Part shown: piece by piece, positions 1 through 64,000 of the stretch | Position numbering within the stretch: position 1 is the stretch's first letter | Layout of the letters: each line of letters starts with the position of its first letter | Source: a virus | Virus record (IMG/VR): IMGVR_UViG_3300017917_003388 | Span: 1 to 64,000 of that record | Length of the DNA stretch: 64,000 bases | Strand: one strand, 5' to 3' | Position numbers and translations under genes: made by a program | Notes under the pieces: model-generated | What the model saw: the letters and a program-made list of their open reading frames with translations, nothing else | Databases searched by the model: none | What the model was told of the DNA's origin: nothing

Positions 1-251
1 CACAAATTATGAAGTTCACTTGAATATCTACCCCAGCCTTTTCCTTTTTTAGGTAATTTTCTTTTATCAACTTTACTACCATCATTCCAAACTAATTTAC
101 CACCAACATTTTTGATATATTCATTACTTTTAAATGAATAATGTCTAATCCATGTATGGTATTTCAAACAATGTTCAATTGCATCTTTAGTCTCATATAA
201 TACCCTTTCGTGAGATGATACATAAGGGTTAAAAAATCTTTCTATAAACAT
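1..251 (-). CDS. hypothetical protein, runs off window start
   Basis: ATG at 251, open frame MFIERFFNPY... to the edge. Confidence 0.6.
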   Translation of the reverse strand, partial: MFIERFFNPYVSSHERVLYETKDAIEHCLKYHTWIRHYSFKSNEYIKNVGGKLVWNDGSKVDKRKLPKKGKGWGRYSSELHNL

Positions 252-264
252 AATTATTTATTTT

Positions 265-377
265 TGTAGTCAGAACAGGATTCGAACCTGTAATGTAACC
301 TTGTGTATTTGTTTCAATACAATCTCCGTCTATAGTTACTACGGTATACTTGCGTCTACCAATTCCGCCACCTGACT
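265..377 (-). ncRNA. tRNA-like element (Leu-type D arm, canonical T arm, expanded non-canonical centre)
   Basis: Acceptor AGTCAGG/TCTGACT, D arm TGGCGGAATTGGTAGACGC, T arm ACAGG-TTCGAAT-CCTGT; about 60-nt centre with no standard anticodon arm; no encoded CCA. Confidence 0.75.
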
Positions 378-379
378 AA

Positions 380-571
380 TTAAAAATAAATATTTAATAA
401 TGAAGCAGTATATTTACCATCTTCCCATTTTACTCTTTTAATAACACCACCCGGTCTATTACAATGTTTTAATAGTTGTTCGTCTGAACAATTATTGTTA
501 AACCAAGGTTCTGATTTATTATCTTTTTCAAAGACAATATGTTCAGGGGTATTTTTAATGATTGATATCAT
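380..571 (-). CDS. hypothetical protein
   Basis: ORF directly downstream of promoter repeat. Confidence 0.6.
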   Translation of the reverse strand: MISIIKNTPEHIVFEKDNKSEPWFNNNCSDEQLLKHCNRPGGVIKRVKWEDGKYTASLLNIYF

Positions 572-596
572 GGTTATTGGTTTTTCTTTATTTGAA

Positions 597-630
597 GTAA
601 ATATAAAATTTAAGATTTTGAAATCCTAAT
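597..630 (-). promoter_or_regulatory. 34-bp putative early promoter repeat
   Basis: ATTAGGATTTCAAAATCTTAAATTTTATATTTAC, similar to Bacteroidota -33 TTG / -7 TAnnTTTG. Confidence 0.75.
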
Positions 631-1273
631 CCCCTACATCTTCCACATCTTCCATTATTAATGGGGTATCAATATCTATATTAAGTTCAGGTCTATCTAA
701 GCATATAATTCCTTCAAACATGATACATTCTTTACCCCCAATTTTTAATGAACTTATAGGTAATGTATAAACAAAAATTAAATTCAGTATTTCTCTTTGT
801 TCATCATTACTATACATGAATAAATCATCTATTAATTGTTTAGGTACAGTAGTAACCCCATATTTCATTAAATTTGGTAAAATCTGTTCATCTATCTTTA
901 TTCTAAATTTAGGACAAGCATAATTTATATATTTAAAATATATATTATAATCAATTAGATTATAGAATGATGGATTTATAAAATAATCATCCAACGCATT
1001 AACCACTTTCTGTAAATCCGACAATGTTTTTACCTCAGGAAAAGAATATTTTTCACCCACCCCATAACTGTTATATCCTATTATATTATCAACAAATGAG
1101 TGTTTATTTTTAATACCAAGAGCATTAAAAATATAATCATTACCCATATATGTATAAAAATTGGAAAGGTAATATGAATTTTCTACTCCCGAAACCACAT
1201 ATGTGAATAAGTTATTAATTGTTGGAAAATTTATATTAGTAAATTTTACTATATCACCAAGTTGTAATTCCAT
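626..1273 (-). CDS. hypothetical protein, C-terminal domain shared with 6600..7229
   Basis: YFKYINYAC...IDEQILPNL...SNDEQREIL vs YRKYIDKAC...IDEKVGPQL...SNSEQKEIL. Confidence 0.8.
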   Translation of the reverse strand: MELQLGDIVKFTNINFPTINNLFTYVVSGVENSYYLSNFYTYMGNDYIFNALGIKNKHSFVDNIIGYNSYGVGEKYSFPEVKTLSDLQKVVNALDDYFINPSFYNLIDYNIYFKYINYACPKFRIKIDEQILPNLMKYGVTTVPKQLIDDLFMYSNDEQREILNLIFVYTLPISSLKIGGKECIMFEGIICLDRPELNIDIDTPLIMEDVEDVGD

Positions 1274-2219
1274 ATTTATTGTTTAATTAATTCATAGGTT
1301 GATGTCCACCAATATATAAATTCAACTGTTTAGCTCTAAACCACTCTTCCTCATTTAATTCTCTACAATATAAAATATTACATATATTACCTTGTTCGTT
1401 TGAAACCAAAATAAATGCTTCAATTGATGTTACTTCGGTGAAAATGGTTTTTATTTGACCATTTATACTAACTGTTAAATGATATTTTTTCATAACTATT
1501 TAAATTTTTTATTTTACAAATCTGTATATTCTATATTGAATTTTGTATAGAAAATTTCATCCGCTGTTCTATTTACATCATCTTCGATTTCTTCATCATC
1601 CATATCATCTTCACAATAACCTAAAAAATCAATTACATTTTGTTTGATTTTTTGGTATTCTTCTTCATAGTCGATTTTATCCATAATTTAGTTTTTACTT
1701 TCTAATTTTTCCAACCAATCTTTTCGAATTTCTTCATAAAAGTTTTTAATATCTTCATCTAAATCATAATCAGATAATTTTAAATTATGACATTTGATAA
1801 GATAATCTTTAATATGTGATTCTGATAATTTGTCTAGTCTCAAAAATATACCTGGATTAGCATATACTGCTCCATTATCTTTATCATTAAACCAACTATT
1901 GAATACACTAATATTAAAAATAGCATATTTTTTAGGAATGAAATGTTTTTGATTTTTCTTAAAAAATACATTTATGATATCCATATATGTTCTATTTATT
2001 TATGGTTTACACAGTAATCCATCATTTCTTGCATTTTCAAAATCAAAACCTCCATTTCATATCTATTTAAATATAATCTATTATTTGGAGTTTTATCATC
2101 TAATTCTTTTGTTTCTACAATAATACCATCATAGTTTTCAGTAGGATAAACATATACATTTTGTTCGTCAGTGGCAATTTCTATTCTGTGCCAAACTTTA
2201 TTACCCATATTTTTATTTT

Positions 2220-2251
2220 CAATATAAAATTTAAGATTTTAAAATCCTAAT
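2220..2251 (-). promoter_or_regulatory. early promoter repeat copy
   Basis: Same motif as 597-630. Confidence 0.75.
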
Positions 2252-2282
2252 AAAAAGGGTGTTCAAATTAATGAACACCCTT
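2252..2282 (-). terminator. intrinsic terminator abutting promoter repeat
   Basis: AAGGGTGTTCA-loop-TGAACACCCTT with T tract on minus strand. Confidence 0.8.
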
Positions 2283-2306
2283 ATTCAATTACATCAAATT
2301 AATATA

Positions 2307-2885
2307 TCAAATGGCTTGATATAATGCGTTAAGAGCTCGAATATTAATCATTTTATCTGAATCAATATTTGCTCCAATTCTACCCACTTGGATACCTAAC
2401 TCTTTTCCATCAATGATATTAAAGGCATCAACGATAGTTTTCATTTCTTCTTTAGTAAATGAACGGCATCCCCAATTCACTCCACTACCAGGAGTAATAC
2501 TACTTTCATATCCTTCAATTTCTATTTTTTGAGCAAGTTTAGTTACTCTAAAGAAATCAGGATTATCAAATAATGGGTCATATTGTGTGTTGAATGGTGT
2601 ATTTAAATCATATGGGCATCCGGGGTATGATTTGATACACTCAACCATAACTAAATCTCCTTGATTTGGTTTATCACTCATAAAAAATTCAGGAGCCCAA
2701 TTGTAATTTCCACCATCAATATCTAAGCGTACTCCTTTGTTATTTACACTTGTAACAGTACCTGTTTTACCACGATATGATTCCATATCCGATATAAATG
2801 CTACACCTTTTGAAGATTCGACCCCCCTTTTAATATCAGTTCGAATTGTGTAAGATTGTCCGATTTTTACGTTTGTTAATTCCAT
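2307..2885 (-). CDS. NWGCR-family paralog with SH3-like N-terminus
   Basis: CIKSYPGCP...IEGY...VNWGCRSFTKEE. Confidence 0.85.
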   Translation of the reverse strand: MELTNVKIGQSYTIRTDIKRGVESSKGVAFISDMESYRGKTGTVTSVNNKGVRLDIDGGNYNWAPEFFMSDKPNQGDLVMVECIKSYPGCPYDLNTPFNTQYDPLFDNPDFFRVTKLAQKIEIEGYESSITPGSGVNWGCRSFTKEEMKTIVDAFNIIDGKELGIQVGRIGANIDSDKMINIRALNALYQAI

Positions 2886-2913
2886 TTGTTTTTGTTTTTA
2901 GTTTATATTTGGA

Positions 2914-3747
2914 TTATTTGTTTAAATACTTATTGAGTTTTGAAATCACATAGAAATTCACTTTTGTGAAACCTTCTCCATCTCGCCCAATTCCAATATT
3001 AAGATCTTTTCTTTGGAAAATACCAAATGCTTGATCAATAATAGAAATTTCATCTTTAGTAAAAGAACGACATCCCCAATTTACGTTTCCTGCATCTTTA
3101 TTTACATTCATTTTATATCCTTCAATCTCCATATCCATGACACCAATAGATTCAGTATAATTTGGGGTAAAGAAATCAGGATCGCTAAAATAACCATCAG
3201 GGAATTGACATATTTGGTCTTTATTAATTTTATCCCCTACATTGAATGGACAGTTTGGAAATGTTTTAATACATGTATATGAATCTAAATCCCTTGATTC
3301 AATTTCCAACAACATTTCAGGTGTATAATTCCAACCTCTATAAATTATCTTATTTTTATCTGAATTTAATTTGGTGCATTCAATATATTTACCAAAATAT
3401 TTTTACATTTCATGCATAACTGAATCATTCCCATATCTTTGATGTACAACTAAATCAGGTCGTACTAAATATGTTTTCCCAATTTCAAGAGTACTTGGGT
3501 GATTGAAAATATCGGTAAGAGTAATTTCAGAATGTAGTTCACTTTCGAAAGATTTGCTACCCTTCTGTGTATATGTTAATTTTAAATCACCATTGATGTA
3601 ATAATGTCCGGGAGTATATCTAGAATCATCCCACCTTTTCCAGGAATTATGACTATCTACACCTAATTCTTTTAACCTGTCAAAGATTAGAACATTAATT
3701 TTTTCATCATCGAAAAGACGAATTTTTTTCATTTGTAAATTTACCAT
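2914..3747 (-). pseudogene. NWGCR-family paralog interrupted by an in-frame TAA at 3403-3405
   Basis: ORFs 3403..3747 and 2914..3315 share a frame; the intervening codons read EM*KYFGKYIECTKLNSDKNKIIYRGWNYTPEMLL. Confidence 0.75.
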
Positions 3748-3795
3748 AACTGTTTGTTTTTTGTTTTAAGGGTTTTTTCTTAATTTCTTGATATT

Positions 3796-3829
3796 GTAAA
3801 TATAAGATTAAAGATTTTGAAATCCTAAT
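3796..3829 (-). promoter_or_regulatory. early promoter repeat copy
   Basis: Same motif. Confidence 0.75.
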
Positions 3830-3837
3830 CCCTGAAT

Positions 3838-4269
3838 TTATTTATTTGGTAATTTAAAACAAACTCCATTAAATACTGATGATTTGGAATTAACTAAATA
3901 TACATCTAAATCAGGGTAAATACTTTTTAAATAATTTTCAATCAAATGTGTATTACCTTTAGTTGAATAATATATTTTTATTCTTCTAATTGATTTATTT
4001 TTATTCAAATCATTAAAATAATATATTTTTCCAAATTTAGACTTAATATCATTAATTATATCTTTGTAATTATAATTATCCAAAATTGGTGTATTTTCAA
4101 TTATATTTATCTTATTTTTATCCCAATTATATTTTACCTCGGCATCATATGAATATTCATCAGGATTAATTTTATATTTACTCAATGCTTCTTCTTCAGT
4201 TTCAGCAATAATTACAGATTCTATATGTAATGTTGCTGGTATTTCTTCTTTTATAATAAATGTTTTCAT
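3838..4269 (-). CDS. hypothetical protein
   Basis: 143-aa ORF. Confidence 0.7.
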   Translation of the reverse strand: MKTFIIKEEIPATLHIESVIIAETEEEALSKYKINPDEYSYDAEVKYNWDKNKINIIENTPILDNYNYKDIINDIKSKFGKIYYFNDLNKNKSIRRIKIYYSTKGNTHLIENYLKSIYPDLDVYLVNSKSSVFNGVCFKLPNK

Positions 4270-4472
4270 TTTCTAATTAATTGTTTGATATAAACATATA
4301 TTTTGTTAAAAATTGAAAAAATATATGTAAAAAATCCGATAATCCCTAATACTATAAATACAATGTTAATCCATATTAATCCAATTAAAAATACAACAGA
4401 TGATATGGAAAATAATAATATAATAAATAATAAAAATAATAAAAATGATATAACCATTTGTTTTTAGGATAT

Positions 4473-4504
4473 AAAAATACCCACACCGTGTAGATGTGGG
4501 TATT
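4473..4504 (-). terminator. intrinsic terminator
   Basis: AATACCCACA...TGTGGGTATT hairpin with T tract on minus strand. Confidence 0.7.
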
Positions 4505-4724
4505 ATTTGTTTTAAAAATATTAACTATTTGTTGAAATAATGTTCTTGGAACTCTTCAAAGGATATTAATTTATATCCATCTCTTACAGTATGACCCCAT
4601 AGTTTATCACTATGTAAATAACCATAAGCACTTCCATCCCTTTCTGCTAAACATTGTATTTTCCAACTTCTCCATTGTTCCATAATTTCAACATTTTCTC
4701 TAGTTAGGCGAACTGCCCATTTAC

Positions 4725-5375
4725 TCAACTTTTTTTTTGAACTACACCAGTTGTCTTAAACTCAATATATTGTTCAAGTTTTTCAAGTTTACTAGCAGGA
4801 ATTGGATTCCTAACAGCTCTTCCAGTAGTAAAGCCAAGATCATGGTCATTCAAAATACGAACTGCTTTTACCACTGCTGAAAAATCTTCTCTGGTAAATC
4901 TACGACATCCCCAATTAATTGTAGAACCATCATCACTAACTTCAACATTATAACCTTCAATATTCAATGCTGGTTTTTTCATTGTTGGGATTGTAGGAGC
5001 CAGTACCGCTTCAAAATATTCAGGTAAAAAATACTCAGTTGGATGGTCAGTTAATTTAACTTTTTGCCCAACTTTATATTGACATCCAGGGAATGTTTTA
5101 ATACATACATAATGACTGATTGTGTCTTCTGAAGTGGTTGTTGGTTGATCTACCAAATCTAACATACTTTGAGTCCATGTTACATTTGGAGAATTGAGTC
5201 CAAAATCAATTTTAACACCTTCATTGCGTACAATATTAGTTACTACTCCTTCTTGTCCAGCTAGTTGTTTCATTCGTTCTGTTAAGTCATATTGACCATA
5301 AGGTTCCATACGAGGATTTTGTTTTACTCTAACTCTATCCCCAACATTAAGACTATTTAATTCTTCTTTTTTCAT
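4725..5375 (-). CDS. NWGCR-family paralog with SH3-like N-terminus
   Basis: LNVGDRVRVK; CIKTFPGCQ...IEGY...INWGCRRFTRE. Confidence 0.85.
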   Translation of the reverse strand: MKKEELNSLNVGDRVRVKQNPRMEPYGQYDLTERMKQLAGQEGVVTNIVRNEGVKIDFGLNSPNVTWTQSMLDLVDQPTTTSEDTISHYVCIKTFPGCQYKVGQKVKLTDHPTEYFLPEYFEAVLAPTIPTMKKPALNIEGYNVEVSDDGSTINWGCRRFTREDFSAVVKAVRILNDHDLGFTTGRAVRNPIPASKLEKLEQYIEFKTTGVVQKKS

Positions 5376-5418
5376 AACTGTTTCTGTTTTTGTTTTTATT
5401 TATTAAAAAATTTGAAAT

Positions 5419-5844
5419 TTACTTGATTGGATGAATGTAAAAATAAATATGTGTTGGATATTCATCAGTTTCAAACACATACAATAATGTAGGACATAAC
5501 CACATCATATGATCATCTTCAACACACAAATAATACCCACCACTGTTAACAGGAGGGTGGTTATATCTAATTAGTGTTTCAGCATCGTAACCAATTCCGC
5601 AGTTTACTAAATTTTTACAATTTTCAAATTCACTATTCGAAACTGTAACAGTAACACGGTCATTTCCATATGAGTATTTCTCTAAAAATGTATCAGCACC
5701 TGCTACCATTAATAGATTTCCTTTAAAACCAAACCCACCTTCTAAAAAATCGGGTAGATCAACATACCACAATCCATTTTCTTTAACAAAATCAATTGTT
5801 TTGTGAATAGGTTTTTGGGTAACCTCAATTTGTGTATTTTCCAT
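5419..5844 (-). CDS. conserved phage hypothetical protein
   Basis: WYVDLP...LLMVAGADTFL...WLCP motifs. Confidence 0.75.
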   Translation of the reverse strand: MENTQIEVTQKPIHKTIDFVKENGLWYVDLPDFLEGGFGFKGNLLMVAGADTFLEKYSYGNDRVTVTVSNSEFENCKNLVNCGIGYDAETLIRYNHPPVNSGGYYLCVEDDHMMWLCPTLLYVFETDEYPTHIYFYIHPIK

Positions 5845-5861
5845 TGTTTTTTTTTATTATT

Positions 5862-5895
5862 GTAAATATAAAATTTAAGATTTTGAAATCCTAAT
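5862..5895 (-). promoter_or_regulatory. early promoter repeat copy
   Basis: Identical to 6564-6597. Confidence 0.8.
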
Positions 5896-5897
5896 TC

Positions 5898-6533
5898 TTA
5901 ATCTTTAAGAGAATTTAAATAGTCAACCAAATGACCAAATTCATTTGGGTCTACACTACTAAATAATCCATCATATCCTAATCCAAACTGTAAATCTTTA
6001 TTTTGGAGCATAAGTATTGTTTTATATGTATCTTTAATTTGTTCAAAAGTAAATTCTCTACAACCCCAATTTACAGTTTTACTTGATTCATTTATATTAA
6101 GTTCATAACTATGAAGTGTTAAATTAAAATTAGGCATATTAACTACTTCAAAATCAAAATATTCAGGATCTACTAAATGACATAAGCCATCATCGACCAT
6201 ATTTCTTAAATCAAATATATCTCCTTCCTTTACACCGGGAAATGATTTTTTACATCGGATCAAATTACCTATTGGTTTAATCTCATTATTCCCAAAATTC
6301 CAATTCACCTGAGTATTAAAGTTAATTCTACCTTCTGTAGATTCCGACTTAATCCCAATATTAAGATCCTTTACACTACCAAACCCATATGTTGGTTCTT
6401 TCCCATTTAAATCCAAAATACCCAAACCAATATAGGAACTAGAGGTACTAATGTATCCAATTTTAGATAATGGAGAAAATTCTTCATAACCACTTGTTAG
6501 TTTGGTTTTGAAATCAATAATTTGTTTTTTCAT
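5898..6533 (-). CDS. NWGCR-family paralog
   Basis: CKKSFPG...DPEYF...VNWGCREFTFE. Confidence 0.85.
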   Translation of the reverse strand: MKKQIIDFKTKLTSGYEEFSPLSKIGYISTSSSYIGLGILDLNGKEPTYGFGSVKDLNIGIKSESTEGRINFNTQVNWNFGNNEIKPIGNLIRCKKSFPGVKEGDIFDLRNMVDDGLCHLVDPEYFDFEVVNMPNFNLTLHSYELNINESSKTVNWGCREFTFEQIKDTYKTILMLQNKDLQFGLGYDGLFSSVDPNEFGHLVDYLNSLKD

Positions 6534-6563
6534 AACTGTTTGTTGTTTGTTTGTTTGTTTATT

Positions 6564-6597
6564 GTAAATATAAAATTTAAGATTTTGAAATCCTAAT
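6564..6597 (-). promoter_or_regulatory. early promoter repeat copy
   Basis: Same motif. Confidence 0.8.
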
Positions 6598-6599
6598 TC

Positions 6600-7229
6600 T
6601 TAATTTTCTTCAAAATCAATAGTGGTTACATTTAAAATTTTCCCATCAATTAATCTAACACATTTTTTAGTATCTTCCAACACAACACATTCCTCAGAAT
6701 CAATATGTATAAATTCTCCTGGTTTTAATTTTTTTAAACCTATTTTAAAAATTGTTTTAAGTATCTCTTTTTGTTCAGAATTTGAATGTTGATATAACTT
6801 TTTAATAAAATCCTGACTTAAATATACTTCTCCTTTTCTTAAAAGTTGAGGACCTACTTTTTCATCAATAATTTGTTGCCATTTATAACAAGCCTTATCG
6901 ATATATTTTCGATATGTTTCTAAAGTTAACATATATCTTTTATCATCATTGGTAGATGTAAAATGTTTTTTGATACATGAAATAAAAAAATCCAACATTA
7001 ATTCTGTACCATTACAATCAATATAACTCATCACCACCCTATCATTGCCTAAATAACCTTTAACTATAAATAAATTATCTGCACCAATAATAGTACTACC
7101 ATGTTTTACTTTATCAAATAAACCTTCATACCAACTTCCATTTATTTCTGGAAGTGAACAATTAAATGTTGATCCTAATTTATAATCTTGTTGATCAGGA
7201 TGGGTTGGGGTTGATTTCATTTTTGGCAT
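6600..7229 (-). CDS. hypothetical protein, paralog of 626..1273
   Basis: Shared C-terminal domain. Confidence 0.8.
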   Translation of the reverse strand: MPKMKSTPTHPDQQDYKLGSTFNCSLPEINGSWYEGLFDKVKHGSTIIGADNLFIVKGYLGNDRVVMSYIDCNGTELMLDFFISCIKKHFTSTNDDKRYMLTLETYRKYIDKACYKWQQIIDEKVGPQLLRKGEVYLSQDFIKKLYQHSNSEQKEILKTIFKIGLKKLKPGEFIHIDSEECVVLEDTKKCVRLIDGKILNVTTIDFEEN

Positions 7230-8162
7230 AATTGTAATTTATTTGGGGTTTTAGATTATTCTGTTGAGTTATTATGTTTATGTTTATTTCTAGAGTATTT
7301 CTTCCCACAAGGTTTAAATTTTTGAATCATTTTGCGTCTTATAATTTGAGCAACATGACGTTCATTTAATCCATTTATGGTTTTTTTATCTTTCATGGTT
7401 ATTAAATCCAAGTTTTTACTTTATATGCTTCATAATCATATAGATTAGGACCATAGTGTGATAAACCTTCTGTAACTCCATATTTTATTACAGTGTTATT
7501 TTTAAGATTTCTACTTTCCCAAGTCCAATAACCTTTATTATCTCGAACAGGTAATGTGATTACTTCACACTTAATTCCGATATTGTATTCAAATTCGTAA
7601 TGTATATCACCTACTTTAATATTTTCGACAATTACATTACCTTTAGTTAGTGTTGCCATAAATTGATTTACATTTCATTTATAACTCTTAACTCTCCAGC
7701 ATTTGCATATCTACCGTTAGATAGTCTAAAACGTATTGGTTTACAACCATATCCTGTTAGTATTCCACCTTGTTTAACAGGATATTTTTTTGATTTTTTC
7801 TTACCAACTACTGTTACAATTGTACCAATCATATCTTTTTTATGTTCATGAGAGGTACATTTGAATACATATGATTCTCCTATTTTTACATCTGTCTGTT
7901 TCATGTTATTCTCCTTGTAAATATTCTTCTAACGCATCTCTATAATCATAGAGTTCATCATATGCTTGTTCACTTAATAATTGAGAACATAATATATTTT
8001 CAATTGTTTCAAAAATATATTTAAGAGCTGAAAAATTTGATTTTTCAAATGGTTCACCAGCAAATGAATCTCTAAATTGTTCCGAAACTGCTGAACCATG
8101 AATTGAAGTAATATAACCTTCAATTAAATTTTCTACTGATAACATTTTATTTTTTCTTTATT

Positions 8163-8196
8163 GTAAATATAAGATTAAAAATCTTAAAATCCTAAT
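8163..8196 (-). promoter_or_regulatory. early promoter repeat copy
   Basis: Same motif. Confidence 0.7.
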
Positions 8197-8197
8197 T

Positions 8198-10003
8198 TTA
8201 AAATATAATTTTTTCTACTTCACTTCTAATTTCACCTAAATTAGTTTGATTAAAGAATTGACCATTTTTATAAATAGTTTTTAACATATTTTCTTCACTA
8301 TTGTATTTTTCTTCAGATACTTCTCCTTCAACCATAATTTCTCCTTTTTGTTCATATACAAATTGGAATCCTTTTAATGATTTTTTAGTACCATCATCTG
8401 TAATTGGGTCTTTGTATATATTATATATGTTGATTTCAGTCCATTGAGCGGGTTCTAGAGCTTCTGGGGATTGAGAAGGTAACCAATCAGACATTTCTTC
8501 TATGGTTTCAAACCAACAACCTTTAATAGCATACCCAGCTGAATCTCTTGTTAACATAACATAGGTACATGAACCTACACCTACTACAACATTTGTTGCA
8601 GCAAATCCTTTAGCAGCCAAACGTGTATAGATATTTACTTGACGTTCTAGGTTAATTGAGTCGCCATAGATACAACCAATATGTGAATCCAAACGTTTAT
8701 ATCCTGTTGAAGTTGTTTCTCCTCCAAAGATATCCCAAAGAAGTTCTACTACACCTTTGTGTTTTGGTTCAGGTGATACTTCTTCCCACTCAGCGTGATG
8801 AGGCAAATTAATTAATTTATAATATTTATCACCATTTTTCCAAATAGTATTATGCCAATGTTCACCAACTTTAGGATTATCAGGATATGCCCTACCTGAT
8901 TGGTCATAATTCAAATTACCAACCTTAGATTCACCACAAACAATATCTACAGGATCACCTGAGTCAGGACGGATTACTAATTTGCCTTCACGAGCAAGAA
9001 TCAAATCTTTTAAACGTGGTAAAATATGAGTAATAACTTTCCAAAGGTTCATAGTATCAGATACAACTGAAAGGATACCTTTTGGGAATTTTTTCAACCA
9101 ATCACGAAGATTCAAACACTCTGCAATCGCAAGATAATCAGGGTTTTCAACAGAACCTTCACTAGGTACATCTTTAAATGAGTAGTACCATTCAATTTCA
9201 TGATTTAGTTTACCTTCACGAAGTTGTTTTTCATAATAGAAAATACCTGTACAAGTAACTGAGTGTTCAGAAGCATTTACTGAATAGATAGGTACTTGAT
9301 TTTCATCAAAATCATAGTAATATCTTGATGCTGGGATTACATTTAGTGTATCACTTCCTTTATTTGAGAAAGCATGACCTAAACCAACAGCAATTGAAGT
9401 AAATGGATTACCTCCTCGTGAATGAAAATCATGACACATGAAATCTGCCAACCATAAATTTTCTGGGTCTGTTTTTTTAACAGCTTTTATAGCATTTTTC
9501 TTAAATTCAAGTCCAATAGTAGCTGCAGTAGGACATTGCCATGACAATTTAGACACTAATGTTTCTAGAAATAAACCCAACCATGCATAATCATCTTCTG
9601 TATTAATACCAGACATATGGGGAATGTTTGGGTTTGTAAGAATACCTTCTTTTAATGCTTTAATTTCTACAGGAAGATAACCTAATGTATGTAATTCACT
9701 AAATCCCTTAAAATCATAAGGCATCATAAGATATTCAGACATATCTTTTGTGAATTTATGAGCAACTTCTATAGGTTGATCAAAGAAATTTTCTTGGAAC
9801 GTTGAATGGATGTAACGCCAAGTAATTTGTTGTCCACCACTCATAATTTTCTTAATACTTGCAGGCATGTATTTAAGATTTCGTGGAATCCAAGTCCATG
9901 CTTCACGTGAAGTATGAGGAGCAATCATTAAAGGATGTCCTACTTTATATCCATCAGCTTCATATAATGGATTAATCTTAAATGTTTTATTTAATTTTTC
10001 CAT
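8198..10003 (-). CDS. nicotinamide phosphoribosyltransferase-family protein (NAMPT/Namat-like)
   Basis: DGYKVGH, HDFHSRG, ASEHSV, SVVSDT, IRPDSGDP, IYGDSI, KDPITDDGTKKSLKG motifs. Confidence 0.95.
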   Translation of the reverse strand: MEKLNKTFKINPLYEADGYKVGHPLMIAPHTSREAWTWIPRNLKYMPASIKKIMSGGQQITWRYIHSTFQENFFDQPIEVAHKFTKDMSEYLMMPYDFKGFSELHTLGYLPVEIKALKEGILTNPNIPHMSGINTEDDYAWLGLFLETLVSKLSWQCPTAATIGLEFKKNAIKAVKKTDPENLWLADFMCHDFHSRGGNPFTSIAVGLGHAFSNKGSDTLNVIPASRYYYDFDENQVPIYSVNASEHSVTCTGIFYYEKQLREGKLNHEIEWYYSFKDVPSEGSVENPDYLAIAECLNLRDWLKKFPKGILSVVSDTMNLWKVITHILPRLKDLILAREGKLVIRPDSGDPVDIVCGESKVGNLNYDQSGRAYPDNPKVGEHWHNTIWKNGDKYYKLINLPHHAEWEEVSPEPKHKGVVELLWDIFGGETTSTGYKRLDSHIGCIYGDSINLERQVNIYTRLAAKGFAATNVVVGVGSCTYVMLTRDSAGYAIKGCWFETIEEMSDWLPSQSPEALEPAQWTEINIYNIYKDPITDDGTKKSLKGFQFVYEQKGEIMVEGEVSEEKYNSEENMLKTIYKNGQFFNQTNLGEIRSEVEKIIF

Positions 10004-10015
10004 AATTATATTTTT

Positions 10016-10450
10016 TTAACATACATCATCTAAATGTTTGAGGGAATTTAATTTTATCCGTTGAGCATACATTGCTTGTCTTAATATTTCTTTTGCTTCT
10101 TCAATTCCTGCTCTGTCGTCTAGATATATATTAGCATATGGTTTAGTTTTATTACCATATGGTAAATCTATTGGATTAGAATTGATACTATCTATTTCTA
10201 ACCCTTTACTTCTACAATATGATTTTATATATTCAAATCTATCTTCATGGCAAGCAGTAAATATAACTATATATGCTCCTGTATTTTTTACTTCTTTAAG
10301 TAAACTAATAGTATCATCACATTCCTCATCATTTGTTAATTTCCAAGGACTAATAGTATCATCAAAATCCACAGCTATTAAAATTCGACTATGTACTTCC
10401 CATTCTTGGATTAGTCTGTCTAAATATTTATTATTTACTATCTTCATCAT
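10016..10450 (-). CDS. HAD-superfamily hydrolase
   Basis: IAVDFDDTI, IFTAC, KPYANIYLDDRA. Confidence 0.85.
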   Translation of the reverse strand: MMKIVNNKYLDRLIQEWEVHSRILIAVDFDDTISPWKLTNDEECDDTISLLKEVKNTGAYIVIFTACHEDRFEYIKSYCRSKGLEIDSINSNPIDLPYGNKTKPYANIYLDDRAGIEEAKEILRQAMYAQRIKLNSLKHLDDVC

Positions 10451-10946
10451 AATAAACTATTGTTAAATTACAATCTGTAATTTCATAACTTAATATTAAT
10501 TTGATTAAATCCCAATTTCCATTAGCTCTACCTGCTCCTATTTTAGGAATACCTATATTTTTACCTTTAAATATGGTATTTATCTTTTTCAAACAAACTG
10601 AAAATGCATCGTAATCTATATGTTGGGATAATGGACCAGCAGGGTTAGTAGATGTACTCCAAATTTGGGTATAAGCATTTACAACTATTAATTCATGTTC
10701 TTTTTTATTATTTTTACCATCATTTAAATTCCAAATTGCTTTTTCCCCAATAACAAATGTATTATATTCAATATTTCCTAGATTTTCAATACCTTGACTA
10801 AAGAATTGATCGGCTTTAAAATATTTTACAAAATCTTTTGCAATACCTGATTTCATTGTTCCTTGACAATTACACCCATGAACTATAACATCAAATTTTT
10901 TATCTAATGCTAAAGATATTAAATTACCTTTAATTTCTTGAATCAT
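10431..10946 (-). CDS. macrodomain (ADP-ribose binding/processing) protein
   Basis: GNLI, VHGCNCQGTMKSGIA, VNAYTQ, PKIGAGRANGNW. Confidence 0.9.
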   Translation of the reverse strand: MIQEIKGNLISLALDKKFDVIVHGCNCQGTMKSGIAKDFVKYFKADQFFSQGIENLGNIEYNTFVIGEKAIWNLNDGKNNKKEHELIVVNAYTQIWSTSTNPAGPLSQHIDYDAFSVCLKKINTIFKGKNIGIPKIGAGRANGNWDLIKLILSYEITDCNLTIVYYDEDSK

Positions 10947-10948
10947 AA

Positions 10949-11719
10949 TTAAAATAAATTAATCACATGTAAATTATCAAAATTCAATCCTGAATTACTA
11001 TCTATGTATTCTAAATTTTTAGAATTAGTAGTAAATATTTTATCAAATAAGTTAAATAATTCAGGGTTTGGATTAGGAATGGTTAAATGGCTTATAGCTA
11101 AATATAATTTACCTACATTTCTTGTTTTTAACATTTTAGCAAGCCCAATAAATGTTCCTCCATAAACACATATATCATCAACAATCAATATGTCTTTTCC
11201 TTCAAAATCTTTTTTATCAATAATTTGAGTTAATTTATGTGAATTTGGATCTCTTGACTTAGATGCTGAATATATGTGGTCCCATTCTAATGTTCCTGCT
11301 AATTTTACCAATGGTTTAAACCCACCAGCATCTGCACTAAGTAAAAGTAAATTTTCTAATGATTTAATTTTGAGTAAAACCTTAGTAATGAATTCAGTAT
11401 TATCAATGACTTCACAATTTCTAAGTAAAGCAGATGTTACATCACTATGAGGATGAAATACTTTTACTTTTTTAAAATTACAACTATTTATAAAATCACA
11501 AACTATTTGAAGTTCAAAACTTTCATTAGAATTAAATCTCCTATCATGCTGTTGTTGGAACATACATGGTATTATAATTTCATCTAAATGTGGATTTGCA
11601 TCTTTGATTGATTTAAGTAAAAATAAATCTTCATAGTTATTTATTCTATAAATAATATTATTTTCATTTAAATCATTTATTACATATTTACCACCATCAG
11701 GATAATTAATTATTTTCAT
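10949..11719 (-). CDS. ribose-phosphate pyrophosphokinase-family protein (Adps-like)
   Basis: QQHDRRF, HPHS, SADAGG, LIVDDICVYGGTF. Confidence 0.9.
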   Translation of the reverse strand: MKIINYPDGGKYVINDLNENNIIYRINNYEDLFLLKSIKDANPHLDEIIIPCMFQQQHDRRFNSNESFELQIVCDFINSCNFKKVKVFHPHSDVTSALLRNCEVIDNTEFITKVLLKIKSLENLLLLSADAGGFKPLVKLAGTLEWDHIYSASKSRDPNSHKLTQIIDKKDFEGKDILIVDDICVYGGTFIGLAKMLKTRNVGKLYLAISHLTIPNPNPELFNLFDKIFTTNSKNLEYIDSNSGLNFDNLHVINLF

Positions 11720-11720
11720 T

Positions 11721-12632
11721 TTATAATTTTTCTAAATAATTAATGTGAAACCAAAATCCTTTGTCATCTTTTACATAAATTCCATCAGGAGCAGGTTCAG
11801 AAGAAAATCCTGGTAATATACTGCTTATCCCTATTCTACTATCTATTAATTTAATATCTTTGATTCTTATTATTGTATCATGCCAAGATGAACAGTGGTG
11901 AAGGGAATTATATCGTTTACGATTAATATTAATTCGAACATTGTCATTTAGAGAAAATGTTTCTTTATCATCTTTTCTTATAAATGATTTAATCGAATAA
12001 TTATTAAATATATAATTCCAAGTATCTCTATTATCAAAATATCTAGTACCATTATGTAGTCTTATCCCATAATCATTAGGTTCTATTGGATTTTGTTGAA
12101 TGAATCCTGAAGTTTTATCAACTAACGATAATATATCAAAATCATCAAAAAATCCATTATTTTCATATTTTTTAAATTTATTTTCTACTAAATACCTATA
12201 TTCAGCAAAATTTAATCTAATGTATTTATGGGCATATGAATCTACACTATTATATGAAAATTTATAAAGATCATACTCCGCTTTTTCTGTTATACCCCCA
12301 TAATATGGGAATGAATATGCTTTTGCTTCAAAATGTGCCTCAAAACCTGGTTTAATAACCAATTGTTTGAAATAATCAAATTCAAGTTGATTTAAAAATT
12401 CAACTATATAATAATCATTATGGGGGTCAAAATTATATACTTCCCAAAACTCAGGATTATTTTCAACATGGGATACATCAATGTGAGTTAAAACTACATT
12501 TTTATTTAATGTTTTATAATAATATCCACCTTCATTAAATACAACCATCCCTTCATACCAATCTTCTGGGATTCCTGGGTATTTATTTTTTAGAAAATAA
12601 GCTTTTGGTTTTGGATTAGTTTGTTTATTCAT
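11721..12632 (-). CDS. hypothetical protein
   Basis: 303-aa ORF. Confidence 0.75.
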   Translation of the reverse strand: MNKQTNPKPKAYFLKNKYPGIPEDWYEGMVVFNEGGYYYKTLNKNVVLTHIDVSHVENNPEFWEVYNFDPHNDYYIVEFLNQLEFDYFKQLVIKPGFEAHFEAKAYSFPYYGGITEKAEYDLYKFSYNSVDSYAHKYIRLNFAEYRYLVENKFKKYENNGFFDDFDILSLVDKTSGFIQQNPIEPNDYGIRLHNGTRYFDNRDTWNYIFNNYSIKSFIRKDDKETFSLNDNVRININRKRYNSLHHCSSWHDTIIRIKDIKLIDSRIGISSILPGFSSEPAPDGIYVKDDKGFWFHINYLEKL

Positions 12633-12655
12633 AACTTTTTAATTTTTTTGATTAA

Positions 12656-13300
12656 TTACCAACCCATGTGTGGGTTATCCATGTATACTTGAACTTGGTT
12701 TCTTATTTCATTAGTAGGGATTCGATTAGTATCCCAAGATGCTCTTATAAATAACCTCCAACCATTTTTAATAGCTTGAGTACCTTGATGCCATGTTCTA
12801 TCATCGAAAAATATTATTTGGTTTGGATCAGCATTACATCTTATTAATTTACCATTATTACAATGTTGTATTACTTCTTTATGCCATTCCTTATACACCA
12901 CACTATGGTTTTCAGGATTAGTAAATTCACATTCCCCCAAGGCAAATTCAGTAGGACATATATCTCCATTGTATAAAATTAAAGCATGTTTACTTCTATA
13001 TGATGGATTATTATATTCTGGTTGTTTATCACTTCTTTCACGAGGCACATCATCATGGTGAAAACCAGGAATGCATGGATACCAACCAGGCATTAACATA
13101 TGTAATCTACTATCTATTACTATTGAGTTTAAATCAATACCATGTGATTCTAAACCCATTAAGAAGTCATATGTAGGACCTATACTATGATGACAACAAA
13201 ATTCAGCATCAGAATTAAAGAACATGGGTTCTAATTTTAATACTTCATCTGGGTAAGGTTTGAGTTTTAAACCTAATTTAATTTCAGAATTGATTAGCAT
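12656..13300 (-). CDS. putative 2OG-Fe(II) dioxygenase-fold protein
   Basis: PGFHHDD (HxD), distal WHQG, RLFIR. Confidence 0.6.
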   Translation of the reverse strand: MLINSEIKLGLKLKPYPDEVLKLEPMFFNSDAEFCCHHSIGPTYDFLMGLESHGIDLNSIVIDSRLHMLMPGWYPCIPGFHHDDVPRERSDKQPEYNNPSYRSKHALILYNGDICPTEFALGECEFTNPENHSVVYKEWHKEVIQHCNNGKLIRCNADPNQIIFFDDRTWHQGTQAIKNGWRLFIRASWDTNRIPTNEIRNQVQVYMDNPHMGW

Positions 13301-13545
13301 TATTTAGATATAATATATTGATGTGAAATAGTATTATATCCATTTTTTATAGGACATTGATTTGGAAATTTACCATCTCTACTATTATCATGTGTAATAA
13401 TCATATTTTCATAAGCACCTTTATCTTTCCAATAAGGATGATTACATTGCATTCCATCTGTTGATGTTCCAAAAAACGGACAACTATTATAACATTGGGA
13501 TATTACTTCTGAAACAGATATTTCCATCTTTATTTTTTAAGTTAT

Positions 13546-13579
13546 TCAAATATAGGATTAAAGATCTTGAAATCCTAAT
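13546..13579 (-). promoter_or_regulatory. early promoter repeat copy
   Basis: Same motif. Confidence 0.7.
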
Positions 13580-16500
13580 TTTTAAGTTTTAAACAATTAC
13601 TTATTTCAGTTTCATATTTGGTAATTTTTTCTTTATTTTTAATAAAAGTTTCACTATCTTCTTTTAATTCAGAATTTTGTTTAGTAATATATTCAATAGA
13701 ATTATTAATAGATCTTATTTGAAGATCAATAAATTTATGCATTGTATATTCTAAATCTTCTAAAACTCCATAAGTTAATTGTTTTTGTAATCTTTCAATT
13801 TCCTTTTTAATATTTTCATCTCTTTGAATTCTCATATTGGATTCGAGAATATCAAAATTAGATTGATATATTTTATAAAATAATAAACATTGAGCTTTAT
13901 AATCTGTAGAACTCCATACTTTCTTAGAATAATTTAAACACTTATCAAATACTTCTTCAATATTATTTAAAGCATCTTCAAAAATATATAACTCATCTGG
14001 TTCTCCAGAATAATGAAGAGTTGCTTTAATTCCGTTTTCTTCAATAATTTTACCATCATTATCATATATACTCATATAAAATGATAAACTTTTTTCATCA
14101 GATAATAAATTATATTTACCAACTGAACATTGGGTTATTTTAATTTTCATATTTTTTCAAGTATTAATAATTTTTGTTTATTTAATTCTTCAATGAATAT
14201 TTCTTTACTATCTAATAAAGTTAAAAAACTATCTTCTTTATTATCTAGTGGAGCTTTAGAATCTAAACAAACATAATCTTTATAACCATAACCTAACTCA
14301 TGTTTTTCAACATATTTACTACAATCAAAACTAAACTCAAAATCAAATTCTCCTAGTTTCTCAATTGTACCCAATATGTTAAAATTATTTTCTGTATTAG
14401 AAAAATCTAGTTCTCTTTCCAAATCATCTTTTGATGATATATAATATAAATAACCTGATGAATAATTAAAATTATATGAATCTTCAGGAACTAATACTAC
14501 TGTAAGTTTATTTGTTAATTCTATCATTTGGTTAATTTTTCAAATATTTCATCATAATTTGTTTGTATATGTTCTAAAACAACATAATACATATTAAATT
14601 GTTCTATGTGCCACCTAACTTTACTACCATTTTCCCATAAAATTAAGTAAGTAAAATCTGTTATTTCAAGTATTTGAGCTTTATGTACACTTTTACCAAC
14701 TTGTGTCATAAAAATATATGTTTCACCAGCTTTTAATTTTATATCTTTCATTATTTAATATTATTTAAATCATAAGCATTAATTATAGAATTTGCTGGAA
14801 CCCAAATAGTTTTATTTCTTATACCTTCTTCAAATTCACGGTAATAATAACTTCCCGAATCAGAATGTATTTCCACTTTTTTACTAGCTGCTTTTAATGC
14901 AGCTTGTACATGAAGTTTAGCAAATTCAACCATTAAATCTTTTATATCTTCTAGCTCTGTTGGAATAGAACTAAATCTTTGTTCTATAAATTCTTCTGCT
15001 GTTATATTATTTTCCATAATGATTGTTTATAAATTCTTCAAATAGTTCTTGGGTTGTAAATAATTCACCTTCATATATTTTAAATTCAGTTGACCATTTC
15101 TTTTCAACATTAGAATAAAAATATCTATTTTGCGACCATTCAGCAAACTTAATAGCTACATCAGTAGTTATTTCTGCACAAGTTTTAGCATTTGCAAAAA
15201 GACAGCCTTCAGTAATAAATCTATTTTCAAGTTTATTCATTTTCTTTTTAATAAGTTTATAATTCTATCTTTATTTCCGTTTATATATTCATTATATGCA
15301 TCAGAATACAATTGAGATGCTAGTTTAAAACCGTCATAAGAGTCTCTGAAAATAGGGTCTTCTTTTACTTTTAATAACATTCTATCTTGAAATTTAGATA
15401 ATTCTTCTAGTAATCTAATTTCATTTTCTAATAAATGAACAGCAACTTTAGAAACTATTTCTTCTGCTTCTTCTTTATCAAATTTTGAAGATAATTCAAA
15501 AAAAAGTTCTTCATTACTCATTTTCTAATTGTTTTAGTTGTTGTTGAAGTTCTTCAAAAATATCAGTCCATCTTTCAGAAGATGTTCTTTTTAAAATATC
15601 CATTTGAGCTTGAATTATTTTAGCTTGAACATATTTAGAATTTGCTCCTGCTATGAAATCACTATAAGCATCATAAATTTCGGCCTTAAAAGGTTGTTCT
15701 AAATCTTTTCCAAATAAGTTTTTAACATATTCTTCTGCTTCTTTGTTTAAGTCCATAATTAATCAATTTTAGGTAAATAATAAGCAACAATAGAATTATT
15801 ATTATATGCCCATCCTGTACCATTAAAAGTTTCTAAATGTTTTTTACCATCTTTACGAACTATTAAATATCTTCCATATTCAATATTTTTCTTCTGTTCA
15901 ACATCTCCAGTATATTTTACTGGTGTTAATATTGGTAAATCCATAATTTTATTCTTTTAATTTATAAACATTTTCAATCTTTTCATACTCAGGGCATTTT
16001 ACACCTTTTTGTAATTCGTTTAGACTAAATGTTATAGCTATTAAAACTATCATAGTCATTAAAAATAATAAGATTTCGATACTACTACTAGTCCTTTTAT
16101 CATCATCTTTTTCTTTTGATATTCTAGAACCTGCTAAAAACATATATAACAGAGTTATAAAACTAAACATAATTATTTGTGTTGTTGTCATAATTTTATT
16201 GTTTAGGTTGGATGATTACTCCATTTTTAAAATGACTATGTAAAACTTCACCATCATCATCATAAAAAGTACCAGTGTTTTCACCTATTATTTTCCAACT
16301 TTCTTCAACAGGTAGTATTGTTGCTGAGGATAGAATTTCTTTGTAAGTCTTCCAAATTGAATATTTTGGATGCAGTTCAGTGATAATTCCAAAACTTTCA
16401 ATATCAGCTATCTTAGCTTCAATTTCTTGTTTACCCTCTTGGGTAAGGTATATTCCTTTCATCCTAATTGTTTTATTTTGTAAAATTTTCCCTTATGTTT

Positions 16501-16741
16501 AATATAAACAGGTTTGTCTTTTACATTAAGTTTTAAGAGTTTTTTGATTAAATCAGGTTTTTCTTGTATTTCTTGTTGTGTCATGATTTTTACTTTTTTT
16601 GATTTTTACCGTACCAAAAGAAAGATATACAAGATAATATAAACATGATTACACTTATTATATTTATATCTCCTTCCATAAAAAGGTAAGTGACTGTAAA
16701 ACCATTTATGTAAATAAGTAAATCTTGAATTACTTGATTTT

Positions 16742-17182
16742 TCATATCAAATTGTTTGAGATTATGTAATCAAATGCTGCTGAATAGGCTTCTTGTGGTG
16801 AGTTATAATTTAATTCTCTTGAACTTTCTAAAGGTTCTTCTTCAAAGTGGTATTCATCTAAATCGGGATTAAAATTTTTCTTATATTTTTCAACAAGAAA
16901 CATATATTTTTTACCCACAAACTTACCTTTTGAAAAAGTATATCTTAAAGCACTAACTTCAATTTCATGATTAATTCTTAACCATTCGACTACTTGATGT
17001 TGTTCTGGAGCATAACAATCCCACTCACCTAAAATATAATCACTACTTGGCGTGACAGGTTCATTATTTTGTAATAAATCGTCATCCTCTGTATCACCAT
17101 AATAAACGTTTTTACATTCTTCATCAAATCCTTTTTCTTTTAGCCATTTAGCTTGTTCAAAAGTTACGTATGTTGGTTCCAT
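16742..17182 (-). CDS. hypothetical protein, paralog of 17351..17740
   Basis: YVTFEQAKWLKEKGFDEEC...AP...WLR...PQEA. Confidence 0.8.
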   Translation of the reverse strand: MEPTYVTFEQAKWLKEKGFDEECKNVYYGDTEDDDLLQNNEPVTPSSDYILGEWDCYAPEQHQVVEWLRINHEIEVSALRYTFSKGKFVGKKYMFLVEKYKKNFNPDLDEYHFEEEPLESSRELNYNSPQEAYSAAFDYIISNNLI

Positions 17183-17350
17183 GTTATTTTAAATGTTTTT
17201 CAATGTAATTTTTAGTAATAGACTCTCTCCATTCAGTAGATAAATTAAATTCTTTACTAAATTGAGTCAAATGATATTCAACTAACTCTTTTACTGCTTT
17301 TTCAGTAGATTCTTTACTGAGCATCTTTTTTGTTGTATCTTTAATTGTTA

Positions 17351-17740
17351 TCATTTTTTAACAATTTCAATTAACTTTTTAAGACAAGCAAGTTCTGCTT
17401 CTTCGTAAGTTTTAAAAACATCTATTAACTTATAATCATGAACACCATTAATAGGTAATATATCATAAGTCCAATCTATATCTGTATTTTGCATAACTAT
17501 TTGCCATAAGTTATACTTCTCTCTAAACCATCTAAATGCTTGTGAGAATGTTGGTGCTAAGGTATGAGCTTCACAAATATCATTTTGTTGTATAATTAAA
17601 TGAATTATAGAACTATCAGAATAACAACCAGTAGTTATAAGTTCACCAGGAACATTATATTTAGCTAAACAAGGTTCATCAAATCTAAGTTGCTTCAACT
17701 CTAAAGATTCTTGGTATGGTACAAATTCTTTTTCAATCAT
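17351..17740 (-). CDS. hypothetical protein, paralog of 16742..17182
   Basis: FVPYQESLELKQLRFDEPC...APTFSQAFRWFRE...YEEA. Confidence 0.8.
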   Translation of the reverse strand: MIEKEFVPYQESLELKQLRFDEPCLAKYNVPGELITTGCYSDSSIIHLIIQQNDICEAHTLAPTFSQAFRWFREKYNLWQIVMQNTDIDWTYDILPINGVHDYKLIDVFKTYEEAELACLKKLIEIVKK

Positions 17741-18788
17741 AGTATTCTCAGTATTTTGATTTTACCGTTGATTAGTTTAGGTTCTTTTCCTATTACAGTA
17801 TGTCCATCTAAAGCAATTTTATCTTCCATTTCAATTTCTATCTCCCATGATTGTTGAGATAAAGATTGAATGTAATCATTTGTTTCTTTTGTAGAATCTT
17901 CATAATCTATAAAAGGACTTCCAAAATTTTGATTTAAAAAGCTTTTTTGACTTCTTATTTCTTTACCAAATTGTATTGCCTCTCCTATGTGCTCTAAAGT
18001 AAACCTTCTATCAGATAGTAGTTCTTGTGCTTTTCGGAAACCTATTTGATAGCTAAAATGATTTACCATTGAAAATAAATTTTCATCGGTTTCACATAAT
18101 TTTGATAACCAATATCTAGTGTCAAACCAACCAATTTTTTTCTGTTCTTCTTCTGATAAAACAGAGAAATCTATTTGGTCTTGTTGAGCTATTACTTTTG
18201 GAGCTTTTAAAGCCAAAGCAGCTTTTAACAGGGTTTCATCTAACAACTCAATTAAATGCAATCCATTATAATCAGGAAGTTCTTTAATTGAGTTATCAAG
18301 TAAAACAACATCATGTAATTTAATTTCTTCATCAGACGTTACAATAAATCCTTCTCGTAGTTTGTGTAAGTGTGTTTTCATTTTATAGTATCTCCTATTG
18401 AATATAGATGTTCAGTATAAAATTTAAAACTTCTATTATTTTTATTCTGAAATTTAACTGTGTATTCATTTTCATATTTAGAAATTGATACTACAGTACA
18501 TGGACATTTTATATCTAATATAGCATTACCTGAATCAGTACAACTATTAAATAACAATATTATACTAAATAATAATGTGATTTTGTTTATTTTTTTCATA
18601 ATAATTTTATTAAAACACTTGTTGCTTTAACCCCACCACAAAATGGTAACCATAAAAATCTCCCATCAAATTCTAAAACACCACTTTTGTCTAATCCCCA
18701 AACTTGGAAATGTAAGGTTTTACCCACATAAGGCATCAATTCAGTTTGTGTGTATAATTTATACATTTTTTTTAATTTTAATAAAGAT

Positions 18789-18820
18789 AAAAAAAGAGGA
18801 CTTGTATTCCTAGTCCTCTT
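18789..18820 (-). terminator. terminator hairpin overlapping a promoter-like motif
   Basis: AAGAGGACT...AGTCCTCTT with T tract on minus strand. Confidence 0.65.
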
Positions 18821-19055
18821 ATTTTATTAATTATATTATATATATTTATATTCCATCAATGGTTGTTATAATTTTAAATTTATCTTTTGATGATTTATCT
18901 AAATTAAAATCTTTTTGAAGATCTTTTTGAAATTGACCTCGTTTTATATAATTAACCAATTCTTTAAATTCAGGATCAGAAAATATTTTTTTATCTCCTT
19001 TAAAAGTAATATTAATAGATACCGATTTTGTTTCCATATTTAATTTTTTTTCACT

Positions 19056-19089
19056 ATAAGTATAAGATTAAAGATTTTGAAATCCTAAT
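19056..19089 (-). promoter_or_regulatory. early promoter repeat copy
   Basis: Same motif. Confidence 0.7.
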
Positions 19090-19363
19090 CTCTACCATTT
19101 ATCCAAATTAATTGTTTTAGGTTTAATTAATTCTCTCCTAGTTTCAGGTTTTATTAGAGGATTTCTATATGTATCTGTTTTATATATTATTATATGTTTA
19201 CGTCTCCATCCATTTTTATGTTGAATTCGTTTAGCGTATTTAGGAGTACTAAAGTCAGGATTACATGATAATAATATTATCATAATCCATATAATTATAT
19301 GTTTCATAGGAATCGATATGTGTTTTAAAAAAAATTAAACACAACTATTCCTATGTATAAATA

Positions 19364-20368
19364 TTAAGGTCTTTTCATCAACCTACCATCTATAGCATAA
19401 TAAAAAGTAGTAGGTTTATATCTAGGGATATTTCTATAATCAATATTATTTAAACCTAAAGGACTATTGATTGTTATAATAGATTCAAATATTTTATTAC
19501 ATTGACCTTCAGTAATAGTAACCTTTAAATTATAAACACCAGATTGTGAATAATAATGAACTGGGTTTAAATCATTATAGAGAAAATTACCATCACCAAA
19601 ATCCCATTCAACTGAAGTATATTGTGAATATATATTTAATATCGGAATTATATATGAATCACCTAAATATAATGTAGTATTAGGAATATTTAATGAAGCA
19701 TCTATAACTGTATTATTAATAGTAAAAGATGTAGATTCAATAAGTGATTCAAGGGGTAAAGATAAAATATAATTACCACTTGGTAAATCGAATATAGTAT
19801 CAATATTATTTGGTAAATACAAAGTTTGATTATCAGGTGTAGTTAAATAATATGCTGAATTGGGGACATCATTATCTATAATAACATATCCTAAATCACA
19901 ACTATTTATTACTTCTACATTAAGTGGTTTTTCAAAAACTAATGAAAATCTATCTAAAATAGGACCATAACATATATATGGTGTTGATAAATCATGTATT
20001 ATATTGTTTAAACTATCATATAAACCAACAGCTATATTTTCCCCAAATCTATAATCAATTCCTATTATAAATAAACCAGTATCTGGGTTAACAACAGTAT
20101 TCAATTTAATATTTTTATCTTCGTATAAGTAACCAAATGAATTAATAGCATATTCTTGATTACCTATAGATGTTGATATATGATTTTCATTTCCTGAAAA
20201 TAAATAAGCATCACAACAATTATCAACATTATCTGTTGTTGTATCTGAAAATGCTATTATAGTTTGTTTATATAATTGATTGGGTTTTTCTAAGTATATT
20301 CTAACATTTCCTTGTCCTAAACTAATATTAGATATAACTAATATTAACCAAATTAATATATATTTCAT
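19364..20368 (-). CDS. secreted PKD-domain protein
   Basis: Signal peptide; WDFGDG...NPVHYY..SGVYNLKV PKD motif; YAIDGR tail. Confidence 0.8.
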   Translation of the reverse strand: MKYILIWLILVISNISLGQGNVRIYLEKPNQLYKQTIIAFSDTTTDNVDNCCDAYLFSGNENHISTSIGNQEYAINSFGYLYEDKNIKLNTVVNPDTGLFIIGIDYRFGENIAVGLYDSLNNIIHDLSTPYICYGPILDRFSLVFEKPLNVEVINSCDLGYVIIDNDVPNSAYYLTTPDNQTLYLPNNIDTIFDLPSGNYILSLPLESLIESTSFTINNTVIDASLNIPNTTLYLGDSYIIPILNIYSQYTSVEWDFGDGNFLYNDLNPVHYYSQSGVYNLKVTITEGQCNKIFESIITINSPLGLNNIDYRNIPRYKPTTFYYAIDGRLMKRP

Positions 20369-21220
20369 TTGTTTAATTGTTTTTTAGTAAATTTTTGTTT
20401 AGTAGTATATAATAATCTCACATTTGAGACTTCATCTACATTTAAATTATAATGTTTTATAAACCATTCCATTTTATATTCATCCCATGTAAATTTATTC
20501 CAATATTTATGGGTGAGAGTATCTTTAGAACCATTATTTTTTTCTACTAAAACATAATCTGTATACAACACATTAGTTTTACAACTATTGAATAACAATA
20601 ACAATAATAATATATACCTCATATTTCTTAATTAAATGTACTATATTAATACATATGTTAAGAACACAACTCTTCTTCAGGTTCTACCTGATGTATTTTT
20701 ATGTCTAATCGTTCATCAACTATATTACTCAATAAATCTGATAACAACCCGTTATCTATTAATGGTCTAAATCTATCTATACTATATCCTATTTCTTGTT
20801 TACTTTTTGGATGAATGTCATTTATAACCTCATTTAATAAGATTCCAATTACTCCTTTTATTTCATATATATCTCTAATTGTATATATTTTATCTTTAAC
20901 AAGTGTTTTAAACCCATCTGGTAATTTCCTTGTGGGATCAGGAAGGTTATTAATACAAATTATTTTTTGCCCTATTCTAAACATATTTTATTCTGATTCT
21001 AAATATTTTTCATATACTGGTTCTACTTCTATTTGTTTTGGGAGAGGTTCACCATATTGTTCTACAAGAATTTTATAATATTTATCGTTTTTATAAACTT
21101 CTACCCACTGTCCTGTTGGTTTACCTCCTCTAACTAGTGGGATTTTAATTTTTTTTCTAAATAAATTAAAAATTGTATTCATCATATTTTTTATTTATAC
21201 ATGTATAATATTTAACTTTT

Positions 21221-21796
21221 TTATCCCTCCCCTCCCTTCTCCACGTTGGGACTATACTTCTCAAGCATTTCCAAAGCTTTTTTTCTCGCAATAAAGAAGC
21301 CTCTTTCTTTGCCTACATGATTAATCGCTTGCAACTTTGCAATTTCCTCAAATGCAGCCATCAGTTCGTCGCATTGGGATTTGAGTTGGGCCTTTTCTTT
21401 CTCCTTAACCTCTTGGGCAATAGAAAGGGCCTCTATAACATCTTCGTCGCGATTTTGCATCAATTCTTTAGCGATATTTCTTGCCATGCTTTCGTACTGC
21501 CTAACAGCAGCTATTGCATCGCCAAGCATAGTATAATATTTGTCGCGCTGGGATTTGAGTTCATGGTTTTCCCTCAACGCAATATCTGCCCCTGTTATCA
21601 ACTCTTGGGGGTCATGAACCCCCGCGCAAGCATTCACGCAGGTAACAGCTCTAGCAAAAGCTGATTTAGGCAATACGTGACATGATAAATAATCCATATC
21701 ATAATATTCGGGAACAAATTCAGTGGTTCTGAATTTTTCAATTACTGGAAAAGTTTTTGTGTTCCACGGCTCCGGTGTGTGTTTCGTTTCGCTCAT
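21221..21796 (-). CDS. hypothetical coiled-coil protein in a GC-richer segment
   Basis: MSETKHTPEPW; visibly higher GC than flanks. Confidence 0.7.
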   Translation of the reverse strand: MSETKHTPEPWNTKTFPVIEKFRTTEFVPEYYDMDYLSCHVLPKSAFARAVTCVNACAGVHDPQELITGADIALRENHELKSQRDKYYTMLGDAIAAVRQYESMARNIAKELMQNRDEDVIEALSIAQEVKEKEKAQLKSQCDELMAAFEEIAKLQAINHVGKERGFFIARKKALEMLEKYSPNVEKGGEG

Positions 21797-22192
21797 AATT
21801 TATTGTCTATATCTATATTCCAAGATGTTACTTCAAAAGCAAGCTTTAAATGATAAATTTGTTTAGTTGAATTATCATAAAATGCATATGCTATAAATCC
21901 ACCAGTAGCAATAAGACAATCTTCTTTTTTTTGATCAGCTAATGATACAACATCATATAACATTTTTCTACTCTTAGTAAATAATTCACCAATAGATGGA
22001 ACTCCAGATTCTGTTTTTGAAGATACCCATTTCCAATCTAATATTTTCATCGTTTGATGAACTTTTTCCCAATTAAAATTTTCTAAAAGTTCATCTATTG
22101 TTTCATCTATTATTTTATCTTTATCTTTCATAACTTTTTTATTTTGAAAATAAAATTTTACTTCTTAATCCCCAAATTTAAATTTAAGTTTT

Positions 22193-22966
22193 TTATTTAA
22201 CTCCTATTACTCTACCTGAAAGGTCATATATTAACATCTTAGGATCAGATTTAGGTATATATGTTATATAATTAATATCACTTAATATAAAATCTCCATT
22301 TTTATCATATTCCATAATTCTTATATATACTGTTCCTGAATATTGAGGGGTAAAAAAAGTAGTATAATATCTATTTGTTGAACTATTTGTAGATGAATAT
22401 ATTTTATTTGTTGATTTCCATATATTTAAATCATAACTATATTGAATTATGAAATAATCACTATTAGTTTCTGATAATGTTACCCAATCTATTACTATTG
22501 AATTTTCAACTTGTTTAATCTTAATAGGTCCAAAATTAACAGCTAATGGATTTATAGGTAAAAAATATGGACAAAAATTATCTATATATGTTGTTCTTAA
22601 ATCAAATTTAACATAATATAAAGAATTATCTAAACCATTTACTGATTGTCCCTGAGATATAATATTACAATTAACATCTAGTATTGAAATACTAGTTACA
22701 TCTAAATTATAACCCAATGGTGAAGAATAACCCCAATATATAACCCCATTTAAATTATCTGGGTAAAATCTGAAGTATAAAGTTGTATCTGATATATCTC
22801 CAGATACGCAATATCCACCTGTATATAATTGTATAAATGATGGAATAGAATATTCATAATGATTTAAATATTCATTTTCAGGATCACATAACAAAGATTG
22901 AGATTTTAAATTTAAATTAGAAATTAAAATTAATATAACCACAATTAATCTGTTAAGTGGTTTCAT
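22193..22966 (-). CDS. secreted protein with a Bacteroidota T9SS-cargo-like C-terminal region
   Basis: Signal peptide; PLAVNF...DWVTLSETNSDYFIIQYS; IYDLSGR tail. Confidence 0.7.
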   Translation of the reverse strand: MKPLNRLIVVILILISNLNLKSQSLLCDPENEYLNHYEYSIPSFIQLYTGGYCVSGDISDTTLYFRFYPDNLNGVIYWGYSSPLGYNLDVTSISILDVNCNIISQGQSVNGLDNSLYYVKFDLRTTYIDNFCPYFLPINPLAVNFGPIKIKQVENSIVIDWVTLSETNSDYFIIQYSYDLNIWKSTNKIYSSTNSSTNRYYTTFFTPQYSGTVYIRIMEYDKNGDFILSDINYITYIPKSDPKMLIYDLSGRVIGVK

Positions 22967-22993
22967 TTTATAGAATGTTTTTAAATTATTATA

Positions 22994-24427
22994 TTAAGAT
23001 AAAGATGCGGACTTCCATGTAGACCCATTATACACATATATTAGGTTATTTCGGAAAAACATAGATCCTTCTATTGGACTAGATGAAGATTGTAGAGGTA
23101 GTACAAATAAACCACCACTTATAATTAATGAACCAGTTATGTTTATTAGTGAACCTGATGTTTGGATGAGATTTGATTTATTTACATCACTACTTCCATT
23201 TCCTACTATAAATGAATGTGAAACCGAACTTGTTATATTATATGAACCTATTACAAATTGTCCTAAACCTTCTGCTATAGTTCCTTCTCCAGCAGCAAAT
23301 GAATAATCACCATTAGTTATGGAAGCATTCCCTTGAGCATGGGAAAAATTTCCATTAGCTGTAGTTGCTTGTCCTTCAGAATGTGATCCTGAACCTTGAG
23401 CAGTAGTACTTTGTCCTTCGGCATGTGAAAATTCTCCATTAGTAATATTTCCTTGCCCCTCAGCATGTGAACTATCTCCATTAGTTTCATTACTGGTACC
23501 TTCAGCATGTGAATAAACTCCATTAGTGATATTATTTCTTCCTTCAACATGTGATCCTTCTCCGTTGGATGTACTATTATATCCTTCAGCATGTGAATAT
23601 GAGCCTGATGTGTTAGTTTGGTAACCCTCAGTATGTGAATAATCTCCATCAGCTCGACTATTATCACCTTCGGCATGAGATCCTTCTCCATATGATATTG
23701 AATTTGCCCCTTCAACATGTGAATATAAACCTATTGATTGATTACTTATTCCTTCAGCATGAGAACCATTACCTAATGATAAATTATTTTGTCCTTCAAC
23801 ATGTGAATGTGAACCTGATGATATATTTGAATATCCTTCAGCATGAGAACCATTACCTGATGATATGTTACTATCACCTTCAGCATGACTATTAGCACCT
23901 AATGATATAGTTTCAGATCCTTCAGCATGGGAGTATGAACCTGAAGATATACTAAGATATCCTTCAGCATGAGACCACTGTCCGCTAGATGTAGTATAAC
24001 GACCTTCGGCATGTGACCAATTACCTATGGTTAGTGTAAAATGTCCTTCAGCATGAGAATCTGAACCTGAAGCTATAGTATGGTTTCCTTCAGTATGTGA
24101 ACCAGTATTATAAGCTATAGTACTAGCTCCCTCAGCATGGGAATAAGGACCCAATGCTTGGTTACCAGCTCCTTCAACGTGAGAATATGAACCTATAGAT
24201 TTATTATTTATTCCTTCAGCATGTGAATGTAAACCAGTTGCTTGGTTGTTTGATACACCATTTGTTAATGAACCTGTTATATTTAAAGAACCACTGATGT
24301 ATATATCATAATCCTGAATACCAGTGAATGCATCTACTGATTGAGAAACATGCCATGACTCAATTATGAATGTTTGAGATATTTGATCTGAACCTGTTGC
24401 AAATGTTTGTTTTAATTTTTTTGCCAT
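22994..24427 (-). CDS. fibre/adhesin-like protein with YadA-head-like SHAEG repeats
   Basis: About 23 tandem 14-aa G-x-x-SH[AVT]EG repeats flanked by ISGSL/ITGSL motifs. Confidence 0.85.
   Translation of the reverse strand: MAKKLKQTFATGSDQISQTFIIESWHVSQSVDAFTGIQDYDIYISGSLNITGSLTNGVSNNQATGLHSHAEGINNKSIGSYSHVEGAGNQALGPYSHAEGASTIAYNTGSHTEGNHTIASGSDSHAEGHFTLTIGNWSHAEGRYTTSSGQWSHAEGYLSISSGSYSHAEGSETISLGANSHAEGDSNISSGNGSHAEGYSNISSGSHSHVEGQNNLSLGNGSHAEGISNQSIGLYSHVEGANSISYGEGSHAEGDNSRADGDYSHTEGYQTNTSGSYSHAEGYNSTSNGEGSHVEGRNNITNGVYSHAEGTSNETNGDSSHAEGQGNITNGEFSHAEGQSTTAQGSGSHSEGQATTANGNFSHAQGNASITNGDYSFAAGEGTIAEGLGQFVIGSYNITSSVSHSFIVGNGSSDVNKSNLIQTSGSLINITGSLIISGGLFVLPLQSSSSPIEGSMFFRNNLIYVYNGSTWKSASLS
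23290..24235. repeat. 42-bp coding tandem repeat
   Basis: Recurrent ccttcagcatg at 42-nt period. Confidence 0.9.
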
Positions 24428-24452
24428 TATAAAAATTGTTTATTATAAATAT

Positions 24453-25061
24453 TTATTTTATAATCATAACTTTTCCATATATTATTTTTTCTTTATTATC
24501 TGTTCCTTTATATGTGATTTTGTATACATATATATCGTCGGGACATATTTGGTTATTATAATATCCGTTCCATCTATATTCGATATTATCGGAATGAAAT
24601 AATAATTCACCCCATCTATTGAAGATATCCATATGGAAATCAACTATATTAGTACCATATGCCCCGAATTCTTCATTTTTTTTAACCCCATCCCCATTTG
24701 GGGTAAAAGAATTAGGTATATAAAATGTAAATTCAGGACATCCGTTTACATTTACTAATAATTCATTTTGAGATAAACATTCTCCATTAGAATACTGAAC
24801 AATTATTATATAATTACCTATATTTTCCCATTTAACAAAAATTGATTCAGAATGAAATTCTTCTTGAATATTTAATTGTGGATCTAATATCCATGTTATA
24901 TCATATCCTGGTAAAGGTAATACTGAATATTTTTGGGTTATAAAATTGGTATTACATAATTCAACATTATGTTCTGTTTGAGTAAATGCTACAGAACCAA
25001 AGAATATTCCCAATGATAAGAAAACTATTTTAAACCAAATTGTATTTAATTTTCTTATCAT
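24453..25061 (-). CDS. secreted protein with gliding-motility-associated (T9SS type B) C-terminal domain
   Basis: YIPNSFTPNGDG...IFNRWGELLF...WNG...YVYKI. Confidence 0.9.
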   Translation of the reverse strand: MIRKLNTIWFKIVFLSLGIFFGSVAFTQTEHNVELCNTNFITQKYSVLPLPGYDITWILDPQLNIQEEFHSESIFVKWENIGNYIIIVQYSNGECLSQNELLVNVNGCPEFTFYIPNSFTPNGDGVKKNEEFGAYGTNIVDFHMDIFNRWGELLFHSDNIEYRWNGYYNNQICPDDIYVYKITYKGTDNKEKIIYGKVMIIK

Positions 25062-25071
25062 ATTTAAAAAA

Positions 25072-25635
25072 TTAATTAGTGAATATTATTGGAATAGTAG
25101 GAGGAGGAGTGATGGTAATAGAACCATTTCCACTCATTGGGCAACCATTTAAATCTATAGAAGTAAAAGTTATATTATACACACCTGGAACTAAACCTGT
25201 TGAGTTAAAAGTATTACCAATTACTCCAACTCCCGAAAATATTGGGTTTGTTCCTAAAGGAATAGATGTTAGATTAATAATATTATTTCCTTGACATATA
25301 GATGTAGTAGTAATTTGAGGAATAGTAGCTGGAAATACAGTGATAGTGGCTGTCCCTATTGAAGAACATTGTCCTATAGTTTTAGTAATTTCAATAGTAT
25401 ATACTCCAGGAGTATCCCATGTTACTTCAATTTGGTCTCCATTTGATATTGTAGTAAATGGAAAGGCAGGTGTAATATTAAATGAATAAACAGCATTTGG
25501 GTCTATTATTTGATCCCCATATACCTGTATTTCATTAAGACAATATGATGTATTATTAGCAGGGTTGGGAGTGGGGATTTGAGCGTATGTTGTTAATGAA
25601 ACTAAACTCAATAAAATTAAAAGTAATTTTTTCAT
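25072..25635 (-). CDS. secreted Ig/PKD-like protein
   Basis: Signal peptide, VTWDTPGVYTI, Cys-Gly-Thr-rich. Confidence 0.75.
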   Translation of the reverse strand: MKKLLLILLSLVSLTTYAQIPTPNPANNTSYCLNEIQVYGDQIIDPNAVYSFNITPAFPFTTISNGDQIEVTWDTPGVYTIEITKTIGQCSSIGTATITVFPATIPQITTTSICQGNNIINLTSIPLGTNPIFSGVGVIGNTFNSTGLVPGVYNITFTSIDLNGCPMSGNGSITITPPPTIPIIFTN

Positions 25636-25640
25636 AATGA

Positions 25641-27017
25641 TTAATTTGTGTAAATTTGTATATTAATTCCGTTATTTGTTATGGTGATATTTCTAGTTAA
25701 AATTATATTAGGACATGCACCAGTTAACGATAATGTAACAACATACGTTCCTGGTGATAAATATATGTGAGTGGGGTTTTGAATATTACTAGTATTTCCA
25801 TCACCAAAATCCCAACTTATATTATATGTAGAAGAAGAACATCCACCAAATTGAATTGGTGAAGTAAATGAAACTACATTACAGTTTATATTAGGATCAG
25901 GAAATGAATATGGTGGAGGGGAATAATATGAAGCAAAATTAGGTAATCCCATTCGACTAGATCTTCCAGCTAAACTAATACTTAGATTAGAATACGAACA
26001 ACCTATTCCTAATATATTAGGATTATTAATAACTGATAAACTAGTATTATTTCTTGCTACATATATTTTTCCATCTGGACCTAATTGTAGTGAACCTATA
26101 AAAGGTCCAGCATTTGATACTACATATCTAGTTGACGGTATGTTGTTAGAACATAAATTAAATTGTAATAATAACCCACCATTTGTTCCTGCATATAATA
26201 TTTTATTATCTGGGGAAAACTCACATCCATATAAACCTTGATCTGTAGCAAGTGTTTGGGCATTAGTTACAATTCCTGTAGATGAATTAAAATCATATAT
26301 TTGTAATATATTTGCTCCTCCATTATTTAATCCGTAATAACAAGCTGCTATTCGTTTACCATCTGAACTGGCTTTTAATTGCCCATATGCTGATTGACTT
26401 ATACCCGATGGGGTTATACCTGCTAAAGACCAAGATTGAGTGGATCCTACTCCTAATGAATTTACACTCCAAGCTCTAAAAGTATTAGTATTCCAATCAT
26501 GAGATAAAACCCATAAATCTACATTATTGCAATGTCTTATAGCACATAATTTTTCACAAGATGGAGTATATAATTGAATATTCTTTGATACAACAGCACC
26601 TAGTCCACTATTTAAATTAATATCAATTATGGAATAACATATACCATTAGGTCCAACATCATTATCAGAAGTAAATATATAATATATATTTGAATTTCCA
26701 GGTTGTTTTACAATTATAGCAGATTGAGTAGAAGATGCATCTCCAAACAAACCTGTACCATTAGTCATTATTACATGATTTCTATTATAAACTGTAACTC
26801 CATCTGTGTAAAATAATAAATTACCTAAATTATCAGATATAGTAGCTACACCCTCAGTAGTAATTAATACTCCATCTGTTAATGCAACTGGTGAACCTGA
26901 ATTAAATGTTATTCCTGCTTGGTTTCCAAAATACCAATTTGTTGATGGACCAGGAATTTGTCCATTTAATAAATTAATATATAATAAATAAAATAATATT
27001 AATAATAATTTATTCAT
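25641..27017 (-). CDS. secreted beta-propeller plus PKD protein
   Basis: Signal peptide; NWYFGNQAGITF, LLFYTDG, LQLGPDGKIY, GLPNF; WDFGDG PKD. Confidence 0.85.
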   Translation of the reverse strand: MNKLLLILFYLLYINLLNGQIPGPSTNWYFGNQAGITFNSGSPVALTDGVLITTEGVATISDNLGNLLFYTDGVTVYNRNHVIMTNGTGLFGDASSTQSAIIVKQPGNSNIYYIFTSDNDVGPNGICYSIIDINLNSGLGAVVSKNIQLYTPSCEKLCAIRHCNNVDLWVLSHDWNTNTFRAWSVNSLGVGSTQSWSLAGITPSGISQSAYGQLKASSDGKRIAACYYGLNNGGANILQIYDFNSSTGIVTNAQTLATDQGLYGCEFSPDNKILYAGTNGGLLLQFNLCSNNIPSTRYVVSNAGPFIGSLQLGPDGKIYVARNNTSLSVINNPNILGIGCSYSNLSISLAGRSSRMGLPNFASYYSPPPYSFPDPNINCNVVSFTSPIQFGGCSSSTYNISWDFGDGNTSNIQNPTHIYLSPGTYVVTLSLTGACPNIILTRNITITNNGINIQIYTN

Positions 27018-27781
27018 TTTATTTTAAATATAATTTTATTATTTTTAGAAGTTATTCTTTTTACAAATAAATTATCATTTATATCATCAAAATATATATT
27101 AAGATTAGTACCTAAACATATATATGGACCACCGGATGGATCTACCATGTTATATTTATTGAAATCTGTATATATAAATTTACCATATTTATTATATAAT
27201 TCATGGTTATCAAATATTATTTTTTTAAAATATTCAAAACTTATTTTTGTTATATTATTTATTTTACTATTATCATGTAGATAAGCCTCATAAGCTTTAT
27301 CATATACATTACAGTATCCAACTCTGATCCAATCAGGATTGTAACCCTCCATTGTAACCTTCTTATCTTCAGGATAATATTTGAAAATAATAACATCACC
27401 ATATCTGTTTTTATATGTATTAGTAATTTTTTTCATTTTTATTTTTTGAGATAATCTCCATTTAATATTATTTTAAATATTAATAATGTAATTAATAATA
27501 AAATTATAATATCCATTTATACTAATCTATTTGCAATTAGTTTGATGATATTTTCTTCTTCTAAAGTTAGTTGAATTTGAGAATTTTGAATTTTAATTAA
27601 ATATTCATCCATTTCTTCAGGACCTTGTTGAACAAATTTTTTATGTTTATTTAATTTATTAATCATCTCTGTATCATAACCATCTTTAATTAGATATTCA
27701 ATTAGTGTTCCAATTTCAGAACTTGTACAATTCCATAAAAAATCATCTATATCTATATCAATACTAGGCATATTTTCAATT

Positions 27782-28378
27782 TTAATTTATTTTTAATAAT
27801 TTATTAACTTTTAATTGATGAAAATTAGAAAGAAATGGTTTAAATTCATTATAATAAATTATAGCATCTTGTTTTATATCTTTCTTATTTTTACCAATCC
27901 ATTTTTGTATATTTTTATCAATTTGATTATAATCAAATAATCTATATATTATGTCTTCTAATAAACATTCATAAATATATTCTTTTCCTACACTTATAAA
28001 TTCATCATTTGTTATTTTATATTTCTTTTTAGCTGTACTAACAGCCCATTTCTCAGCAGAAAATTCAGCTATATGTCCTAATATATTATTACCAGTAACT
28101 ATGTGTCCTATTTCATGTAATGAAACTAAAAATGAATAATCACATTGTGGAATTGGTATATATACTCTATTTGTATTAAAATAAGCATAATACATTGATG
28201 TATCATTAAATTCACCCCATTTTTGTACTTTTATATCATACTGATTAAGTTCATTTTTAATCCATTGGATGTATGGTTTTTCATTTTCTATATGAATTTT
28301 TTTAAGTTCTTTATATCTCCCCATATTATATTCGTCCGTAACTTTTTCCTGTACTAGAATCTCTAGTATCAACTCCAT
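27782..28378 (-). CDS. putative zinc metallopeptidase
   Basis: SLHEIGH (HExxH) with downstream E. Confidence 0.6.
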   Translation of the reverse strand: MELILEILVQEKVTDEYNMGRYKELKKIHIENEKPYIQWIKNELNQYDIKVQKWGEFNDTSMYYAYFNTNRVYIPIPQCDYSFLVSLHEIGHIVTGNNILGHIAEFSAEKWAVSTAKKKYKITNDEFISVGKEYIYECLLEDIIYRLFDYNQIDKNIQKWIGKNKKDIKQDAIIYYNEFKPFLSNFHQLKVNKLLKIN

Positions 28379-28675
28379 CTATGAATATTAATCCTTCTTT
28401 ATCTGTGTTTTCTACTAATATATTAGTTCCAAAGTAATATATTGGACCTAAATATTCTTTAATTATATATTTATCTTCTTCTAAATATGATATCCGTCTA
28501 GGTCTATTACATGATCTAAATTCTCTTGGAGTTAATCTACACCATGTATCACCCAATTGTACTTCACAATTATTAGTTGTATCAAAATCATATTTTAATT
28601 TTTCCAAACCACCTGTTTTTTCAGACATAAACATTTATTTAGAATTATATTTTTTTGTTAAAAAGCTTTTACATT

Positions 28676-28755
28676 TTTCAACAAAATTTATATTTTTATT
28701 CATATAATTTATTAATTATTAATTAATTAGAGAGTATTACGTCTAAGTATACGTT
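28676..28755 (+). repeat. direct repeat (other copy 52826-52898), attC right-arm-like, ending at GTT
   Basis: Identical apart from a 7-nt indel; identity stops right after TATACGTT. Confidence 0.9.
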
Positions 28756-29086
28756 AACAGTAATATTATTTTTGTTTTGATTTTAATTCATTATAATAAT
28801 ACCTTTCAGCTTCTTCTTTTGTAAATGGTGGTAGTTTTTCTGCTTCCTTTATACTATCATAATCTGATTTTTCAAAAAAGCAACCGATTATATAAATTGC
28901 TATAATTATTAATATTGCTTCCATAGTTATTTTTTTAATAAGGTAAAACAATCAATCCATTGAGCAATTTCCCAACCGCTTTCGCTGTATTCGGGACATC
29001 TAACTAAATACCAAGTTTCTTCCTTTGGTTCTTTTTCTGTTGTTTTTACAAGTTTCATTTTACTTTGATTTGTGAGAAAGACCAGC

Positions 29087-29180
29087 GGCTAACAGCGGTT
29101 TTGCAATAGCCGCCTGACAGTTCTTGGTTAATAATTAAGTTCTTCTTTAGCGGCCATCGCAAAGCCGCAAAACGTTAGGC
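29087..29180 (+). repeat. attC-like site
   Basis: GGCTAAC-A-GCGGTTTTGCAATAGCCGC...GCGGCCATCGCAAAGCCGC-AAAAC-GTTAGGC. Confidence 0.8.
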
Positions 29181-29384
29181 ACAATTGTTAGTGACCACCT
29201 TTATATTTAAGTCTGAAAGAATTGCTGAAACTTCTTCTTTCATATCTTCATTAACATTTGACCAACAAGTATCTCTTTGACCATCCCATTTAGCGTGAGA
29301 TAAAGCACCATTACTAAACGCTTTTTCAAGCAATTCTTTCAGTTCATCGGTTGAAAGAATAAAACCGTTATCAAATTTTGTCAT
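29175..29384 (-). CDS. cassette-borne hypothetical protein
   Basis: Stop TAA lies in the core site; frame stays open into the next attC. Confidence 0.7.
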   Translation of the reverse strand: MTKFDNGFILSTDELKELLEKAFSNGALSHAKWDGQRDTCWSNVNEDMKEEVSAILSDLNIKVVTNNCA

Positions 29385-29399
29385 AATTAAAACAACTGT

Positions 29400-29494
29400 G
29401 CCTAACAGCGTATATGCAAGATACGCCACGAAGCGGTTTGTAAATATTTAAGTTTATTCTTTGGCGACCATCGCAAAGCCGCAGAACGTTAGCA
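29400..29494 (+). repeat. attC-like site (hybrid arms)
   Basis: GCCTAAC...GCCGCAGAAC-GTTAGCA. Confidence 0.75.
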
Positions 29495-29500
29495 TCAATA

Positions 29501-29917
29501 CTACGGAAGTAGTTCGATTACTTTTATTTGGTTAGGGTAAAACGCAACAACATTTTCATCCATTACCACACCATCATAACCGTTTTGTATTAATTTATTT
29601 TTTAATTTTAAGTCAATGTAGTTATAAGAGTAATCATAACCTTCATCATCTTTAATAGTATCACCTACGGCATTTCTAAATTTACCATCATCAGTGTCAG
29701 ATAAATCATATGGATTTTTTAAATTAAACTTAATTTTAAAAACATTCTCGCCATAAGTATTTGCAAAATTATAGTCCTTTGTACCATAAAAAACAGTATC
29801 TTCATCAAACAAAATTTCATCGTTGTTTGTGCCGTGTAGATAAACATCATTTACCACCTTATTTTTATTAAAATATTCTCTGATTGTAGTTGTTATGAAT
29901 TTCTTCAAATCTTTCAT
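29501..29917 (-). CDS. ADP-ribosyltransferase-fold-like protein with N-terminal leader
   Basis: YLHGT, FYGT...FANTYG, NLKNPY, GYDGV, VAFYPNQIK. Confidence 0.6.
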   Translation of the reverse strand: MKDLKKFITTTIREYFNKNKVVNDVYLHGTNNDEILFDEDTVFYGTKDYNFANTYGENVFKIKFNLKNPYDLSDTDDGKFRNAVGDTIKDDEGYDYSYNYIDLKLKNKLIQNGYDGVVMDENVVAFYPNQIKVIELLP

Positions 29918-30746
29918 CTTTTCTTTTATTTTATTTTATTTTAATTTTAGTTTTTCAAATTAAGTTCTCTGTGGTTAAATTGTTAACAAACACAAATACT
30001 TTTTCGTTAGATTCAATATCTTTTATTACCACAGCGTAATGGAGTTCCATCACTATTAAGTATTAATATAGTTCCTCTTCTATGATCTAATGTTTTATAA
30101 ATAAATCCATTTTCGCAACTAATTGAATAATCCCAATGAGATCCAACTTCATATGGATCTCGTTTGCTATCACAATATTGAAGTAAAATCATTATTCCAA
30201 AAGTTAATAAACCAAATAATAATAAATTTTTCATATAAACATTTGTTCTAATTTCATTTGAGTAAATCTTTCCATAGTATGGAATATTTCTTGTCTATCT
30301 AATATTTTAGCTTGTGATATATCATCTGAAAATTGGGCGTATCCTTGTTTAAGACCTGTATAAACATATTCATCTTTATTAAGAATAATATATTTAGGTT
30401 CTTCTTTCTCCCAAGTTAATAATTTTTTTCTTTTGGGTTTTTTCATTATTTTACTCTCCAATTTTCTTCATAATCTGGATAAGTAGGCCATACATATTTT
30501 TCTATACTTACCCAAAATCTTTCATGCCATACTTCTTTTTTTACTCCTTCTATTATGGCTTTATCATCAGTTATACCTTGTTCTAAGTTTAAAATAGATA
30601 ATTGTAATATACCCAATTCTAAAGTTTGAGATAATTCATCGATATTTGTAGTTTCAGGGTTAAAATTATCAATGATCTGTTTTGCTTTACTCCAAAGTTT
30701 TGTTAATTGTCCTTTTTGCTTCTTCATACTCATAACTTATTTTAAT

Positions 30747-31052
30747 TTAATCAGTCAAACCTAATTGTTTTGCTCTTTGATATCCAATCCATTTCCCATT
30801 ATTGGGATTTAAATATTTTCTTTGTGTTAATGGAAGGGATTCTTGTTCATCTTCTAAAGTACTATACTTAATAGGATATTCGATATTTATACAAACTGGA
30901 CCCTTATTGAATTTTTTTAAATTGTAAGTCCAATTTATTATAACATTATCATCATAATGTATGGTCCTAGTAAAACTACCATCTTCATTATTTTCAGTTA
31001 ATGATGATTGGGGAGGGGATTTAGGAGGTCTCCCTCGTTTTTTTATAGACAT
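30747..31052 (-). CDS. AT-hook-containing protein
   Basis: KKRGRPPK. Confidence 0.6.
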   Translation of the reverse strand: MSIKKRGRPPKSPPQSSLTENNEDGSFTRTIHYDDNVIINWTYNLKKFNKGPVCINIEYPIKYSTLEDEQESLPLTQRKYLNPNNGKWIGYQRAKQLGLTD

Positions 31053-31152
31053 AACCTTTTATTTAATATTAATTATATAATATAAGATAAAAAAAGAAGT
31101 TTGATTCCCAAACTCCTTCTTAAAAATTTATTTTCCATTAAAAAATACAATA

Positions 31153-31533
31153 CTAATCTCCAGTATAACCAGCGGGATTAAATTTATGAGTACCAGGTAC
31201 TGCTGATCCTTTTTCTTTGTAATAATTTGCAGCTAAATCACTCATATCTGTTGGTTTTATATTAAATGGGTTTGGATCTTCTTTTTTAGCTGTTGAAAAT
31301 CCCATAGTCCAATTTATCATTTTCTTATATCTTTCAGCATAGGGCATAGTTGAAGCTAATTTTTCGGCATAAGTTTCAGGTTCACGATATGGATTTTTAG
31401 GTTGAGCACCATCTGGTTTACCAGGGAGATATGAATTATATCCTTCTTTCCATTCTTCTGAGTTTGGGTCTATATTTTCAGTAAGAGATGAAATTTCTTC
31501 TTTAATTATTTGTTGTATTTCTGATTTTTTCAT
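31153..31533 (-). CDS. hypothetical protein with N-terminal leader and Rmf-like motif
   Basis: MKKSEIQQIIKEE; EGY...NPY...WTMGF. Confidence 0.6.
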   Translation of the reverse strand: MKKSEIQQIIKEEISSLTENIDPNSEEWKEGYNSYLPGKPDGAQPKNPYREPETYAEKLASTMPYAERYKKMINWTMGFSTAKKEDPNPFNIKPTDMSDLAANYYKEKGSAVPGTHKFNPAGYTGD

Positions 31534-31561
31534 TACAAAATATTTTATTATCATAAATATA

Positions 31562-32158
31562 TTAGTTTTTCCATTTCCACTTAAATTTCCATGCTGTTTT
31601 TAACTTACCTTTACAGCAATCTCCAATACCATATGAGTTTCTATCTTTATTTAATGCTATATTTGCTTCACTTATTGAATTATATGTTGCCTTTAAATTT
31701 CCATCTAAATCATATTGTTCTACTGGTTTTTGTAATGTTGGATATTTATGTCCTTTCTTAGCATTAGAAATATTGCATTTTTGTTTTTCAGTATATTTGG
31801 AACCAGTTTTACCATGATGTATACCAACAGGATGGGGTTTATGTTTTTTACCTTTCCTTGATATACTCATTTTACTTTTAGATTCTTCAGAATAGTATGA
31901 AGGACCGCTTCCACCTTCTTTACGTATATTCATAATCTCGAATCCCCATTGTCTAAATTGTTCTATCCAATACGTTTCTAGTGGTTTCCAATCTTTTTTA
32001 TCTAAATTAGGGATTTCATCTATGTAGTCATATTGAATATTTTCTCCATATGTTTTTTTATGAGAAGATTTTCTTGAATTTTTAGTTTTACCTATATAAA
32101 CTTTATTGGGATCTCCGTAACAGTTAGTTACAAGATAGATTTTTGTAATATGTATCAT
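31562..32158 (-). CDS. GIY-YIG homing endonuclease with NUMOD motifs
   Basis: KIYLV...VYIGKT, ETYWIEQF, VEQYDLDG. Confidence 0.85.
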   Translation of the reverse strand: MIHITKIYLVTNCYGDPNKVYIGKTKNSRKSSHKKTYGENIQYDYIDEIPNLDKKDWKPLETYWIEQFRQWGFEIMNIRKEGGSGPSYYSEESKSKMSISRKGKKHKPHPVGIHHGKTGSKYTEKQKCNISNAKKGHKYPTLQKPVEQYDLDGNLKATYNSISEANIALNKDRNSYGIGDCCKGKLKTAWKFKWKWKN

Positions 32159-32214
32159 CGCAATATAAATTATTTGTCGATGATAAATATTGCAAAACAA
32201 CAAAGAGCTGCATT

Positions 32215-32730
32215 TTATGCAGCTTTCTTTGGTCTTCCCCGTCTTCCTCCGGATAACAAAGCACGTTTTGCTTTCTCAGCATCTCTAATTGCTTTCAATT
32301 CGGGGTCCATTGGTTTACGTCCTCTTTTACCACCAGTAGGTTTATATTCTGGTTTAACTTTTAGTTCACTTGGGTCTTTACGAGGTCGTCCACGTTGTTT
32401 TTTCTCACCAGTATGAATTTTCTCCTTAACAACACCCTCAGCTTTAGAAAAATATTTCATCATTCCCAATTCATATGGGTGTACCACCAATTGGTCCAAT
32501 TCATAATTATAAACACTACCTTCAGGACCATATACTTCAAACCCACCATTTGGGAATGTTTGTTTATCTCCTGGTTGATACATTGCTTTTAAAGTAAAAT
32601 TAAGTGATGGATCATCTATGTAATTTACAGGTAATACTCTACATCCTTTAACAAAGTGTGTAAATTTACTATCAACATCCACGAAATTTTTTCTTGGAGG
32701 GAATACATCTGTATTTTCGAATACATTCAT
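32215..32730 (-). CDS. multi-AT-hook DNA-binding protein
   Basis: RGRPRK, RGRKP, RRGRPKK. Confidence 0.75.
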   Translation of the reverse strand: MNVFENTDVFPPRKNFVDVDSKFTHFVKGCRVLPVNYIDDPSLNFTLKAMYQPGDKQTFPNGGFEVYGPEGSVYNYELDQLVVHPYELGMMKYFSKAEGVVKEKIHTGEKKQRGRPRKDPSELKVKPEYKPTGGKRGRKPMDPELKAIRDAEKAKRALLSGGRRGRPKKAA

Positions 32731-32792
32731 AACTTTTTATTTTTAATAAAGATAAAAAAAAAGTTTGGTAATCCAAACTTTTAATTAATTTT

Positions 32793-32933
32793 TTATTTAC
32801 CCTGCCCGCAATATAATTTCTTATAGTTTTTACTTGATTTTAAAACACTAACTTTTTTTTTACTATGCACACCAGGGCGTTTAACTCTTTTCTTTTTTAA
32901 AAATTTTGATGATGATTCTTTTTTCTTAGCCAT
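32793..32933 (-). CDS. small highly basic protein (46 aa)
   Basis: MAKKKESSSKFLKKKRVKRPGVHSKKK...CGQGK; ATATTTATA upstream. Confidence 0.65.
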   Translation of the reverse strand: MAKKKESSSKFLKKKRVKRPGVHSKKKVSVLKSSKNYKKLYCGQGK

Positions 32934-32974
32934 AATTATAATTATTTTTAATTATAAATATGGTATGTTGTTTA

Positions 32975-33319
32975 TTATTTATTTTTTGTTTTTTTGGAGG
33001 TTAAAGGTTGTTTAACTTCTGATAATTCAGATATTATTTTTTTTATTTCATCACATTTTTCATATAATTCTTTTTCTTCAAAAAAAGGTAAATTATGTTT
33101 AAGTGTATTTAAAAAATATGATTTATCTAAAGTAACTTCAAATATTTTATTTTCTTCAATACATACTATTGAAAATAAATGTATTTTTTTCTTTCTAGAT
33201 TTTAAATTACTTAATATAGAATTAACCACAGTATCTCTAATTTCAAAATCAGCGCGTTCTATCAATGCTTTAAATTCTTGAGTTGTTTCAACCTCAAATA
33301 TGCGTGGTTTAGTTTTCAT
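32975..33319 (-). CDS. hypothetical protein with UVR-like helix pair
   Basis: EEKELYEKCDEIK. Confidence 0.6.
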   Translation of the reverse strand: MKTKPRIFEVETTQEFKALIERADFEIRDTVVNSILSNLKSRKKKIHLFSIVCIEENKIFEVTLDKSYFLNTLKHNLPFFEEKELYEKCDEIKKIISELSEVKQPLTSKKTKNK

Positions 33320-33481
33320 TAAAAATATTTTAAGGATTTAAGTTTATTTAATTTTTTGTTTCTTAATTTTTCCATCTGTTCATGTTGTTTCAACATTTTA
33401 GATGCTAATTTTTCTAAATGTTTTGACTTTTGTGATTCATAATCATTGATTATACTATCATGAAGTTTATTTTTCATTTTA

Positions 33482-34123
33482 TTATAAATATGAAATAAAT
33501 TCAGAACCATCATCTTTTGGTGGCTCATATAGTCCCAACTTATTTAATTGTTCTATTTGATATTCATCTAATTGAAATTCTATCGCTTCACTAGTCCCAA
33601 ATGTAGGATTGTGTGTTTCTAGTTGATGTATATCCTTATTATTAAATATATCTCCCTGATATAAAAAGTAGCAATTATAGCATAAAAATCTAATATTACC
33701 TAGGTTATAATGATTTGGGTTATTATCTTTAAAATTTAATATTAATGGAATTTTATAATCGTTTACTCTTCTCTCATTAAACTTACAGATATCGCATTCT
33801 TCTTTTAAATATCCTTCTTTTACCATCCTTGCCTTTATTTCTTCAGGTTTAAAATGATTAGATGATATTCTACCTTCTATGACATCTTTAATATCCCATT
33901 GTGATGATTTGGGGGATTTAGTTAAAAATTTAGGAATACCTTTTCCACTTTGATTTTTATGTATATCAAATAAATTTCTGCCTCCTTCAAATTCCTGATA
34001 TCTTTTAGCCCATGTTTTATAATGTATGTAAGACACATTCAAATATCTTGCTGCTGCTTTATTTGACTTAGTCATACGCATAGCAAGAAGAATTTGATCT
34101 TTAGTTAGAGGTTTCGGTTTCAT
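33482..34123 (-). CDS. HTH plus degenerate HNH/Zn-binding protein
   Basis: AAARYLNVSY; CDIC...NIRFLCYNC. Confidence 0.65.
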   Translation of the reverse strand: MKPKPLTKDQILLAMRMTKSNKAAARYLNVSYIHYKTWAKRYQEFEGGRNLFDIHKNQSGKGIPKFLTKSPKSSQWDIKDVIEGRISSNHFKPEEIKARMVKEGYLKEECDICKFNERRVNDYKIPLILNFKDNNPNHYNLGNIRFLCYNCYFLYQGDIFNNKDIHQLETHNPTFGTSEAIEFQLDEYQIEQLNKLGLYEPPKDDGSEFISYL

Positions 34124-34429
34124 TTAGTCAAAATCATCTGGTAATTCTGGAATTGGAAGTTCAGGGTTTGAATCATCAGTGTCGGATATATGCTCGTCTT
34201 TTCTGTTGCCTTTAATTTTGAATTCCATTTCTTGAAGACGAATAAATTCGTCTCTTTCCATTATTATGGTTTCATTATATGTGTGATCTCCTTCTCCTTT
34301 TGTAACAGTAATTGCTGCTTTTTTACCAGTTGTTGAACATTTAACACATCTTTTTACATTAGGAAATATTTCTAAACGTTTAGGGTGAATAACCTCTCCA
34401 CATCCTAAACATAATACGTCTTTATTCAT
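34124..34429 (-). CDS. DksA/TraR-type C4 zinc-finger protein
   Basis: CLGCGEVIHPKRLEIFPNVKRCVKC. Confidence 0.8.
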   Translation of the reverse strand: MNKDVLCLGCGEVIHPKRLEIFPNVKRCVKCSTTGKKAAITVTKGEGDHTYNETIIMERDEFIRLQEMEFKIKGNRKDEHISDTDDSNPELPIPELPDDFD

Positions 34430-35046
34430 TTTTATTTTCTTCCTGTTCGTCTATTTCTTTGAAAAAATCCCATAATTCCTTAGCATTTTGTAAATAAATC
34501 TCTCTTTCAGTATCTACATATTGTACTAATAATGGGTATATTTCGTTATTTTCATTTACTCTACCAAAAATATACCAAAATATTATTTCTGTTTTCCATG
34601 TTCCATATTTGATTAAAAATGTATTTTCTATTATTCTATGATATGTAGATTCATATTCCAATAGATTAATTCCACATAATTCATATGTTTTTATAGAATT
34701 AGCCCATATTTCTTCAAATAATGAAATTGCTTCTATAAACAATTCTTCTTCAGATAATATTTTAGGTTGAGGAGTTTTTTCTTTTATTTGTAAATATTCT
34801 CCAAATTTACTCAGATCCAATTGCATATATTTTTAAAAAATTAATTGTTGACATGTTTTTTCTTTCACTGAAGTAATCTAAGGCATCTTCTTCAGATTGG
34901 GAATATATTCTATCTATTGCTTCTTTGTTTGGATCATTTTTAATATAGGAAAAATATTTTTTATAATTTTTAGATTCAAATGTATTCATAATTTTATTAT
35001 TTTTTAGTTTATTTAAAATAAAAAAAATTTTTTAAATTCCAAATTT

Positions 35047-36051
35047 TTATTTCCAAAAACTATAAATTCCTTTATCTAATTCATATTCAGACCATATATA
35101 TCTATCACGCATTGGTTGCTGTCGAGCCCAATCCCACATTTGTGTTAATCCATCTTTTAAAGATGTTTTATATTGATAACCTAATATATCAACTGATTTT
35201 TTCCAAGTAGGAATTGAATGTTTAACTTCATGTCTAGCTTCTTTAAAAACAATGTTCCCACCACCTATTACTTCTCTTAATGTATCACATGCTTCTAATA
35301 TTGATATTTCTTCAATTCCTCCAACATTTATGATTTCTTTAGAAGCTTGGGGCAACATTGCAGCATTCCAGAATGGTTCTAAATTATCATCTATGTAACT
35401 AAATGCTCTAGTCTGAGAACCATCTCCAAATATAGTCATAGGTTGATCATTCATATATTGATACATCCATATACCTAATACATTTCTATATTTATCCCAA
35501 ATGTTTTGTTTAATCCCATAAACATTGTGAGGACGAATAATACACCAATCTAAACCATGTTGTTCTCCTGCAATTTGAATATCCATTTCACATGCATATT
35601 TAGCTACTCCATATGGGTCAATAGGTTTAGGAATTTGATCTTCATCAAAAATTCCACCATATCCATGACCATATACTGCTAATGTAGAAGTAAAAATTAA
35701 ACGTTTAACATCATGTTTTATACATTCATTAACAATATTAGCTGTGGCAACTAAATTATTTTGATAATTGTAATTACGGATAAAAGGAGATAATCCTTCA
35801 GCAGCATATGCTGCAAAATGGAATACATAATCTGGATTATATTTATCAAATATCTGATTTAAAGTAATTTTATTAATTAAATTTGCTTCAACAAAATTAA
35901 CACTAGGATTAATGTTTTCAATATATCCCCCACTTAAATCATCAATACCTATAACTTTATATTCTGGTTTATTTTCGATAATCCAATCTGCTAATCTACT
36001 CCCTAATAATCCAGCTACCCCTGTTATTAAAATGGTTTTTTCTTTTTTCAT
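35047..36051 (-). CDS. NAD-dependent nucleotide-sugar epimerase/dehydratase
   Basis: ITGVAGLLG, YGVAK, RPHNVYG. Confidence 0.95.
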   Translation of the reverse strand: MKKEKTILITGVAGLLGSRLADWIIENKPEYKVIGIDDLSGGYIENINPSVNFVEANLINKITLNQIFDKYNPDYVFHFAAYAAEGLSPFIRNYNYQNNLVATANIVNECIKHDVKRLIFTSTLAVYGHGYGGIFDEDQIPKPIDPYGVAKYACEMDIQIAGEQHGLDWCIIRPHNVYGIKQNIWDKYRNVLGIWMYQYMNDQPMTIFGDGSQTRAFSYIDDNLEPFWNAAMLPQASKEIINVGGIEEISILEACDTLREVIGGGNIVFKEARHEVKHSIPTWKKSVDILGYQYKTSLKDGLTQMWDWARQQPMRDRYIWSEYELDKGIYSFWK

Positions 36052-36054
36052 AAA

Positions 36055-36852
36055 TTAATATTCTATTCCTTTAATAAAACTTCCTTTTGGTCTATGACTA
36101 TTATTTTTAAATAATTGTGGAGGTATCCCCCATTTATAATAAAATGTTTCAGCTGCTGGATGTTCGGTTGCTTTAAACATTTCACCTTCTTTACCATTCT
36201 TAGTTGCAGCACTTCCAAAATGATAAAAATGTAAATTATTCATTCTATAAAATTGTTTTCCATTTAAATCTAATTTAAGAAAAAAATCCCAATCACATAT
36301 AAATGGTGAATTATATAGTGTATCAAACCCACCTACAATCATGTAATCTTTTTTAGATATAACAAAAGGGAATATACCCCCATCACAAGTTAGTTGGTTA
36401 TTTCGTATAGTTTGTTCATATTCAATAAATTCATCATATCTAAATTCACTAGGTTGTTTACCTAAATTATTTACTGGAAAGTTGAATATACCAGGACCTG
36501 TGGGTTCAATTTGGTTGATTGTAAATATAAAATCTGGTTGATATTGTTCTAGAATTATTCTATCCCAATCTTTACATAGTACATTATCATCATTAATAAT
36601 AACAATACATTCATTATTTGCATTCATTACAGCAAGGTTTAATGCTGTTTGCATGCCTTTATTATTTACTAAATCCAATACAACAATATCATGAGCATAT
36701 TTCTTCAATATTTCAGCACTTTCCTCAAAAAAACCATCTACAGCTACAATAATTTCATTTTTATTTATTTGATTTTCTATAGCTGATTTAAGACATAAAT
36801 CTAAATATTCGGGATTGCGATAAGTGGGTATTATTAAACTTAATTTTTTCAT
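36055..36852 (-). CDS. glycosyltransferase family 2
   Basis: SLIIPTY, VAVDG, INDDN, GGFD, DWDF. Confidence 0.9.
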   Translation of the reverse strand: MKKLSLIIPTYRNPEYLDLCLKSAIENQINKNEIIVAVDGFFEESAEILKKYAHDIVVLDLVNNKGMQTALNLAVMNANNECIVIINDDNVLCKDWDRIILEQYQPDFIFTINQIEPTGPGIFNFPVNNLGKQPSEFRYDEFIEYEQTIRNNQLTCDGGIFPFVISKKDYMIVGGFDTLYNSPFICDWDFFLKLDLNGKQFYRMNNLHFYHFGSAATKNGKEGEMFKATEHPAAETFYYKWGIPPQLFKNNSHRPKGSFIKGIEY

Positions 36853-37544
36853 ATTTTAGACCAATCAGTTAAAGGTGATAACCAAGCTGTTTCTCCATGA
36901 GTTGAATATCCAGGTATTGGTGTTACTAGTCCACGTTGTTTTTCATTTCTTAAAGTTAAAAACATGTGGAAATCATTTGGATGTGTTCCTGATGTAAACT
37001 CTCTTAGAATTGCTTCGTCTTGTTTTAAAGTACTTACTTTGGCGGCAAATGTCATGGTTGTAGAGTTTGTTAGTTTCCAATGGCAAGAATCTGTTAACAT
37101 TAATCTTGTTACTTCTCCACCATCTTCTACAAATGGATTTGCTCCATTAATATATTTATCTGGATGATCATATAAAGATACATAATGGAATCCTAAACTA
37201 AAACCTTCTTCTAGTATTTTATCTGAGTTTGGTTTATGAAGATAATCATTTTCTAAAAAATAAACTATTTCATCATCTGGAAAAGTTAGAGCCATATCTA
37301 AGGCTAAATTAAATGTTCCTGCTCCATGACCTATAGAAACTTTTTGTATAGCATTTTTAGTAATATATTTGTTAATCATATCTAATGTAGGTTCACTACA
37401 ATTATCGGCTATAACATACCATATTGCTTTATCTAATTTCTCTACAGCATTTTTTAAACAATTTTCATTATTAATGTAATCTGGTTTTACTTTAGAATAT
37501 CCAGTGTCACTTATTCTATATATTATTCTTAATTTATTTTCCAT
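36849..37544 (-). CDS. putative GT-A fold glycosyltransferase
   Basis: YFLENDYLH motif and cluster context. Confidence 0.65.
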   Translation of the reverse strand: MENKLRIIYRISDTGYSKVKPDYINNENCLKNAVEKLDKAIWYVIADNCSEPTLDMINKYITKNAIQKVSIGHGAGTFNLALDMALTFPDDEIVYFLENDYLHKPNSDKILEEGFSLGFHYVSLYDHPDKYINGANPFVEDGGEVTRLMLTDSCHWKLTNSTTMTFAAKVSTLKQDEAILREFTSGTHPNDFHMFLTLRNEKQRGLVTPIPGYSTHGETAWLSPLTDWSKI

Positions 37545-38296
37545 ATATATCCATATGCTGTTTTTCTTTTTCCATGGCAACATTCATTTATTGCTGCTGA
37601 GCCTTTAGGTTTATTTATTGTTATTGCGGCTTCTGTTTGTGATTTATATTTTTTTATGAAATTACCTTCTAAATCAAATTGTAAGACTGGTTTAGATTTA
37701 TTTATACTATTTTCCAATTTAAATTTTTCTGATCTGTTTTTCCCTAAATGTCCTTTGTTTGGGCTTGTTCTACCTTTATGAGCTTTTGATACTCCAGGTT
37801 TGGGAATACCCAAATGTTTTATTCTTCGTTTATAATTAGATTCTGGTGATTGTTTTTGATTTTTCTTTTTATTACTAATTTTAAGTCCAAATCCTTCTGG
37901 TTTAGGTTTTCCTTTGTTAGCCTTACTTATTTTTTGTTTAGTTTCTTTATTAATTGGTTTTCCTTTTAATTTTTCACTAGTTGAGGGTCGTTTTTGTCCT
38001 TTTCTTTTTTCTCTACTTTTTTCAATGGATTCTTTATTATGTTTAGTTAATCCACCTCCCCCATTATTCTTATTCTTTAAATCGAATCCCCAACTTCGGA
38101 ATAAACTTATATAATGTTTTTCCCAAAATTTCCATTCACCTATATTTACATAGTCAATTTCTTCAATTTTTAATTGTATTTTATTTGATTTCCATTTATG
38201 ATGACTTAATCTACGAGATATATTATTTGTTTTTCCTATATATATTGGTTTTTCTTTTTCTATTAAAACATATATATAACATTTTTCTTCTTTCAT
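37529..38296 (-). CDS. GIY-YIG homing endonuclease with NUMOD3/NUMOD1 repeats
   Basis: YIYVL...YIGKT, ETKQKISKA, VLQFDLEG. Confidence 0.9.
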   Translation of the reverse strand: MKEEKCYIYVLIEKEKPIYIGKTNNISRRLSHHKWKSNKIQLKIEEIDYVNIGEWKFWEKHYISLFRSWGFDLKNKNNGGGGLTKHNKESIEKSREKRKGQKRPSTSEKLKGKPINKETKQKISKANKGKPKPEGFGLKISNKKKNQKQSPESNYKRRIKHLGIPKPGVSKAHKGRTSPNKGHLGKNRSEKFKLENSINKSKPVLQFDLEGNFIKKYKSQTEAAITINKPKGSAAINECCHGKRKTAYGYIWKIN

Positions 38297-38359
38297 TTTA
38301 TAATAAATATTATAAAAACTATAGAGAGACCACCATATCACTTATTCTATATATTATTC

Positions 38360-39034
38360 TCATTTTTTAACTAATGCTGAAGTTATACTTCTGAATTTAT
38401 ATTGGGGTTCTTGATTAGGATTAAATTTATTATGGATTTCAATAATATCTATATTTTCATTTAAATATCTATTTTGTTCTGGGTTCAAGTATATACTATT
38501 AAATGATTCCATTAAATAATATAAAGTTGTATTTTTTCTATTTTCATGAATATCTATATATTTCCCATATAGTGGATATCCATTATCAGCTAAAGATGTA
38601 TGTAAATCTTCTATAAAATATATCCCTTTAGATTTCAACAATGGAAATAAATAACCTAAAGTAATTTGTTGATCAAACATATGATGACTTCCATCATCTA
38701 ATATAACATCAAATTCATATCCTTTAGATATACATTCATTATAAAAATTAACAAGTTGGGAAGGTTGAGATTGATCTAATTGAAAAGTATATATTCTATC
38801 ATTATTATATTTACTTTTATCTTCAATATCTAATCCTATTATTATACTATTAGGTAAATATTCATACCACGTGTTAAGTGATTTACCATGACATACTCCT
38901 ATTTCTAATATTAGAAGGGAATTATTTTTTATAGGTTCTAAATATTTTTCATAAAACGAAGCATATGAATGTTTAGGACCTATTTCTGTACCTTTATCAG
39001 ATTGGTATTTATTAAATAAACTATTTAAATCCAT
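38360..39034 (-). CDS. class I SAM-dependent (sugar O-)methyltransferase
   Basis: ILEIGV, GLDI, DVILDDGSH, IEDL. Confidence 0.85.
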   Translation of the reverse strand: MDLNSLFNKYQSDKGTEIGPKHSYASFYEKYLEPIKNNSLLILEIGVCHGKSLNTWYEYLPNSIIIGLDIEDKSKYNNDRIYTFQLDQSQPSQLVNFYNECISKGYEFDVILDDGSHHMFDQQITLGYLFPLLKSKGIYFIEDLHTSLADNGYPLYGKYIDIHENRKNTTLYYLMESFNSIYLNPEQNRYLNENIDIIEIHNKFNPNQEPQYKFRSITSALVKK

Positions 39035-39035
39035 T

Positions 39036-39617
39036 TTATTTACTAGCTTTTATACAAAGTGAATCAAATGTACTCAGATTATATCCAAGTTCTACAAGAT
39101 ATTCAGTTATTTTTCTTAAATTTTCACCCCCATAGAATGGTCCATCAGAATGAGCTGCTTCAAATATTATATTTCTAAAATCATATTTTGAAAAATCAAT
39201 ACTAGCTATTATATGAACATCTAATCCTTCAGCATCTATGAATAAATAATCAACATATGTTAGATTATATTTATCCATTAATTGATTAATACTTAAACAC
39301 TGAACATCCATTGATAATACAGGATATTGTTCTAAAGAAGGACTATGGTATTTAGTATGATAATAATCAAATGAACTTACTTCATAATTACTATCTTTAA
39401 GATAATACAATTTAGTATTTTTAATAGTTTCATCATTAGATATAGCTATATTTTCTATAATTGTTTTACCAATGTTTTTATATTGGGATTTCAGATCATC
39501 AATAATAAAAGGAATTGGTTCTACTAATATTAATAATTCTAAATCATCTATATTTTCATTAACAAAATCATATACATGATCCTTACCATTATTAGCACCT
39601 ATTTGTATTATTTTCAT
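39036..39617 (-). CDS. FkbM-family methyltransferase
   Basis: IQIGANNG, VEP, IDAEGLD. Confidence 0.9.
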   Translation of the reverse strand: MKIIQIGANNGKDHVYDFVNENIDDLELLILVEPIPFIIDDLKSQYKNIGKTIIENIAISNDETIKNTKLYYLKDSNYEVSSFDYYHTKYHSPSLEQYPVLSMDVQCLSINQLMDKYNLTYVDYLFIDAEGLDVHIIASIDFSKYDFRNIIFEAAHSDGPFYGGENLRKITEYLVELGYNLSTFDSLCIKASK

Positions 39618-39841
39618 ATTAGTTTACTATAGTAATTATTTTGTTTTTCTTGTTTTTCTATGGTTTTCGGATGATATAATGCATATTCTTCTAATTCTGG
39701 TAAATTAGCATATGTTTTATACCCATCTAATACTTCATGTATTTTATTTTTCCATTTAATTTCAGAAGTATTTTTATAAATACGCCATTGCATATCACTC
39801 CATTGAATAATTGGTTTGTAGTATTTTACTTTAATTTTCAT
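39614..39841 (-). CDS. C-terminal half of a split GT2 glycosyltransferase
   Basis: DMQWRIYKN...W.NKIHE...LYHPKTIEKQEKQN. Confidence 0.7.
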   Translation of the reverse strand: MKIKVKYYKPIIQWSDMQWRIYKNTSEIKWKNKIHEVLDGYKTYANLPELEEYALYHPKTIEKQEKQNNYYSKLI

Positions 39842-39857
39842 AATTGAATATAATAAA

Positions 39858-40511
39858 TTAATTTTTGTATCTCCAAATATAGCCCCCAGCTGATTTATTT
39901 ACTCCGTTATTTCTGGCGTTCCCAGCGATTACGGATGGGTTAATTTTTAATTCAAAACTAGCATTTTTAACACTTTCCCATTCTTTAATAAGGTTTCCTT
40001 GTTTATCATACTGTAAAACAGGTTTAGAGTTCCTTTTAATTAATTCTTTCACAAAGGTTTCATTTCTTTTTTTTCCTTTATTGATTTTACTAATTTTTTC
40101 TCCAAATCCTTTAGGCTTAGGTTTAGAATTAGCTTTACCTATTTTTTTATTTCGTTCTTCACTTTTAATTTTATCTCCAAATCCTTTAGGTTTAGGTTTA
40201 TTTTTAGTAAAATTGTTCCATTTCTTTTTTATATATTCATATTCTCTAGAAGAAACAATGTATTTCGTTTTTTTATTTTTATTTATAGACATTAAAAATA
40301 AAGCATACCATAACTTTTGATTGTTTGGATAAATTTCACAAAGTAATTTATGACATAAAAAGTGTTCTCGTGCTGTTAGTTCTACTAAATTTTCTTCTTC
40401 ATCCAAACCACCCATACATCTTGGTATGATATGGTGGTTTTCTTTATAGTCTTCTAATTTACGAGTTTTAGCACGTTCTATAATTTGGTTGTAAATTTTT
40501 ATATATTCCAT
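39858..40511 (-). CDS. HNH homing endonuclease with NUMOD motifs
   Basis: ENHHIIPRCMGG...NLVELTAREHFLCHKLL. Confidence 0.92.
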   Translation of the reverse strand: MEYIKIYNQIIERAKTRKLEDYKENHHIIPRCMGGLDEEENLVELTAREHFLCHKLLCEIYPNNQKLWYALFLMSINKNKKTKYIVSSREYEYIKKKWNNFTKNKPKPKGFGDKIKSEERNKKIGKANSKPKPKGFGEKISKINKGKKRNETFVKELIKRNSKPVLQYDKQGNLIKEWESVKNASFELKINPSVIAGNARNNGVNKSAGGYIWRYKN

Positions 40512-40540
40512 ATAGATAATATTTATTATAAATATAACAT

Positions 40541-41080
40541 CTATTCGGAAGATATAACCCTTTCCTCAATAATTAAGTTATTTTGTTTTAGTAAATTATA
40601 CTCATCTAAATCTTTTGGATTAGATAAATCAAATACTTTTTCTTCTTTTATATTTTCTAATTTGCTTATTTTCCAGTTCCATTTTTGAACATGGGATAAC
40701 CCTATTCTTTCAACAGTATTTACTCTTGGTACTAAAATTACATCAGTTGTATTATTTTCCAGAATATATGGGATATTTTTTATCAAATATGGATTAGGAA
40801 TCTCATCTGCATCTAAATTTATTATTACGTCGCCTGAGCATAATGAATTTAATGTATTTTTCCAATTTGCGAAATGTCCTTCAAATTTTCCTTCATACCA
40901 ATTGAATTCTCCATTTACTGAGTGAGATCTTAGGTAATCTTCTACAGCATTACAATTTTTGGATTTATCAAATAATATTACAATTTCATCTTCTAAACGT
41001 TTATGTTCAAGTAAAAAATTAACTAAACGTTGAATTTCCATTATTTCATCACATACTGTGATCCCATATGAAATTTTCAT
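40541..41080 (-). CDS. N-terminal half of a split GT2 glycosyltransferase
   Basis: ISYGITVCDE, NLDADE, VPRVN. Confidence 0.8.
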   Translation of the reverse strand: MKISYGITVCDEIMEIQRLVNFLLEHKRLEDEIVILFDKSKNCNAVEDYLRSHSVNGEFNWYEGKFEGHFANWKNTLNSLCSGDVIINLDADEIPNPYLIKNIPYILENNTTDVILVPRVNTVERIGLSHVQKWNWKISKLENIKEEKVFDLSNPKDLDEYNLLKQNNLIIEERVISSE

Positions 41081-41149
41081 ATAACTTAATTATTAATTTT
41101 ATATTAATTGAATATATATAAATTTTTTATAAACCCCAATTTAAAAAAA

Positions 41150-41605
41150 TTATTCAAATATCCCTATATATTCTAAAGCATCTATGAAATTATAAGTATC
41201 GAATGTTTCCATAGTAGTCATATCCATACGATATTCATAAAATTCTCCAGATTTTCCTTTGATTGGATATTTCTCTTTTTCTTCTTCGGTAATACGCACC
41301 GCTTTAACTGCTGCCCATTTTGCATTGTCTTTAGATGTACCATTGTAAAATATCATACCTTGATTTGGAATATTAATTGTTGTCGGCATCCATTCCAGAC
41401 CATTTTCATCTTTAAATATTACATCTTTGTAAAGTTCAGGAAGAATTTCTAATTGTTGTTTATAAAATTCTTCTCCTTCTTTCATTAAACTATTGGTTGT
41501 AAAACCACATCCAAAACAATTATATGTTTTAATTTCTGGGGTATTTTCTATTACATAACATGCATCTGATTTTCCACAGGGGCACATATTTAAATTATCT
41601 ATCAT
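41150..41605 (-). CDS. Zn-ribbon hypothetical protein
   Basis: CPCG...C, CFGCG. Confidence 0.7.
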   Translation of the reverse strand: MIDNLNMCPCGKSDACYVIENTPEIKTYNCFGCGFTTNSLMKEGEEFYKQQLEILPELYKDVIFKDENGLEWMPTTINIPNQGMIFYNGTSKDNAKWAAVKAVRITEEEKEKYPIKGKSGEFYEYRMDMTTMETFDTYNFIDALEYIGIFE

Positions 41606-41809
41606 TTTTATTTAATATTTTAAAGATTTTTTTCAATTATATTTTTGTATTCTTCTAATAATTTAGGATTTGGTTTTGAATTAAGTATGTTAGTTTTTAC
41701 AACGAATTCATTTAATTTTTTACCCAAAAGTCTTTCAGATGTTTTTTTATTTATTTCATCTAAAAGATATTTTTTGAAATATTTAAAATCTGAAAGAAAT
41801 GTTATCAGT

Positions 41810-42373
41810 TTATTCATTTTGGTTTTTTTTAATTTTGATTGAGATTTTATCTTTATTTCCATCAGCATGAGAAAAAACAACATGTGTTGGATGAAGATCA
41901 AATTCTAATCCATCCATTAAATTAGCATATTTATCTCCTTCTCCTGATTTAATATACCCTATGGTTAAATGTGGTTTATAATCTTTAAAGGTAGAAGTAT
42001 AAGGATATTTTTTTAAACTATTATTAATATTTATTAAATCACTAGTATCTTTTGATTCAAATTTTAACACATCATATTTATCATTTTTGAATAACGATGC
42101 ATTATTTATAGTATATTTTTCTTTAAATTCAAAACCATCTATTACTTTTTTAATATCATCTAAAGTAACTTCAGAATGTAACCCATATAGTAAAGTTATA
42201 TGAGGTTCATCTTCTAAACCATATGTTTTATCTCCATCTTCTATATATATATCCCATTCATTTATAATTTTATGGATAGTTTTAATTAAAGGAAAATCAA
42301 AATATAACATTACACATCCAAATTCATATGTACTTGATGAATTTTCTTTAAGTAAATTTGTTAATTTGATCAT
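41810..42373 (-). CDS. 2H phosphodiesterase, Acb1/T4 57B-like
   Basis: Two HxT motifs: PHITLLY and FKDYKPHLTIGY. Confidence 0.8.
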   Translation of the reverse strand: MIKLTNLLKENSSSTYEFGCVMLYFDFPLIKTIHKIINEWDIYIEDGDKTYGLEDEPHITLLYGLHSEVTLDDIKKVIDGFEFKEKYTINNASLFKNDKYDVLKFESKDTSDLININNSLKKYPYTSTFKDYKPHLTIGYIKSGEGDKYANLMDGLEFDLHPTHVVFSHADGNKDKISIKIKKNQNE

Positions 42374-42376
42374 ATA

Positions 42377-43666
42377 TTATTGTTTTATTTTTTGTAATGT
42401 GGGAAGTATAAGTTGGGTTTGCTTGGGAAATTCAGGAATAATATCTAAATATTCTTTCAATTTTTCAGTCATTTTTTCAAATGAAAAATTTTGTTTAGCA
42501 AAAAATGATTGTCTTGTCGCTCCATCTTTATAATTTTTATAATTTTCAAATACATCTCTTAATATATTAAATACTTGATTTACATCAGGAGAAAACCATT
42601 TAGCTTCAGATAATAACATATTATTAGCAGCACTTGGATGAACATTTGTTAATTTGCCTCCAATTAATGGAGAAAATTCAGCTTTTAAAAAATCAATATG
42701 GCCACTCCAATTAGTTGTAATTATTGGTTTTTTACTTTGAGTAAATTCAAGTAATGGACGACCGAAACCTTCTCCTTTAGTTAATGACACCATTGCTTTA
42801 ACCTTAGGATGATTATATATATAGTTCATTTCAATATCTGTAAATTCTCCATGGAGTAAATATATATTTGGTAAATCAACAGAATTTACAGTTGAACGTA
42901 TAGATGATATTCTTTTTAAAATTTCATCTCTATCCATATAAGATGAACCAACTATCGATGTTTTTAAAATCAATGCAGGTTTTTGTTTTTTATTTTTAAA
43001 TGTTTCCAAAAATGTTTTTATTAATAAACCTACATTTTTACGATCTTCCCCTAAATTACCTGGAAGCCATGTTCCGCAGAATAAGAAACAAAAATCTTCT
43101 TTAATATCGTCTCTTAATGTTTTAACAACTGGGTTAGAAATATCTGGTAAAATCTTATTGTATGTATTTGTATCTATTCCTTCAAACAATACTTCCATTT
43201 TAGTTTTTAATTCAATAATTCCTTCAATCTGTTTAGTTTGATTATTGGTTTTATTAAATTTAGAATTTATAAAGCTTTGTTTTGAATGTTCTGATGATAC
43301 TAGTACTAAATCCATTCTATTACAACCTTCGATCCATTCTGCTGGTACTATATCTGTTTCTAATCCTGCAGTGATACCAATATTATATTTACCTATTTTT
43401 TGAAATTCGTTAGGTACTGTAATCCATATAAAAATATCAGGTTGAGATGTTAGAGGCCCACTATGTATGTATTTAGTTAGAAAATCCCATTCTTTATTTT
43501 CTTCAATATAACCATGGGGACAGTTTCCCCAGTTACATGGAATTATTTTTATATCCCATTCATTCTGTTTTAATTCAATTAATGATTTAACTATATCTCT
43601 ACTTCTTTGTGAATATCCACTATATACATCTATAGGACAATATATAAAACAACTATTTTTATTCAT
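42377..43666 (-). CDS. glycosyltransferase family 4 (GT-B)
   Basis: RKNVG, GEGFGRPLLE, TNWSGHIDF. Confidence 0.9.
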   Translation of the reverse strand: MNKNSCFIYCPIDVYSGYSQRSRDIVKSLIELKQNEWDIKIIPCNWGNCPHGYIEENKEWDFLTKYIHSGPLTSQPDIFIWITVPNEFQKIGKYNIGITAGLETDIVPAEWIEGCNRMDLVLVSSEHSKQSFINSKFNKTNNQTKQIEGIIELKTKMEVLFEGIDTNTYNKILPDISNPVVKTLRDDIKEDFCFLFCGTWLPGNLGEDRKNVGLLIKTFLETFKNKKQKPALILKTSIVGSSYMDRDEILKRISSIRSTVNSVDLPNIYLLHGEFTDIEMNYIYNHPKVKAMVSLTKGEGFGRPLLEFTQSKKPIITTNWSGHIDFLKAEFSPLIGGKLTNVHPSAANNMLLSEAKWFSPDVNQVFNILRDVFENYKNYKDGATRQSFFAKQNFSFEKMTEKLKEYLDIIPEFPKQTQLILPTLQKIKQ

Positions 43667-43672
43667 AATTTT

Positions 43673-44350
43673 TTAACTTATATTTATTTCTTTAACTTTT
43701 TCTATTGCTTGTGGTGGTATATTATTTAAGGTATAATATCCATGAATATAATTGGGGTCAGTATATAATTTCAGATAATCCCCAGGAACCATATATGTAT
43801 TTATTTTTAATATTGTCCAATTTTTTATTCCTGTTTTTTGGTAAAACATTTCTCCTAAACTTTCTATATCTTCTAAATCTTTAGATAAATAAACTCTATC
43901 AGGATGGTATGATGCTTTTGATCTTGACTTAGGTACTAATCCTATGCTTAAAATTTTATCTACATTTTGTGTTGGAGCAATATGATAGAGAACTTGAGGT
44001 ATTTTTTCAACTATTTCTTCATCAAATTTAGCTTCAAATCTTAATCTAATTCCACCTTCTTTAAAATATTTTTCATCCCATTTTCCTGTATATCCTTCAG
44101 TTTCCATAAATGAAGGAAACCATCCTAAAATATTAGCATCTTTGATAATATCATTTAAATTGTTAATATTTGTATGAAATGTTTTAACATAAAATGAATT
44201 TCTACTTTTTGTAAATATAAATTTAGATGAATATTTTTTCTCTAAGATATTAAGTGTTTTTCCAATATTAGTAGTTTTAATTAAACCTTCTTGAAGATTT
44301 AATTCATATTCTTCTTTATATATTTCTAATAGTATATTGAGTAATTTCAT
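43673..44350 (-). CDS. Tpt1/KptA-like ADP-ribosyltransferase-fold protein with leader
   Basis: LYHIA...ILSIGLVP...RVYLS...IPPQAI. Confidence 0.6.
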   Translation of the reverse strand: MKLLNILLEIYKEEYELNLQEGLIKTTNIGKTLNILEKKYSSKFIFTKSRNSFYVKTFHTNINNLNDIIKDANILGWFPSFMETEGYTGKWDEKYFKEGGIRLRFEAKFDEEIVEKIPQVLYHIAPTQNVDKILSIGLVPKSRSKASYHPDRVYLSKDLEDIESLGEMFYQKTGIKNWTILKINTYMVPGDYLKLYTDPNYIHGYYTLNNIPPQAIEKVKEINIS

Positions 44351-44351
44351 A

Positions 44352-45803
44352 TTAATAAACTAATTTATGATTTAATGTTTTTTTAAATACATGTTTAGTA
44401 TTAATAAGTTCAAACTTTTCACGGGGTACCCAAGTTTCGAATAAATCATCTAAGGTATTTATAATTTTTATTCCCATCTTCTCCCCAGTAAATCCAGCTT
44501 CATCTGATATAGCCCATTCTCTTCCTTTTAATCCTCTTTCAATACGTTCAGCTTTAGACATACTATATGCTTCTTTAATTCTAATAGATGCATCTTCAGG
44601 TGTACATCTATCATCCCAAATATAAGGTGTTATAGGTGAACCTTGAATTGAACGATTTGTTGGGTAAACAGGTAAAGCCCATTCTCCACATTCTTTAATA
44701 GTACCATTATGATTAGAAGGAAATTTATTATCAAACTCTACCCATTTTCCATCTTTAACAAAACGCATTTGATCTTGCATTCCTCCAGTTACATTTGCTA
44801 TAATCATTTTTCCAGCTAATAAAGCTTCAGTTAAAGATAATCCCCATCCTTCATTTGATGTTAATAAAATTTGAGTATCAGATATATTATATAAGTAATT
44901 CATATATTTAGGATCTAATACTTTATCTGAAAATATTATATTGTATTTATTACCTAATTCAAAACCAAAAAGAAATTCACATACTGCATTTAAATCTGTA
45001 CCATTATCATCTATAATTTGGGTATGTAATATAAAGGCACATTCTCTAGCTTTTTCTTCAGGTAATGAATCAATAAAATATTTATATGCTAAAAGAGTAT
45101 CAGGAATTTGTTTACGTCTAATGTTTCGTGAGTTGAAAAATAGAATAAAATCATATTCTTTTCCTTTAAGTATTGTATTCTTAAATTGGTTAAATTCTGC
45201 AGATTGTTTTTCATCTTCAGATAATGGTTTAAAAACATTATGATCTAATCCATGAGGAACATAAGTTATAATCTTAGAATTTTTATCAGGACCTAATACT
45301 AATTTATTTATGTTAACTGTTTGTTTAGAAATCCCCAATAATGCATCGCATGCTTCATAAAATGGTTTATTATACATAGGGGCAGGATAATTATCCCAAA
45401 TATTAAGATAAATTATAGGTATTTTACGACGAATTTCGTTTTCTATTTGGAATAACCACATAAAATATCTAGGATCAGTTATCAGAAATATAGCATCTGG
45501 TTTTTCAGTTTTTATTAAATGTCTTATTAGATTGGGGTCTCCATAACCATCTGTTGGATATAAGAATACAGACGAATCTGTTAATCCAGTTATTTCATTA
45601 GTATTTTGGGATAAATCTAATCGCTTTCCTTTTTCAGGATGATTAATAGCTCCAGAGATTTGTACCCAGTTAAAATGATGACATGTATTTATAACTATTT
45701 CTCTACCTACCGTTGCTACTCCGGAATGAACCCTAATATCATCTGATATTAAAAGTATTTTTTTACGTTGGGATTGGGGAAGGTATTTGAATTTTTCTTT
45801 CAT
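44352..45803 (-). CDS. glycosyltransferase family 4 (GT-B)
   Basis: SGVATV, RNIRRK, NEGWGLSLTEA, TGGMQDQ. Confidence 0.9.
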   Translation of the reverse strand: MKEKFKYLPQSQRKKILLISDDIRVHSGVATVGREIVINTCHHFNWVQISGAINHPEKGKRLDLSQNTNEITGLTDSSVFLYPTDGYGDPNLIRHLIKTEKPDAIFLITDPRYFMWLFQIENEIRRKIPIIYLNIWDNYPAPMYNKPFYEACDALLGISKQTVNINKLVLGPDKNSKIITYVPHGLDHNVFKPLSEDEKQSAEFNQFKNTILKGKEYDFILFFNSRNIRRKQIPDTLLAYKYFIDSLPEEKARECAFILHTQIIDDNGTDLNAVCEFLFGFELGNKYNIIFSDKVLDPKYMNYLYNISDTQILLTSNEGWGLSLTEALLAGKMIIANVTGGMQDQMRFVKDGKWVEFDNKFPSNHNGTIKECGEWALPVYPTNRSIQGSPITPYIWDDRCTPEDASIRIKEAYSMSKAERIERGLKGREWAISDEAGFTGEKMGIKIINTLDDLFETWVPREKFELINTKHVFKKTLNHKLVY

Positions 45804-45828
45804 AAACTTTTATTTTGTTATTTATTTT

Positions 45829-46020
45829 TTATAGATCTTTAATATCAGGGATATTATGATTGGTTATCAATTTTCTAAATTCAGAATCATTAAGATATAA
45901 ATCCATTGCTTTATTCACTAATTTATTTAGAGAAAATTTTCTTCGAACACATTCAATCTTAAAGTTATTAAACAATTCTTGATTTACTTTAACTGATGTT
46001 AATTGAGTTTTATCTTCCAT
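45829..46020 (-). CDS. ribbon-helix-helix DNA-binding protein
   Basis: LTSVKV...LF..FK...SLNKLVNKAMDLY. Confidence 0.7.
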   Translation of the reverse strand: MEDKTQLTSVKVNQELFNNFKIECVRRKFSLNKLVNKAMDLYLNDSEFRKLITNHNIPDIKDL

Positions 46021-46063
46021 ATTATTTATATAAATTTATTTATATATAAATATATTAAGATTT

Positions 46064-47038
46064 TTAATCTATTACAAATTTGAATTTAGATGTTTTTTTC
46101 TCTTTACCTTTATCACATAATTCAGGCATTTTATTAAACATACAATATTTACATGTTTTGGGATCAGGAGTAGGTTTATGTTCTATATTTTTATATGAAC
46201 CATCAATGTTGAATACATTTTCTATAAAATTCTCCAAATGTTTTCTTGCATTTTTTATCTTATTTTTTCCACTGATTGGAGAATATTCTTGAATTCTTTT
46301 AGAAAAAATAGATTCTTCCCATATTTTTCGTTTAAGTATAAAAAATTTAACATCAATTTTATCTTCAGATATACCAAATTGCTCGCTAAATATTGATTTA
46401 TATAATAACAATTGGTTTTGTTTATGAATATCTTTTTTATCTTTATCTGACCATCCTCTAGATGATGTTTTTATATCATATATAATAAAAGTATCAGTAG
46501 ATTCACAATATAATACTAGATCTATAAACCCACCAAATACTACATTTGGGAATTTAGGATTAGGTGATATAACTAATGGTATTTCTACACCTACTAAGTA
46601 ATAATCTTTTTTTATAAAATATTCTCTTCGTTTATCTTTGATAAATCTTAATATTTCTATACCATCATCAAAAAATTCAGACATTTCAGATGCATTACTA
46701 AAATGTTTAGATTTATTTTTTTCATATTGTTTATTATAATTATCACGAAATGAATTTTCAAAAAAGTTTTCAATATCAAATTCATCAGCTTGAACACTAT
46801 TTTCTTCATATAATATATGGAGAAAATGTTGTATAGTTTCATGTAATGCTGTTCCAAACACAGTATGTATGTTAGAGGTAAAGGCTTTATGACCTTCTTT
46901 ATATTGTAATGACCATTTTTTAGGACATGAAGCATACATAGACATTTGAGAGACAGATACGTTTTTTTGAAAACTATAATCTATCTCTCTATTTGGTATT
47001 GATTTAATTTTTTGAATTATTTCTGGGATCTGTCTCAT
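46064..47038 (-). CDS. PD-(D/E)XK RecB/Cas4-like exonuclease
   Basis: CPKKW, FGTALHE, GFIDLV, YDIKT, QL..Y, CKYC...C. Confidence 0.9.
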   Translation of the reverse strand: MRQIPEIIQKIKSIPNREIDYSFQKNVSVSQMSMYASCPKKWSLQYKEGHKAFTSNIHTVFGTALHETIQHFLHILYEENSVQADEFDIENFFENSFRDNYNKQYEKNKSKHFSNASEMSEFFDDGIEILRFIKDKRREYFIKKDYYLVGVEIPLVISPNPKFPNVVFGGFIDLVLYCESTDTFIIYDIKTSSRGWSDKDKKDIHKQNQLLLYKSIFSEQFGISEDKIDVKFFILKRKIWEESIFSKRIQEYSPISGKNKIKNARKHLENFIENVFNIDGSYKNIEHKPTPDPKTCKYCMFNKMPELCDKGKEKKTSKFKFVID

Positions 47039-47385
47039 TTATCGAGTAAATCAATTATTTTTTGTAAATATAATGATAAATCCATTGCTTCTTCTTGAGC
47101 ATGAATTAAATAATCCTTAATATTTAAATCTTCTCTATCTAGTGTTTTACCATATTTTTTTTCACCCATTTCTGCTCTTTTAATATATTTTTCTAAAACA
47201 GTTTGCACTATTGAATCGGGGGTGTAATCATTATATGTTATTTTAGGATATTGTTCTATTAATTTTAAAATCTCTTTTTCATTTTCTATAAATTGAAATG
47301 CTTTTATAGTTTCTTGATTGGAGATAGCCATTTCTTTTTGTTCCTGAATTAATTTTAGTTGAGATTTAAGTAATTCTAAACTCAT
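47035..47385 (-). CDS. possible all-alpha NTP pyrophosphatase-like protein
   Basis: RAEMGEKKYG...HAQEEAMDLSLY. Confidence 0.55.
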   Translation of the reverse strand: MSLELLKSQLKLIQEQKEMAISNQETIKAFQFIENEKEILKLIEQYPKITYNDYTPDSIVQTVLEKYIKRAEMGEKKYGKTLDREDLNIKDYLIHAQEEAMDLSLYLQKIIDLLDK

Positions 47386-47828
47386 TTTGATAATTTTTTA
47401 ATTTGATCTTTATCCAATCCCATAGAACTTAATATAGATTCAACCCAATTTTGATTAGTTAATTTAATATATTCTTCTGCTTCTTTTATAGAACATTCAA
47501 AATATTGAGCTATATATTGTGGTACTTCGGGTTTATATTTCTTATTTTTGGATTTAATATAAGGAGAATATGTGTTTTTAGATTGAGGTATTATAAAACA
47601 ATATAATTCATATAATTTTTTATTATCTTTTATATTCAATTTTTGGATATAATTCACTATATCTAAATATTTAGGATTCATACTTAATATCTTATGTATC
47701 ATAAAACCATTAAATATTTTATGTTCATCAGAATTAAATGAACTCCATGATTTTTTATAATCTATAATATTTTTTACCCAATCGAATATGGTAAATTGAT
47801 TTTTATATTTTGGAGTTATATTCTTCAT
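47382..47828 (-). CDS. clamp loader small subunit (gp62-like)
   Basis: IFDW, FMIHKILSM, YFECSIKEAEEY; context. Confidence 0.7.
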   Translation of the reverse strand: MKNITPKYKNQFTIFDWVKNIIDYKKSWSSFNSDEHKIFNGFMIHKILSMNPKYLDIVNYIQKLNIKDNKKLYELYCFIIPQSKNTYSPYIKSKNKKYKPEVPQYIAQYFECSIKEAEEYIKLTNQNWVESILSSMGLDKDQIKKLSK

Positions 47829-48080
47829 ATTCTTGACGTAATTCTTTGGGAAGTAAACTAGTTAATATTTTTCCTTCTTTATTTACAAATACTTGAATAG
47901 GAACAATAGCATCATCTGGAGTTCCTGTTAGGAATTTACTAATTTTTCTTAAAACTGTAGCTTCAAAAAATATTTGATTTCCATTATCATCAATAATTGG
48001 TGTAGATTGACTTATATCAATATTCATTTTTATTCCTTGTTGATTTGATTCCATAAAATTTTATTTTATTTAATTTTAAA

Positions 48081-48659
48081 TTAATTGTTTATTTCTGGTT
48101 TTTTATAATATTTCCATACTTCATCTAATTGTGAAATATCCTTAACCCACATTATCCAATCATCTGGGTTTATTTCTTCTTCAATTACATCTATATAAAA
48201 TGTTTTAGGGGTGAATGGAAATCCTTTTATTTCTAATGAAGAACTAATTCTATTTTTATCATTTATTGCATCTTCTCTACTTAAATATAAAGGACCAGTC
48301 CATGTAGTCCCATTAGGGCATACTTTAACTATTGCTGAATTATATGTTATAATATTATTATTTTTAAATAACCCAGATTCTCTTTTATTTTGATACATAT
48401 TTTCACCCCCCCAAAGCCCGCTAATATCTACCCATTCATCATCTTCTCCAGTAATAGGTTGTAGAGGTTTAAATAAGGCTAATTTTTCAAATATACTAAT
48501 AACAATATTTGCAGACATTCCTGAATGACCCTGGTTGGAAAATACATCTATTAATTCTAATACTGCTTTTCCCGTAGCTCCTCCATAAAAATCTCCAGTA
48601 TCATCTAATAATCCAGCCATTTTTAATTCTAGGGTTGCAAAATCTTTTAAATTACCCAT
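48081..48659 (-). CDS. conserved hypothetical protein
   Basis: QGHSGMSA, PITGEDDEW. Confidence 0.75.
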   Translation of the reverse strand: MGNLKDFATLELKMAGLLDDTGDFYGGATGKAVLELIDVFSNQGHSGMSANIVISIFEKLALFKPLQPITGEDDEWVDISGLWGGENMYQNKRESGLFKNNNIITYNSAIVKVCPNGTTWTGPLYLSREDAINDKNRISSSLEIKGFPFTPKTFYIDVIEEEINPDDWIMWVKDISQLDEVWKYYKKPEINN

Positions 48660-48665
48660 TTTTTT

Positions 48666-49586
48666 TTATTTTAATATTTCTAATATTTTATATATATATG
48701 CACAAAAATTTATTTCTTTATCTATAACAAAATTGGAATGATATAAGCCTTCTTCAATATTTATTATAATTAATCCTTCATTTCCCTTTCCATATTCTTC
48801 TATCCTATCATACAATGCTTTATATATATCTTCAAAATTACTTACATCTGAATCTGCTATTAATTGTCTTATATTATTAAATGATTTAGAATCAGGTTTA
48901 GCTAATATTTTTATAATAAGATCAATATACTCTTCAGAATTGTGGAAAGCACTATTTAATACTAATTTATCATTGACTATATATTTTTGACAATTATTTA
49001 TTATTTTTCTAAAATCAGGATAAAATTTATTTACTATTGTTGCTATATCTTCTATATTATATTTAATTTCTTCTATATCCAAGATATTTACAACATGTTC
49101 TGCTATTATTTTTTTAGATGGGGGTAACAAATCAAATTCTTGTAATCTACTTCTGAGGGGTTCTATTAATCTTTCAGGATAATTACCTGTTAATATGAAA
49201 CGAGTAGTTAAACTATATGTTTCAATCATATTTAATAATAATACTTGAGAAGCGGATAAAATATGTGTTGCTTCATCTAATATTACTATTTTAAGAGGTT
49301 TAAATGATCCAGCAGCTGCAAATGAACCTACTTTATCTCTCATTACATCAATTGATCGTTCATCAGTAGCATTTATATATAAATAATCACAGTCAATATT
49401 ATTTACTAATAATTTAGCTAATGTAGTTTTACCTGAACCTGGTTTACCAGCAAGTAAAATATGAGGAATATCTTGTTTATTAATAAATTCTTCAAATTTT
49501 TGTCTATATTCATCCCTACATATGAATCCCATCAATGTGTTTGGACGATATTTTTCAACTAAAATTGTATGTTCTTTTTTACTCAT
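48666..49586 (-). CDS. clamp loader ATPase (RFC/gp44-like)
   Basis: VEKYRP, GKPGSGKTT, ILDEA, PLRSR. Confidence 0.95.
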   Translation of the reverse strand: MSKKEHTILVEKYRPNTLMGFICRDEYRQKFEEFINKQDIPHILLAGKPGSGKTTLAKLLVNNIDCDYLYINATDERSIDVMRDKVGSFAAAGSFKPLKIVILDEATHILSASQVLLLNMIETYSLTTRFILTGNYPERLIEPLRSRLQEFDLLPPSKKIIAEHVVNILDIEEIKYNIEDIATIVNKFYPDFRKIINNCQKYIVNDKLVLNSAFHNSEEYIDLIIKILAKPDSKSFNNIRQLIADSDVSNFEDIYKALYDRIEEYGKGNEGLIIINIEEGLYHSNFVIDKEINFCAYIYKILEILK

Positions 49587-49774
49587 AATATTGTTTATTA
49601 ATATTTTTCAATTTTACAATTAGGATATTTGTTTTTAACAAATTTTTCAGCTAATCTATATGGTAAATCATAAACTTCTATAAAATCTATTTCACCACTA
49701 GGTTTAGTAATTTGAAATTCAAATACGTTGATGTAATCGATATTCCTCTTTTTTTTACTCATATATTTTTTATT

Positions 49775-51394
49775 TTAATACATTTGCATTTCAGGTTTTT
49801 TATCTTCATTGTTTTTTTCAACAATTGCTGATTCAGTTAATAATATTAAACCAGCTACAGATGCTGCATTTTCTATAGCATTACGTGTTACTTTTGCTGG
49901 ATCTATTATTCCTGCTTCTTTCATATTGACAAAAGTTTCAGTTCTTATATTGTATCCTACCCAATTATCAGGTGTGTTTGTTAATCCACTTACTAATCCG
50001 TAACATTCTCCTTCACTATATCCAGCATTTGTTAATATTTTCATAAATGGTGAAGCACATGCTTCATAAACTATTGATTTTCCTATATTAAAATCATCTG
50101 AGTTATCTTTTGATTTAGTAATAGCTTCACTAGAATATAATAATGCCATTCCTCCTCCTGGAACAATTCCTTCTTCTAATGCTGCTTTGGTTGCATGCAA
50201 TGCATCGTCCACACGATCTTTCTTCTCTTTAATTTCTAATTCTGAATTTCCCCCAACATGAACTATAGCTACACCTCCTATAAATTTAGCTAAACGTTCT
50301 TGTAATTTCTCTTTTTCATAAGGAACTACAGATTTATCAATTTGAGATTGTAATTCTAAAATTCTTGTTTCTATTTTATCTGAATTTCCTTTTCCATCAA
50401 TAATTGTAGTTTGATCTTTAGTAATTGTAACTAAACGAGATTTACCAAACCAATCCCATGAAAATTTGTCTAATTTCATCCCTTTTTCATTTGAAAATAC
50501 TTCCCCACCAGTCATTATGGCTATATCTTCAAGAATTAATTTACGTCGTTCCCCAAAATCTGGGGCTTTAACAGCTGCTACCTTTAATGTGCCTCTCATT
50601 TTATTAACAATAAGAGTTGACAATACTTCTCCATCAATATCTTCAGCAATAATCAATAATGGTTTTCCAGTTCCTGATACATGCTCCAATACTGGAAGTA
50701 AGTCTTTGACTTGGGTAAATTTACGATCTGCTATCAATATAAATGGATCTTCTAAAGTACAAGTCATATCATTATTGTTGGTTACAAAAAAGTGAGATTT
50801 ATATCCTCTATCAAATTGCATCCCTTCTACAGTTTCAAGATATGTTTCTCCAGTTTTAGATTCTTCAATAGTAATTACTCCTTCTCTACCTACTTTATCC
50901 ATAGCTGTAGATATTAATTTACCAATTTCTGGATCATTATTAGCTGAAATTGTAGCTATTTGTTCAATTTGGTTTTCAGATGATATATCTTCCACTATAT
51001 TTTCTCTCATATAGTTTACTACTTCTTTAACAGCTTCATCAATACCTCGTTTTATATCTACAGCATTTGAACCTTTATCAATAAATGAAATTCCTTTATT
51101 AATCATATTTTGTGCTAAAAGAGTTGAAGTTGTTGTACCGTCTCCAGCATTGTTAGCTGTTTTTATAGATGCTTGTTTTATCATTTGAGCTCCTAATTCT
51201 TCAAAAGGATCTTCTAAATCTGAAATTTGTTTTGCTACTGATACTCCATCTTTTGTGGATTTAATTTCTCCAAATTCAGAATATATAACATTTCTTCCGT
51301 TAGGACCCAGAGTTGATGTAACAGCATTTGCTACTTTATCTATACCTGATATTATTTTTTTTCTAACTGATGAACCAAATTCTACTATTTTCAT
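49775..51394 (-). CDS. groEL: chaperonin GroEL
   Basis: [31 protein letters not shown]. Confidence 0.98.
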
Positions 51395-51425
51395 AAATTT
51401 TATTTTTAATTTTGTTTAAATTTTA

Positions 51426-51710
51426 TTATTCTATAATTGATAATACAAGAGTTTCATTACATACCCAATATTCTTGATTATCTTCTTCTACTTTTACAGG
51501 ACCTATAGGTGGTAATATCACTTTTTGTCCTTCTTTTAAGGAAGTATTAATAAAAGTACCATTAATTGAAAAATGGCCAGGACCTACAGATACAATTGTT
51601 CCTCTTAACCCTACTTCTTTTCCAGAATCAGGAACTATTATTGAACCATATTGTTTCTCATTTTCCTCTTGGGGTTTTACTATTATATTATTATGTGTCG
51701 CTCGTAACAT
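51426..51710 (-). CDS. groES: co-chaperonin GroES
   Basis: GSIIVPD, GTIVSVGPG; adjacent to groEL. Confidence 0.92.
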   Translation of the reverse strand: MLRATHNNIIVKPQEENEKQYGSIIVPDSGKEVGLRGTIVSVGPGHFSINGTFINTSLKEGQKVILPPIGPVKVEEDNQEYWVCNETLVLSIIE

Positions 51711-51940
51711 ATGTTTAAGTTTATTAATTAGTTTTTTCTTCTATTAAATTATTTTCTTCTATTATTTGTGCATCGTCTATTTTATTTACAAAATAATATT
51801 TATGTTGTTTTTTTAACACTGTATCACAACCTAAATATTTTCTATATTCTTGTATTTCATCTTCATGTATTGTTTCTTCTTTAATAATTCTGTTAACAAT
51901 ATATAAGTTGTTTTTATAATTAATTATTATTTTATTCATT

Positions 51941-52717
51941 TCAAACATCTTTTTTAACAATATAATATGTGCTACTTATATTACCTACATTAAATGAAAG
52001 TTTTAATAATCCTTCTAAATTTATATCCATATATGCCGATTCTGCATCTTTATTTACATTTAATATTTCTTTAAATAAATCAGAATTAAATCCTAACTTA
52101 AAATCAGACATGGGATCAATAAATGATTCTGATAAATTAATTGTTGAAAGATTATCTTTTATAAAATAACTAACTTTATTAGAATATTCTATATCTCCAC
52201 CAAATATTAATTCCAAACTATATTCAGATGAAAGTTCAATATCTGAATTACATTTTATCATTACTGTAGAACTATCATCTAATGCTGATTTTGCTTTTAT
52301 AAGAGATTGAATTATTTCTTTGTTTAGAATTGTTTTCAAATTATACTCTTCAGGACCATTATATTTTCCTGCTTTAGGAATTGTGATAGTATCAGCTAAA
52401 GTATATGAAACATTAAATTGATCATCAAATATATTTAATTTACTATATATATTACCATGTTTGGTTAAATCAAGATATACATCATTATTCATAATTGATA
52501 TAAGCTTATTTAATTGAGAAGTATTAAATATACCTATATTTGAATCACACAGATTAAAATTATTATGAGAAATAATACCTACCATTTCCCTGTTGGGAGA
52601 AGTAATTTTAATATTCAAATTTTTATTTTCTATATTCCATTCAACTGATTCTATTAATCCATTTAAATAATATTTATTTATAAGAGACTGAAATTCTGGT
52701 TTTTTGATTAGAAACAT
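51941..52717 (-). CDS. DNA sliding clamp (gp45/PCNA-like)
   Basis: Size, FKEIL...GLLKLSF...STYY C-terminus, replisome context. Confidence 0.7.
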   Translation of the reverse strand: MFLIKKPEFQSLINKYYLNGLIESVEWNIENKNLNIKITSPNREMVGIISHNNFNLCDSNIGIFNTSQLNKLISIMNNDVYLDLTKHGNIYSKLNIFDDQFNVSYTLADTITIPKAGKYNGPEEYNLKTILNKEIIQSLIKAKSALDDSSTVMIKCNSDIELSSEYSLELIFGGDIEYSNKVSYFIKDNLSTINLSESFIDPMSDFKLGFNSDLFKEILNVNKDAESAYMDINLEGLLKLSFNVGNISSTYYIVKKDV

Positions 52718-52825
52718 ATGGTTTTTTAATTTTAATTTAAATATAAAATAAATAATTTTATAATCCCAATTATAGTAAAGAAGGAATATCTTGAAGATTA
52801 TTAGCTAATTTTACATAGATTTGTG

Positions 52826-52898
52826 TTTCAACAAAATTTATATTTTTATTCATATAATTTATTAATTAATTAGAGAGTATTACGTCTAAGTATACGTT
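52826..52898 (+). repeat. direct repeat copy of 28676-28755
   Basis: Ends at TATACGTT. Confidence 0.9.
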
Positions 52899-52906
52899 GT
52901 AGGCAA

Positions 52907-53134
52907 TTAGTTTGCTTTCTGTACTGCGTCTACCATTCCTTCAAGGCAATTATCACAGCAAGTCGGTTTAGCATCATCATTGCAATATTCGCAAACTAAC
53001 TGTTCGCTTCGCCCTACAACAGCGTGTTTACGCAATGCTTCTGCATACTCTTCTGCAAAATTCATAGCCATTTCTAATGTCCAATTCCTTGTTTCAACCA
53101 TTCGTGTTGATTTGTAATAATCTTTTGCTGTCAT
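52907..53134 (-). CDS. cassette ORF starting inside the attC loop; C-terminal CxxC..CC..C
   Basis: MTAKDYY...LRKHAVVGRSEQLVCEYC. Confidence 0.7.
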   Translation of the reverse strand: MTAKDYYKSTRMVETRNWTLEMAMNFAEEYAEALRKHAVVGRSEQLVCEYCNDDAKPTCCDNCLEGMVDAVQKAN

Positions 53135-53190
53135 TCTATTTAAGTTTTTAGTTGTTGAATCGCACTGCGTAAACACGCAAAACGTTAGCT
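53014..53190 (+). repeat. attC-like site with a long coding loop
   Basis: CTACAAC-A-GCGTGTTTACGCAATGC...GCACTGCGTAAACACGC-AAAAC-GTTAGCT. Confidence 0.8.
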
Positions 53191-53394
53191 TCAATTGTCT
53201 AACCACCGCACACCTTTACCATCAAAAACATAAAATTCCTCATCTGAATTTACGTTTTTAAATTTCATCCCCCAACCAACATTTGTTAAGTCTGCACCCA
53301 TGCAAATTGCTGTTGCTTGGTAATGCGGATGGTTTTTATCAATTATCATTGCTTTTTTACCATCGAATTTTGTGTCTTGATGTTTCTGCTCCAT
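53191..53394 (-). CDS. cassette-borne hypothetical protein
   Basis: Stop abuts the core site. Confidence 0.7.
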   Translation of the reverse strand: MEQKHQDTKFDGKKAMIIDKNHPHYQATAICMGADLTNVGWGMKFKNVNSDEEFYVFDGKGVRWLDN

Positions 53395-53435
53395 TTTATG
53401 TTTTTTATTAATTTAATCCAACGCAAGGAAACTAA

Positions 53436-53518
53436 AGCTAACAGCACCTACCAGCAATAGCTGCATAAAGCTATCGCACTACCAAAGCTACTGCAATGGT
53501 AGCTGCAAAACGTTATAT
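53436..53518 (+). repeat. attC-like site
   Basis: AGCTAAC-A-GCACCTACCA...TGGTAGCTGC-AAAAC-GTTATAT. Confidence 0.75.
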
Positions 53519-53533
53519 TTAATTTAAAAATTT

Positions 53534-53647
53534 TTATGGATAGTATTGTTTATACCCCATCCATAAAAATATTATTATCGAACCTACCAACACTATTGCG
53601 AGTATTACATCTATTATTTGTCTGAAACTACCTTTGTAATCATCCAT
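53534..53647 (-). CDS. cassette-borne single-TM peptide (37 aa)
   Basis: MDDYKGSFRQIIDVILAIVLVGSIIIFLWMGYKQYYP. Confidence 0.55.
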   Translation of the reverse strand: MDDYKGSFRQIIDVILAIVLVGSIIIFLWMGYKQYYP

Positions 53648-53850
53648 GTTATTTGTATAAAAATTTTTGATATTAAATATAACAAAGAATATATGTAATA
53701 AATTTTTGTTTTCCTAATCTTTAATTCCTAAATCTTTCTTTAATTTTTCAAAAGACGATTGATCTACATGATATTTACACAAATGTGGTTTCTTAGGAGG
53801 AAGATAATTAGGATCACCCTTACGAATTTGTGGTTGTTTTTTTTTTCATT

Positions 53851-56436
53851 CTAAAATGTAAAAAATTTATTTACATTGGGATTTAATGATGGAAATTCCC
53901 AAGATAGATCATCATACAATGATTTTAATTTATTTGCTAACAACGATTCAAATATTTCCTCTATATTTATATATGTTTTAACAAATTCTTCAATTTCTGC
54001 AGGAATTTGGGCATTTGGTAAACCAATTGTTTCTAAATTATATGGGTTTTTCTTTAAATTAATAATGAATATCTTATCACCCTCAATAATAGATTCATAT
54101 TTTTTATCTAATTCTTTAAATTTAAGTAAATCATTATAACGTACTGCTGCTTTTGTATTACTTGGGGCTTTTAATTTAAATGAACTAAATATATCCCCTG
54201 TTCTAGCTGGTATCTGATATGCTGATATTTGTTTTACCCCCGTAGGTTTACCTAATTGTCTAGGATCTAGTGTTTTCAATGTTTTGTAAAAACCAATCAC
54301 ATCATTATCTATTTCGAATTTGGGTTTACCAAATAATATATTTTTAATAAAATTTTCTCCAAATTCTTTAAATAATTTATTCATATTGGACTTCATTAAT
54401 TCAAGTCCTTTCATATCTAGTTCTTCTACTGCAACACCTTCTTTGTTGGTAACATACATCGCATAACGACGTTTACCTGTTGTAAATACACCAGCACAAA
54501 TTACCTCTTGTTTTAATTGGAAATAATGAGTACCTGGTTTAATGTTGAATAAATTTTTACAAATAGTATCTAAATTAGCGTTTGATTCGTTTTGGATCTC
54601 AATAGCTAATTCTAGTATTTTATCATTTTTATCTTCAGGTTTAAGATTTAGAAATCTATGTTTAAGTAAATCCCCTAATACTATAAACATTGAATCAGTA
54701 TCTGAAAGACAAATGTGTTGTTTTTCTATTTTTAATTCAGTGTTTATTTTATTGTTTACAAAATTAATTGATTCACAAGTTAATCTTTGACCTGAGTTAG
54801 TGATAGCAGCACTACAAATTAAATATCCATCAGTGTATCTCCACCCGTTGATAGCAAAAGTCCCATAAAGTGCATTTTGGAGGATTTTAAAACTATGTTG
54901 ATATAAATCGTATAACTTATAGTTGGTCCAATCTTCGGCTTTACCTGCTATTTTCTTTAAACCACGATAATGTTCTCGTTTTTCAAACCAACCTTCTAGA
55001 ATTTTAGCAACTATGCTCTTTTCATCGGTTCTAAACATAGTTCCGGAAGCAGCAATTGTATATTCGTTTTTCTCAATTATATCAATTAAATCACCTATTT
55101 TAATAGTTGTAGATTTAAGTGTATAATTTACTTTATTTAACTTTTCAATAGTAATTATTTCATTAGGATCACGTTCTTTAAGTTTTTCTAATGAATGGTT
55201 TTGTTCATAAGTTGGATTGTGATCTACTTTAATCCTACCCACTAATGTTTCAATACCTAAATTCAATGATTTAATAATTGAAGGATATAGAGATGTAAAG
55301 TCCAAGTCAATTACATCAAAATATAGACCTGGAATTGGTTCTAATAAATATCCTCCAGCATAGCTTTCTTTAGTATTTTTTAGTATTGGATTATGAGTGG
55401 TAGGTTTATTTGGTGAAACAATACCTTCACGTTTAAGATATTTTAATATAGCACCCTCATTCATTACAGTATTGTAATAAATACTTTCATAAGGTATATT
55501 ACAAATATGTGAAATCATGATAGTTAACTCAATAAATTTAAGTTTTTCTTCTAATTTTTCAATAATTTCAACGTCTCGCAAGTTATATTCAATAAACGCA
55601 TTTAAATCATTTTTAAATAATGTGTTTAAATTACCTTCATATTCGATTTTACCTAATTCTACATATTTAATTCCAATATCTCCTAATTTATATGATGGTT
55701 CTTCCTTCATAATATATTTTTTATGAAGCAACATATAATCTAAGTGATTAACTCCACCAATTCGAATTTGAATCCCACCCGTAAATTCTGAGTAATCGAT
55801 TTTTCTAATTGGAGACATTCTTAGTAACTCATCAAGACCTACTATTTTCATAAGTCTAAAGTATAAATAAGGAATATCAAAATAAGCACTATTCCATCCA
55901 ATGATAATAGTTGGATCTAGTTCTTCAAATTTATCTAGAAATCGTTTTATTAATTCTTTTTCAGAACCACAAGGGATAATATGTTTACCATCTTGATTTG
56001 TTTCTTGTATTTCTTTACTTTTATCTACAATAAAACATATTTTTTGTTTTGTAGTTACATCTATTAAAGCAATAGAAGTAATAGGCATTGGGGCAGCCTT
56101 AATATATTCTGGTGTAAGTGCTCCCCCAATTTCGATCTCAATATCCAGATATAAAACATTATGCCAAGATGGAACAACATCATCAAATTTATAATAAAGT
56201 TCCCTCAATATAAGTAGTTCCTTATTAATATCCTTTTCTAATAAATTAGGATCTTCTTTATTGTATTTTTTAGTAGGTACAGCATATCCACCTGTTAAAA
56301 TAGGTTGAGCACCCTCTTCCCATTTATTAACACGTTTCCAATATGTTTGTTGATATTGAAATTGTAACCACCCTTTCACATCATCGCGTAAATGATATGT
56401 ATAATCACTGTAATCAAAATAGACTGATTGATACAA
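53851..56436 (-). CDS. family B DNA polymerase
   Basis: DIEIE exonuclease motif, DFTSLYPS, KILQNALYG, SDTDS, KRRY. Confidence 0.97.
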   Translation of the reverse strand: MYQSVYFDYSDYTYHLRDDVKGWLQFQYQQTYWKRVNKWEEGAQPILTGGYAVPTKKYNKEDPNLLEKDINKELLILRELYYKFDDVVPSWHNVLYLDIEIEIGGALTPEYIKAAPMPITSIALIDVTTKQKICFIVDKSKEIQETNQDGKHIIPCGSEKELIKRFLDKFEELDPTIIIGWNSAYFDIPYLYFRLMKIVGLDELLRMSPIRKIDYSEFTGGIQIRIGGVNHLDYMLLHKKYIMKEEPSYKLGDIGIKYVELGKIEYEGNLNTLFKNDLNAFIEYNLRDVEIIEKLEEKLKFIELTIMISHICNIPYESIYYNTVMNEGAILKYLKREGIVSPNKPTTHNPILKNTKESYAGGYLLEPIPGLYFDVIDLDFTSLYPSIIKSLNLGIETLVGRIKVDHNPTYEQNHSLEKLKERDPNEIITIEKLNKVNYTLKSTTIKIGDLIDIIEKNEYTIAASGTMFRTDEKSIVAKILEGWFEKREHYRGLKKIAGKAEDWTNYKLYDLYQHSFKILQNALYGTFAINGWRYTDGYLICSAAITNSGQRLTCESINFVNNKINTELKIEKQHICLSDTDSMFIVLGDLLKHRFLNLKPEDKNDKILELAIEIQNESNANLDTICKNLFNIKPGTHYFQLKQEVICAGVFTTGKRRYAMYVTNKEGVAVEELDMKGLELMKSNMNKLFKEFGENFIKNILFGKPKFEIDNDVIGFYKTLKTLDPRQLGKPTGVKQISAYQIPARTGDIFSSFKLKAPSNTKAAVRYNDLLKFKELDKKYESIIEGDKIFIINLKKNPYNLETIGLPNAQIPAEIEEFVKTYINIEEIFESLLANKLKSLYDDLSWEFPSLNPNVNKFFTF

Positions 56437-56443
56437 AATTTTT

Positions 56444-56947
56444 TTATTTTACGTTATTTAATTCTTCTTCTGTAAAAAATTGTTTTAAATCTGGTCTTTT
56501 ATATAGAATTGATTTAAGTACTTTTTTATCTCTAGTTCTATATACTATCCAATATTCACCCACTTTTTCATAATATGTAGGTTCACCAATTCTTTCCGCT
56601 TCACTTTTACAAGTAGCAATTGCTTCTTCTTCTGTTTTACAAGCTTTAGACATATTTGATGCTTGTACCTCAGCATATGCGTCCATAAATTTATTTTTCA
56701 AACCATGAAGTAAAACACCATTTCCTGTCGCAACATAAGTAATATCACAAAGTGCATCTAATACTTCTACAATATTTCCGGTTTCACATGCATGTTTATA
56801 TTCTTCTAATTCTTCAAGAATAAAATTGTATACAAACTCCCATTCTTTTCTTTCAGGAATATTTGGAGTATAGGTGTTGGGTTTCCCCATTGTTTCGTTA
56901 AATGTCTCTACCTCAGAGACAAAGGGTACATAATTTTTATTTTTCAT
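56444..56947 (-). CDS. MazG-like nucleotide pyrophosphohydrolase
   Basis: ILEELEEY, DALCDITYV, EVQASNMSK. Confidence 0.85.
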   Translation of the reverse strand: MKNKNYVPFVSEVETFNETMGKPNTYTPNIPERKEWEFVYNFILEELEEYKHACETGNIVEVLDALCDITYVATGNGVLLHGLKNKFMDAYAEVQASNMSKACKTEEEAIATCKSEAERIGEPTYYEKVGEYWIVYRTRDKKVLKSILYKRPDLKQFFTEEELNNVK

Positions 56948-57029
56948 GTTTAATTATTAATTAAAATTTTTAATTATTTGAATATATAAAATAAATTATA
57001 AAATACCAAATTTTTTTCATAAGTTAATT

Positions 57030-57038
57030 ATATTTATA
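57030..57038 (+). promoter_or_regulatory. putative late promoter ATATTTATA
   Basis: Motif precedes lysis genes on + and many minus-strand genes in reverse. Confidence 0.6.
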
Positions 57039-57070
57039 ATTAGATATAACACATTATAACATAAAAAACC

Positions 57071-57304
57071 ATGAAAAATTATTGGGCTCCTACTCCAAAA
57101 AAATGGAGAAAAATAGGAGATGCTTTATTAGCATCTTCAACTGTAGCATCCATAGGTGGAATGTGGCAATTTGAACATCTAAGAGAAATATTTACAGTTG
57201 GTCAAATAAAATGGTTAATTATAAGTCCAATTATTTTGGGTGTTATTGGTAAATTTTTAACTAACTTATTCACTGATTCTGAATCAGATGATATAAAACC
57301 ATAA
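57071..57304 (+). CDS. putative holin
   Basis: Two hydrophobic segments, directly upstream of the endolysin. Confidence 0.65.
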   Translation: MKNYWAPTPKKWRKIGDALLASSTVASIGGMWQFEHLREIFTVGQIKWLIISPIILGVIGKFLTNLFTDSESDDIKP

Positions 57305-57308
57305 TATT

Positions 57309-57926
57309 ATGAGTTTAAAACATTTTCAATCAAAAATAGGTGTTCAAGCAGATGGAGATTTTGGTCCAGGAACATTTTTAGCCGCAATGAAATATTTAAA
57401 ACTTACTCCAATTAGAGCAGCTCATTTTTTTGGTCAAACATCACATGAAACTAATGAATTTTTAATATTTACTGAAAATTTAAATTATTCTGAATCCGGT
57501 TTGAAGACTACTTTTGGTAAATATTTCCCTGGTAACTTAGCATCACAATATGCTCGTCAACCTGAAAAAATTGCTAATAGAGTATATGCTAATAGAATGG
57601 GGAATGGAAATGAAAATTCGGGGGATGGATGGAAATTTAGAGGTAGAGGTGCTATTCAATTAACAGGTAGAGAAAATTATTTAGCATTTTCTAAATATAT
57701 AAATAAACCCGAAATAATGGTTAATCCAGATTTAGTATCTAATGAGTATGCTTTTGAATCAGCATTGTTTTTCTTTGATAAAAATAAATTATGGAATATA
57801 TGTGATGGTGGAATTGACAAAAACACAATATTAAAATTAACTCAAAGGATAAATGGAGGTACCAATGGTTTATCGGATCGTGAGTCTAAAACTATAAAAT
57901 ATTATAGATATTATACTTTAGGTTAG
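57309..57926 (+). CDS. GH19 endolysin with short peptidoglycan-binding N-terminus
   Basis: ADGDFGPGT, QTSHET, ENLNYS, FRGRGAIQLTGRENY, INGGTNG. Confidence 0.93.
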   Translation: MSLKHFQSKIGVQADGDFGPGTFLAAMKYLKLTPIRAAHFFGQTSHETNEFLIFTENLNYSESGLKTTFGKYFPGNLASQYARQPEKIANRVYANRMGNGNENSGDGWKFRGRGAIQLTGRENYLAFSKYINKPEIMVNPDLVSNEYAFESALFFFDKNKLWNICDGGIDKNTILKLTQRINGGTNGLSDRESKTIKYYRYYTLG

Positions 57927-57962
57927 TTTGATAATGGTACTTTAATTGTTGTAATATAATAA

Positions 57963-58742
57963 TTATTCTTTGTATTTCCAAACATAATCAAAAGCGGTTT
58001 TTTGTCTTCCTTTTAAACAAGCTGTTATACATGAATTGTTGATTGATTTTCCAAAATATTCAAGAGCATCTTTAATAGATTTAAACTCCTGAATTATATT
58101 ATTTTGTTGATCAAGTTGAAGAATGGGTTTACTATTTTTTTCTCCTATTAATTTATGATCAATCCTTGATTTAATTAAATTTCCAAATCCTGGGGGTTTA
58201 GGTTTAGAATTAGCTTTACTTATTTTTTGCTTAGTTTCCTCAGAGATAGGTATTCCTTTATTACTATGAACTTTACTATGTTTTTTACCTTTATTTCCTT
58301 TGCTAATTTTTTCTTTCATTTCACCACTCATAAATCCATCAGGTTTAGGTTTACCTTTATTACCATGGATTCTTCCTTCAGGTATATTATATTTTTGTCC
58401 TGTTTTAGCTTGAACTATTTTTTGTTTTTGCTCTTCAGTAAATTTATTTCCTAAAGCAATAATCTCCCCTCCAATACTTTTGTTTAGTAATATACCATCA
58501 GGTTCTATTCCTTTTCTTCCATATTTAGCTATAAATTCCATCTCAAGAGAACATGCTTCTTCTTTAGTAAGATTTTCTTTAATTATATCTACTATAGGTT
58601 CACCATGTTTTTTAATATAATTCTTATAATGAGAATTCCTTCCTGAGATAAAATCCCATGCTCTTTTATTTGCCCCTATTCCAACATAGAATAACTCTTT
58701 AGTTAGTGGGTTTTTATGATGGTATAAATAATAATTTTCCAT
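57963..58742 (-). CDS. GIY-YIG-like homing endonuclease with NUMOD3/NUMOD1
   Basis: YLYHH...FYVGIG, LLNKSIGGE, SEETKQKIS. Confidence 0.85.
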   Translation of the reverse strand: MENYYLYHHKNPLTKELFYVGIGANKRAWDFISGRNSHYKNYIKKHGEPIVDIIKENLTKEEACSLEMEFIAKYGRKGIEPDGILLNKSIGGEIIALGNKFTEEQKQKIVQAKTGQKYNIPEGRIHGNKGKPKPDGFMSGEMKEKISKGNKGKKHSKVHSNKGIPISEETKQKISKANSKPKPPGFGNLIKSRIDHKLIGEKNSKPILQLDQQNNIIQEFKSIKDALEYFGKSINNSCITACLKGRQKTAFDYVWKYKE

Positions 58743-58795
58743 AAGTCTATCAATATTCCGTTGATTATAAATATATGAAAAATATATTTTTTACA

Positions 58796-59908
58796 CTAAT
58801 TTGATAATGGAAGTTTAATAGTAGGATGATATTGATAACCAATTAATTCAAAATCACTAACTTTATAATGAGATATGTCATCAATATTACTATATATTTT
58901 TAATGTAGGTAATTCAAATGGTTTTCTATTTAATTGTTCCTTAATAGGTTCTACATGATCTAAGTATAAATGTACATCTCCTAAATTTCCTATTAATTCA
59001 TCTGGGATCATATTAACTTGTTTAGCAATCATTTCTAATAATAAACCATAAGATGCTATATTAAAACCTAATCCTAACCCAGTATCTACTGAACGTTGAT
59101 TCCACATTAATGATATTGCTCTACGAGGAATATTTATATCATCTAATTGCTTATGTAATTGTTCATCTTCATCAACTTTCGTAAAAAACTTTATGTTTAA
59201 TGATACTTCATAATGATTAGAACCAGCTATAAACCCTCTTTCTTGTAAACTTAATTCTCTAGTATAGAACTGGAAAAAGTTATGACATGGTCTTAATATC
59301 ATTTCATCCAACTCACCAACATTCCAGGCAGATACAATTATACCTCTATCATCTGGATTTGTTTTAAGTTTTTCAAGAGCTTCTTTAATTTGGTCAACAG
59401 ATTTTCTACTTGGGATTTCACCCATATACGACACCAATTCACCATATTCCCAACTTCTCCATTGCTTACCATAAATTGGCCCCAATTCACCCCACGTCTT
59501 AGCAAAGTCATCATCTGTTTTGATTTTGTTGATGAATTCTTCTTGTGTATATAAAGTTGCACCAGAATGACCATTATCTAATAAAACAGGTTTTAACCAT
59601 TTAGGATTAGAATTAAATTGATTATGTGTTATATAGTTCTTATAAGCATCACCATCCCAAATATGACAATTGTTATCAACAAGGAATTTGATGTTGGTAT
59701 CACCACGTAAAAACCATAGTAGTTCTGTTACAATTTGTTTCCAACCCATCTTTTTGGTTGTAAGAAGTGGAAACCCTTCACTCATTTTATGACGGATTTG
59801 TCTACCGAATACTGATAGGGTTCCAGTACCAGTTCTGTCTTTCTTTTCTACTCCATTGTCAAGAATGTCTTGAAGGAGTGCTGTATATGTTTTATCTAGG
59901 TTGTTCAT
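58796..59908 (-). CDS. thyA: thymidylate synthase
   Basis: DRTGTGT, ELLWFLRG, LGPIYGKQWR, RPCH, QRSVD...FNIASY. Confidence 0.97.
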   Translation of the reverse strand: MNNLDKTYTALLQDILDNGVEKKDRTGTGTLSVFGRQIRHKMSEGFPLLTTKKMGWKQIVTELLWFLRGDTNIKFLVDNNCHIWDGDAYKNYITHNQFNSNPKWLKPVLLDNGHSGATLYTQEEFINKIKTDDDFAKTWGELGPIYGKQWRSWEYGELVSYMGEIPSRKSVDQIKEALEKLKTNPDDRGIIVSAWNVGELDEMILRPCHNFFQFYTRELSLQERGFIAGSNHYEVSLNIKFFTKVDEDEQLHKQLDDINIPRRAISLMWNQRSVDTGLGLGFNIASYGLLLEMIAKQVNMIPDELIGNLGDVHLYLDHVEPIKEQLNRKPFELPTLKIYSNIDDISHYKVSDFELIGYQYHPTIKLPLSN

Positions 59909-60071
59909 TTTTTAAATAATATCTTTCACATTCAGGTTGAATACATCCAATAGACCGACCAAAAAATACAAATCTTTTTATTTCGGTAGATTTACATATT
60001 GGACAAGTTCCATAAGTACCTTCCGTTATTATTCTAGTTAGTGGTGGTTTTGGTTTATCTAGGTTGTTCAT
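59892..60071 (-). CDS. small Zn-finger-like ORF beginning with the thyA N-terminus MNNLDK
   Basis: MNNLDKPKPP...CPIC...C..PEC, 59 aa. Confidence 0.6.
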   Translation of the reverse strand: MNNLDKPKPPLTRIITEGTYGTCPICKSTEIKRFVFFGRSIGCIQPECERYYLKNEQPR

Positions 60072-60256
60072 TCTTTAATTAATTTACTTCTTAAATCCTT
60101 AAGTATTATATACCAATTATTGGCTTGTTCTGTATTATATTTCATATCACGTTTTTCACCATAGGTTACTTTCATACTATAATGTTGAAAATTATTCCAA
60201 GTTGTTTTGTATTCTTGGAGGTGGTCTGTGTATGTTTTATCTAGATTGTTACTCAT
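60068..60256 (-). CDS. small ORF beginning with a thyA-like N-terminus
   Basis: MSNNLDKTYTDHLQE vs ThyA MNNLDKTYTALLQD. Confidence 0.65.
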   Translation of the reverse strand: MSNNLDKTYTDHLQEYKTTWNNFQHYSMKVTYGEKRDMKYNTEQANNWYIILKDLRSKLIKE

Positions 60257-61107
60257 AACTTTCTATTGTTTTATTCGTTGTCGTTGATAATACTTTTAAG
60301 TTTTTTAATTTCTGCAATTACCTCATCACCCAATTCAATTTTAGACATCATTACTAGGTCCACTACTTGATTTTGTAGTAATTCAATTAGTGCGTCTTTC
60401 GCTTGTTCTTTATTCATATAAAATATATCAAATATTTATTCCTTTGGTTTAATTATTATTTCTTCATCATTGTAATATACATGTGTTAGACCACGAATAT
60501 TATCATCTTTCCATCTAATAGGTCCTATTTTCATATTTAAAAACTCCTCGGAACTCATTTGTTCCTTCAATCGAATGTAGAATACAAGACAATGACCTAT
60601 ATCTTCAATTAGCGATTCGAAATTTTCTCTTGTAACAAGTCTTGCCAAATCTTCAATATTCCATATACGATGATAAATCTCTGTCGCAGAATTATCTACT
60701 AAAAGAGATTTATCTAATTCTTCTATATTATTTTCTAAAATAGTAGCAATTGCTCCAACTATTTCTTTTGGTCCAAATGAAGTTTTCCAATCACATTCTT
60801 CTGTAACGTTATCTACCCACTCCATATAGAGTTTATGTAGTTTTTCTCTATCAATTTCCATATGTATTTAAATCACATTAATTTAGCATATTTAACAATA
60901 CCTGACATTTTTTTATTTTCAACAATGAAAAACTCAACTTCAGGATTAACATCAATCCTTGAATCCAAATTATCAAAATTACGTTCTAATTCTAATAAAT
61001 ATTCCACATCTTCTGAAATTAAGGGTAATTGTTTATCTGAATTATCAATATCCTTATATTTAACAGACCATATTTTATATCTATCTCTAACTAATATTCC
61101 TATCATT

Positions 61108-61746
61108 TTATTTTAATTGGGCTCCATTTAATGTTATAGCATGGAGAAATTCTTCACGAATTAAATTACCAGGTTCCATAAATACACCACTGAATTTATT
61201 GGTGGTCATAGTTGAAGTAGGATGCTTAATACCTCGATTTGAACAACACATATGTTTTGATGAAATACTAACTGCTACTGATTTACATTCTAGTTTATCT
61301 GTTAAAAAATCATGAATTTGTTGAGTTAATGATTCTTGCATTTGGGGGCGACGGGCAAACCAATCTACTACTCTATTTAATTTAGATAAACCAACTACTT
61401 TTTCCCCAGGAACATATGCTACTGAAGCATACCCTGTGAATGGAAGATTATGATGAGCACAAAGTGATACAACAGGAATACCAGTTTGAATTACTACACC
61501 AGTATAATTTTCTTCATTAGGAAACACTGTCATTGATGGTTCTTCTGTAATTGAGCCTAGTACTAGATCTTTTAACCAGGCTTTAGCTACACGACGAGGA
61601 GTGTCAATAGTTTGAGGATCAGCAGTATAATCAAACCCCATTGAATTTAAAAAGTTTCCATAATGTAGAGCTGCTTCTTTAATCATACTCTCAATTTCCT
61701 CAGGAGTACGAGGTCTGTTCTCATTTGCTTTTTGAATATATTTCAT
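61108..61746 (-). CDS. folE: GTP cyclohydrolase I
   Basis: TPRRVAK, SLCAHH, GLSKLNR, RRPQMQE, HMC..RG. Confidence 0.95.
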   Translation of the reverse strand: MKYIQKANENRPRTPEEIESMIKEAALHYGNFLNSMGFDYTADPQTIDTPRRVAKAWLKDLVLGSITEEPSMTVFPNEENYTGVVIQTGIPVVSLCAHHNLPFTGYASVAYVPGEKVVGLSKLNRVVDWFARRPQMQESLTQQIHDFLTDKLECKSVAVSISSKHMCCSNRGIKHPTSTMTTNKFSGVFMEPGNLIREEFLHAITLNGAQLK

Positions 61747-62230
61747 TTATTATTTGTTTAATTGTGTTAAAATTGAGTTTAATCCTTTTAATTCATTTTT
61801 ATTAGAATGATCAGATATAGAAGATTGATATTTGGATATAAATCTATTAATAATTCTAAACATTAATTTACTAAAAAATGGATCCACATATGTTTCCATA
61901 AATAAATTATGATTAGACATTTTAATCATATTTCCTTTAATTATCACCGAATATTCCTTATCTTCGGTTTGCATATATACTTTTTTAATATTAGAATCCA
62001 AAGCTTCAGGATTAACTAATATTGATGATTTAGGATTAGATAATATTTTTACAACTATATTTTTTATAAGTTGTTCATTAGGATTTAATTTTCTATTACC
62101 ATTATAAGATTTTCTCATGCGGCTTTTTCTACGAAGATAAGACCACTTAAAAAACAATTTGACTTTTTTCATATAACTTATTTTGAGTTTGTTTTATAAA
62201 TATATAAAAAATAAAATGTAATCCTAGTTT

Positions 62231-63178
62231 TTAATCCGTAAAAAGTTCAACATTTATTGGATCACAACATGGTAACTCATTTACATATAAAGTATCACTA
62301 ATTTCAAATATAGGACATGTATATAAATAATTGACATTTATTATAGATGGAGCTGATATATTTTCAGATATATTATATCCTGTATTTATTAATACACCAT
62401 TTATAAACCATTGAGGTAAATTAATCGGACCATTAGGTGTAAATCTCCAAGCTTCTGGAGTATTGATAGTATACACACTTGTATTTCTGTTTACAGGAAA
62501 TGAAGCAATAGTACCTAAATTATTTTGTATACCTAAACAAGCTCTTCCTCCATTCCATGTATTACATGTTTGTTTTTTATTAACATATATGTCAATTATA
62601 TTAGTAAATTCATGTAATACTATTTGAAATGTAGATATTAAATTATTACATTGGAAATGTGGGATTTGATAAAAGCTTACAATTAACTTTCTATACGGAG
62701 ATACTCCTATTACACCATATCTAACAGTACCCCCAATTGATGGATCAATATCATGATATAAACCTATCATTGATCTTGGGAAGTTTGCAACATTTGTTGG
62801 TATAGATGCATTAAAAGCCCAAGGAGAAAACTGATTAGCATATGTTAGATTAAAACTTATAATACCATTAGTACTAATTACATATTTATTATAAGTTTGC
62901 CCATAAAAACAAAAATTAAATGGTAAATTTATTATTTGAGACCATACATCATCGATAGGGATGTTATATAAAGTACCGGTATTATAAGGATAAGGATTAT
63001 AAGGGATTGGTGATACTAAATAGGATGTAGTATTATATGTTATTGTATCTAAATCACAAGTTAAATTGAGAGAAATGTCACCACATATAGTAGTGTCATT
63101 TCCTCCCAATATATTAATTGTGGGTGTTTGTGAAAATAATAAATTAGATATTAATAGTAGTCCTAATAATAGTCTCAT
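62231..63178 (-). CDS. secreted Bacteroidota adhesin-like (SprB N-terminal-like) protein
   Basis: Signal peptide; DDVWS..INLPFNFCFYG...ISTNGIISF, HDIDP, EAWRFTPNG. Confidence 0.7.
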   Translation of the reverse strand: MRLLLGLLLISNLLFSQTPTINILGGNDTTICGDISLNLTCDLDTITYNTTSYLVSPIPYNPYPYNTGTLYNIPIDDVWSQIINLPFNFCFYGQTYNKYVISTNGIISFNLTYANQFSPWAFNASIPTNVANFPRSMIGLYHDIDPSIGGTVRYGVIGVSPYRKLIVSFYQIPHFQCNNLISTFQIVLHEFTNIIDIYVNKKQTCNTWNGGRACLGIQNNLGTIASFPVNRNTSVYTINTPEAWRFTPNGPINLPQWFINGVLINTGYNISENISAPSIINVNYLYTCPIFEISDTLYVNELPCCDPINVELFTD

Positions 63179-63360
63179 GGTTTTGGAATTCTTGATTCTT
63201 TAATACCCTTTAATTCTATAAGTGAATTTAATATAGATATAGACATGGGATTTCTATATAATTTATTTGATAACTCCATAAATTTAATTTGATCATCTAA
63301 TTTAGTTGAACTTATTGAAGGTAGTTCATTTAATAATTTTGACATTTGTTCTTCCATAAT

Positions 63361-64000
63361 TTATACATTTAATGTTTTTAATTTTTCTTCAATATTGTCA
63401 TTATAAGATAATATAAGTAAATCAATATTGTTATCCAAACAATATTGCTTTTTTATTTCATCTCTTTGTTTAAGGTATTCAAATCCTTTTTCACCTCCAA
63501 AAAATGTAACTGGTTTATAATGTTGTAAACCATTATACTCAATTAACATATTATGTTTGGGTAAATAAAAATCATAATAATGATATGAATCTTTAATTTT
63601 TACTTGATATTGATAGATATATTCTATATTATTTCTATTTAACCAAATACCTACTTGTTCTTCTCCTTTATATATATTACATTCAGGACAGTTACTTTTT
63701 GCATATAAATGAATAGATGGTTTTTGAAAAAAAGATCCATGTTTTGAACATATAATTTCTACTTCCTGATAAAGATTTTGGTAGTTTATTTTAGAGTAAT
63801 CATATATGTCATTATGGATCTTTTTTGCTCTTTCTAAGAATTGTTCTTTTGTTATTTGTTTAGGATTAGGTCTTCGATTTTGACATTTTAAACACCCAAA
63901 TCCTTTATATAATACTGATGGTGGTTTGTTTTCTATATTTCCACAGTTTTTACATATCAATTTAACATTAGAATGAGCATCTTTATAAGATAATAAAGAA
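63361..64000 (-). CDS. Zn-repeat plus PD-(D/E)XK (Vsr-like) putative homing endonuclease, 5'-partial
   Basis: IICSKHGSF, CPEC, YDFYLP...LIEYNGLQHY; frame open to the window end. Confidence 0.8.
   Translation of the reverse strand, partial: SLLSYKDAHSNVKLICKNCGNIENKPPSVLYKGFGCLKCQNRRPNPKQITKEQFLERAKKIHNDIYDYSKINYQNLYQEVEIICSKHGSFFQKPSIHLYAKSNCPECNIYKGEEQVGIWLNRNNIEYIYQYQVKIKDSYHYYDFYLPKHNMLIEYNGLQHYKPVTFFGGEKGFEYLKQRDEIKKQYCLDNNIDLLILSYNDNIEEKLKTLNV

Follow-up and report, generated by a model that had tools for sequence, protein, structure and literature searches.

The window analyzed here, that is, the whole stretch of DNA under study, comprises the first 64 kb of a complete phage genome of 174,694 bp with direct terminal repeats. 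The genome has ~27% G+C, and its minus strand holds nearly all genes; a glycoside hydrolase 19 gene at 57309–57926, likely encoding the endolysin, is among the few on the plus strand. The window also contains a 111-nt tRNA match on the minus strand (267–377), which leaves room for an insertion, and a 42-nt unit repeated in tandem in ~15 or more copies within a 477-aa open reading frame (ORF) (23373–24268). The phage probably infects Bacteroidota, as judged from a protein with a CHU_C domain and from the presence of one of its hairpin families in three Bacteroidota MAGs.

Between 28635 and 29989 lies a row of small gene cassettes, hereafter array 1, preceded by the remains of a recombinase gene. 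This stump (28635–28703, minus strand) consists of 22 codons and a stop and abuts the ATG of the next phage gene. An earlier sequence-only reading of 28676–29917, which described an attC-like cassette array, had overlooked it. The stump is identical in 20 of 21 residues to the N-terminus of P0019, an intact 264-aa relative, and it was the top match to an N-terminal recombinase profile among 9640 six-frame fragments (E = 6e-11). The stump junction is present too in the independent assembly L065. By these comparisons, what 28635–28703 preserves of an Xer/IntI-like recombinase of 264 aa is just its first 21 codons. Adjoining the stump is an attI-like docking site (28704–28755, plus strand) with the crossover within GTT 28753–28755, 50 nt from the recombinase ATG. 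It differs from the docking site of an intact platform (L073) at 4 positions in 80 nt, and with a loose pattern 117 of 127 recombinase loci proved to have a docking-like GTT no more than 80 nt from the ATG. Exact-match searches with the docking site found nothing in viral and metagenome contigs, and BLASTN against GenBank phages gave a single match, attributed to chance; its relatives were reached via the recombinase instead. A right-arm search with the hairpin retrieved 63 viral loci in which similarity ends at the GTT core, and three of these carry a tyrosine recombinase to the left of the array. Comparison with homologues of those recombinases allowed the 22-codon ORF to be recognized as a recombinase N-terminus.

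Four cassettes lie on the plus strand, each with its gene on the minus strand. Cassette A (28753–28951) carries a 52-aa ORF (28766–28924) and is truncated, its closing core and attC having been deleted. BLASTN homology to at least seven other contigs begins at or just before GTT 28753, with different left neighbors, and ends at 28951, from where the other copies continue into a closing core and, in most, also a short attC. Cassette B is a remnant (28952–29173) missing the opening core and the 3′ end of its gene (ORF start at 29058); at its right end it matches a family of cassette ends that is widespread. The first unit of the array is accordingly a deletion fusion of cassettes A and B, with a break at 28951/28952 that cuts the cassette B gene. 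A single assembly covers this junction, whereas those at the stump and at the ART cassette were both confirmed in a second. Cassette C (29174–29487), with a 69-aa ORF (29175–29384) and a closing core at 29393–29406, is the only one with both cores, and it recurs in L255–L257 and L258 with other neighbors on either side. Cassette D (29488–29989) is truncated at its far end: its opening matches a common cassette-end family whose closing motif is missing here, which places the likely break near 29989. In total, three of the four cassettes have lost an end.

The 138-aa cargo of cassette D (29501–29917) had been called ART-fold-like, and Pfam agrees, assigning it to ART-PolyVal (PF18760) with 37.2 bits against a cut-off of 31.2. 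Searches of the cargo against PHROGs returned no named family. The protein starts (29850–29917) with a ~20-residue motif common to many unrelated proteins of related phages, possibly a capsid-loading tag; in L081, an ART-like gene bearing the same start adjoins the docking site of that contig. A candidate fifth cassette, with an opening-like stretch at 30006–30015 whose GTT lies seven nt from the stop of a 73-aa gene, was rejected, as seven homologues are ordinary phage genes with no cores.

Two attC-like sites on the minus strand belong to these cassettes. Hairpin 1 (29087–29180) is intact, and its bottom (minus) strand folds better than the other (z = −2.56 and −1.39 against shuffles, respectively). 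Copies 88–94% identical occur in many viral contigs and Bacteroidota MAGs, with homology ending at the GTT core. Site 2 (29400–29494) is chimeric: alignment with L255 and L258 revealed that its left arm is that of cassette C's own site and its right arm belongs to the hairpin 1 family. Only 7 of 12 arm positions form Watson–Crick pairs in site 2, compared with 10 in hairpin 1 and L255, and its folding is no better than that of shuffles (z = −1.25), because the arms come from two different site families. Such a hybrid would be expected of homologous recombination between two sites or of gene conversion. The sequence-only reading had described both sites as hairpins sharing an AAC-A-GC...GC-A(A/G)AAC-GTT architecture; the architecture holds at both (AAC 29091/GTT 29174 and AAC 29404/GTT 29488), and folding beyond shuffles holds for site 1 but not for site 2. 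It had also placed each ORF stop close to a plus-strand GTT, and we measured distances of 13, 1, and 13 nt. The complementarity of 13 of 14 bases between the unit ends was likewise found as described, but is close to what so AT-rich a genome gives by chance (8 pairs versus 1–6 in shuffles). Neither hairpin matched Rfam, and terminator calling was negative for both.

A second array lies 24.1 kb away, in agreement with the 24 kb given earlier. Here, a second recombinase remnant (52770–52853, minus strand) retains codons 1–9, joined in frame to the final 18, next to the attI-like docking site of the native platform (52854–52898, plus strand; GTT 52896). Array 2 itself (52896–53683, plus strand) comprises three cassettes, opening at GTT 52896, 53184, and 53512, with sites at 53018–53186 and 53440–53514, and is located between a clamp-like gene and polB. 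The first cassette gene has its start codon inside its own hairpin site (53018–53186), and genes of relatives often appear to be arranged likewise. A weight matrix trained on 227 sites, all from other contigs, identified four plus-strand sites in the whole genome, two per array, compared with 0–1 in shuffles; there was one further, non-folding hit and no third array. PF00589 had no match anywhere in the 174.7 kb, indicating that the genome encodes no intact tyrosine recombinase, and the two deleted gene remnants are all that was found of one.

Array 2 is syntenic with the intact platforms of L073, L074, and L160. L073, the contig encoding P0019, is a close relative, given its 86% DNA identity across 1.2 kb including the end of polB, and in the place of array 2, flanked by polB and the clamp-like gene, it carries an intact recombinase with a row of about 20 cassettes; L074 and L160 share this gene order. 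In L079, L084, L066, and L067, the recombinase gene is at or near the clamp gene, and across these seven contigs 2 to about 20 cassettes accompany an intact recombinase. The recombinase gene sits at other loci in L081, L085, and L255, so the platform does relocate.

The two arrays of our phage share their beginnings. Segments 28676–28755 and 52826–52898 are identical save for a 7-nt indel and diverge immediately past the GTT. Since both arrays start with the same docking site and recombinase 5′ end, one platform has evidently been copied or moved, and comparison of the two loci presents them as copies of one platform rather than independent capture sites, carrying two different deletions of one recombinase gene. 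The array 1 copy retains more of the recombinase 5′ end and a longer spacer, as in L073; it would therefore predate the array 2 deletion or have come from a sibling phage. An AAC/GTT site is absent at both outer junctions of array 1. We found no relative with an empty locus between the flanking 102-aa and 73-aa genes, and no syntenic relative of these genes, so the arrival route proposed below is an indirect reconstruction. Array 1 (28635–29989) is, very probably, a decayed and displaced second copy of a phage integron-like platform.

To characterize the system more widely, we assembled 227 sites of 43–181 nt from 61 recombinase loci; as the sequences are related, these counts do not represent independent events. 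Conserved elements of the sites are AAC-A, a T at position 9, an A at position 17, and C-GTT; positions 9 and 17 are possible counterparts of the two or three conserved extrahelical bases of attC. They conserve arm pairing more than sequence. The pairing is offset by 3–4 nt, giving a core–stem spacer of 1–2 by 5–6 nt, and the bottom (minus) strand is the more stable one in 89% of sites. In 220 of 224 cassettes, the longest ORF lies on the recombinase strand, such that the genes point towards the docking site.

Evidence that cassettes move came from targeted searches and closely related pairs. L066 and L067 encode recombinases that are 99% identical; L067 has two extra cassettes (762 bp) inserted precisely at the docking site. 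Conversely, a 392-bp cassette that lies between hairpins in L066 is absent from L067; the GTT junctions are clean in each case. When the individual units were compared by BLASTN, as the sequence-only reading had suggested, homology stopped at the GTT cores with differing neighbors for cassettes A and C and hairpin 1. Cassette C even adjoins a recombinase of another subfamily in L255. An all-against-all comparison of 230 cassettes yielded a single pair shared between distant phages, which implies a large cassette pool. The proposal that cassette capture is a recurrent route of gene acquisition is upheld in that cassettes are mobile and the route recurs across phages; its basis in two separate loci is not supported, as the two arrays begin with one and the same docking site and recombinase 5′ end.

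We next consider the recombinase. P0019 has the catalytic residues R-K-H-R-H-Y, and its structure model, a confident one (pLDDT 85), shows no extra helix at the position of the IntI insert. The I2/patch III insertion is lacking, with profile positions 178–210 corresponding to residues 181–260 of IntI4. P0019 scored 145 bits against TIGR02249, below the cut-off of 265, and missed all NCBIfam cut-offs. By sequence it is closest to archaeal XerA (4a8e), and by fold to IntI4 (2a3v), with Xer proteins scoring almost equally. Comparison among genomes demonstrates how the units are built, that crossover falls within GTT, that cassettes enter at the docking site, and that the arrays are co-located with the recombinase; that this enzyme catalyzes cassette exchange seems the natural explanation. 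Recombination probably proceeds through the folded bottom strand rather than by a double-strand route, a view we hold with some reserve.

Based on these observations, we propose the following model. In relatives, the platform consists of a 264-aa tyrosine recombinase gene just downstream of the docking site and the cassette row, each cassette running from a GTT core through an opposite-strand gene to a complementary AAC core and hairpin. The docking site is where units enter, whereas losses occur between hairpins, and the junctions fall at GTT; the recombinase would excise a circle at two hairpin sites and insert it at the docking site, probably via the folded bottom strand. Transcription of the cassette genes would belong to that of the phage's own operons and run from the far end towards the docking site, each hairpin standing upstream of its gene. 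Given the reversed orientation of the genes, they could not be served by a Pc-like promoter located at the docking site. A dispersed AT-rich repeat occurs upstream of minus-strand genes (578–631, 2199–2252, 3777–3830, 5843–5896, 6545–6598, 8144–8197, 13527–13580, 19037–19090, and 52718–52771) and is probably a phage promoter; its promoter-like placement has 7 matches against 0.27 expected, and a sigma-70 promoter scan did no better than chance. The far end of array 2 abuts a degenerate copy near 53700 (compare L073), and from this promoter-like repeat transcripts may run across the array in the direction of the recombinase. The array 1 copy would have reached its new locus by non-site-specific duplication or by recombination with a sibling phage, at a time when more of the recombinase 5′ end was present than the native locus has now. 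Later losses would have removed the recombinase, the site that separated cassette A from cassette B, and the far end of cassette D, while hairpin 2 became a hybrid, leaving what may now be mostly frozen cargo. The short ORFs created by both recombinase deletions end just before the next gene, and one may speculate that this preserves downstream expression.

The absence of substitutions between the two docking sites and their different first cassettes also fit continued use, against a displaced relic. Array 1 might, as the sequence-only reading implied, be a live, orphaned docking site that captured cassettes in place after the duplication, served in trans by a recombinase from the then-intact native copy, a co-infecting phage, or the host. 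The docking site is indeed intact and unchanged between the copies, the arrays share no cassette, and the presence of cassette C beside the other-subfamily recombinase of L255 is compatible with such service. Bacteroidota MAGs also encode longer homologues (E = 1e-62 and 5e-60), of 372 and 560 aa (L280:1213-2331 and L281:634-2316), the latter with a docking-like GTT ~60 nt upstream. However, the cassette adjacent to the docking site, expected to be the newest, is itself broken, as are three of the four cassettes overall, and we regard continued capture at array 1 as quite unlikely. That a piece of a host chromosomal array was acquired once and en bloc is favored by MAGs of Flavobacteriaceae, Chitinophagaceae, and Aureispira, in which the hairpin 1 family occurs, but genes in those three MAGs are forward, whereas they are reversed in 32 of 32 scorable viral loci; moreover, the stump clade was found on phage contigs and the cargo homologues are among phage-type genes. 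This reading is already largely refuted, and we give it very little credence. Least probable of all is that the hairpins are terminators, other RNA elements, or products of chance. Hairpin 2 folds no better than shuffles and the 13/14 complementarity is near chance, as such a reading would predict, but breakpoints fall at GTT across genomes, Rfam gave no match, and the hairpins were not called terminators. The junction data refute it as the primary role; a secondary RNA role is possible.

A different rival concerns the mechanism alone. The cores might recombine as double strands, either Xer-style or as extruded cruciforms with two strand exchanges, with no folded single strand involved. The absence of the I2 insert from the recombinase points in this direction, given that in IntI the extrahelical bases dock on this insert, which also prevents a second strand exchange (PMC7790495). 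Against it stand the site lengths of 43–181 nt, the retention of arm pairing over sequence, and the better bottom strand in 89% of sites, a folding preference that is a trait of attC (PMC5027507). The top fold match to IntI4 (2a3v) also counts against it, though the Xer proteins come nearly equal. On balance, we find the double-strand route unlikely but a serious competitor to the folded bottom strand.

How does the platform compare with known systems? With Xer and XerA it shares a compact two-domain tyrosine recombinase without insert. The dif-like sites of Xer/dif modules have a fixed length of about 28 bp and two binding boxes, whereas the sites here are variable hairpins (43–181 nt) in a polar array with a docking site. 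With classical integrons it shares a docking site by the recombinase start where new cassettes enter, complementary GTT/AAC cores with crossover at GTT, mobile units, and more stable bottom-strand hairpins (89% of 227; here hairpin 1, not hairpin 2). It differs in that the phage recombinase is ~47 residues shorter at the IntI insert (compared with the VchIntIA structure 2A3V), that the spacer is 1–2 by 5–6 nt rather than 5–6 in each arm (PMC5027507), and that the platform is resident in large phages. Furthermore, the genes are directed at the docking site and share the orientation of the recombinase, whereas classical ones lead away from attI and are expressed from Pc. On sequence grounds, the phage platform is integron-like in its working and lies outside the class by the IntI criterion. 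In integrons of the inverted-integrase (Treponema) type (PMC4889954), the integrase is likewise co-oriented with the cassette genes; there, a true IntI is turned relative to attC, whereas here the recombinase–site relation is classical and the genes are turned.

Array 1 fits the definition of a CALIN, with two attC-type sites and no integrase nearby or PF00589 match genome-wide. Phage CALINs have been published, including those of a Polaribacter phage and the Shewanella prophage M16-3 (Qi et al. 2023, PMC9892861; for CALINs also Cury et al. 2016, PMC4889954). They resemble our phage in having a cassette array without an integrase, and M16-3 has two arrays, each headed by an attI of its own; integrase loss and rearrangement are recognized CALIN origins (PMC8618304). 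The integrases named in that work, however, are bacterial IntI and the sites were found by classical attC models, whereas ours involve a phage-borne non-IntI enzyme deleted in both copies and reversed genes. Studies with IntegronFinder report few Bacteroidetes integrons and set aside insert-less recombinases (PMC4889954, PMC9024848), those near attC as not IntI (PMC4889954). We found no published description of this system in the openly accessible literature searched. A complete counterpart is present in the cultured Polaribacter phage Leef_1 (MT732473.1; L254:2700-5855), whose recombinase (QQV91403.1) is 37% identical and accompanied by a docking-like site and by a cassette row, also reversed, with at least five self-complementary units; a term search of its isolation paper (PMC8776804) found no mention of integrons.

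Finally, the cassettes offer a hint as to how they arise. Three families of paired cassette ends, or shells, hold unrelated genes (10 cassettes with 8 protein families, 25 with 22, and 13 with 12), seen in L265, L255, L066, L102, L105, L073, L215, L271, and others. The shell often provides the last residues and stop of the gene. Ordinary genes without cores exist for two of the cargoes: a homologue 83% identical to the ART gene in a 325-kb phage (L239:4001-4408), and a close homologue of the cassette C gene (L260:4001-4207). Shells may be a trace of cassette birth.

More broadly, we tentatively suggest, while thinking it somewhat less likely than not to hold in every part, that large Bacteroidota phages run their own integron-like system, with an I2-less recombinase, folded single-stranded sites shared with hosts, reverse polarity, and gene-swapped cassette ends. 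Cassette capture by integrons is considered to require the I2 helix (PMC7790495), and here comparative data show that cassettes are inserted and excised in an ordered way next to a recombinase without this helix. If this reading is true, these phages would provide a living stand-in for the pre-I2 integron ancestor together with a visible route of cassette birth. Two old questions, the origin of single-strand recombination and the making of cassettes, would become testable, with Leef_1 as a cultured model bearing a complete version of the platform. The relic locus described here stands as a record of platform copying, enzyme loss, and cargo fixation, and, if confirmed, site-specific gene shuffling would be a routine source of variation in large freshwater phages and overlooked by present definitions.

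Follow-up and report, generated by a model that had tools for sequence, protein, structure and literature searches.

In class 1 integrons (In2 of plasmid R100), attI is a simple site situated directly 5′ of the recombinase start, with the core CTAA-N6-G|TTA, and G|TT is where cassettes are inserted. Each attC site folds into an imperfect hairpin whose ends read RYYYAAC/GTTRRRY, and the start of a cassette complements its own inverse core. These features occur also in the phage family of arrays described here, but with several differences. In the phage family, the recombinase is short (263–289 aa) and without the IntI-specific insertion. The attC sites have a one-sided 4-nt bulge instead of the L-box extrahelical bases, and the bottom strand carries the cassette ORFs, which run toward attI and the recombinase gene. 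Further, the present element resides in a lytic phage genome, with the recombinase gene deleted.

Qi et al. (2023, PMC9892861) described CALINs, clusters of attC sites that lack an integrase, in lytic phages, one of them a phage of Polaribacter, and these were the only precedent found in the literature on phages. In Shewanella phage M16-3, an integron and a CALIN are headed by the same attI, so that two arrays under one attI have a precedent (PMC9892861). That paper mentions neither a short recombinase beside the arrays nor recombinase remnants nor a systematic inversion of the ORFs. The present phage carries two clusters of two hairpins each and no intact recombinase, as in CALINs (at least two attC sites, no integrase nearby). 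On the other hand, unlike bare CALINs, including those of PMC9892861, both clusters retain an attI-like site and pieces of a recombinase pseudogene.

Treponema denticola has a reverse (or "unusual") integron, in which the array comes after the 3′ end of intI and the ORFs are on the attC top strand (PMC4909258). Recombinase and cassette genes point the same way, as they do in Bacteroidota contigs with the same attC family as the phages (such as L260), where the array is downstream from the recombinase gene and co-directional with it. In contrast, the array in the phages stands 5′ of the recombinase gene, with the ORFs on the bottom strand; of 12 viral loci that carry a recombinase, 11 have the array upstream of its start and in the same orientation. 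The simple tyrosine recombinases of the Xer/dif type (NF040815 XerA; Smyshlyaev et al. 2021, PMC8138268) are like the phage proteins in size, in the domains PF13495 and PF00589, and in a simple core with a 6-nt spacer. Unlike them, the phage recombinase genes stand beside arrays of hairpin-bounded cassettes and not at a chromosome dimer-resolution site.

Two repeat copies and the arrays beside them

The window analyzed is a stretch of 64,000 nucleotides from a phage genome of 174,694 bp. Two copies of a repeat are present, at 28676–28755 (80 nt) and 52826–52898 (73 nt). An earlier note on this DNA had described them as identical except for a 7-nt indel, and alignment and repeat search (families D17/D18) agree, a TTAATTA unit being the sole difference. 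Divergence begins right after GTT on the plus strand, as the note had it: identity stops at ...TATACGTT, one copy continuing with AACAG and the other with GTAGG. In the alignment, the opposite edge is blurred, with weaker similarity running on with indels, because remnants of a recombinase gene continue there (tblastn with the recombinase of the related locus L079). A search with a 24-mer of the repeat gave two matches in the window (0 expected from shuffles) and no more than two in the whole genome. There was no exact match to a repeat 21-mer in IMG/VR, and five complete related genomes contain no sequence similar to the repeat. A match to AACGTTTTGC at about 72.2 kb lies inside a coding gene and is due to chance.

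Beside each copy is a small array of attC-type hairpins, with the copy at the end that is downstream in transcription (Table 1). That each repeat borders an array had been claimed before, and CM R1 hairpins and a long-loop element are indeed found beside the copies. The two hairpins of array 1 score 75.8 and 61.4 bits with CM R1. The four elements of the window have YTAAC...GTTAG ends and are, like the attC sites of integrons, imperfect hairpins conforming to RYYYAAC/GTTRRRY. The unit ends are complementary at 8/8, 8/8, and 12/12 positions in array 2 and at 13/14 in the unit 29176–29409 of array 1. Two observations count against the explanation proposed below: the ends of two units of array 1 match poorly, and, in the oldest cassette of each array, a linker of 18–24 nt replaces the hairpin.

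A search with polB gave 79 related loci. In about 50 relatives, the array 2 block is missing and polB abuts the sliding-clamp-like gene; in relatives G004 and G001, the array 1 block is missing between homologous genes. Relative to these, both blocks are insertions. Protein searches with the clamp gene and with a 102-aa flanking gene found no relatives, and blastn with 26000–33900 (7.9 kb around array 1) gave no match in the phage collection.

Table 1. Features of the two proposed platforms and their surroundings (positions in the window)
Feature	Position	Strand	Basis
Backbone gene downstream of platform 1	28326–28634	−	In relatives, adjoins the homologue of 30231–30446 or 30446–30733 with nothing between
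Copy A, recombinase-gene remnant: first 22 codons (MNKNINFVEKCKSFLTKKYNSK), then stop	28635–28703	−	tblastn, ORF list
Copy A, attI-like site: sense-strand AAC (28755–28753) up to the base before the recombinase ATG	28704–28755	−	Homology to pre-recombinase regions of relatives
Array 1, three cassettes (plus/top-strand reading)	28756–30008	−	CM R1, Pfam, complementary ends, absence in relatives
Array 1, cassette 1: two small ORFs, hairpin E2	29085–29181 (E2)		CM R1
Array 1, cassette 2: ORF, hairpin E1	29175–29384 (ORF), 29398–29495 (E1)		CM R1
Array 1, cassette 3: ART-PolyVal ORF, 18-nt linker between AAC and GTT	29501–29917 (ORF)		Pfam match
Sliding-clamp-like backbone gene, downstream of platform 2	51941–52717	−	Homologue directly after intact recombinase gene in L350/L351, L353/L354, L146
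Copy B, recombinase gene with internal in-frame deletion: MNKNINFVE/TQIYVKLANNLQDIPSLL	52770–52853	−	tblastn, ORF list
Copy B, attI-like site: copy A minus the 7-nt indel	52854–52898	−	Homology to attI regions of relatives
Array 2, three cassettes	52899–53720	−	CM R1, stem, complementary ends, absence in relatives
Array 2, cassette 1: ORF, long-loop hairpin E3	52907–53134 (ORF), 53018–53187 (E3)		13/13 stem
Array 2, cassette 2: ORF, hairpin E4	53191–53394 (ORF), 53434–53519 (E4)		CM R1, 47.6 bits
Array 2, cassette 3: ORF, 24-nt linker	53534–53647 (ORF)		
Family B DNA polymerase (polB), backbone gene upstream of platform 2	53851–56436	−	Pfam DNA_pol_B

The attI-like site and the recombinase remnants

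Related phages have intact genes for a short tyrosine recombinase, and the repeat is homologous to the 45–55 nt that immediately precede these genes and to their first codons. The homologous region lies directly 5′ of the intact gene in L350/L351, L352, L353, L355, and L146. In L350/L351 (L079 and L350 being the same), the platform occupies the same gap between polB and the clamp gene, and likewise in L353/L354 and L146, with the clamp gene directly 3′ of the recombinase gene. Collecting homologous repeats across related phages, the check proposed in the earlier note, places the break of identity at AAC/GTT in every case: in seven independent loci with attI and recombinase, the sense AAC (plus-strand GTT) is the exact point where homology begins, and the alignment runs from TAAC|G onward. 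Upstream of TAAC|G, the seven have only generic flank in common. On the plus strand, the core of copy A consists of CTAA (28743–28746), N6, and G|TTA (28753–28756), the geometry of attI1 in R100; in copy B, it is CTAA (52886–52889), N6, and G|TTG (52896–52899). By homology and core, the site would correspond to the simple attI beside an integrase gene, where cassettes are joined at G|TT.

From these comparisons, the repeat copies are very probably the attI-like cassette docking sites of two decayed integron-like platforms. The earlier note had left a choice between an attI-like site and the right half of an attC. The homology to the pre-recombinase regions sustains the former. The latter falls, since the repeat does not fold into a hairpin (z about −1 to −2, with a stem of 4 bp at most) and CM R1 gives no match to it at E up to 1. 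The repeat may well carry the recombinase promoter also, which is compatible with the attI reading.

With the L079 recombinase (N-terminus MDKNINFVEKCKFYLTKKYNSQ) in tblastn, residues 1–22 match 28703–28638 in copy A (82% identity, E 8e-6); in copy B, residues 1–9 match 52853–52827 and residues 247–261 match 52826–52782 (87%). In copy B, nine N-terminal codons are thus joined in frame to the last 18, and about 237 internal codons are gone. The minus-strand ATG and the mini-ORFs starting with MNKNINFVE, pointed out previously, are present in the ORF listing (22 aa in copy A and 27 aa in copy B). They had been taken for a different short ORF in each copy; the two ORFs are real, but tblastn identifies both as remnants of a deleted recombinase gene. 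A search of the genome with PF00589 found no intact recombinase gene, so that the arrays are probably frozen. Both recombinase genes being dead, the arrays are probably relics, mobile only if a recombinase came in trans.

The recombinases of the related phages contain PF13495 and PF00589 and are of the Xer/IntI type, the best profile matches being NF040815 XerA and the "integron-like" subgroup of simple tyrosine recombinases. With TIGR02249, they score 150–220 bits, under the cut-off of 265, and align in two stretches that skip profile positions about 179–238. Opposite residues 191–275 of IntI1, about 47 aa are missing. The additional domain specific to IntI is thus absent in the relatives, and the window holds remnants only. 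With this absence and the scores below the cut-off, an integron-type single-strand chemistry is proposed here by analogy.

Cassette boundary and strand polarity

The attC family is large, with at least 120 matches each in IMG/VR and in genome contigs. In the stem, 13 of 16 pairs covary, and pairing is 89% versus 68% in shuffles. Unit ends are complementary at six or more of eight positions in 55% of 139 units versus 3% of controls (across bodies or random pairs); as in integrons, a cassette begins with bases complementary to its own inverse core and not to the adjacent one. Where similar hairpin bodies occur in different phages, the downstream flank is common to 140 of 379 pairs and the upstream flank to 12, which places the cassette boundary at the sense AAC.

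Some comparisons of cassettes also show a break at the sense-strand GTT. The unit GTTGTAGG..CCTACAAC has different upstream bodies in L097/L098 and in L101, and 24 homologues of a 75-aa protein break at V39, which corresponds to the sense GTT. Either the GTT end recombines too, or it marks where cassettes were first made. Linkage of homologous units gave no informative pairs at the DNA level; at the protein level, the upstream body was conserved in five cases and the downstream body in one. An apparent likeness between the repeat and the flank after the GTTGTAGG unit in L097/L098 is too weak to count.

Of 123 cases in phage arrays, 119 have the ORFs on the TAACGTTTT strand. In Bacteroidota genome contigs with the same attC family, they prefer the opposite strand (75 versus 18), so that the canonical bottom strand is the one carrying the phage ORFs. 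In phages, the ORFs are thus not on the attC top strand reading away from attI, and the inversion relative to classical integrons, suggested in the earlier note, is supported by both sets of counts. G·T wobbles favor the TAACGTTTT strand (170 versus 42), and the bias persists where the mRNA corresponds to the other strand (93 versus 52); the latter count was taken on elements defined by anchor motifs alone, as another element finder was biased. Polarity rules from class 1 (spacer length and side of the extra bases, taken from attC_aadA1 and the primer sequences of Qi et al.) contradict one another, and polarity was therefore calibrated on the bacterial arrays. The polarity of a large attC family, abundant in Bacteroidota and their phages with the cassette genes on opposite strands, is settled in this way.

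The start at AAC in seven loci, the linkage between body and flank, and the bacterial calibration all point to a crossover at the plus-strand G|TT, as had been proposed; we infer it from these sequence comparisons.

A probable decayed integron-like platform and its alternatives

In all likelihood, an integron-like platform has decayed at each repeat, leaving its proximal end: the attI-like site, then an upstream region of about 45–50 nt, and then the opening codons of a recombinase gene since deleted. In intact relatives, the order along phage transcription is cassettes, attI, recombinase, and clamp gene. The recombinase would bring attI together with an attC hairpin formed by the coding strand, which is the canonical bottom strand. 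The folded strand would read 5′-YTAAC GTTTT stem-loop-stem T GTTAG-3′, with strand exchange at AA|C on the coding strand, equivalent to G|TT on the plus strand. With exchange there, new cassettes would enter beside the repeat. Since attI is 5′ of the recombinase gene and phage transcription runs one way, the cassette genes retained would be those on the bottom strand, the reverse of bacterial integrons. Standard integron finders would make no complete-integron call here because they require a canonical integrase.

The repeat might instead be the attC of the last cassette in classical orientation, with the ORF-sense strand as top strand, a crossover at the sense G|TT, and this last site common to both arrays. 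The sense-strand repeat does begin with AACGT and end with TGTTGAAA, like the hairpin elements; a phage attC that is AT-rich and weakly paired (P12002L_attC2) is recombined by IntI1, and the 75-aa protein has homologues that break at the sense GTT. But the repeat has neither the hairpin nor the CM R1 match expected of an attC, a recombinase gene starts in its 3′ part, and body-flank linkage together with the bacterial calibration sets the boundary at the sense AAC. The remnant matches and the alignment of the seven loci at AAC refute this possibility in large part, and we regard it as extremely improbable. It is very unlikely, too, that the repeat is a duplicated phage regulatory region (promoter or leader of the next gene) with no role in recombination, its GTT edge being where two unrelated insertions ended. 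Such a role would suit an AT-rich intergenic sequence upstream of backbone genes, with a TATAAAT-like motif, in a phage with other repeated promoter-like motifs (D2 family); it fits poorly with the lack of the repeat at the same positions in about 50 relatives, and in the five complete genomes, and with the homology to attI and the 5′ recombinase region in seven loci, breaking at AAC each time.

In T4-type phages, an early promoter and a stem-loop flank shuffled ORFs in mobile cassettes, proposed to be exchanged by homologous recombination. The present arrays and repeats could be built likewise, by homologous recombination between conserved intergenic modules, with no site-specific recombinase acting at GTT/AAC. 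Recombination is very active in T4-like phages, different ORFs stand beside conserved hairpin bodies and 35-nt leaders, and some units break at both ends. Homologous exchange, however, does not predict the complementary variable triplets at unit ends (the excess over controls given above), and against it stand also the recombinase gene beside the arrays in nearly all viral loci having one and the exact attI break; we consider it highly improbable.

With the decayed platform as the preferred reading, the recombinase gene is seen at two stages of decay, and an odd repeat becomes an anatomical landmark, the attI end, in a T4-like lytic phage. A broader proposal, to which we give somewhat less than an even chance, is that lytic phages of Bacteroidota own an integron-like system of gene shuffling. 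It would work with a short Xer-like recombinase that does without the domain thought essential for hairpin recombination; attC would fold from the coding strand, its loop often holding the start codon of the cassette, and even dead platforms might be loaded by the recombinase of a co-infecting phage. If the short recombinases truly recombine these hairpins, the integron mechanism can do without the IntI-specific domain. Such a system would give phages a dedicated route to gain and reshuffle small accessory genes, such as the ADP-ribosyltransferase cassette present here.

Recombinase remnants in the two repeat copies

The source record is a complete virus of 174,694 bp with direct terminal repeats (the window is its first 64 kb). 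The genome has ~27% GC, and its minus strand, the sense strand, on which plus-strand GTT reads AAC, carries nearly all genes. Alignment and repeat search agree with the earlier note that copies A and B of the repeat are identical but for a 7-nt indel, one unit of a TTAATTA run, and that they part at the GTT edge, where plus-strand identity ends at ...TATACGTT. At the opposite edge, the similarity fades gradually, not abruptly. A 24-mer of the repeat occurs twice (vs. 0 expected), and only twice also in the whole 174,694-bp genome. GC-rich palindromes with YTAAC...GTTAG ends adjoin each copy.

With IntI1 of R100 (a plasmid carrying a class 1 integron), tblastn finds tyrosine recombinase genes beside such arrays in many loci, among them L079, a relative whose corresponding gap between polB (family B DNA polymerase) and the sliding-clamp-like gene holds 3.6 kb of inserted DNA. 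The L079 recombinase begins with MDKNINFVEKCKFYLTKKYNSQ, and the copy A mini-ORF translates as MNKNINFVEKCKSFLTKKYNSK. In tblastn against the present genome, L079 residues 1–22 match 28703-28638 (82% identity) and residues 247–261 match 52826-52782 (87% identity). Thus, copy A retains the first 22 recombinase codons, and in copy B 9 codons are joined, in frame, to the final 18, which include the catalytic-tyrosine motif TQIY; the short minus-strand ORFs, rightly said earlier to differ between copies, are recombinase-gene remnants. An intact recombinase gene is absent from the whole genome of this phage.

The repeat 5′ of the ATG aligns with the 45–55 nt preceding intact recombinase genes in L350/L351 (L350 is L079), L352, L353, L355, and L146. 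The break of identity, which the earlier note had proposed to map in homologous repeats of related phages, falls at exactly TAAC/G (the slash marks the boundary) in every one of these loci. Of the two identities suggested for the repeat, that of an attI-like docking site is supported by this alignment and that of an attC right half is not, the attC covariance model failing to match the repeat. The plus-strand core, CTAA-N6-G/TTA, has the geometry of attI1 in R100, CTAA-AACAAA-G/TTA.

Insertion sites and neighboring features

Of 79 related phage loci, about 50 have the clamp gene following polB within 0–53 nt; the gap in this phage is 1.1 kb. The genes flanking array 1 are adjacent to each other in relatives G004 and G001, and no counterpart of the repeat was found in five complete related genomes. 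Both array blocks are insertions relative to these relatives. In L350/L351, L353/L354, and L146, the clamp gene comes immediately after the recombinase gene, which makes platform 2 the decayed orthologue of a platform conserved in the polB-clamp gap. Platform 1 is a second platform copy.

Among relatives L003-L081, the polB-clamp gap is an insertion hotspot with GIY-YIG homing-endonuclease genes (L017, L054, L079), unrelated small genes, or an integron-like platform. The nine-copy motif (see table) recurs ahead of the clamp gene in the closest relatives and is thus probably a phage promoter. The mini-ORF after polB could represent gene decay or a slippage site. The 191-aa ORF is probably foreign because of its GC content. 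L352 has a distant homologue of the ART-PolyVal product, encoded upstream of its intact recombinase gene.

Coordinates of the repeat copies, platforms, and other features
Feature	Position	Strand	Remarks
Copy A	28676-28755		
Copy B	52826-52898		
Array 1 (platform 1)	28756..30008		Copy A side
Array 2 (platform 2)	52899..53720		Copy B side
Clamp gene	51941..52717	-	Sliding-clamp-like
polB	53851..56436	-	Family B DNA polymerase
Mini-ORF right after polB stop	53716-53850	-	Split by A10 run; 1-nt slip gives ~45-aa peptide
Intergenic motif, ~54 nt, nine copies	578-631, 2199-2252, 3777-3830, 5843-5896, 6545-6598, 8144-8197, 13527-13580, 19037-19090, 52718-52771	-	Minus strand reads TTAGGATTTCAAAATCTTAAATTTTATATTTACAA
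191-aa ORF	21221-21796	-	~50% GC in 27% GC genome; weak attC model match within (E 0.22)
Tandem repeats	23373-24268		Fifteen copies of 42-nt unit, inside ORF 22994-24427
GroEL-like and GroES-like chaperonins	49775-51394, 51426-51710	-	Cpn60_TCP1, Cpn10
ART-PolyVal ADP-ribosyltransferase domain gene	29501-29917	-	Array 1 cassette farthest from attI

The attC hairpin family and cassette polarity

The pattern TAACGTTYTGC-N45-75-GCTGTTAG occurs in at least 120 contigs of IMG/VR and, again as a lower bound, in 120 genome contigs, most of them Bacteroidota. The stem covaries, and the covariance model gives arrays of up to 11 elements. In 55% of 139 inter-hairpin units (vs. 3% in controls), the bases beyond the core at one end complement those at the other, the classical cassette signature. 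The ends match poorly in two array 1 units, the oldest cassette in each array has a short linker only, and sense GTT is an additional breakpoint for some units. The sites carry, instead of L-box extrahelical bases, a one-sided 4-nt bulge (GTTTT vs. T). The attC array of a phage-like contig begins beside a tRNA-like 3′ fragment (GGTTCGAGTCC) at L104:2880-2950, as also in L106 and L108.

Class 1 site rules gave contradictory answers on polarity and were dropped. Polarity was settled by three independent tests: body-flank linkage, array/recombinase layout, and bacterial calibration. Of 379 pairs of similar hairpin bodies from different loci, 140 share the downstream flank and 12 the upstream one, and therefore the cassette boundary is the sense AAC. 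Of the 12 viral loci that have a recombinase, 11 have the array upstream of that gene and in the same orientation. Phage loci have ORFs on the TAACGTTTT strand (119/123), whereas at the same sites in Bacteroidota genome contigs they are on the opposite strand (75 vs. 18 for anchor-defined elements; 124 vs. 42 with a custom element finder); L260 is a clear bacterial example, with the recombinase gene and then co-directional cassettes. These results identify the TAACGTTTT strand, on which the phage cassette genes lie, as the canonical bottom strand, and the inversion relative to classical integrons proposed earlier holds. G.T wobbles favor the TAACGTTTT strand (170 vs. 42), and still do so in bacterial arrays (93 vs. 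52) though the mRNA strand is there the other one; this bias points to a folded DNA strand, not to RNA structure. Cassette ORFs often begin in the hairpin loop and read out via the 3′ stem arm (window 52907-53134; L079:10056-10313, where the arm codes for a lipoprotein signal peptide, MSNRKLNGFFAYVLLAVVLFSSC).

Class of the system

CALINs (attC clusters without integron integrase) occur in lytic phages, and one attI stands at the head of two arrays in Shewanella phage M16-3 (Qi et al. 2023, PMC9892861). The present layout, with cassettes, then attI, then recombinase, and ORFs on the bottom strand, is unmatched by those phage CALINs and by the reverse integron of Treponema denticola (PMC4909258), whose array lies 3′ of intI with its ORFs on the attC top strand. 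The recombinases of the relatives (263–289 aa, PF13495 and PF00589 domains) have as best NCBIfam match the XerA/integron-integrase model. The match to TIGR02249 is below cut-off and split in two, leaving out the IntI-specific insertion; opposite IntI1 residues 191–275, ~47 residues are missing. Lacking that insertion, the system counts as integron-like and not as a canonical integron.

Follow-up and report, generated by a model that had tools for sequence, protein, structure and literature searches.

A probable decayed copy of a phage-encoded, integron-type cassette platform between the polymerase and sliding-clamp genes of a large Bacteroidota-type phage

Integrons count as bacterial elements, and attC recombination is taken to require both the I2 insertion of the integrase and extrahelical bases in the attC site, I2 having been described as essential for the reaction and as the reader of the extrahelical bases (PMC7790495, PMC8138268). 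In virulent phages, including a Polaribacter phage, Qi et al. (2023) reported CALINs with DNA methyltransferase cargo; the complete integrons of that study were acquired from bacteria by temperate phages, and its CALINs are orphans (PMC9892861). Almost no complete integrons were found in Bacteroidetes by IntegronFinder 2.0 (PMC9024848). Here we analyzed a stretch of 64,000 nucleotides (the window) from a phage genome that is complete at 174,694 bp, with direct terminal repeats, 98.5% of the long ORFs on one strand and a uniform GC skew. Judged from sequence comparison with relatives, an array in this window is very probably the decayed form of an integron-type platform, one that is itself encoded by these large Bacteroidota-type phages. 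The carriers of the platform are a family of large freshwater-type phages.

The array is flanked by genes for DNA polymerase B (polB; 53851–56436, minus strand) and a sliding clamp (51941–52717, minus strand), as an initial annotation of the window had correctly stated: the former belongs to the PolB family, and the AlphaFold model of the latter matches PCNA (E = 2e-11). After the clamp gene come GroES, GroEL and a clamp-loader AAA gene. The six GTT cores of that annotation lie at 52896, 53013–53020, 53184, 53435–53442, 53512 and 53672–53683, and in all three units the end is, as claimed, the reverse complement of the unit's own start. On the plus strand, the interiors of cassettes 1 (52896–53020) and 2 (53184–53442) have ends that are self-complementary at 8/8 positions, and those of cassette 3 (53512–53683) are so at 12/12; the chance figure for these own-end matches, 3.5e-11, is post hoc and carries no weight. 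The imperfect hairpins described between the units both fold, and best on the minus strand: attC1 (169 bp; 53018–53186, plus strand) yielded z = −2.15 against shuffles and attC2 (75 bp; 53440–53514, plus strand) z = −2.88, with a weaker fold of its plus strand (z = −1.52). In attC1 the bottom strand is the minus strand, the central spacer measures 5 nt versus 1 nt, and the arm is paired at 10/10 positions without a single-base bulge; the geometry of attC2 is the same. A strict attC scan of the complete genome, with a detector that required ungapped arms, returned three sites on a single strand, namely attC1, attC2 and one at 29176; the shuffled strand gives 0–1. To the earlier description we add half of a third site (attC3; 53681–53700, plus strand), of which only the core-side arm is present and which matches one arm of an intact 46-bp site in a relative (L053:3212–3257).

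One small ORF had been assigned to each unit. Each unit does have one, on the minus strand, but the start of the first, at 53134, is located inside the hairpin loop, outside the unit as it had been drawn. The cassette 1 gene (75 aa; 52907–53134) has its leader and first 38 codons within attC1, the cassette 2 gene encodes 67 aa (53191–53394), and cassette 3 contains a 37-aa ORF (53534–53647). Pfam and PHROG searches with the three cassette genes (residues 5–75 for cassette 1) gave no convincing family match, and no function was assigned. No second array was found to contain an intact copy of any cassette of the window, and only two homologs of the cassette 2 gene were found. In the L004 homolog of cassette 2 (L004:147–345; 89%), similarity stops exactly at the core with neither attC nor attI after it, possibly as the result of a secondary-site insertion; the other homolog (L005:754–948) resides on a phage-like contig that is unrelated and showed no att sites on inspection by eye, a possible source pool.

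The initial annotation had also found no integrase. An intact tyrosine or serine recombinase is indeed lacking from the complete 174,694-bp genome, but a remnant is present: at 52770–52853 (minus strand) we found a 27-codon in-frame fusion of integrase residues 1–9 and the last 18, from which about 237 codons are deleted. An integrase profile search of the whole genome returned only this scar and a scrap at 28635–28703. The scar DNA aligns to both ends of the integrase gene of a related phage (L002), with the last 18 residues identical; the window array therefore once had its own integrase and has lost it. The scar junction shows a 2-bp AA overlap, which raises the idea of a self-deletion by the integrase at a secondary core. 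Being in frame, the scar would leave expression of the clamp gene undisturbed.

Directly beyond the scar lies an attI-like site (52854–52898, plus strand) with an L box at 52884–52890, a 5-bp spacer and the GTT core at 52896–52898. The leader for integrase translation lies on the minus strand of this site, a similar sequence occupies the same position before the intact integrases of relatives, and its CTAA-N6-GTT spacing equals that of attI1 in L271. We also considered this left flank as a degenerate attC; this was ruled out, as 52854–52898 has no attC-like fold and its place is the one that attI occupies before intact integrases. Exact-pattern scans of viral and metagenome contigs for the attI flank gave no match.

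The genome contains exactly two copies of the 73 bp to the left of cassette 1, one at 52826 and one at 28676. Both head an array, their identity ends right after the GTT, and the minus strand contains a start codon. The copy at 28676 belongs to a second decayed array, 24 kb away (28704–29490, plus strand), next to the second integrase scrap (28635–28703, minus strand), which consists of the first 22 codons and then a stop, and which shares 92% DNA identity with L002 over 132 bp, attI included. This array comprises, all on the plus strand, an attI copy that diverges right after the GTT (28704–28755), a fused cassette pair from which the intervening attC is lost (28753–29093), an attC (29091–29176), a cassette (29174–29406) and a hybrid, poorly pairing attC whose right half copies the neighboring attC (29404–29490). 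Beside it, at 29501–29917, lies a gene for a 138-aa ART-PolyVal ADP-ribosyltransferase, whose match to Pfam PF18760 exceeds the cut-off; in L163 a relative occurs as cassette cargo. Decay in this genome is seen in its three cassettes, the half attC, and the second copy with its fused cassettes and hybrid attC. The comparisons show that the integrase codons have been lost in frame, that half of the distal attC is gone, and that a second broken copy has been kept.

Relatives were found with an alignment query, single-protein scans of viral contigs with the clamp and the cassette 2 gene having returned none; blastn against cultured phages gave short scraps only. In the closest clamp homologs (L001, L002, L003), a tyrosine recombinase of 264–265 aa is encoded directly upstream of the clamp, and an intact integrase in this position is seen in L001, L002/L003, L012/L013, L051/L053, L264 and L265. 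The whole integrase of related phages measures 264–269 aa, and their arrays reach about 19 cassettes, with at least 10 in front of the integrase in L002. On the 180-kb contig L264 the order is polB, 11 small genes, integrase, clamp, GroES, GroEL and clamp loader. In transcription order, the intact platform consists of polB, a putative promoter, n repeats of attC plus cassette, attI, the integrase, a putative promoter and the clamp. Among 59 viral loci with both polB and clamp, 37 have an empty junction of 11–53 bp; the remainder are L012/L013 and L053, with array and integrase, L045, and 18 with other inserts but no arrays. In L045 (9770–9995) the array precedes an integrase that belongs to a second clade and is truncated, an independent case of the same decay at this junction.

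The platform is distributed patchily across the clamp tree, and at this spot L001, the nearest relative of the window, has an integrase of the other clade together with a different type of attI; these observations suggest that the platform has been repeatedly gained, replaced or lost among these phages. Change counts on this tree are indicative only, since L165, L167 and L168 were scored as empty despite an integrase 200–400 bp upstream and L213 is a spurious long branch. Homing-endonuclease-like genes occupy the polB-clamp junction of two relatives (L012:6390–6930 and L049:1960–2500), and another such gene, judged by eye from its translation, precedes thyA in the window (57963–58742). The junction has the appearance of a general insertion hotspot between repeated promoter-like motifs.

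With at least two attC sites and no intact integrase nearby, the window array is a CALIN in the descriptive sense of the definition, yet it is an integrase-deletion derivative that keeps its attI. The initial annotation had regarded it as a phage CALIN dependent on a host enzyme; as an account of its origin this did not hold, because the lineage encodes its own recombinase at this very spot, and this genome retains the scar and the attI. One could still propose that the cassettes were captured from the host and are moved only by a canonical integron integrase of the host acting in trans, the adjacent phage recombinase being a bystander. This genome, with no intact recombinase, would suit such a scheme, and IntI1 is able to recombine some phage attC sites (PMC9892861). 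A 20-mer of the window attC at 29158–29177 is found in 90 GTDB stretches, nearly all Bacteroidota; this would likewise agree with capture from the host, and it points indirectly to a member of the Bacteroidota as the likely host of this phage. Beside some of their arrays, these bacterial genomes encode I2-less integrases. We nonetheless consider an orphan origin very unlikely. The scar and the attI are still present here, and in dozens of phages the recombinase occurs in association with attI and arrays. The extrahelical base read by canonical IntI, which class 1 controls show, is missing from the sites. Moreover, five Bacteroidota genomes with such attC sites contain no integrase above the IntI cut-off, and phage cassettes are small and antisense, whereas host cassettes are large and sense.

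Of 80 viral loci with the integrase, 58 have at least 1.5 kb of upstream sequence, and 46 of these contain two or more contiguous attC sites. The arrays are always upstream of the integrase and in a single orientation, and usually end in an attI whose distance to the start codon is fixed. A match of a cassette's own ends over 4 nt beyond the core was observed in 230 of 287 cassettes (25 expected; maximum of 38 in 1000 shuffles), but neighboring cassette ends match in only 15 of 230. The genes have a median length of 83 aa and lie on the bottom versus the top strand in a ratio of 246:8; in 97 of the 287 cassettes, as in cassette 1, the gene starts inside its own attC loop. Three or four of the ten long cassette genes scanned in relatives encode DNA methyltransferases, and further cargo of the longer genes includes an RNA ligase, an exoribonuclease and an ADP-ribosyltransferase. 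In L053, two attC bodies that are 95% alike (2911–3035 and 6150–6274), each with a translation start, are joined to different cassette interiors, which places the same N-terminal peptide on different proteins and may be a trace of cassette making.

Gain and loss of cassettes can be followed in two relatives, L167 and L168, which are 99% identical over 7.4 kb and whose integrases are identical at 264/266 positions. Relative to L167, a 392-bp unit is absent from L168 exactly core-to-core, and two extra cassettes are present exactly at attI. The idea of shufflable cassettes bounded at the GTT cores, put forward in the initial annotation, is thereby supported in relatives. Such precise junctions come from this one near-identical pair only; L200 and L202 differ at a point inside a cassette. 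What moves is a cassette interior together with the attC located 5′ of the gene, and this sets the polarity: the plus strand of the window corresponds to the top strand of an integron, and the minus strand, which is coding, to the bottom strand. The alignment shows cassettes gained and lost as these units, with crossover evidently at the AAC/GTT core and entry at attI.

These junctions also bear on the proposal that the hairpins are RNA signals, either processing sites or terminators, between which genes are swapped by homologous recombination. The hairpins do fold, are intergenic and in many cases hold a translation start, and similar bodies recur within an array. However, the L167/L168 junctions largely refute this proposal: they lie at the core, with dissimilar bodies on either side, and at attI, which forms no hairpin. 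Cassette ends match themselves and not their neighbors, and in bacteria the same hairpin polarity is combined with the opposite gene polarity. An RNA function as the explanation of the hairpins is thus extremely improbable.

A promoter-like motif (TWGG, 16–21 nt, TATATT), which may function as a promoter, precedes the clamp gene (52739–52769, minus strand). In the empty junctions of L007 and L042 it directly follows the polB stop. The genome contains 49 matches, 39 of them on the minus strand and many directly before genes, compared with 16.5 expected on both strands. A distal motif (53687–53716, minus strand), likewise a candidate promoter, points into the array and overlaps the broken attC3, and similar motifs are found ahead of the arrays in L012, L045 and L053. 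With a gap of 16–18 nt, the motif stands before many minus-strand genes across the genome and is densest near the genome ends, for example at G000:C1:156793–173000 and at 628–13577 of the window.

The best Foldseek match of the phage integrase is VchIntIA (2A3V), and the catalytic residues R131, K156, H215, R218, H241 and Y250 are invariant in 29 homologs. The I2 insertion is absent; the alignment to 2A3V falls into two stretches and skips about 48 residues, and 53–55 residues separate the Lys from the HxxR motif, versus 100. The phage integrases score 145–153 bits against TIGR02249, below the cut-off of 265, and 129–150 bits against the XerC/D profiles, whose cut-offs are 330–335. A search for extrahelical bases, in which any spacer and a one-base bulge were allowed and class 1 attC sites served as controls, gave no bulge as the best fit for 240/244 phage and 102/102 Bacteroidota sites; in the controls the bulge was recovered in 3/4, two at the canonical position 4, along with the 6/5 spacer. 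The extrahelical bases that the initial annotation had expected folding to locate are hence absent. Matching parts are thus missing from both enzyme and site, and since I2 is reported as essential (PMC7790495, PMC8138268), the phage enzyme should not follow the textbook route. The R and L boxes of the phage sites, attC1 and attC2 included, are inverted and fold with an unpaired central spacer, which is mostly 5 versus 1–2 nt in phage and Bacteroidota sites alike; this lopsided spacer could itself act as a 3–4 nt bulge. Spacers vary between sites while the arms remain paired, as expected for a folded substrate without overlap homology.

A short enzyme of this kind might instead work by Xer-style chemistry, recombining double-stranded or cruciform sites through the L box, 5-bp spacer and GTT in two strand exchanges. 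Its lack of I2 and its Xer-like spacing in the catalytic domain (53–58 residues, versus 66 in XerD and 100 in IntI1) would be in keeping with this, and attI resembles half of an attC. The 5-nt spacers, however, differ between partner sites, and in duplex DNA a spacer mismatch blocks the second exchange of tyrosine recombinases. Own-end complementarity and covarying arms are needed only if one strand folds, and in the tree the phage enzymes, IntI1 and the integrases of Bacteroidota arrays form a group separate from host XerC/D (100/99, although IntI1 is represented by one long branch only). We consider Xer-style chemistry unlikely.

For a folded single strand as substrate, we propose the following mechanism. 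The short phage recombinase, with R-K-H-R-H-Y intact and without I2, would carry out the recombination, cleaving at the core of an attC whose folded bottom strand is also the coding strand. One strand exchange would be followed by resolution through phage replication. The folded-strand route is suggested by spacers that differ between partners, by arms that vary yet pair, and by own-end complementarity, which matters only in a folded circle junction. The genes, antisense to the classical polarity, would be read by upstream (distal) phage promoters, with the integrase as the last gene of the same transcript; this layout presumably serves to let the distal promoters transcribe cassettes, attI and integrase in a genome with nearly all genes on one strand. 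Replication may be co-directional with transcription, as the uniform GC skew suggests, in which case the bottom strand would be the lagging-strand template. The lagging-strand template orientation favors attC folding. The array of the window would be frozen unless a co-infecting relative or a related enzyme of the host acts in trans, and in this one genome either of them may mobilize the cassettes today.

Taken together, these data make it reasonably probable that lytic-type Bacteroidota phages run a shuffling system of their own, in which a minimal, I2-less tyrosine recombinase acts on folded single-stranded attC sites without extrahelical bases. The system would be a living counterpart of a pre-I2 step in integron evolution, re-wired for phage transcription by antisense cassettes and by attC loops that supply translation starts and N-terminal peptides. 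A widespread phage platform with integron-type gain and loss but neither I2 nor extrahelical bases would render the origin of single-strand recombination directly testable, and it could account mechanistically for part of the small, hypervariable gene complement of large phages. The window locus, as a dead copy, shows how a phage CALIN can form when the phage's own integrase is deleted in frame. The family probably escapes standard integron detectors.

The same layout is present in two cultured phages, Polaribacter phage Leef_1 (L242, MT732473, 3840–6855) and Cellulophaga phage Ingeline_1 (L243, MT732435, 5170–6792), in which the proposed system, if real, could be tested at once. Their integrases are 35–37% identical to the L002 enzyme and have an attI-like site and attC-bounded small genes ahead of them. 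Bartlau et al. took these integrases to indicate a temperate life style and made no mention of integrons (PMC8776804), a warning that such enzymes get taken as lysogeny markers. We found no description of a phage-encoded, I2-less integron variant in the literature, with subscription journals outside our coverage, and no paper describing the Bacteroidota chromosomal arrays with short integrases. In five such arrays (L080, L093, L105, L122, L139), the attC geometry is the same, attI is similar and the recombinases, also I2-less, are 36–44% identical to the phage enzymes. These integrases are divergent or co-oriented, and some are N-terminally extended (322–367 aa). The chromosomal arrays contain large genes, top to bottom strand 33:7, in contrast to the small bottom-strand genes of the phage arrays.

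With the phage CALINs of Qi et al., the platform shares attC arrays in virulent phages and DNA methyltransferase cargo; it differs in being an element of the phage lineage, with its own integrase clade and attI, so that the "CALIN" of the window is a demonstrable deletion derivative. With classical integrons (class 1 IntI1/attI1/attC; Vibrio cholerae VchIntIA, PDB 2A3V), it shares a recombinase that adjoins attI on the strand opposite to the cassette top strand, insertion at a simple attI of L box, 5-bp spacer and GTT, and folded attC sites with cassette-specific end complementarity. Classical integrons, however, have I2, an extrahelical base and a spacer of 6 versus 5 nt, whereas the phage system has neither of the former and a spacer of 5 versus 1–2 nt. 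Their genes are read on the top strand from Pc near attI; those of the phage arrays lie on the bottom strand and point toward the integrase, with no Pc-type arrangement seen. Unlike classical integrons, the phage platform sits in the replication operon of a 175-kb phage. Its gain and loss of cassettes are of the integron type, but three features place it outside integron membership: the missing I2 insertion, the lack of an extrahelical base and the polarity of its genes.

Follow-up and report, generated by a model that had tools for sequence, protein, structure and literature searches.

Shufflons and the invertible tail-fibre systems change the C-termini of proteins by in-frame site-specific recombination, in which fixed segments are inverted behind a constant N-terminus. 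Integrons work with folded sites, and their integrase IntI has an IntI-specific insertion as its defining feature. Integron recombination cuts the folded bottom strand of a site at an AAC, and a further AAC is available on the top strand, at the opposite core (Nivina et al. 2016, PMC5027507); top-strand attC recombination is about 1000-fold rarer (PMC8946536). Synthetic attC sites have been built into proteins by engineering, and their use as a tool has been suggested (Nivina et al. 2020, PMC7439510). Clusters of attC sites (CALINs) are already known from phage genomes, among them a Polaribacter phage (Qi et al. 2023, PMC9892861), and a term search of that paper gave nothing on coding attC sites.

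The stretch analysed here (the window) makes up the first 64 kb of a phage genome, complete at 174,694 bp, with terminal repeats and 27% G+C, and its host is probably a member of Bacteroidota, judging from the occurrence of the same elements elsewhere. It is likely, in our opinion, that the window carries an integron-like cassette system of Bacteroidota phages, in which recombination at an AAC core moves whole genes and recombination at a GTT core re-pairs the heads and tails of small proteins in frame. What is new here is a two-way mosaic count for one protein, a selection test, the recombinase remnants and a breakpoint tally in named cultured isolates. The openly accessible literature, searched also with the junction peptide, gave no description of natural in-frame head/tail shuffling at such sites, and the words "integron" and "cassette" are absent from the main text of the paper on phages Freya and Danklef (PMC8776804).

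The system is like an integron in having a tyrosine recombinase beside a terminal site, an array of single-gene cassettes, and folded sites with paired AAC and GTT cores. The AAC of one preferred strand is the crossover (7/7 indels in cultured relatives), each cassette has complementary ends, and Freya_6 suggests gain at the recombinase-proximal site. It is unlike an integron in that the phage recombinase lacks the IntI-specific insertion, that the hairpins have no extrahelical bases near the core and a 5:1 asymmetric spacer with a 4-nt excess on the 5' side, and that the array genes point to the recombinase and have their start codons and up to ~57 codons inside the site. Hairpin and body are moreover re-paired independently; their linkage holds in the short term but is broken in the long term, the downstream body being shared in 1/32 same-hairpin pairs. 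We do not class the system as an integron, because the tests for IntI and for attC structure fail, and the sites, first annotated as attC-like, may keep that name but are not canonical attC sites. As in a CALIN, there are at least two sites within 3 kb and no intact integrase (two arrays with two sites each); unlike those of a CALIN, the sites fail the attC structure tests.

Top-strand attC recombination also uses the opposite strand's own AAC and offers the simplest way to model exchange at the GTT inside the gene, but integrons suppress it as an error by which cassettes are inverted at attI, whereas the second core of the phage sites is a Val codon in fixed phase whose products are kept by selection. 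The synthetic coding attC sites share with the phage sites that one sequence is both folded site and coding sequence, and that modules are shuffled; the phage system differs in being natural and in having its own enzyme. Unlike in a shufflon, heads vary as well as tails, modules come and go, and many phages draw on a common pool. A test for shufflon-type inversion was negative, as every hairpin detected is on the coding strand and has the same orientation, and the N-termini vary as much as the C-termini. The compact catalytic domain of the recombinase in the related locus L106 is the same as in XerA, XerC and XerD, although its context is a cassette array and not dif.

Layout of the arrays and the coding hairpin

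The window has two arrays (Table 1), in which, along the coding strand, hairpins (AAC...GTT) alternate with bodies (GTT...AAC) that have terminal inverted repeats. The minus strand carries the genes in the region around the site, and the genes in arrays are oriented toward the recombinase. About 70 relatives were read at the locus between the polymerase and the clamp-like gene, and the two genes are adjacent or split by unrelated genes; L106, with a polymerase 82% identical to that of the window, is the only one among them with a hairpin array between the two, together with an intact 264-aa tyrosine recombinase. Over 52869-54040, including the site, an independent Logan contig agrees with the window in every letter, which rules out an assembly error there. 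The 26-nt terminal site had no exact matches in viral contigs, and no loci were retrieved with the clamp gene or the tail alignment as queries. A 54-nt intergenic motif, probably a phage promoter, is found in nine copies (window 578-19090 and 52718-52771). A motif that resembles it at ~53690-53720 could drive the array; a promoter scan gave scores at chance level. Elsewhere in the window, a 42-nt tandem repeat of ~20 units is situated at 23373-24268 inside a 477-aa ORF (22994-24427).

Table 1. Positions of the features of both arrays and of their flanking genes in the window.
Feature	Position	Strand	Remarks
Second recombinase remnant	28635..28703	minus	first 22 codons; 82% identical to L106 enzyme
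Terminal attI-like site, second array	28730..28755	minus	
Short hairpin, 86 nt	29091..29176	minus	homolog in L007
Cassette body	29174..29406	minus	16-nt terminal inverted repeats; conserved ORF core from Met 29384
Hybrid hairpin, 87 nt	29404..29490	minus	poor pairing; 3' arm in ORF frame; in-loop ATG absent here
Clamp-like gene	51941-52717		flanks array on other side
Recombinase remnant	52770..52853	minus	first 9 codons joined to last 18 by internal deletion
Terminal attI-like site	52854..52898	minus	AAC ~45 nt before recombinase ATG; 26-nt core identical to 28730-28755
Cassette body, 125 nt	52896..53020	minus	from GTT to AAC (52898-96)
75-aa ORF	52907..53134	minus	38-aa helical head (hairpin-coded) and 37-aa Cys-rich tail (body-coded)
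attC-like site, 177 bp	53014-53190		
Hairpin module, AAC core to GTT core, 169 nt	53018..53186	minus	exchanged between phages as a unit (blastn and alignment)
Downstream GTT core (Val39 codon)	53018..53020	minus	head/tail exchange point
3' stem arm	53022..53038	minus	doubles as codons for ALRKHA
A-rich translation leader in loop	53135..53156	minus	A at -3, no Shine-Dalgarno
5' stem arm	53162..53178	minus	starts 5 nt past AAC
Upstream AAC core	53184..53186	minus	main crossover point, inferred from cultured relatives
67-aa gene of next cassette	53191..53394	minus	own start within body
Short hairpin, 75 nt	53440..53514	minus	without read-through ORF
Outermost body	53512..53683	minus	24-nt terminal inverted repeats; 37-aa ORF 53534-53647
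Family B polymerase (polB)	53851-56436		flanks array on one side

The first-pass annotation had described the 177-bp site as having a loop of about 120 nt with an A-rich leader and an ATG at 53134, and this is what we find, the loop measuring 123 nt between two arms of 17 nt each that are 94% complementary. Read along the coding strand, the order is AAC (53186-84), a 5-nt spacer, the arm, the loop with the leader and 32 codons, the other arm, a 1-nt spacer and GTT. The minus-strand fold has an energy of -24.2 kcal/mol (z -2.5), and two of 200 shuffles were equally stable. As had also been noted, the reading frame that starts in the loop crosses stem and core into a Cys-rich tail: it passes the LRKHA arm, Val39 and VVGRSEQL, continues into CxxC..CCxxC and stops at 52907. 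The body's ~20-bp terminal inverted repeats, at 53020-52991 and 52915-52896, are coding too, for VVGRSEQLVC and for the last codons with the stop, so dual coding spans both sides of the GTT. A GCGAAGC heptamer in the RSEQ codons (53006-53012, minus strand), presumably one of the unusually stable DNA mini-hairpins, is inserted in the terminal repeat of the body and loops out in the predicted fold.

Across 94 arm pairs the stem has one constant register over 17 positions and a conserved G-T wobble, which on the other strand would be a C-A mismatch; by analogy with integrons, the coding strand would play the bottom-strand role here. All four Watson-Crick pair types occur at most positions of the stems with one fixed offset, and pairing percentages are partly circular because the hairpin detector selects for pairing. 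The ends of bodies pair with each other at 5.3/8 positions, against 2.9/8 across a hairpin. Hairpin lengths across loci cluster at ~85-91, 113-128 and 165-220 nt.

A second coding site had been proposed at 29400-29494, where the frame of 29175..29429 was said to be open through the attC. That frame is indeed open by way of the 3' arm, but it crosses the GTT in phase +1 and has no in-loop ATG. The arms of this hairpin pair poorly (z -0.8), and half of the homologs of the ORF start at or after Met 29384, outside the hairpin; L188 has a matching 5' arm and an in-loop ATG for the same ORF. As another dual-coded site this is a weak example, and the start of the ORF in this genome is uncertain. The first body of the second array (28753-29093) has non-matching ends and contains ORF pieces at 29058-28927 and 28924-28766. 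A deletion seems to have joined two bodies into one here, and L007 matches only the start of this body. A gene resembling ART-PolyVal ADP-ribosyltransferases (29501-29917; PF18760, E 6e-9) ends 11 nt before the outermost hairpin of this array.

Reading frame and selection

The 24-nt junction between head and tail was found in 31 copies in 29 viral loci, which with that of the window makes 32, and it is read in the same frame in 32/32, with a Met ~30-60 codons upstream in nearly all viral copies. On contigs of bacterial genomes, mostly Bacteroidota, the frame is the same in 21 of 23 copies, and the two exceptional ones are without an upstream Met. Such a conservation of phase puts the in-frame junction beyond chance. 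Among 78 hairpins that were not selected for the junction peptide, read-through ORFs in phases 0, +1 and +2 number 22, 6 and 1 (p=0.004 for 0 vs +1), and phase-0 read-through occurs in 0/24 hairpins below 100 nt and in 21/48 of 100-140 nt. Hairpins of the medium and long classes frequently contain a leader, an ATG and the ~14-57 codons of a head, which crosses the GTT as Val into a tail in the body.

Purifying selection acts on both halves of the protein: pN/pS is 0.09-0.19 for the loop-coded head in eight comparisons and 0.10-0.17 for the tail in three, neither set being mutually independent. Substitutions in the loop are mostly synonymous (pN/pS ~0.12), third positions making up 18 of the 32 variable columns, and the leader and the ATG are conserved in the alignment of homologous hairpins. 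Translation starts in Bacteroidetes have an A at -3 without a Shine-Dalgarno sequence (PMC6847099), which the leader in the window fits. The start context of ATG 53134 lies in the 90th percentile, and we think that the 75-aa ORF is translated from this in-loop codon. A GTG at 53206, outside the hairpin and with the frame open to there, was rejected as the start, as its context is poor (2nd percentile) and the frame is closed inside the loop in the homologous hairpins of L109 and L122. The proposal that the site is dual-coded, as recombination substrate and as translation start and N-terminus, is thus supported by selection and conserved phase, with translation deduced from the sequence.

Pfam and PHROGs searches with the 75-aa ORF gave no match, and the ESM Atlas returned nothing but unnamed clusters of viral proteins (0.86-0.87), zinc-ribbon families being weak leads. 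An AlphaFold model of the product (pLDDT 64, pTM 0.29; too weak for a fold search) tentatively shows a single long helix, then a linker, then a Cys knuckle that has a short helix. Of 44 alternative tails, 32 contain one or more close Cys pairs. We infer that the chimeric products could be small accessory proteins that act on partners from the host or the phage.

Recombinase remnants and crossover points

An intact recombinase adjoins the array in L106, L116-L119 and L188 and in phages Leef, Ingeline and Freya. The enzymes of the cultured phages are 34-36% identical to that of L106 and sit after similar arrays. The L106 enzyme has the IntI-type N-terminal domain (PF13495), scores 153.5 against the integron-integrase model TIGR02249 with its cut-off of 265, and has 38 residues where IntI4 has 86 in the catalytic domain (~48 aa shorter). 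Its best sequence matches are the XerA/XerC/XerD families (NF040815, TIGR02224/5), all below their cut-offs. In the 10 loci that were inspected, the AAC precedes the ATG of the recombinase by ~45-55 nt, and a sequence consensus is absent.

In the complete genome there is no intact recombinase (no PF00589). Judging from the remnants, both arrays once had their own enzyme, and because only these deleted pieces are left, the arrays in this genome are probably frozen now; any change in them would need a recombinase supplied in trans. A circularly permuted array was considered and rejected: its left end is the terminal site with the recombinase start, which is present twice. The window cassette 52897-53184 (288 bp) is next to the terminal site and, if the order of gain is as in integrons, may be the one last gained.

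The cultured Polaribacter phages show which core recombines. Among near-identical Freya and Danklef isolates, gains and losses of cassette blocks break at AAC in 7/7 cases, of which four junctions are internal to records and three, which are less safe, at record ends. The 307-bp unit missing from Freya_9 corresponds exactly to one start-in-hairpin gene. At the terminal AAC that precedes the recombinase, Freya_6 is longer than Freya_5 by 472 bp. The unit gained in Freya_6 (L183:460-930) has a whole 71-aa gene inside the hairpin loop, ending in the 3' arm, so hairpin loops can carry complete genes. When Danklef_5 is compared with Freya_10, two block ends are at AAC and one is exactly after GTT, the latter at a half hairpin in non-coding DNA; GTT events among the seven within-species indels number 0. 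The recombinase of Danklef is broken (L169:7973-8492), yet its isolates differ by a DNA-methylase cassette at AAC, which points to an enzyme acting in trans or to an event of earlier date. Comparison of near-identical metagenome loci yielded no cassette indel that could be used. Pelobium manganitolerans YS-25 (L160:2400-2700; L010) has a start-in-hairpin gene with the same junction type, identical to an IMG/VR record.

We had at first read GTT as the main crossover, which the seven indels of the cultured phages contradict. From the Freya and Danklef breakpoints, crossover normally takes place at AAC and carries whole genes along with their starts, and the chimera-making exchange at GTT is a rarer route that has become saturated over time, the enzyme responsible for it being putative.

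Mosaic proteins and their origin

A protein search gave 82 homologs, 44 of which match the head only and 38 the tail only, and none both halves. The 44 that share the head have ~32 tail classes and the 38 that share the tail have ~34 head classes, with Val as the joint residue in 32/38; the database was clustered at 90% identity, which favours distinct partners. At the DNA level (blastn), homology in same-head loci runs from core to core, from 53187 to 53018-53015, and is lost within 0-3 nt of the GTT with unrelated sequence past it. In same-tail loci it runs from 53040-53036 up to the core at 52896-52895, and where the arm families differ, each hairpin retains its own arm up to the GTT. Among 115 distinct hairpins, 30 of the 32 same-loop pairs differ on both flanks and one shares the downstream body, and loops differ in 8/9 pairs that have a downstream body in common. 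Reuse of this kind is also seen for other heads and tails (L005/L017, L013/L019, L010/L158).

Heads precede open tails preferentially (22/11/8/37, Fisher p=2e-5), which is to be expected if selection removes bad pairs; 11 heads run into closed frames and 8 open tails are without heads. About a third of the head-sharing proteins have a different 3'-arm peptide and L128 has two non-matching arms, so homology-driven exchange inside hairpins also occurs. The same head gene has been kept after loss of the 5' arm and the AAC core at L111:3001, L112:2009 and L113:341, and shuffled products can become fixed as ordinary genes in this way. The earlier idea that shuffling could move whole genes with their start signals or build chimeric proteins agrees with both kinds of event, the first seen in the AAC indels and the second, as the minor route, in N- and C-terminal parts that occur in varied combinations in both directions and are joined at the GTT.

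In the system as we see it, an array of hairpins and bodies ends with an AAC site that lies directly ahead of a tyrosine recombinase gene of the same orientation, and the usual mobile unit, judging from the cultured relatives, is a hairpin with its downstream body from AAC to AAC, which is a whole gene with its start. The recombinase would cut the folded coding strand at its AAC, in the way in which IntI cuts the bottom strand of attC. Occasionally the opposite strand would be used, with an AAC that is the complement of the in-gene GTT, and a head would be fused to a new tail. An enzyme that lacks the IntI insertion and works on hairpins free of extrahelical bases would select strands less strictly. 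The products would be translated as small accessory proteins, a helix with a probable zinc knuckle, and their roles would be tested by selection.

It is possible, although on the whole doubtful, that the recombinase acts at AAC only and that the chimeras come from homology or microhomology recombination or from replication slippage, selection retaining the in-frame products. The conserved 3' arm, the GTT and the body repeat would then be the substrate for exchange. No recent indel is at GTT (0/7), arms have been exchanged apart from loops, the window's own hairpin at 29404-29490 is a hybrid, and the heads in closed frames and the headless open tails fit as well. What such recombination explains less easily is the precision: same-head homology stops within 0-3 nt of the GTT, same-tail loci of different arm families keep their own arm up to it, and the break between Danklef and Freya is exactly after it.

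Ordinary host-derived integron attC sites (CALIN), served by a host IntI and overlapping the ORF incidentally, would agree with the AAC/GTT cores, the folded sites, the complementary body ends, the attI-like site beside a recombinase with the IntI-type N-terminal domain, and the CALINs known in phages. The recombinase is however far below the integrase cut-off and is short in just the IntI-specific stretch, the stem keeps to one register, single bulged bases are absent near the core, the spacer is asymmetric (5:1), the hairpin is unlinked to its cassette, and the genes are oriented toward the recombinase. This explanation is unlikely and largely refuted. More improbable still is that the ORF is an untranslated by-product of A/T-rich loops and conserved arms, which yield open frames for gene callers to pick. 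The missing Pfam and PHROG matches and the low-confidence fold would suit it, but not the mostly synonymous changes in the loop, the constant phase of the junctions in viral and bacterial copies, or the conserved leader and ATG.

Seen more broadly, the cassette system could be a natural generator of protein libraries, in which one family of phage recombinases uses both strands of hairpins that are free of extrahelical bases, moving whole genes at one core and joining exchangeable helical heads to exchangeable tails at the other, always in the same phase, with a pool shared among Bacteroidota phages; we give this extension somewhat less than an even chance. If true, it would be a natural case of coding recombination sites, previously only engineered, that shuffle protein modules in frame. 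It would also give a concrete origin for a large class of small "hypothetical" phage proteins that match over half their length, and for which family clustering misleads because they match each other over that half only. A compact recombinase without the IntI insertion, working on folded sites, bears on the evolution of strand choice in integrons. The system is carried by the cultured phages Freya, Leef and Ingeline and by a prophage-like locus in Pelobium manganitolerans YS-25, and is thus directly testable.
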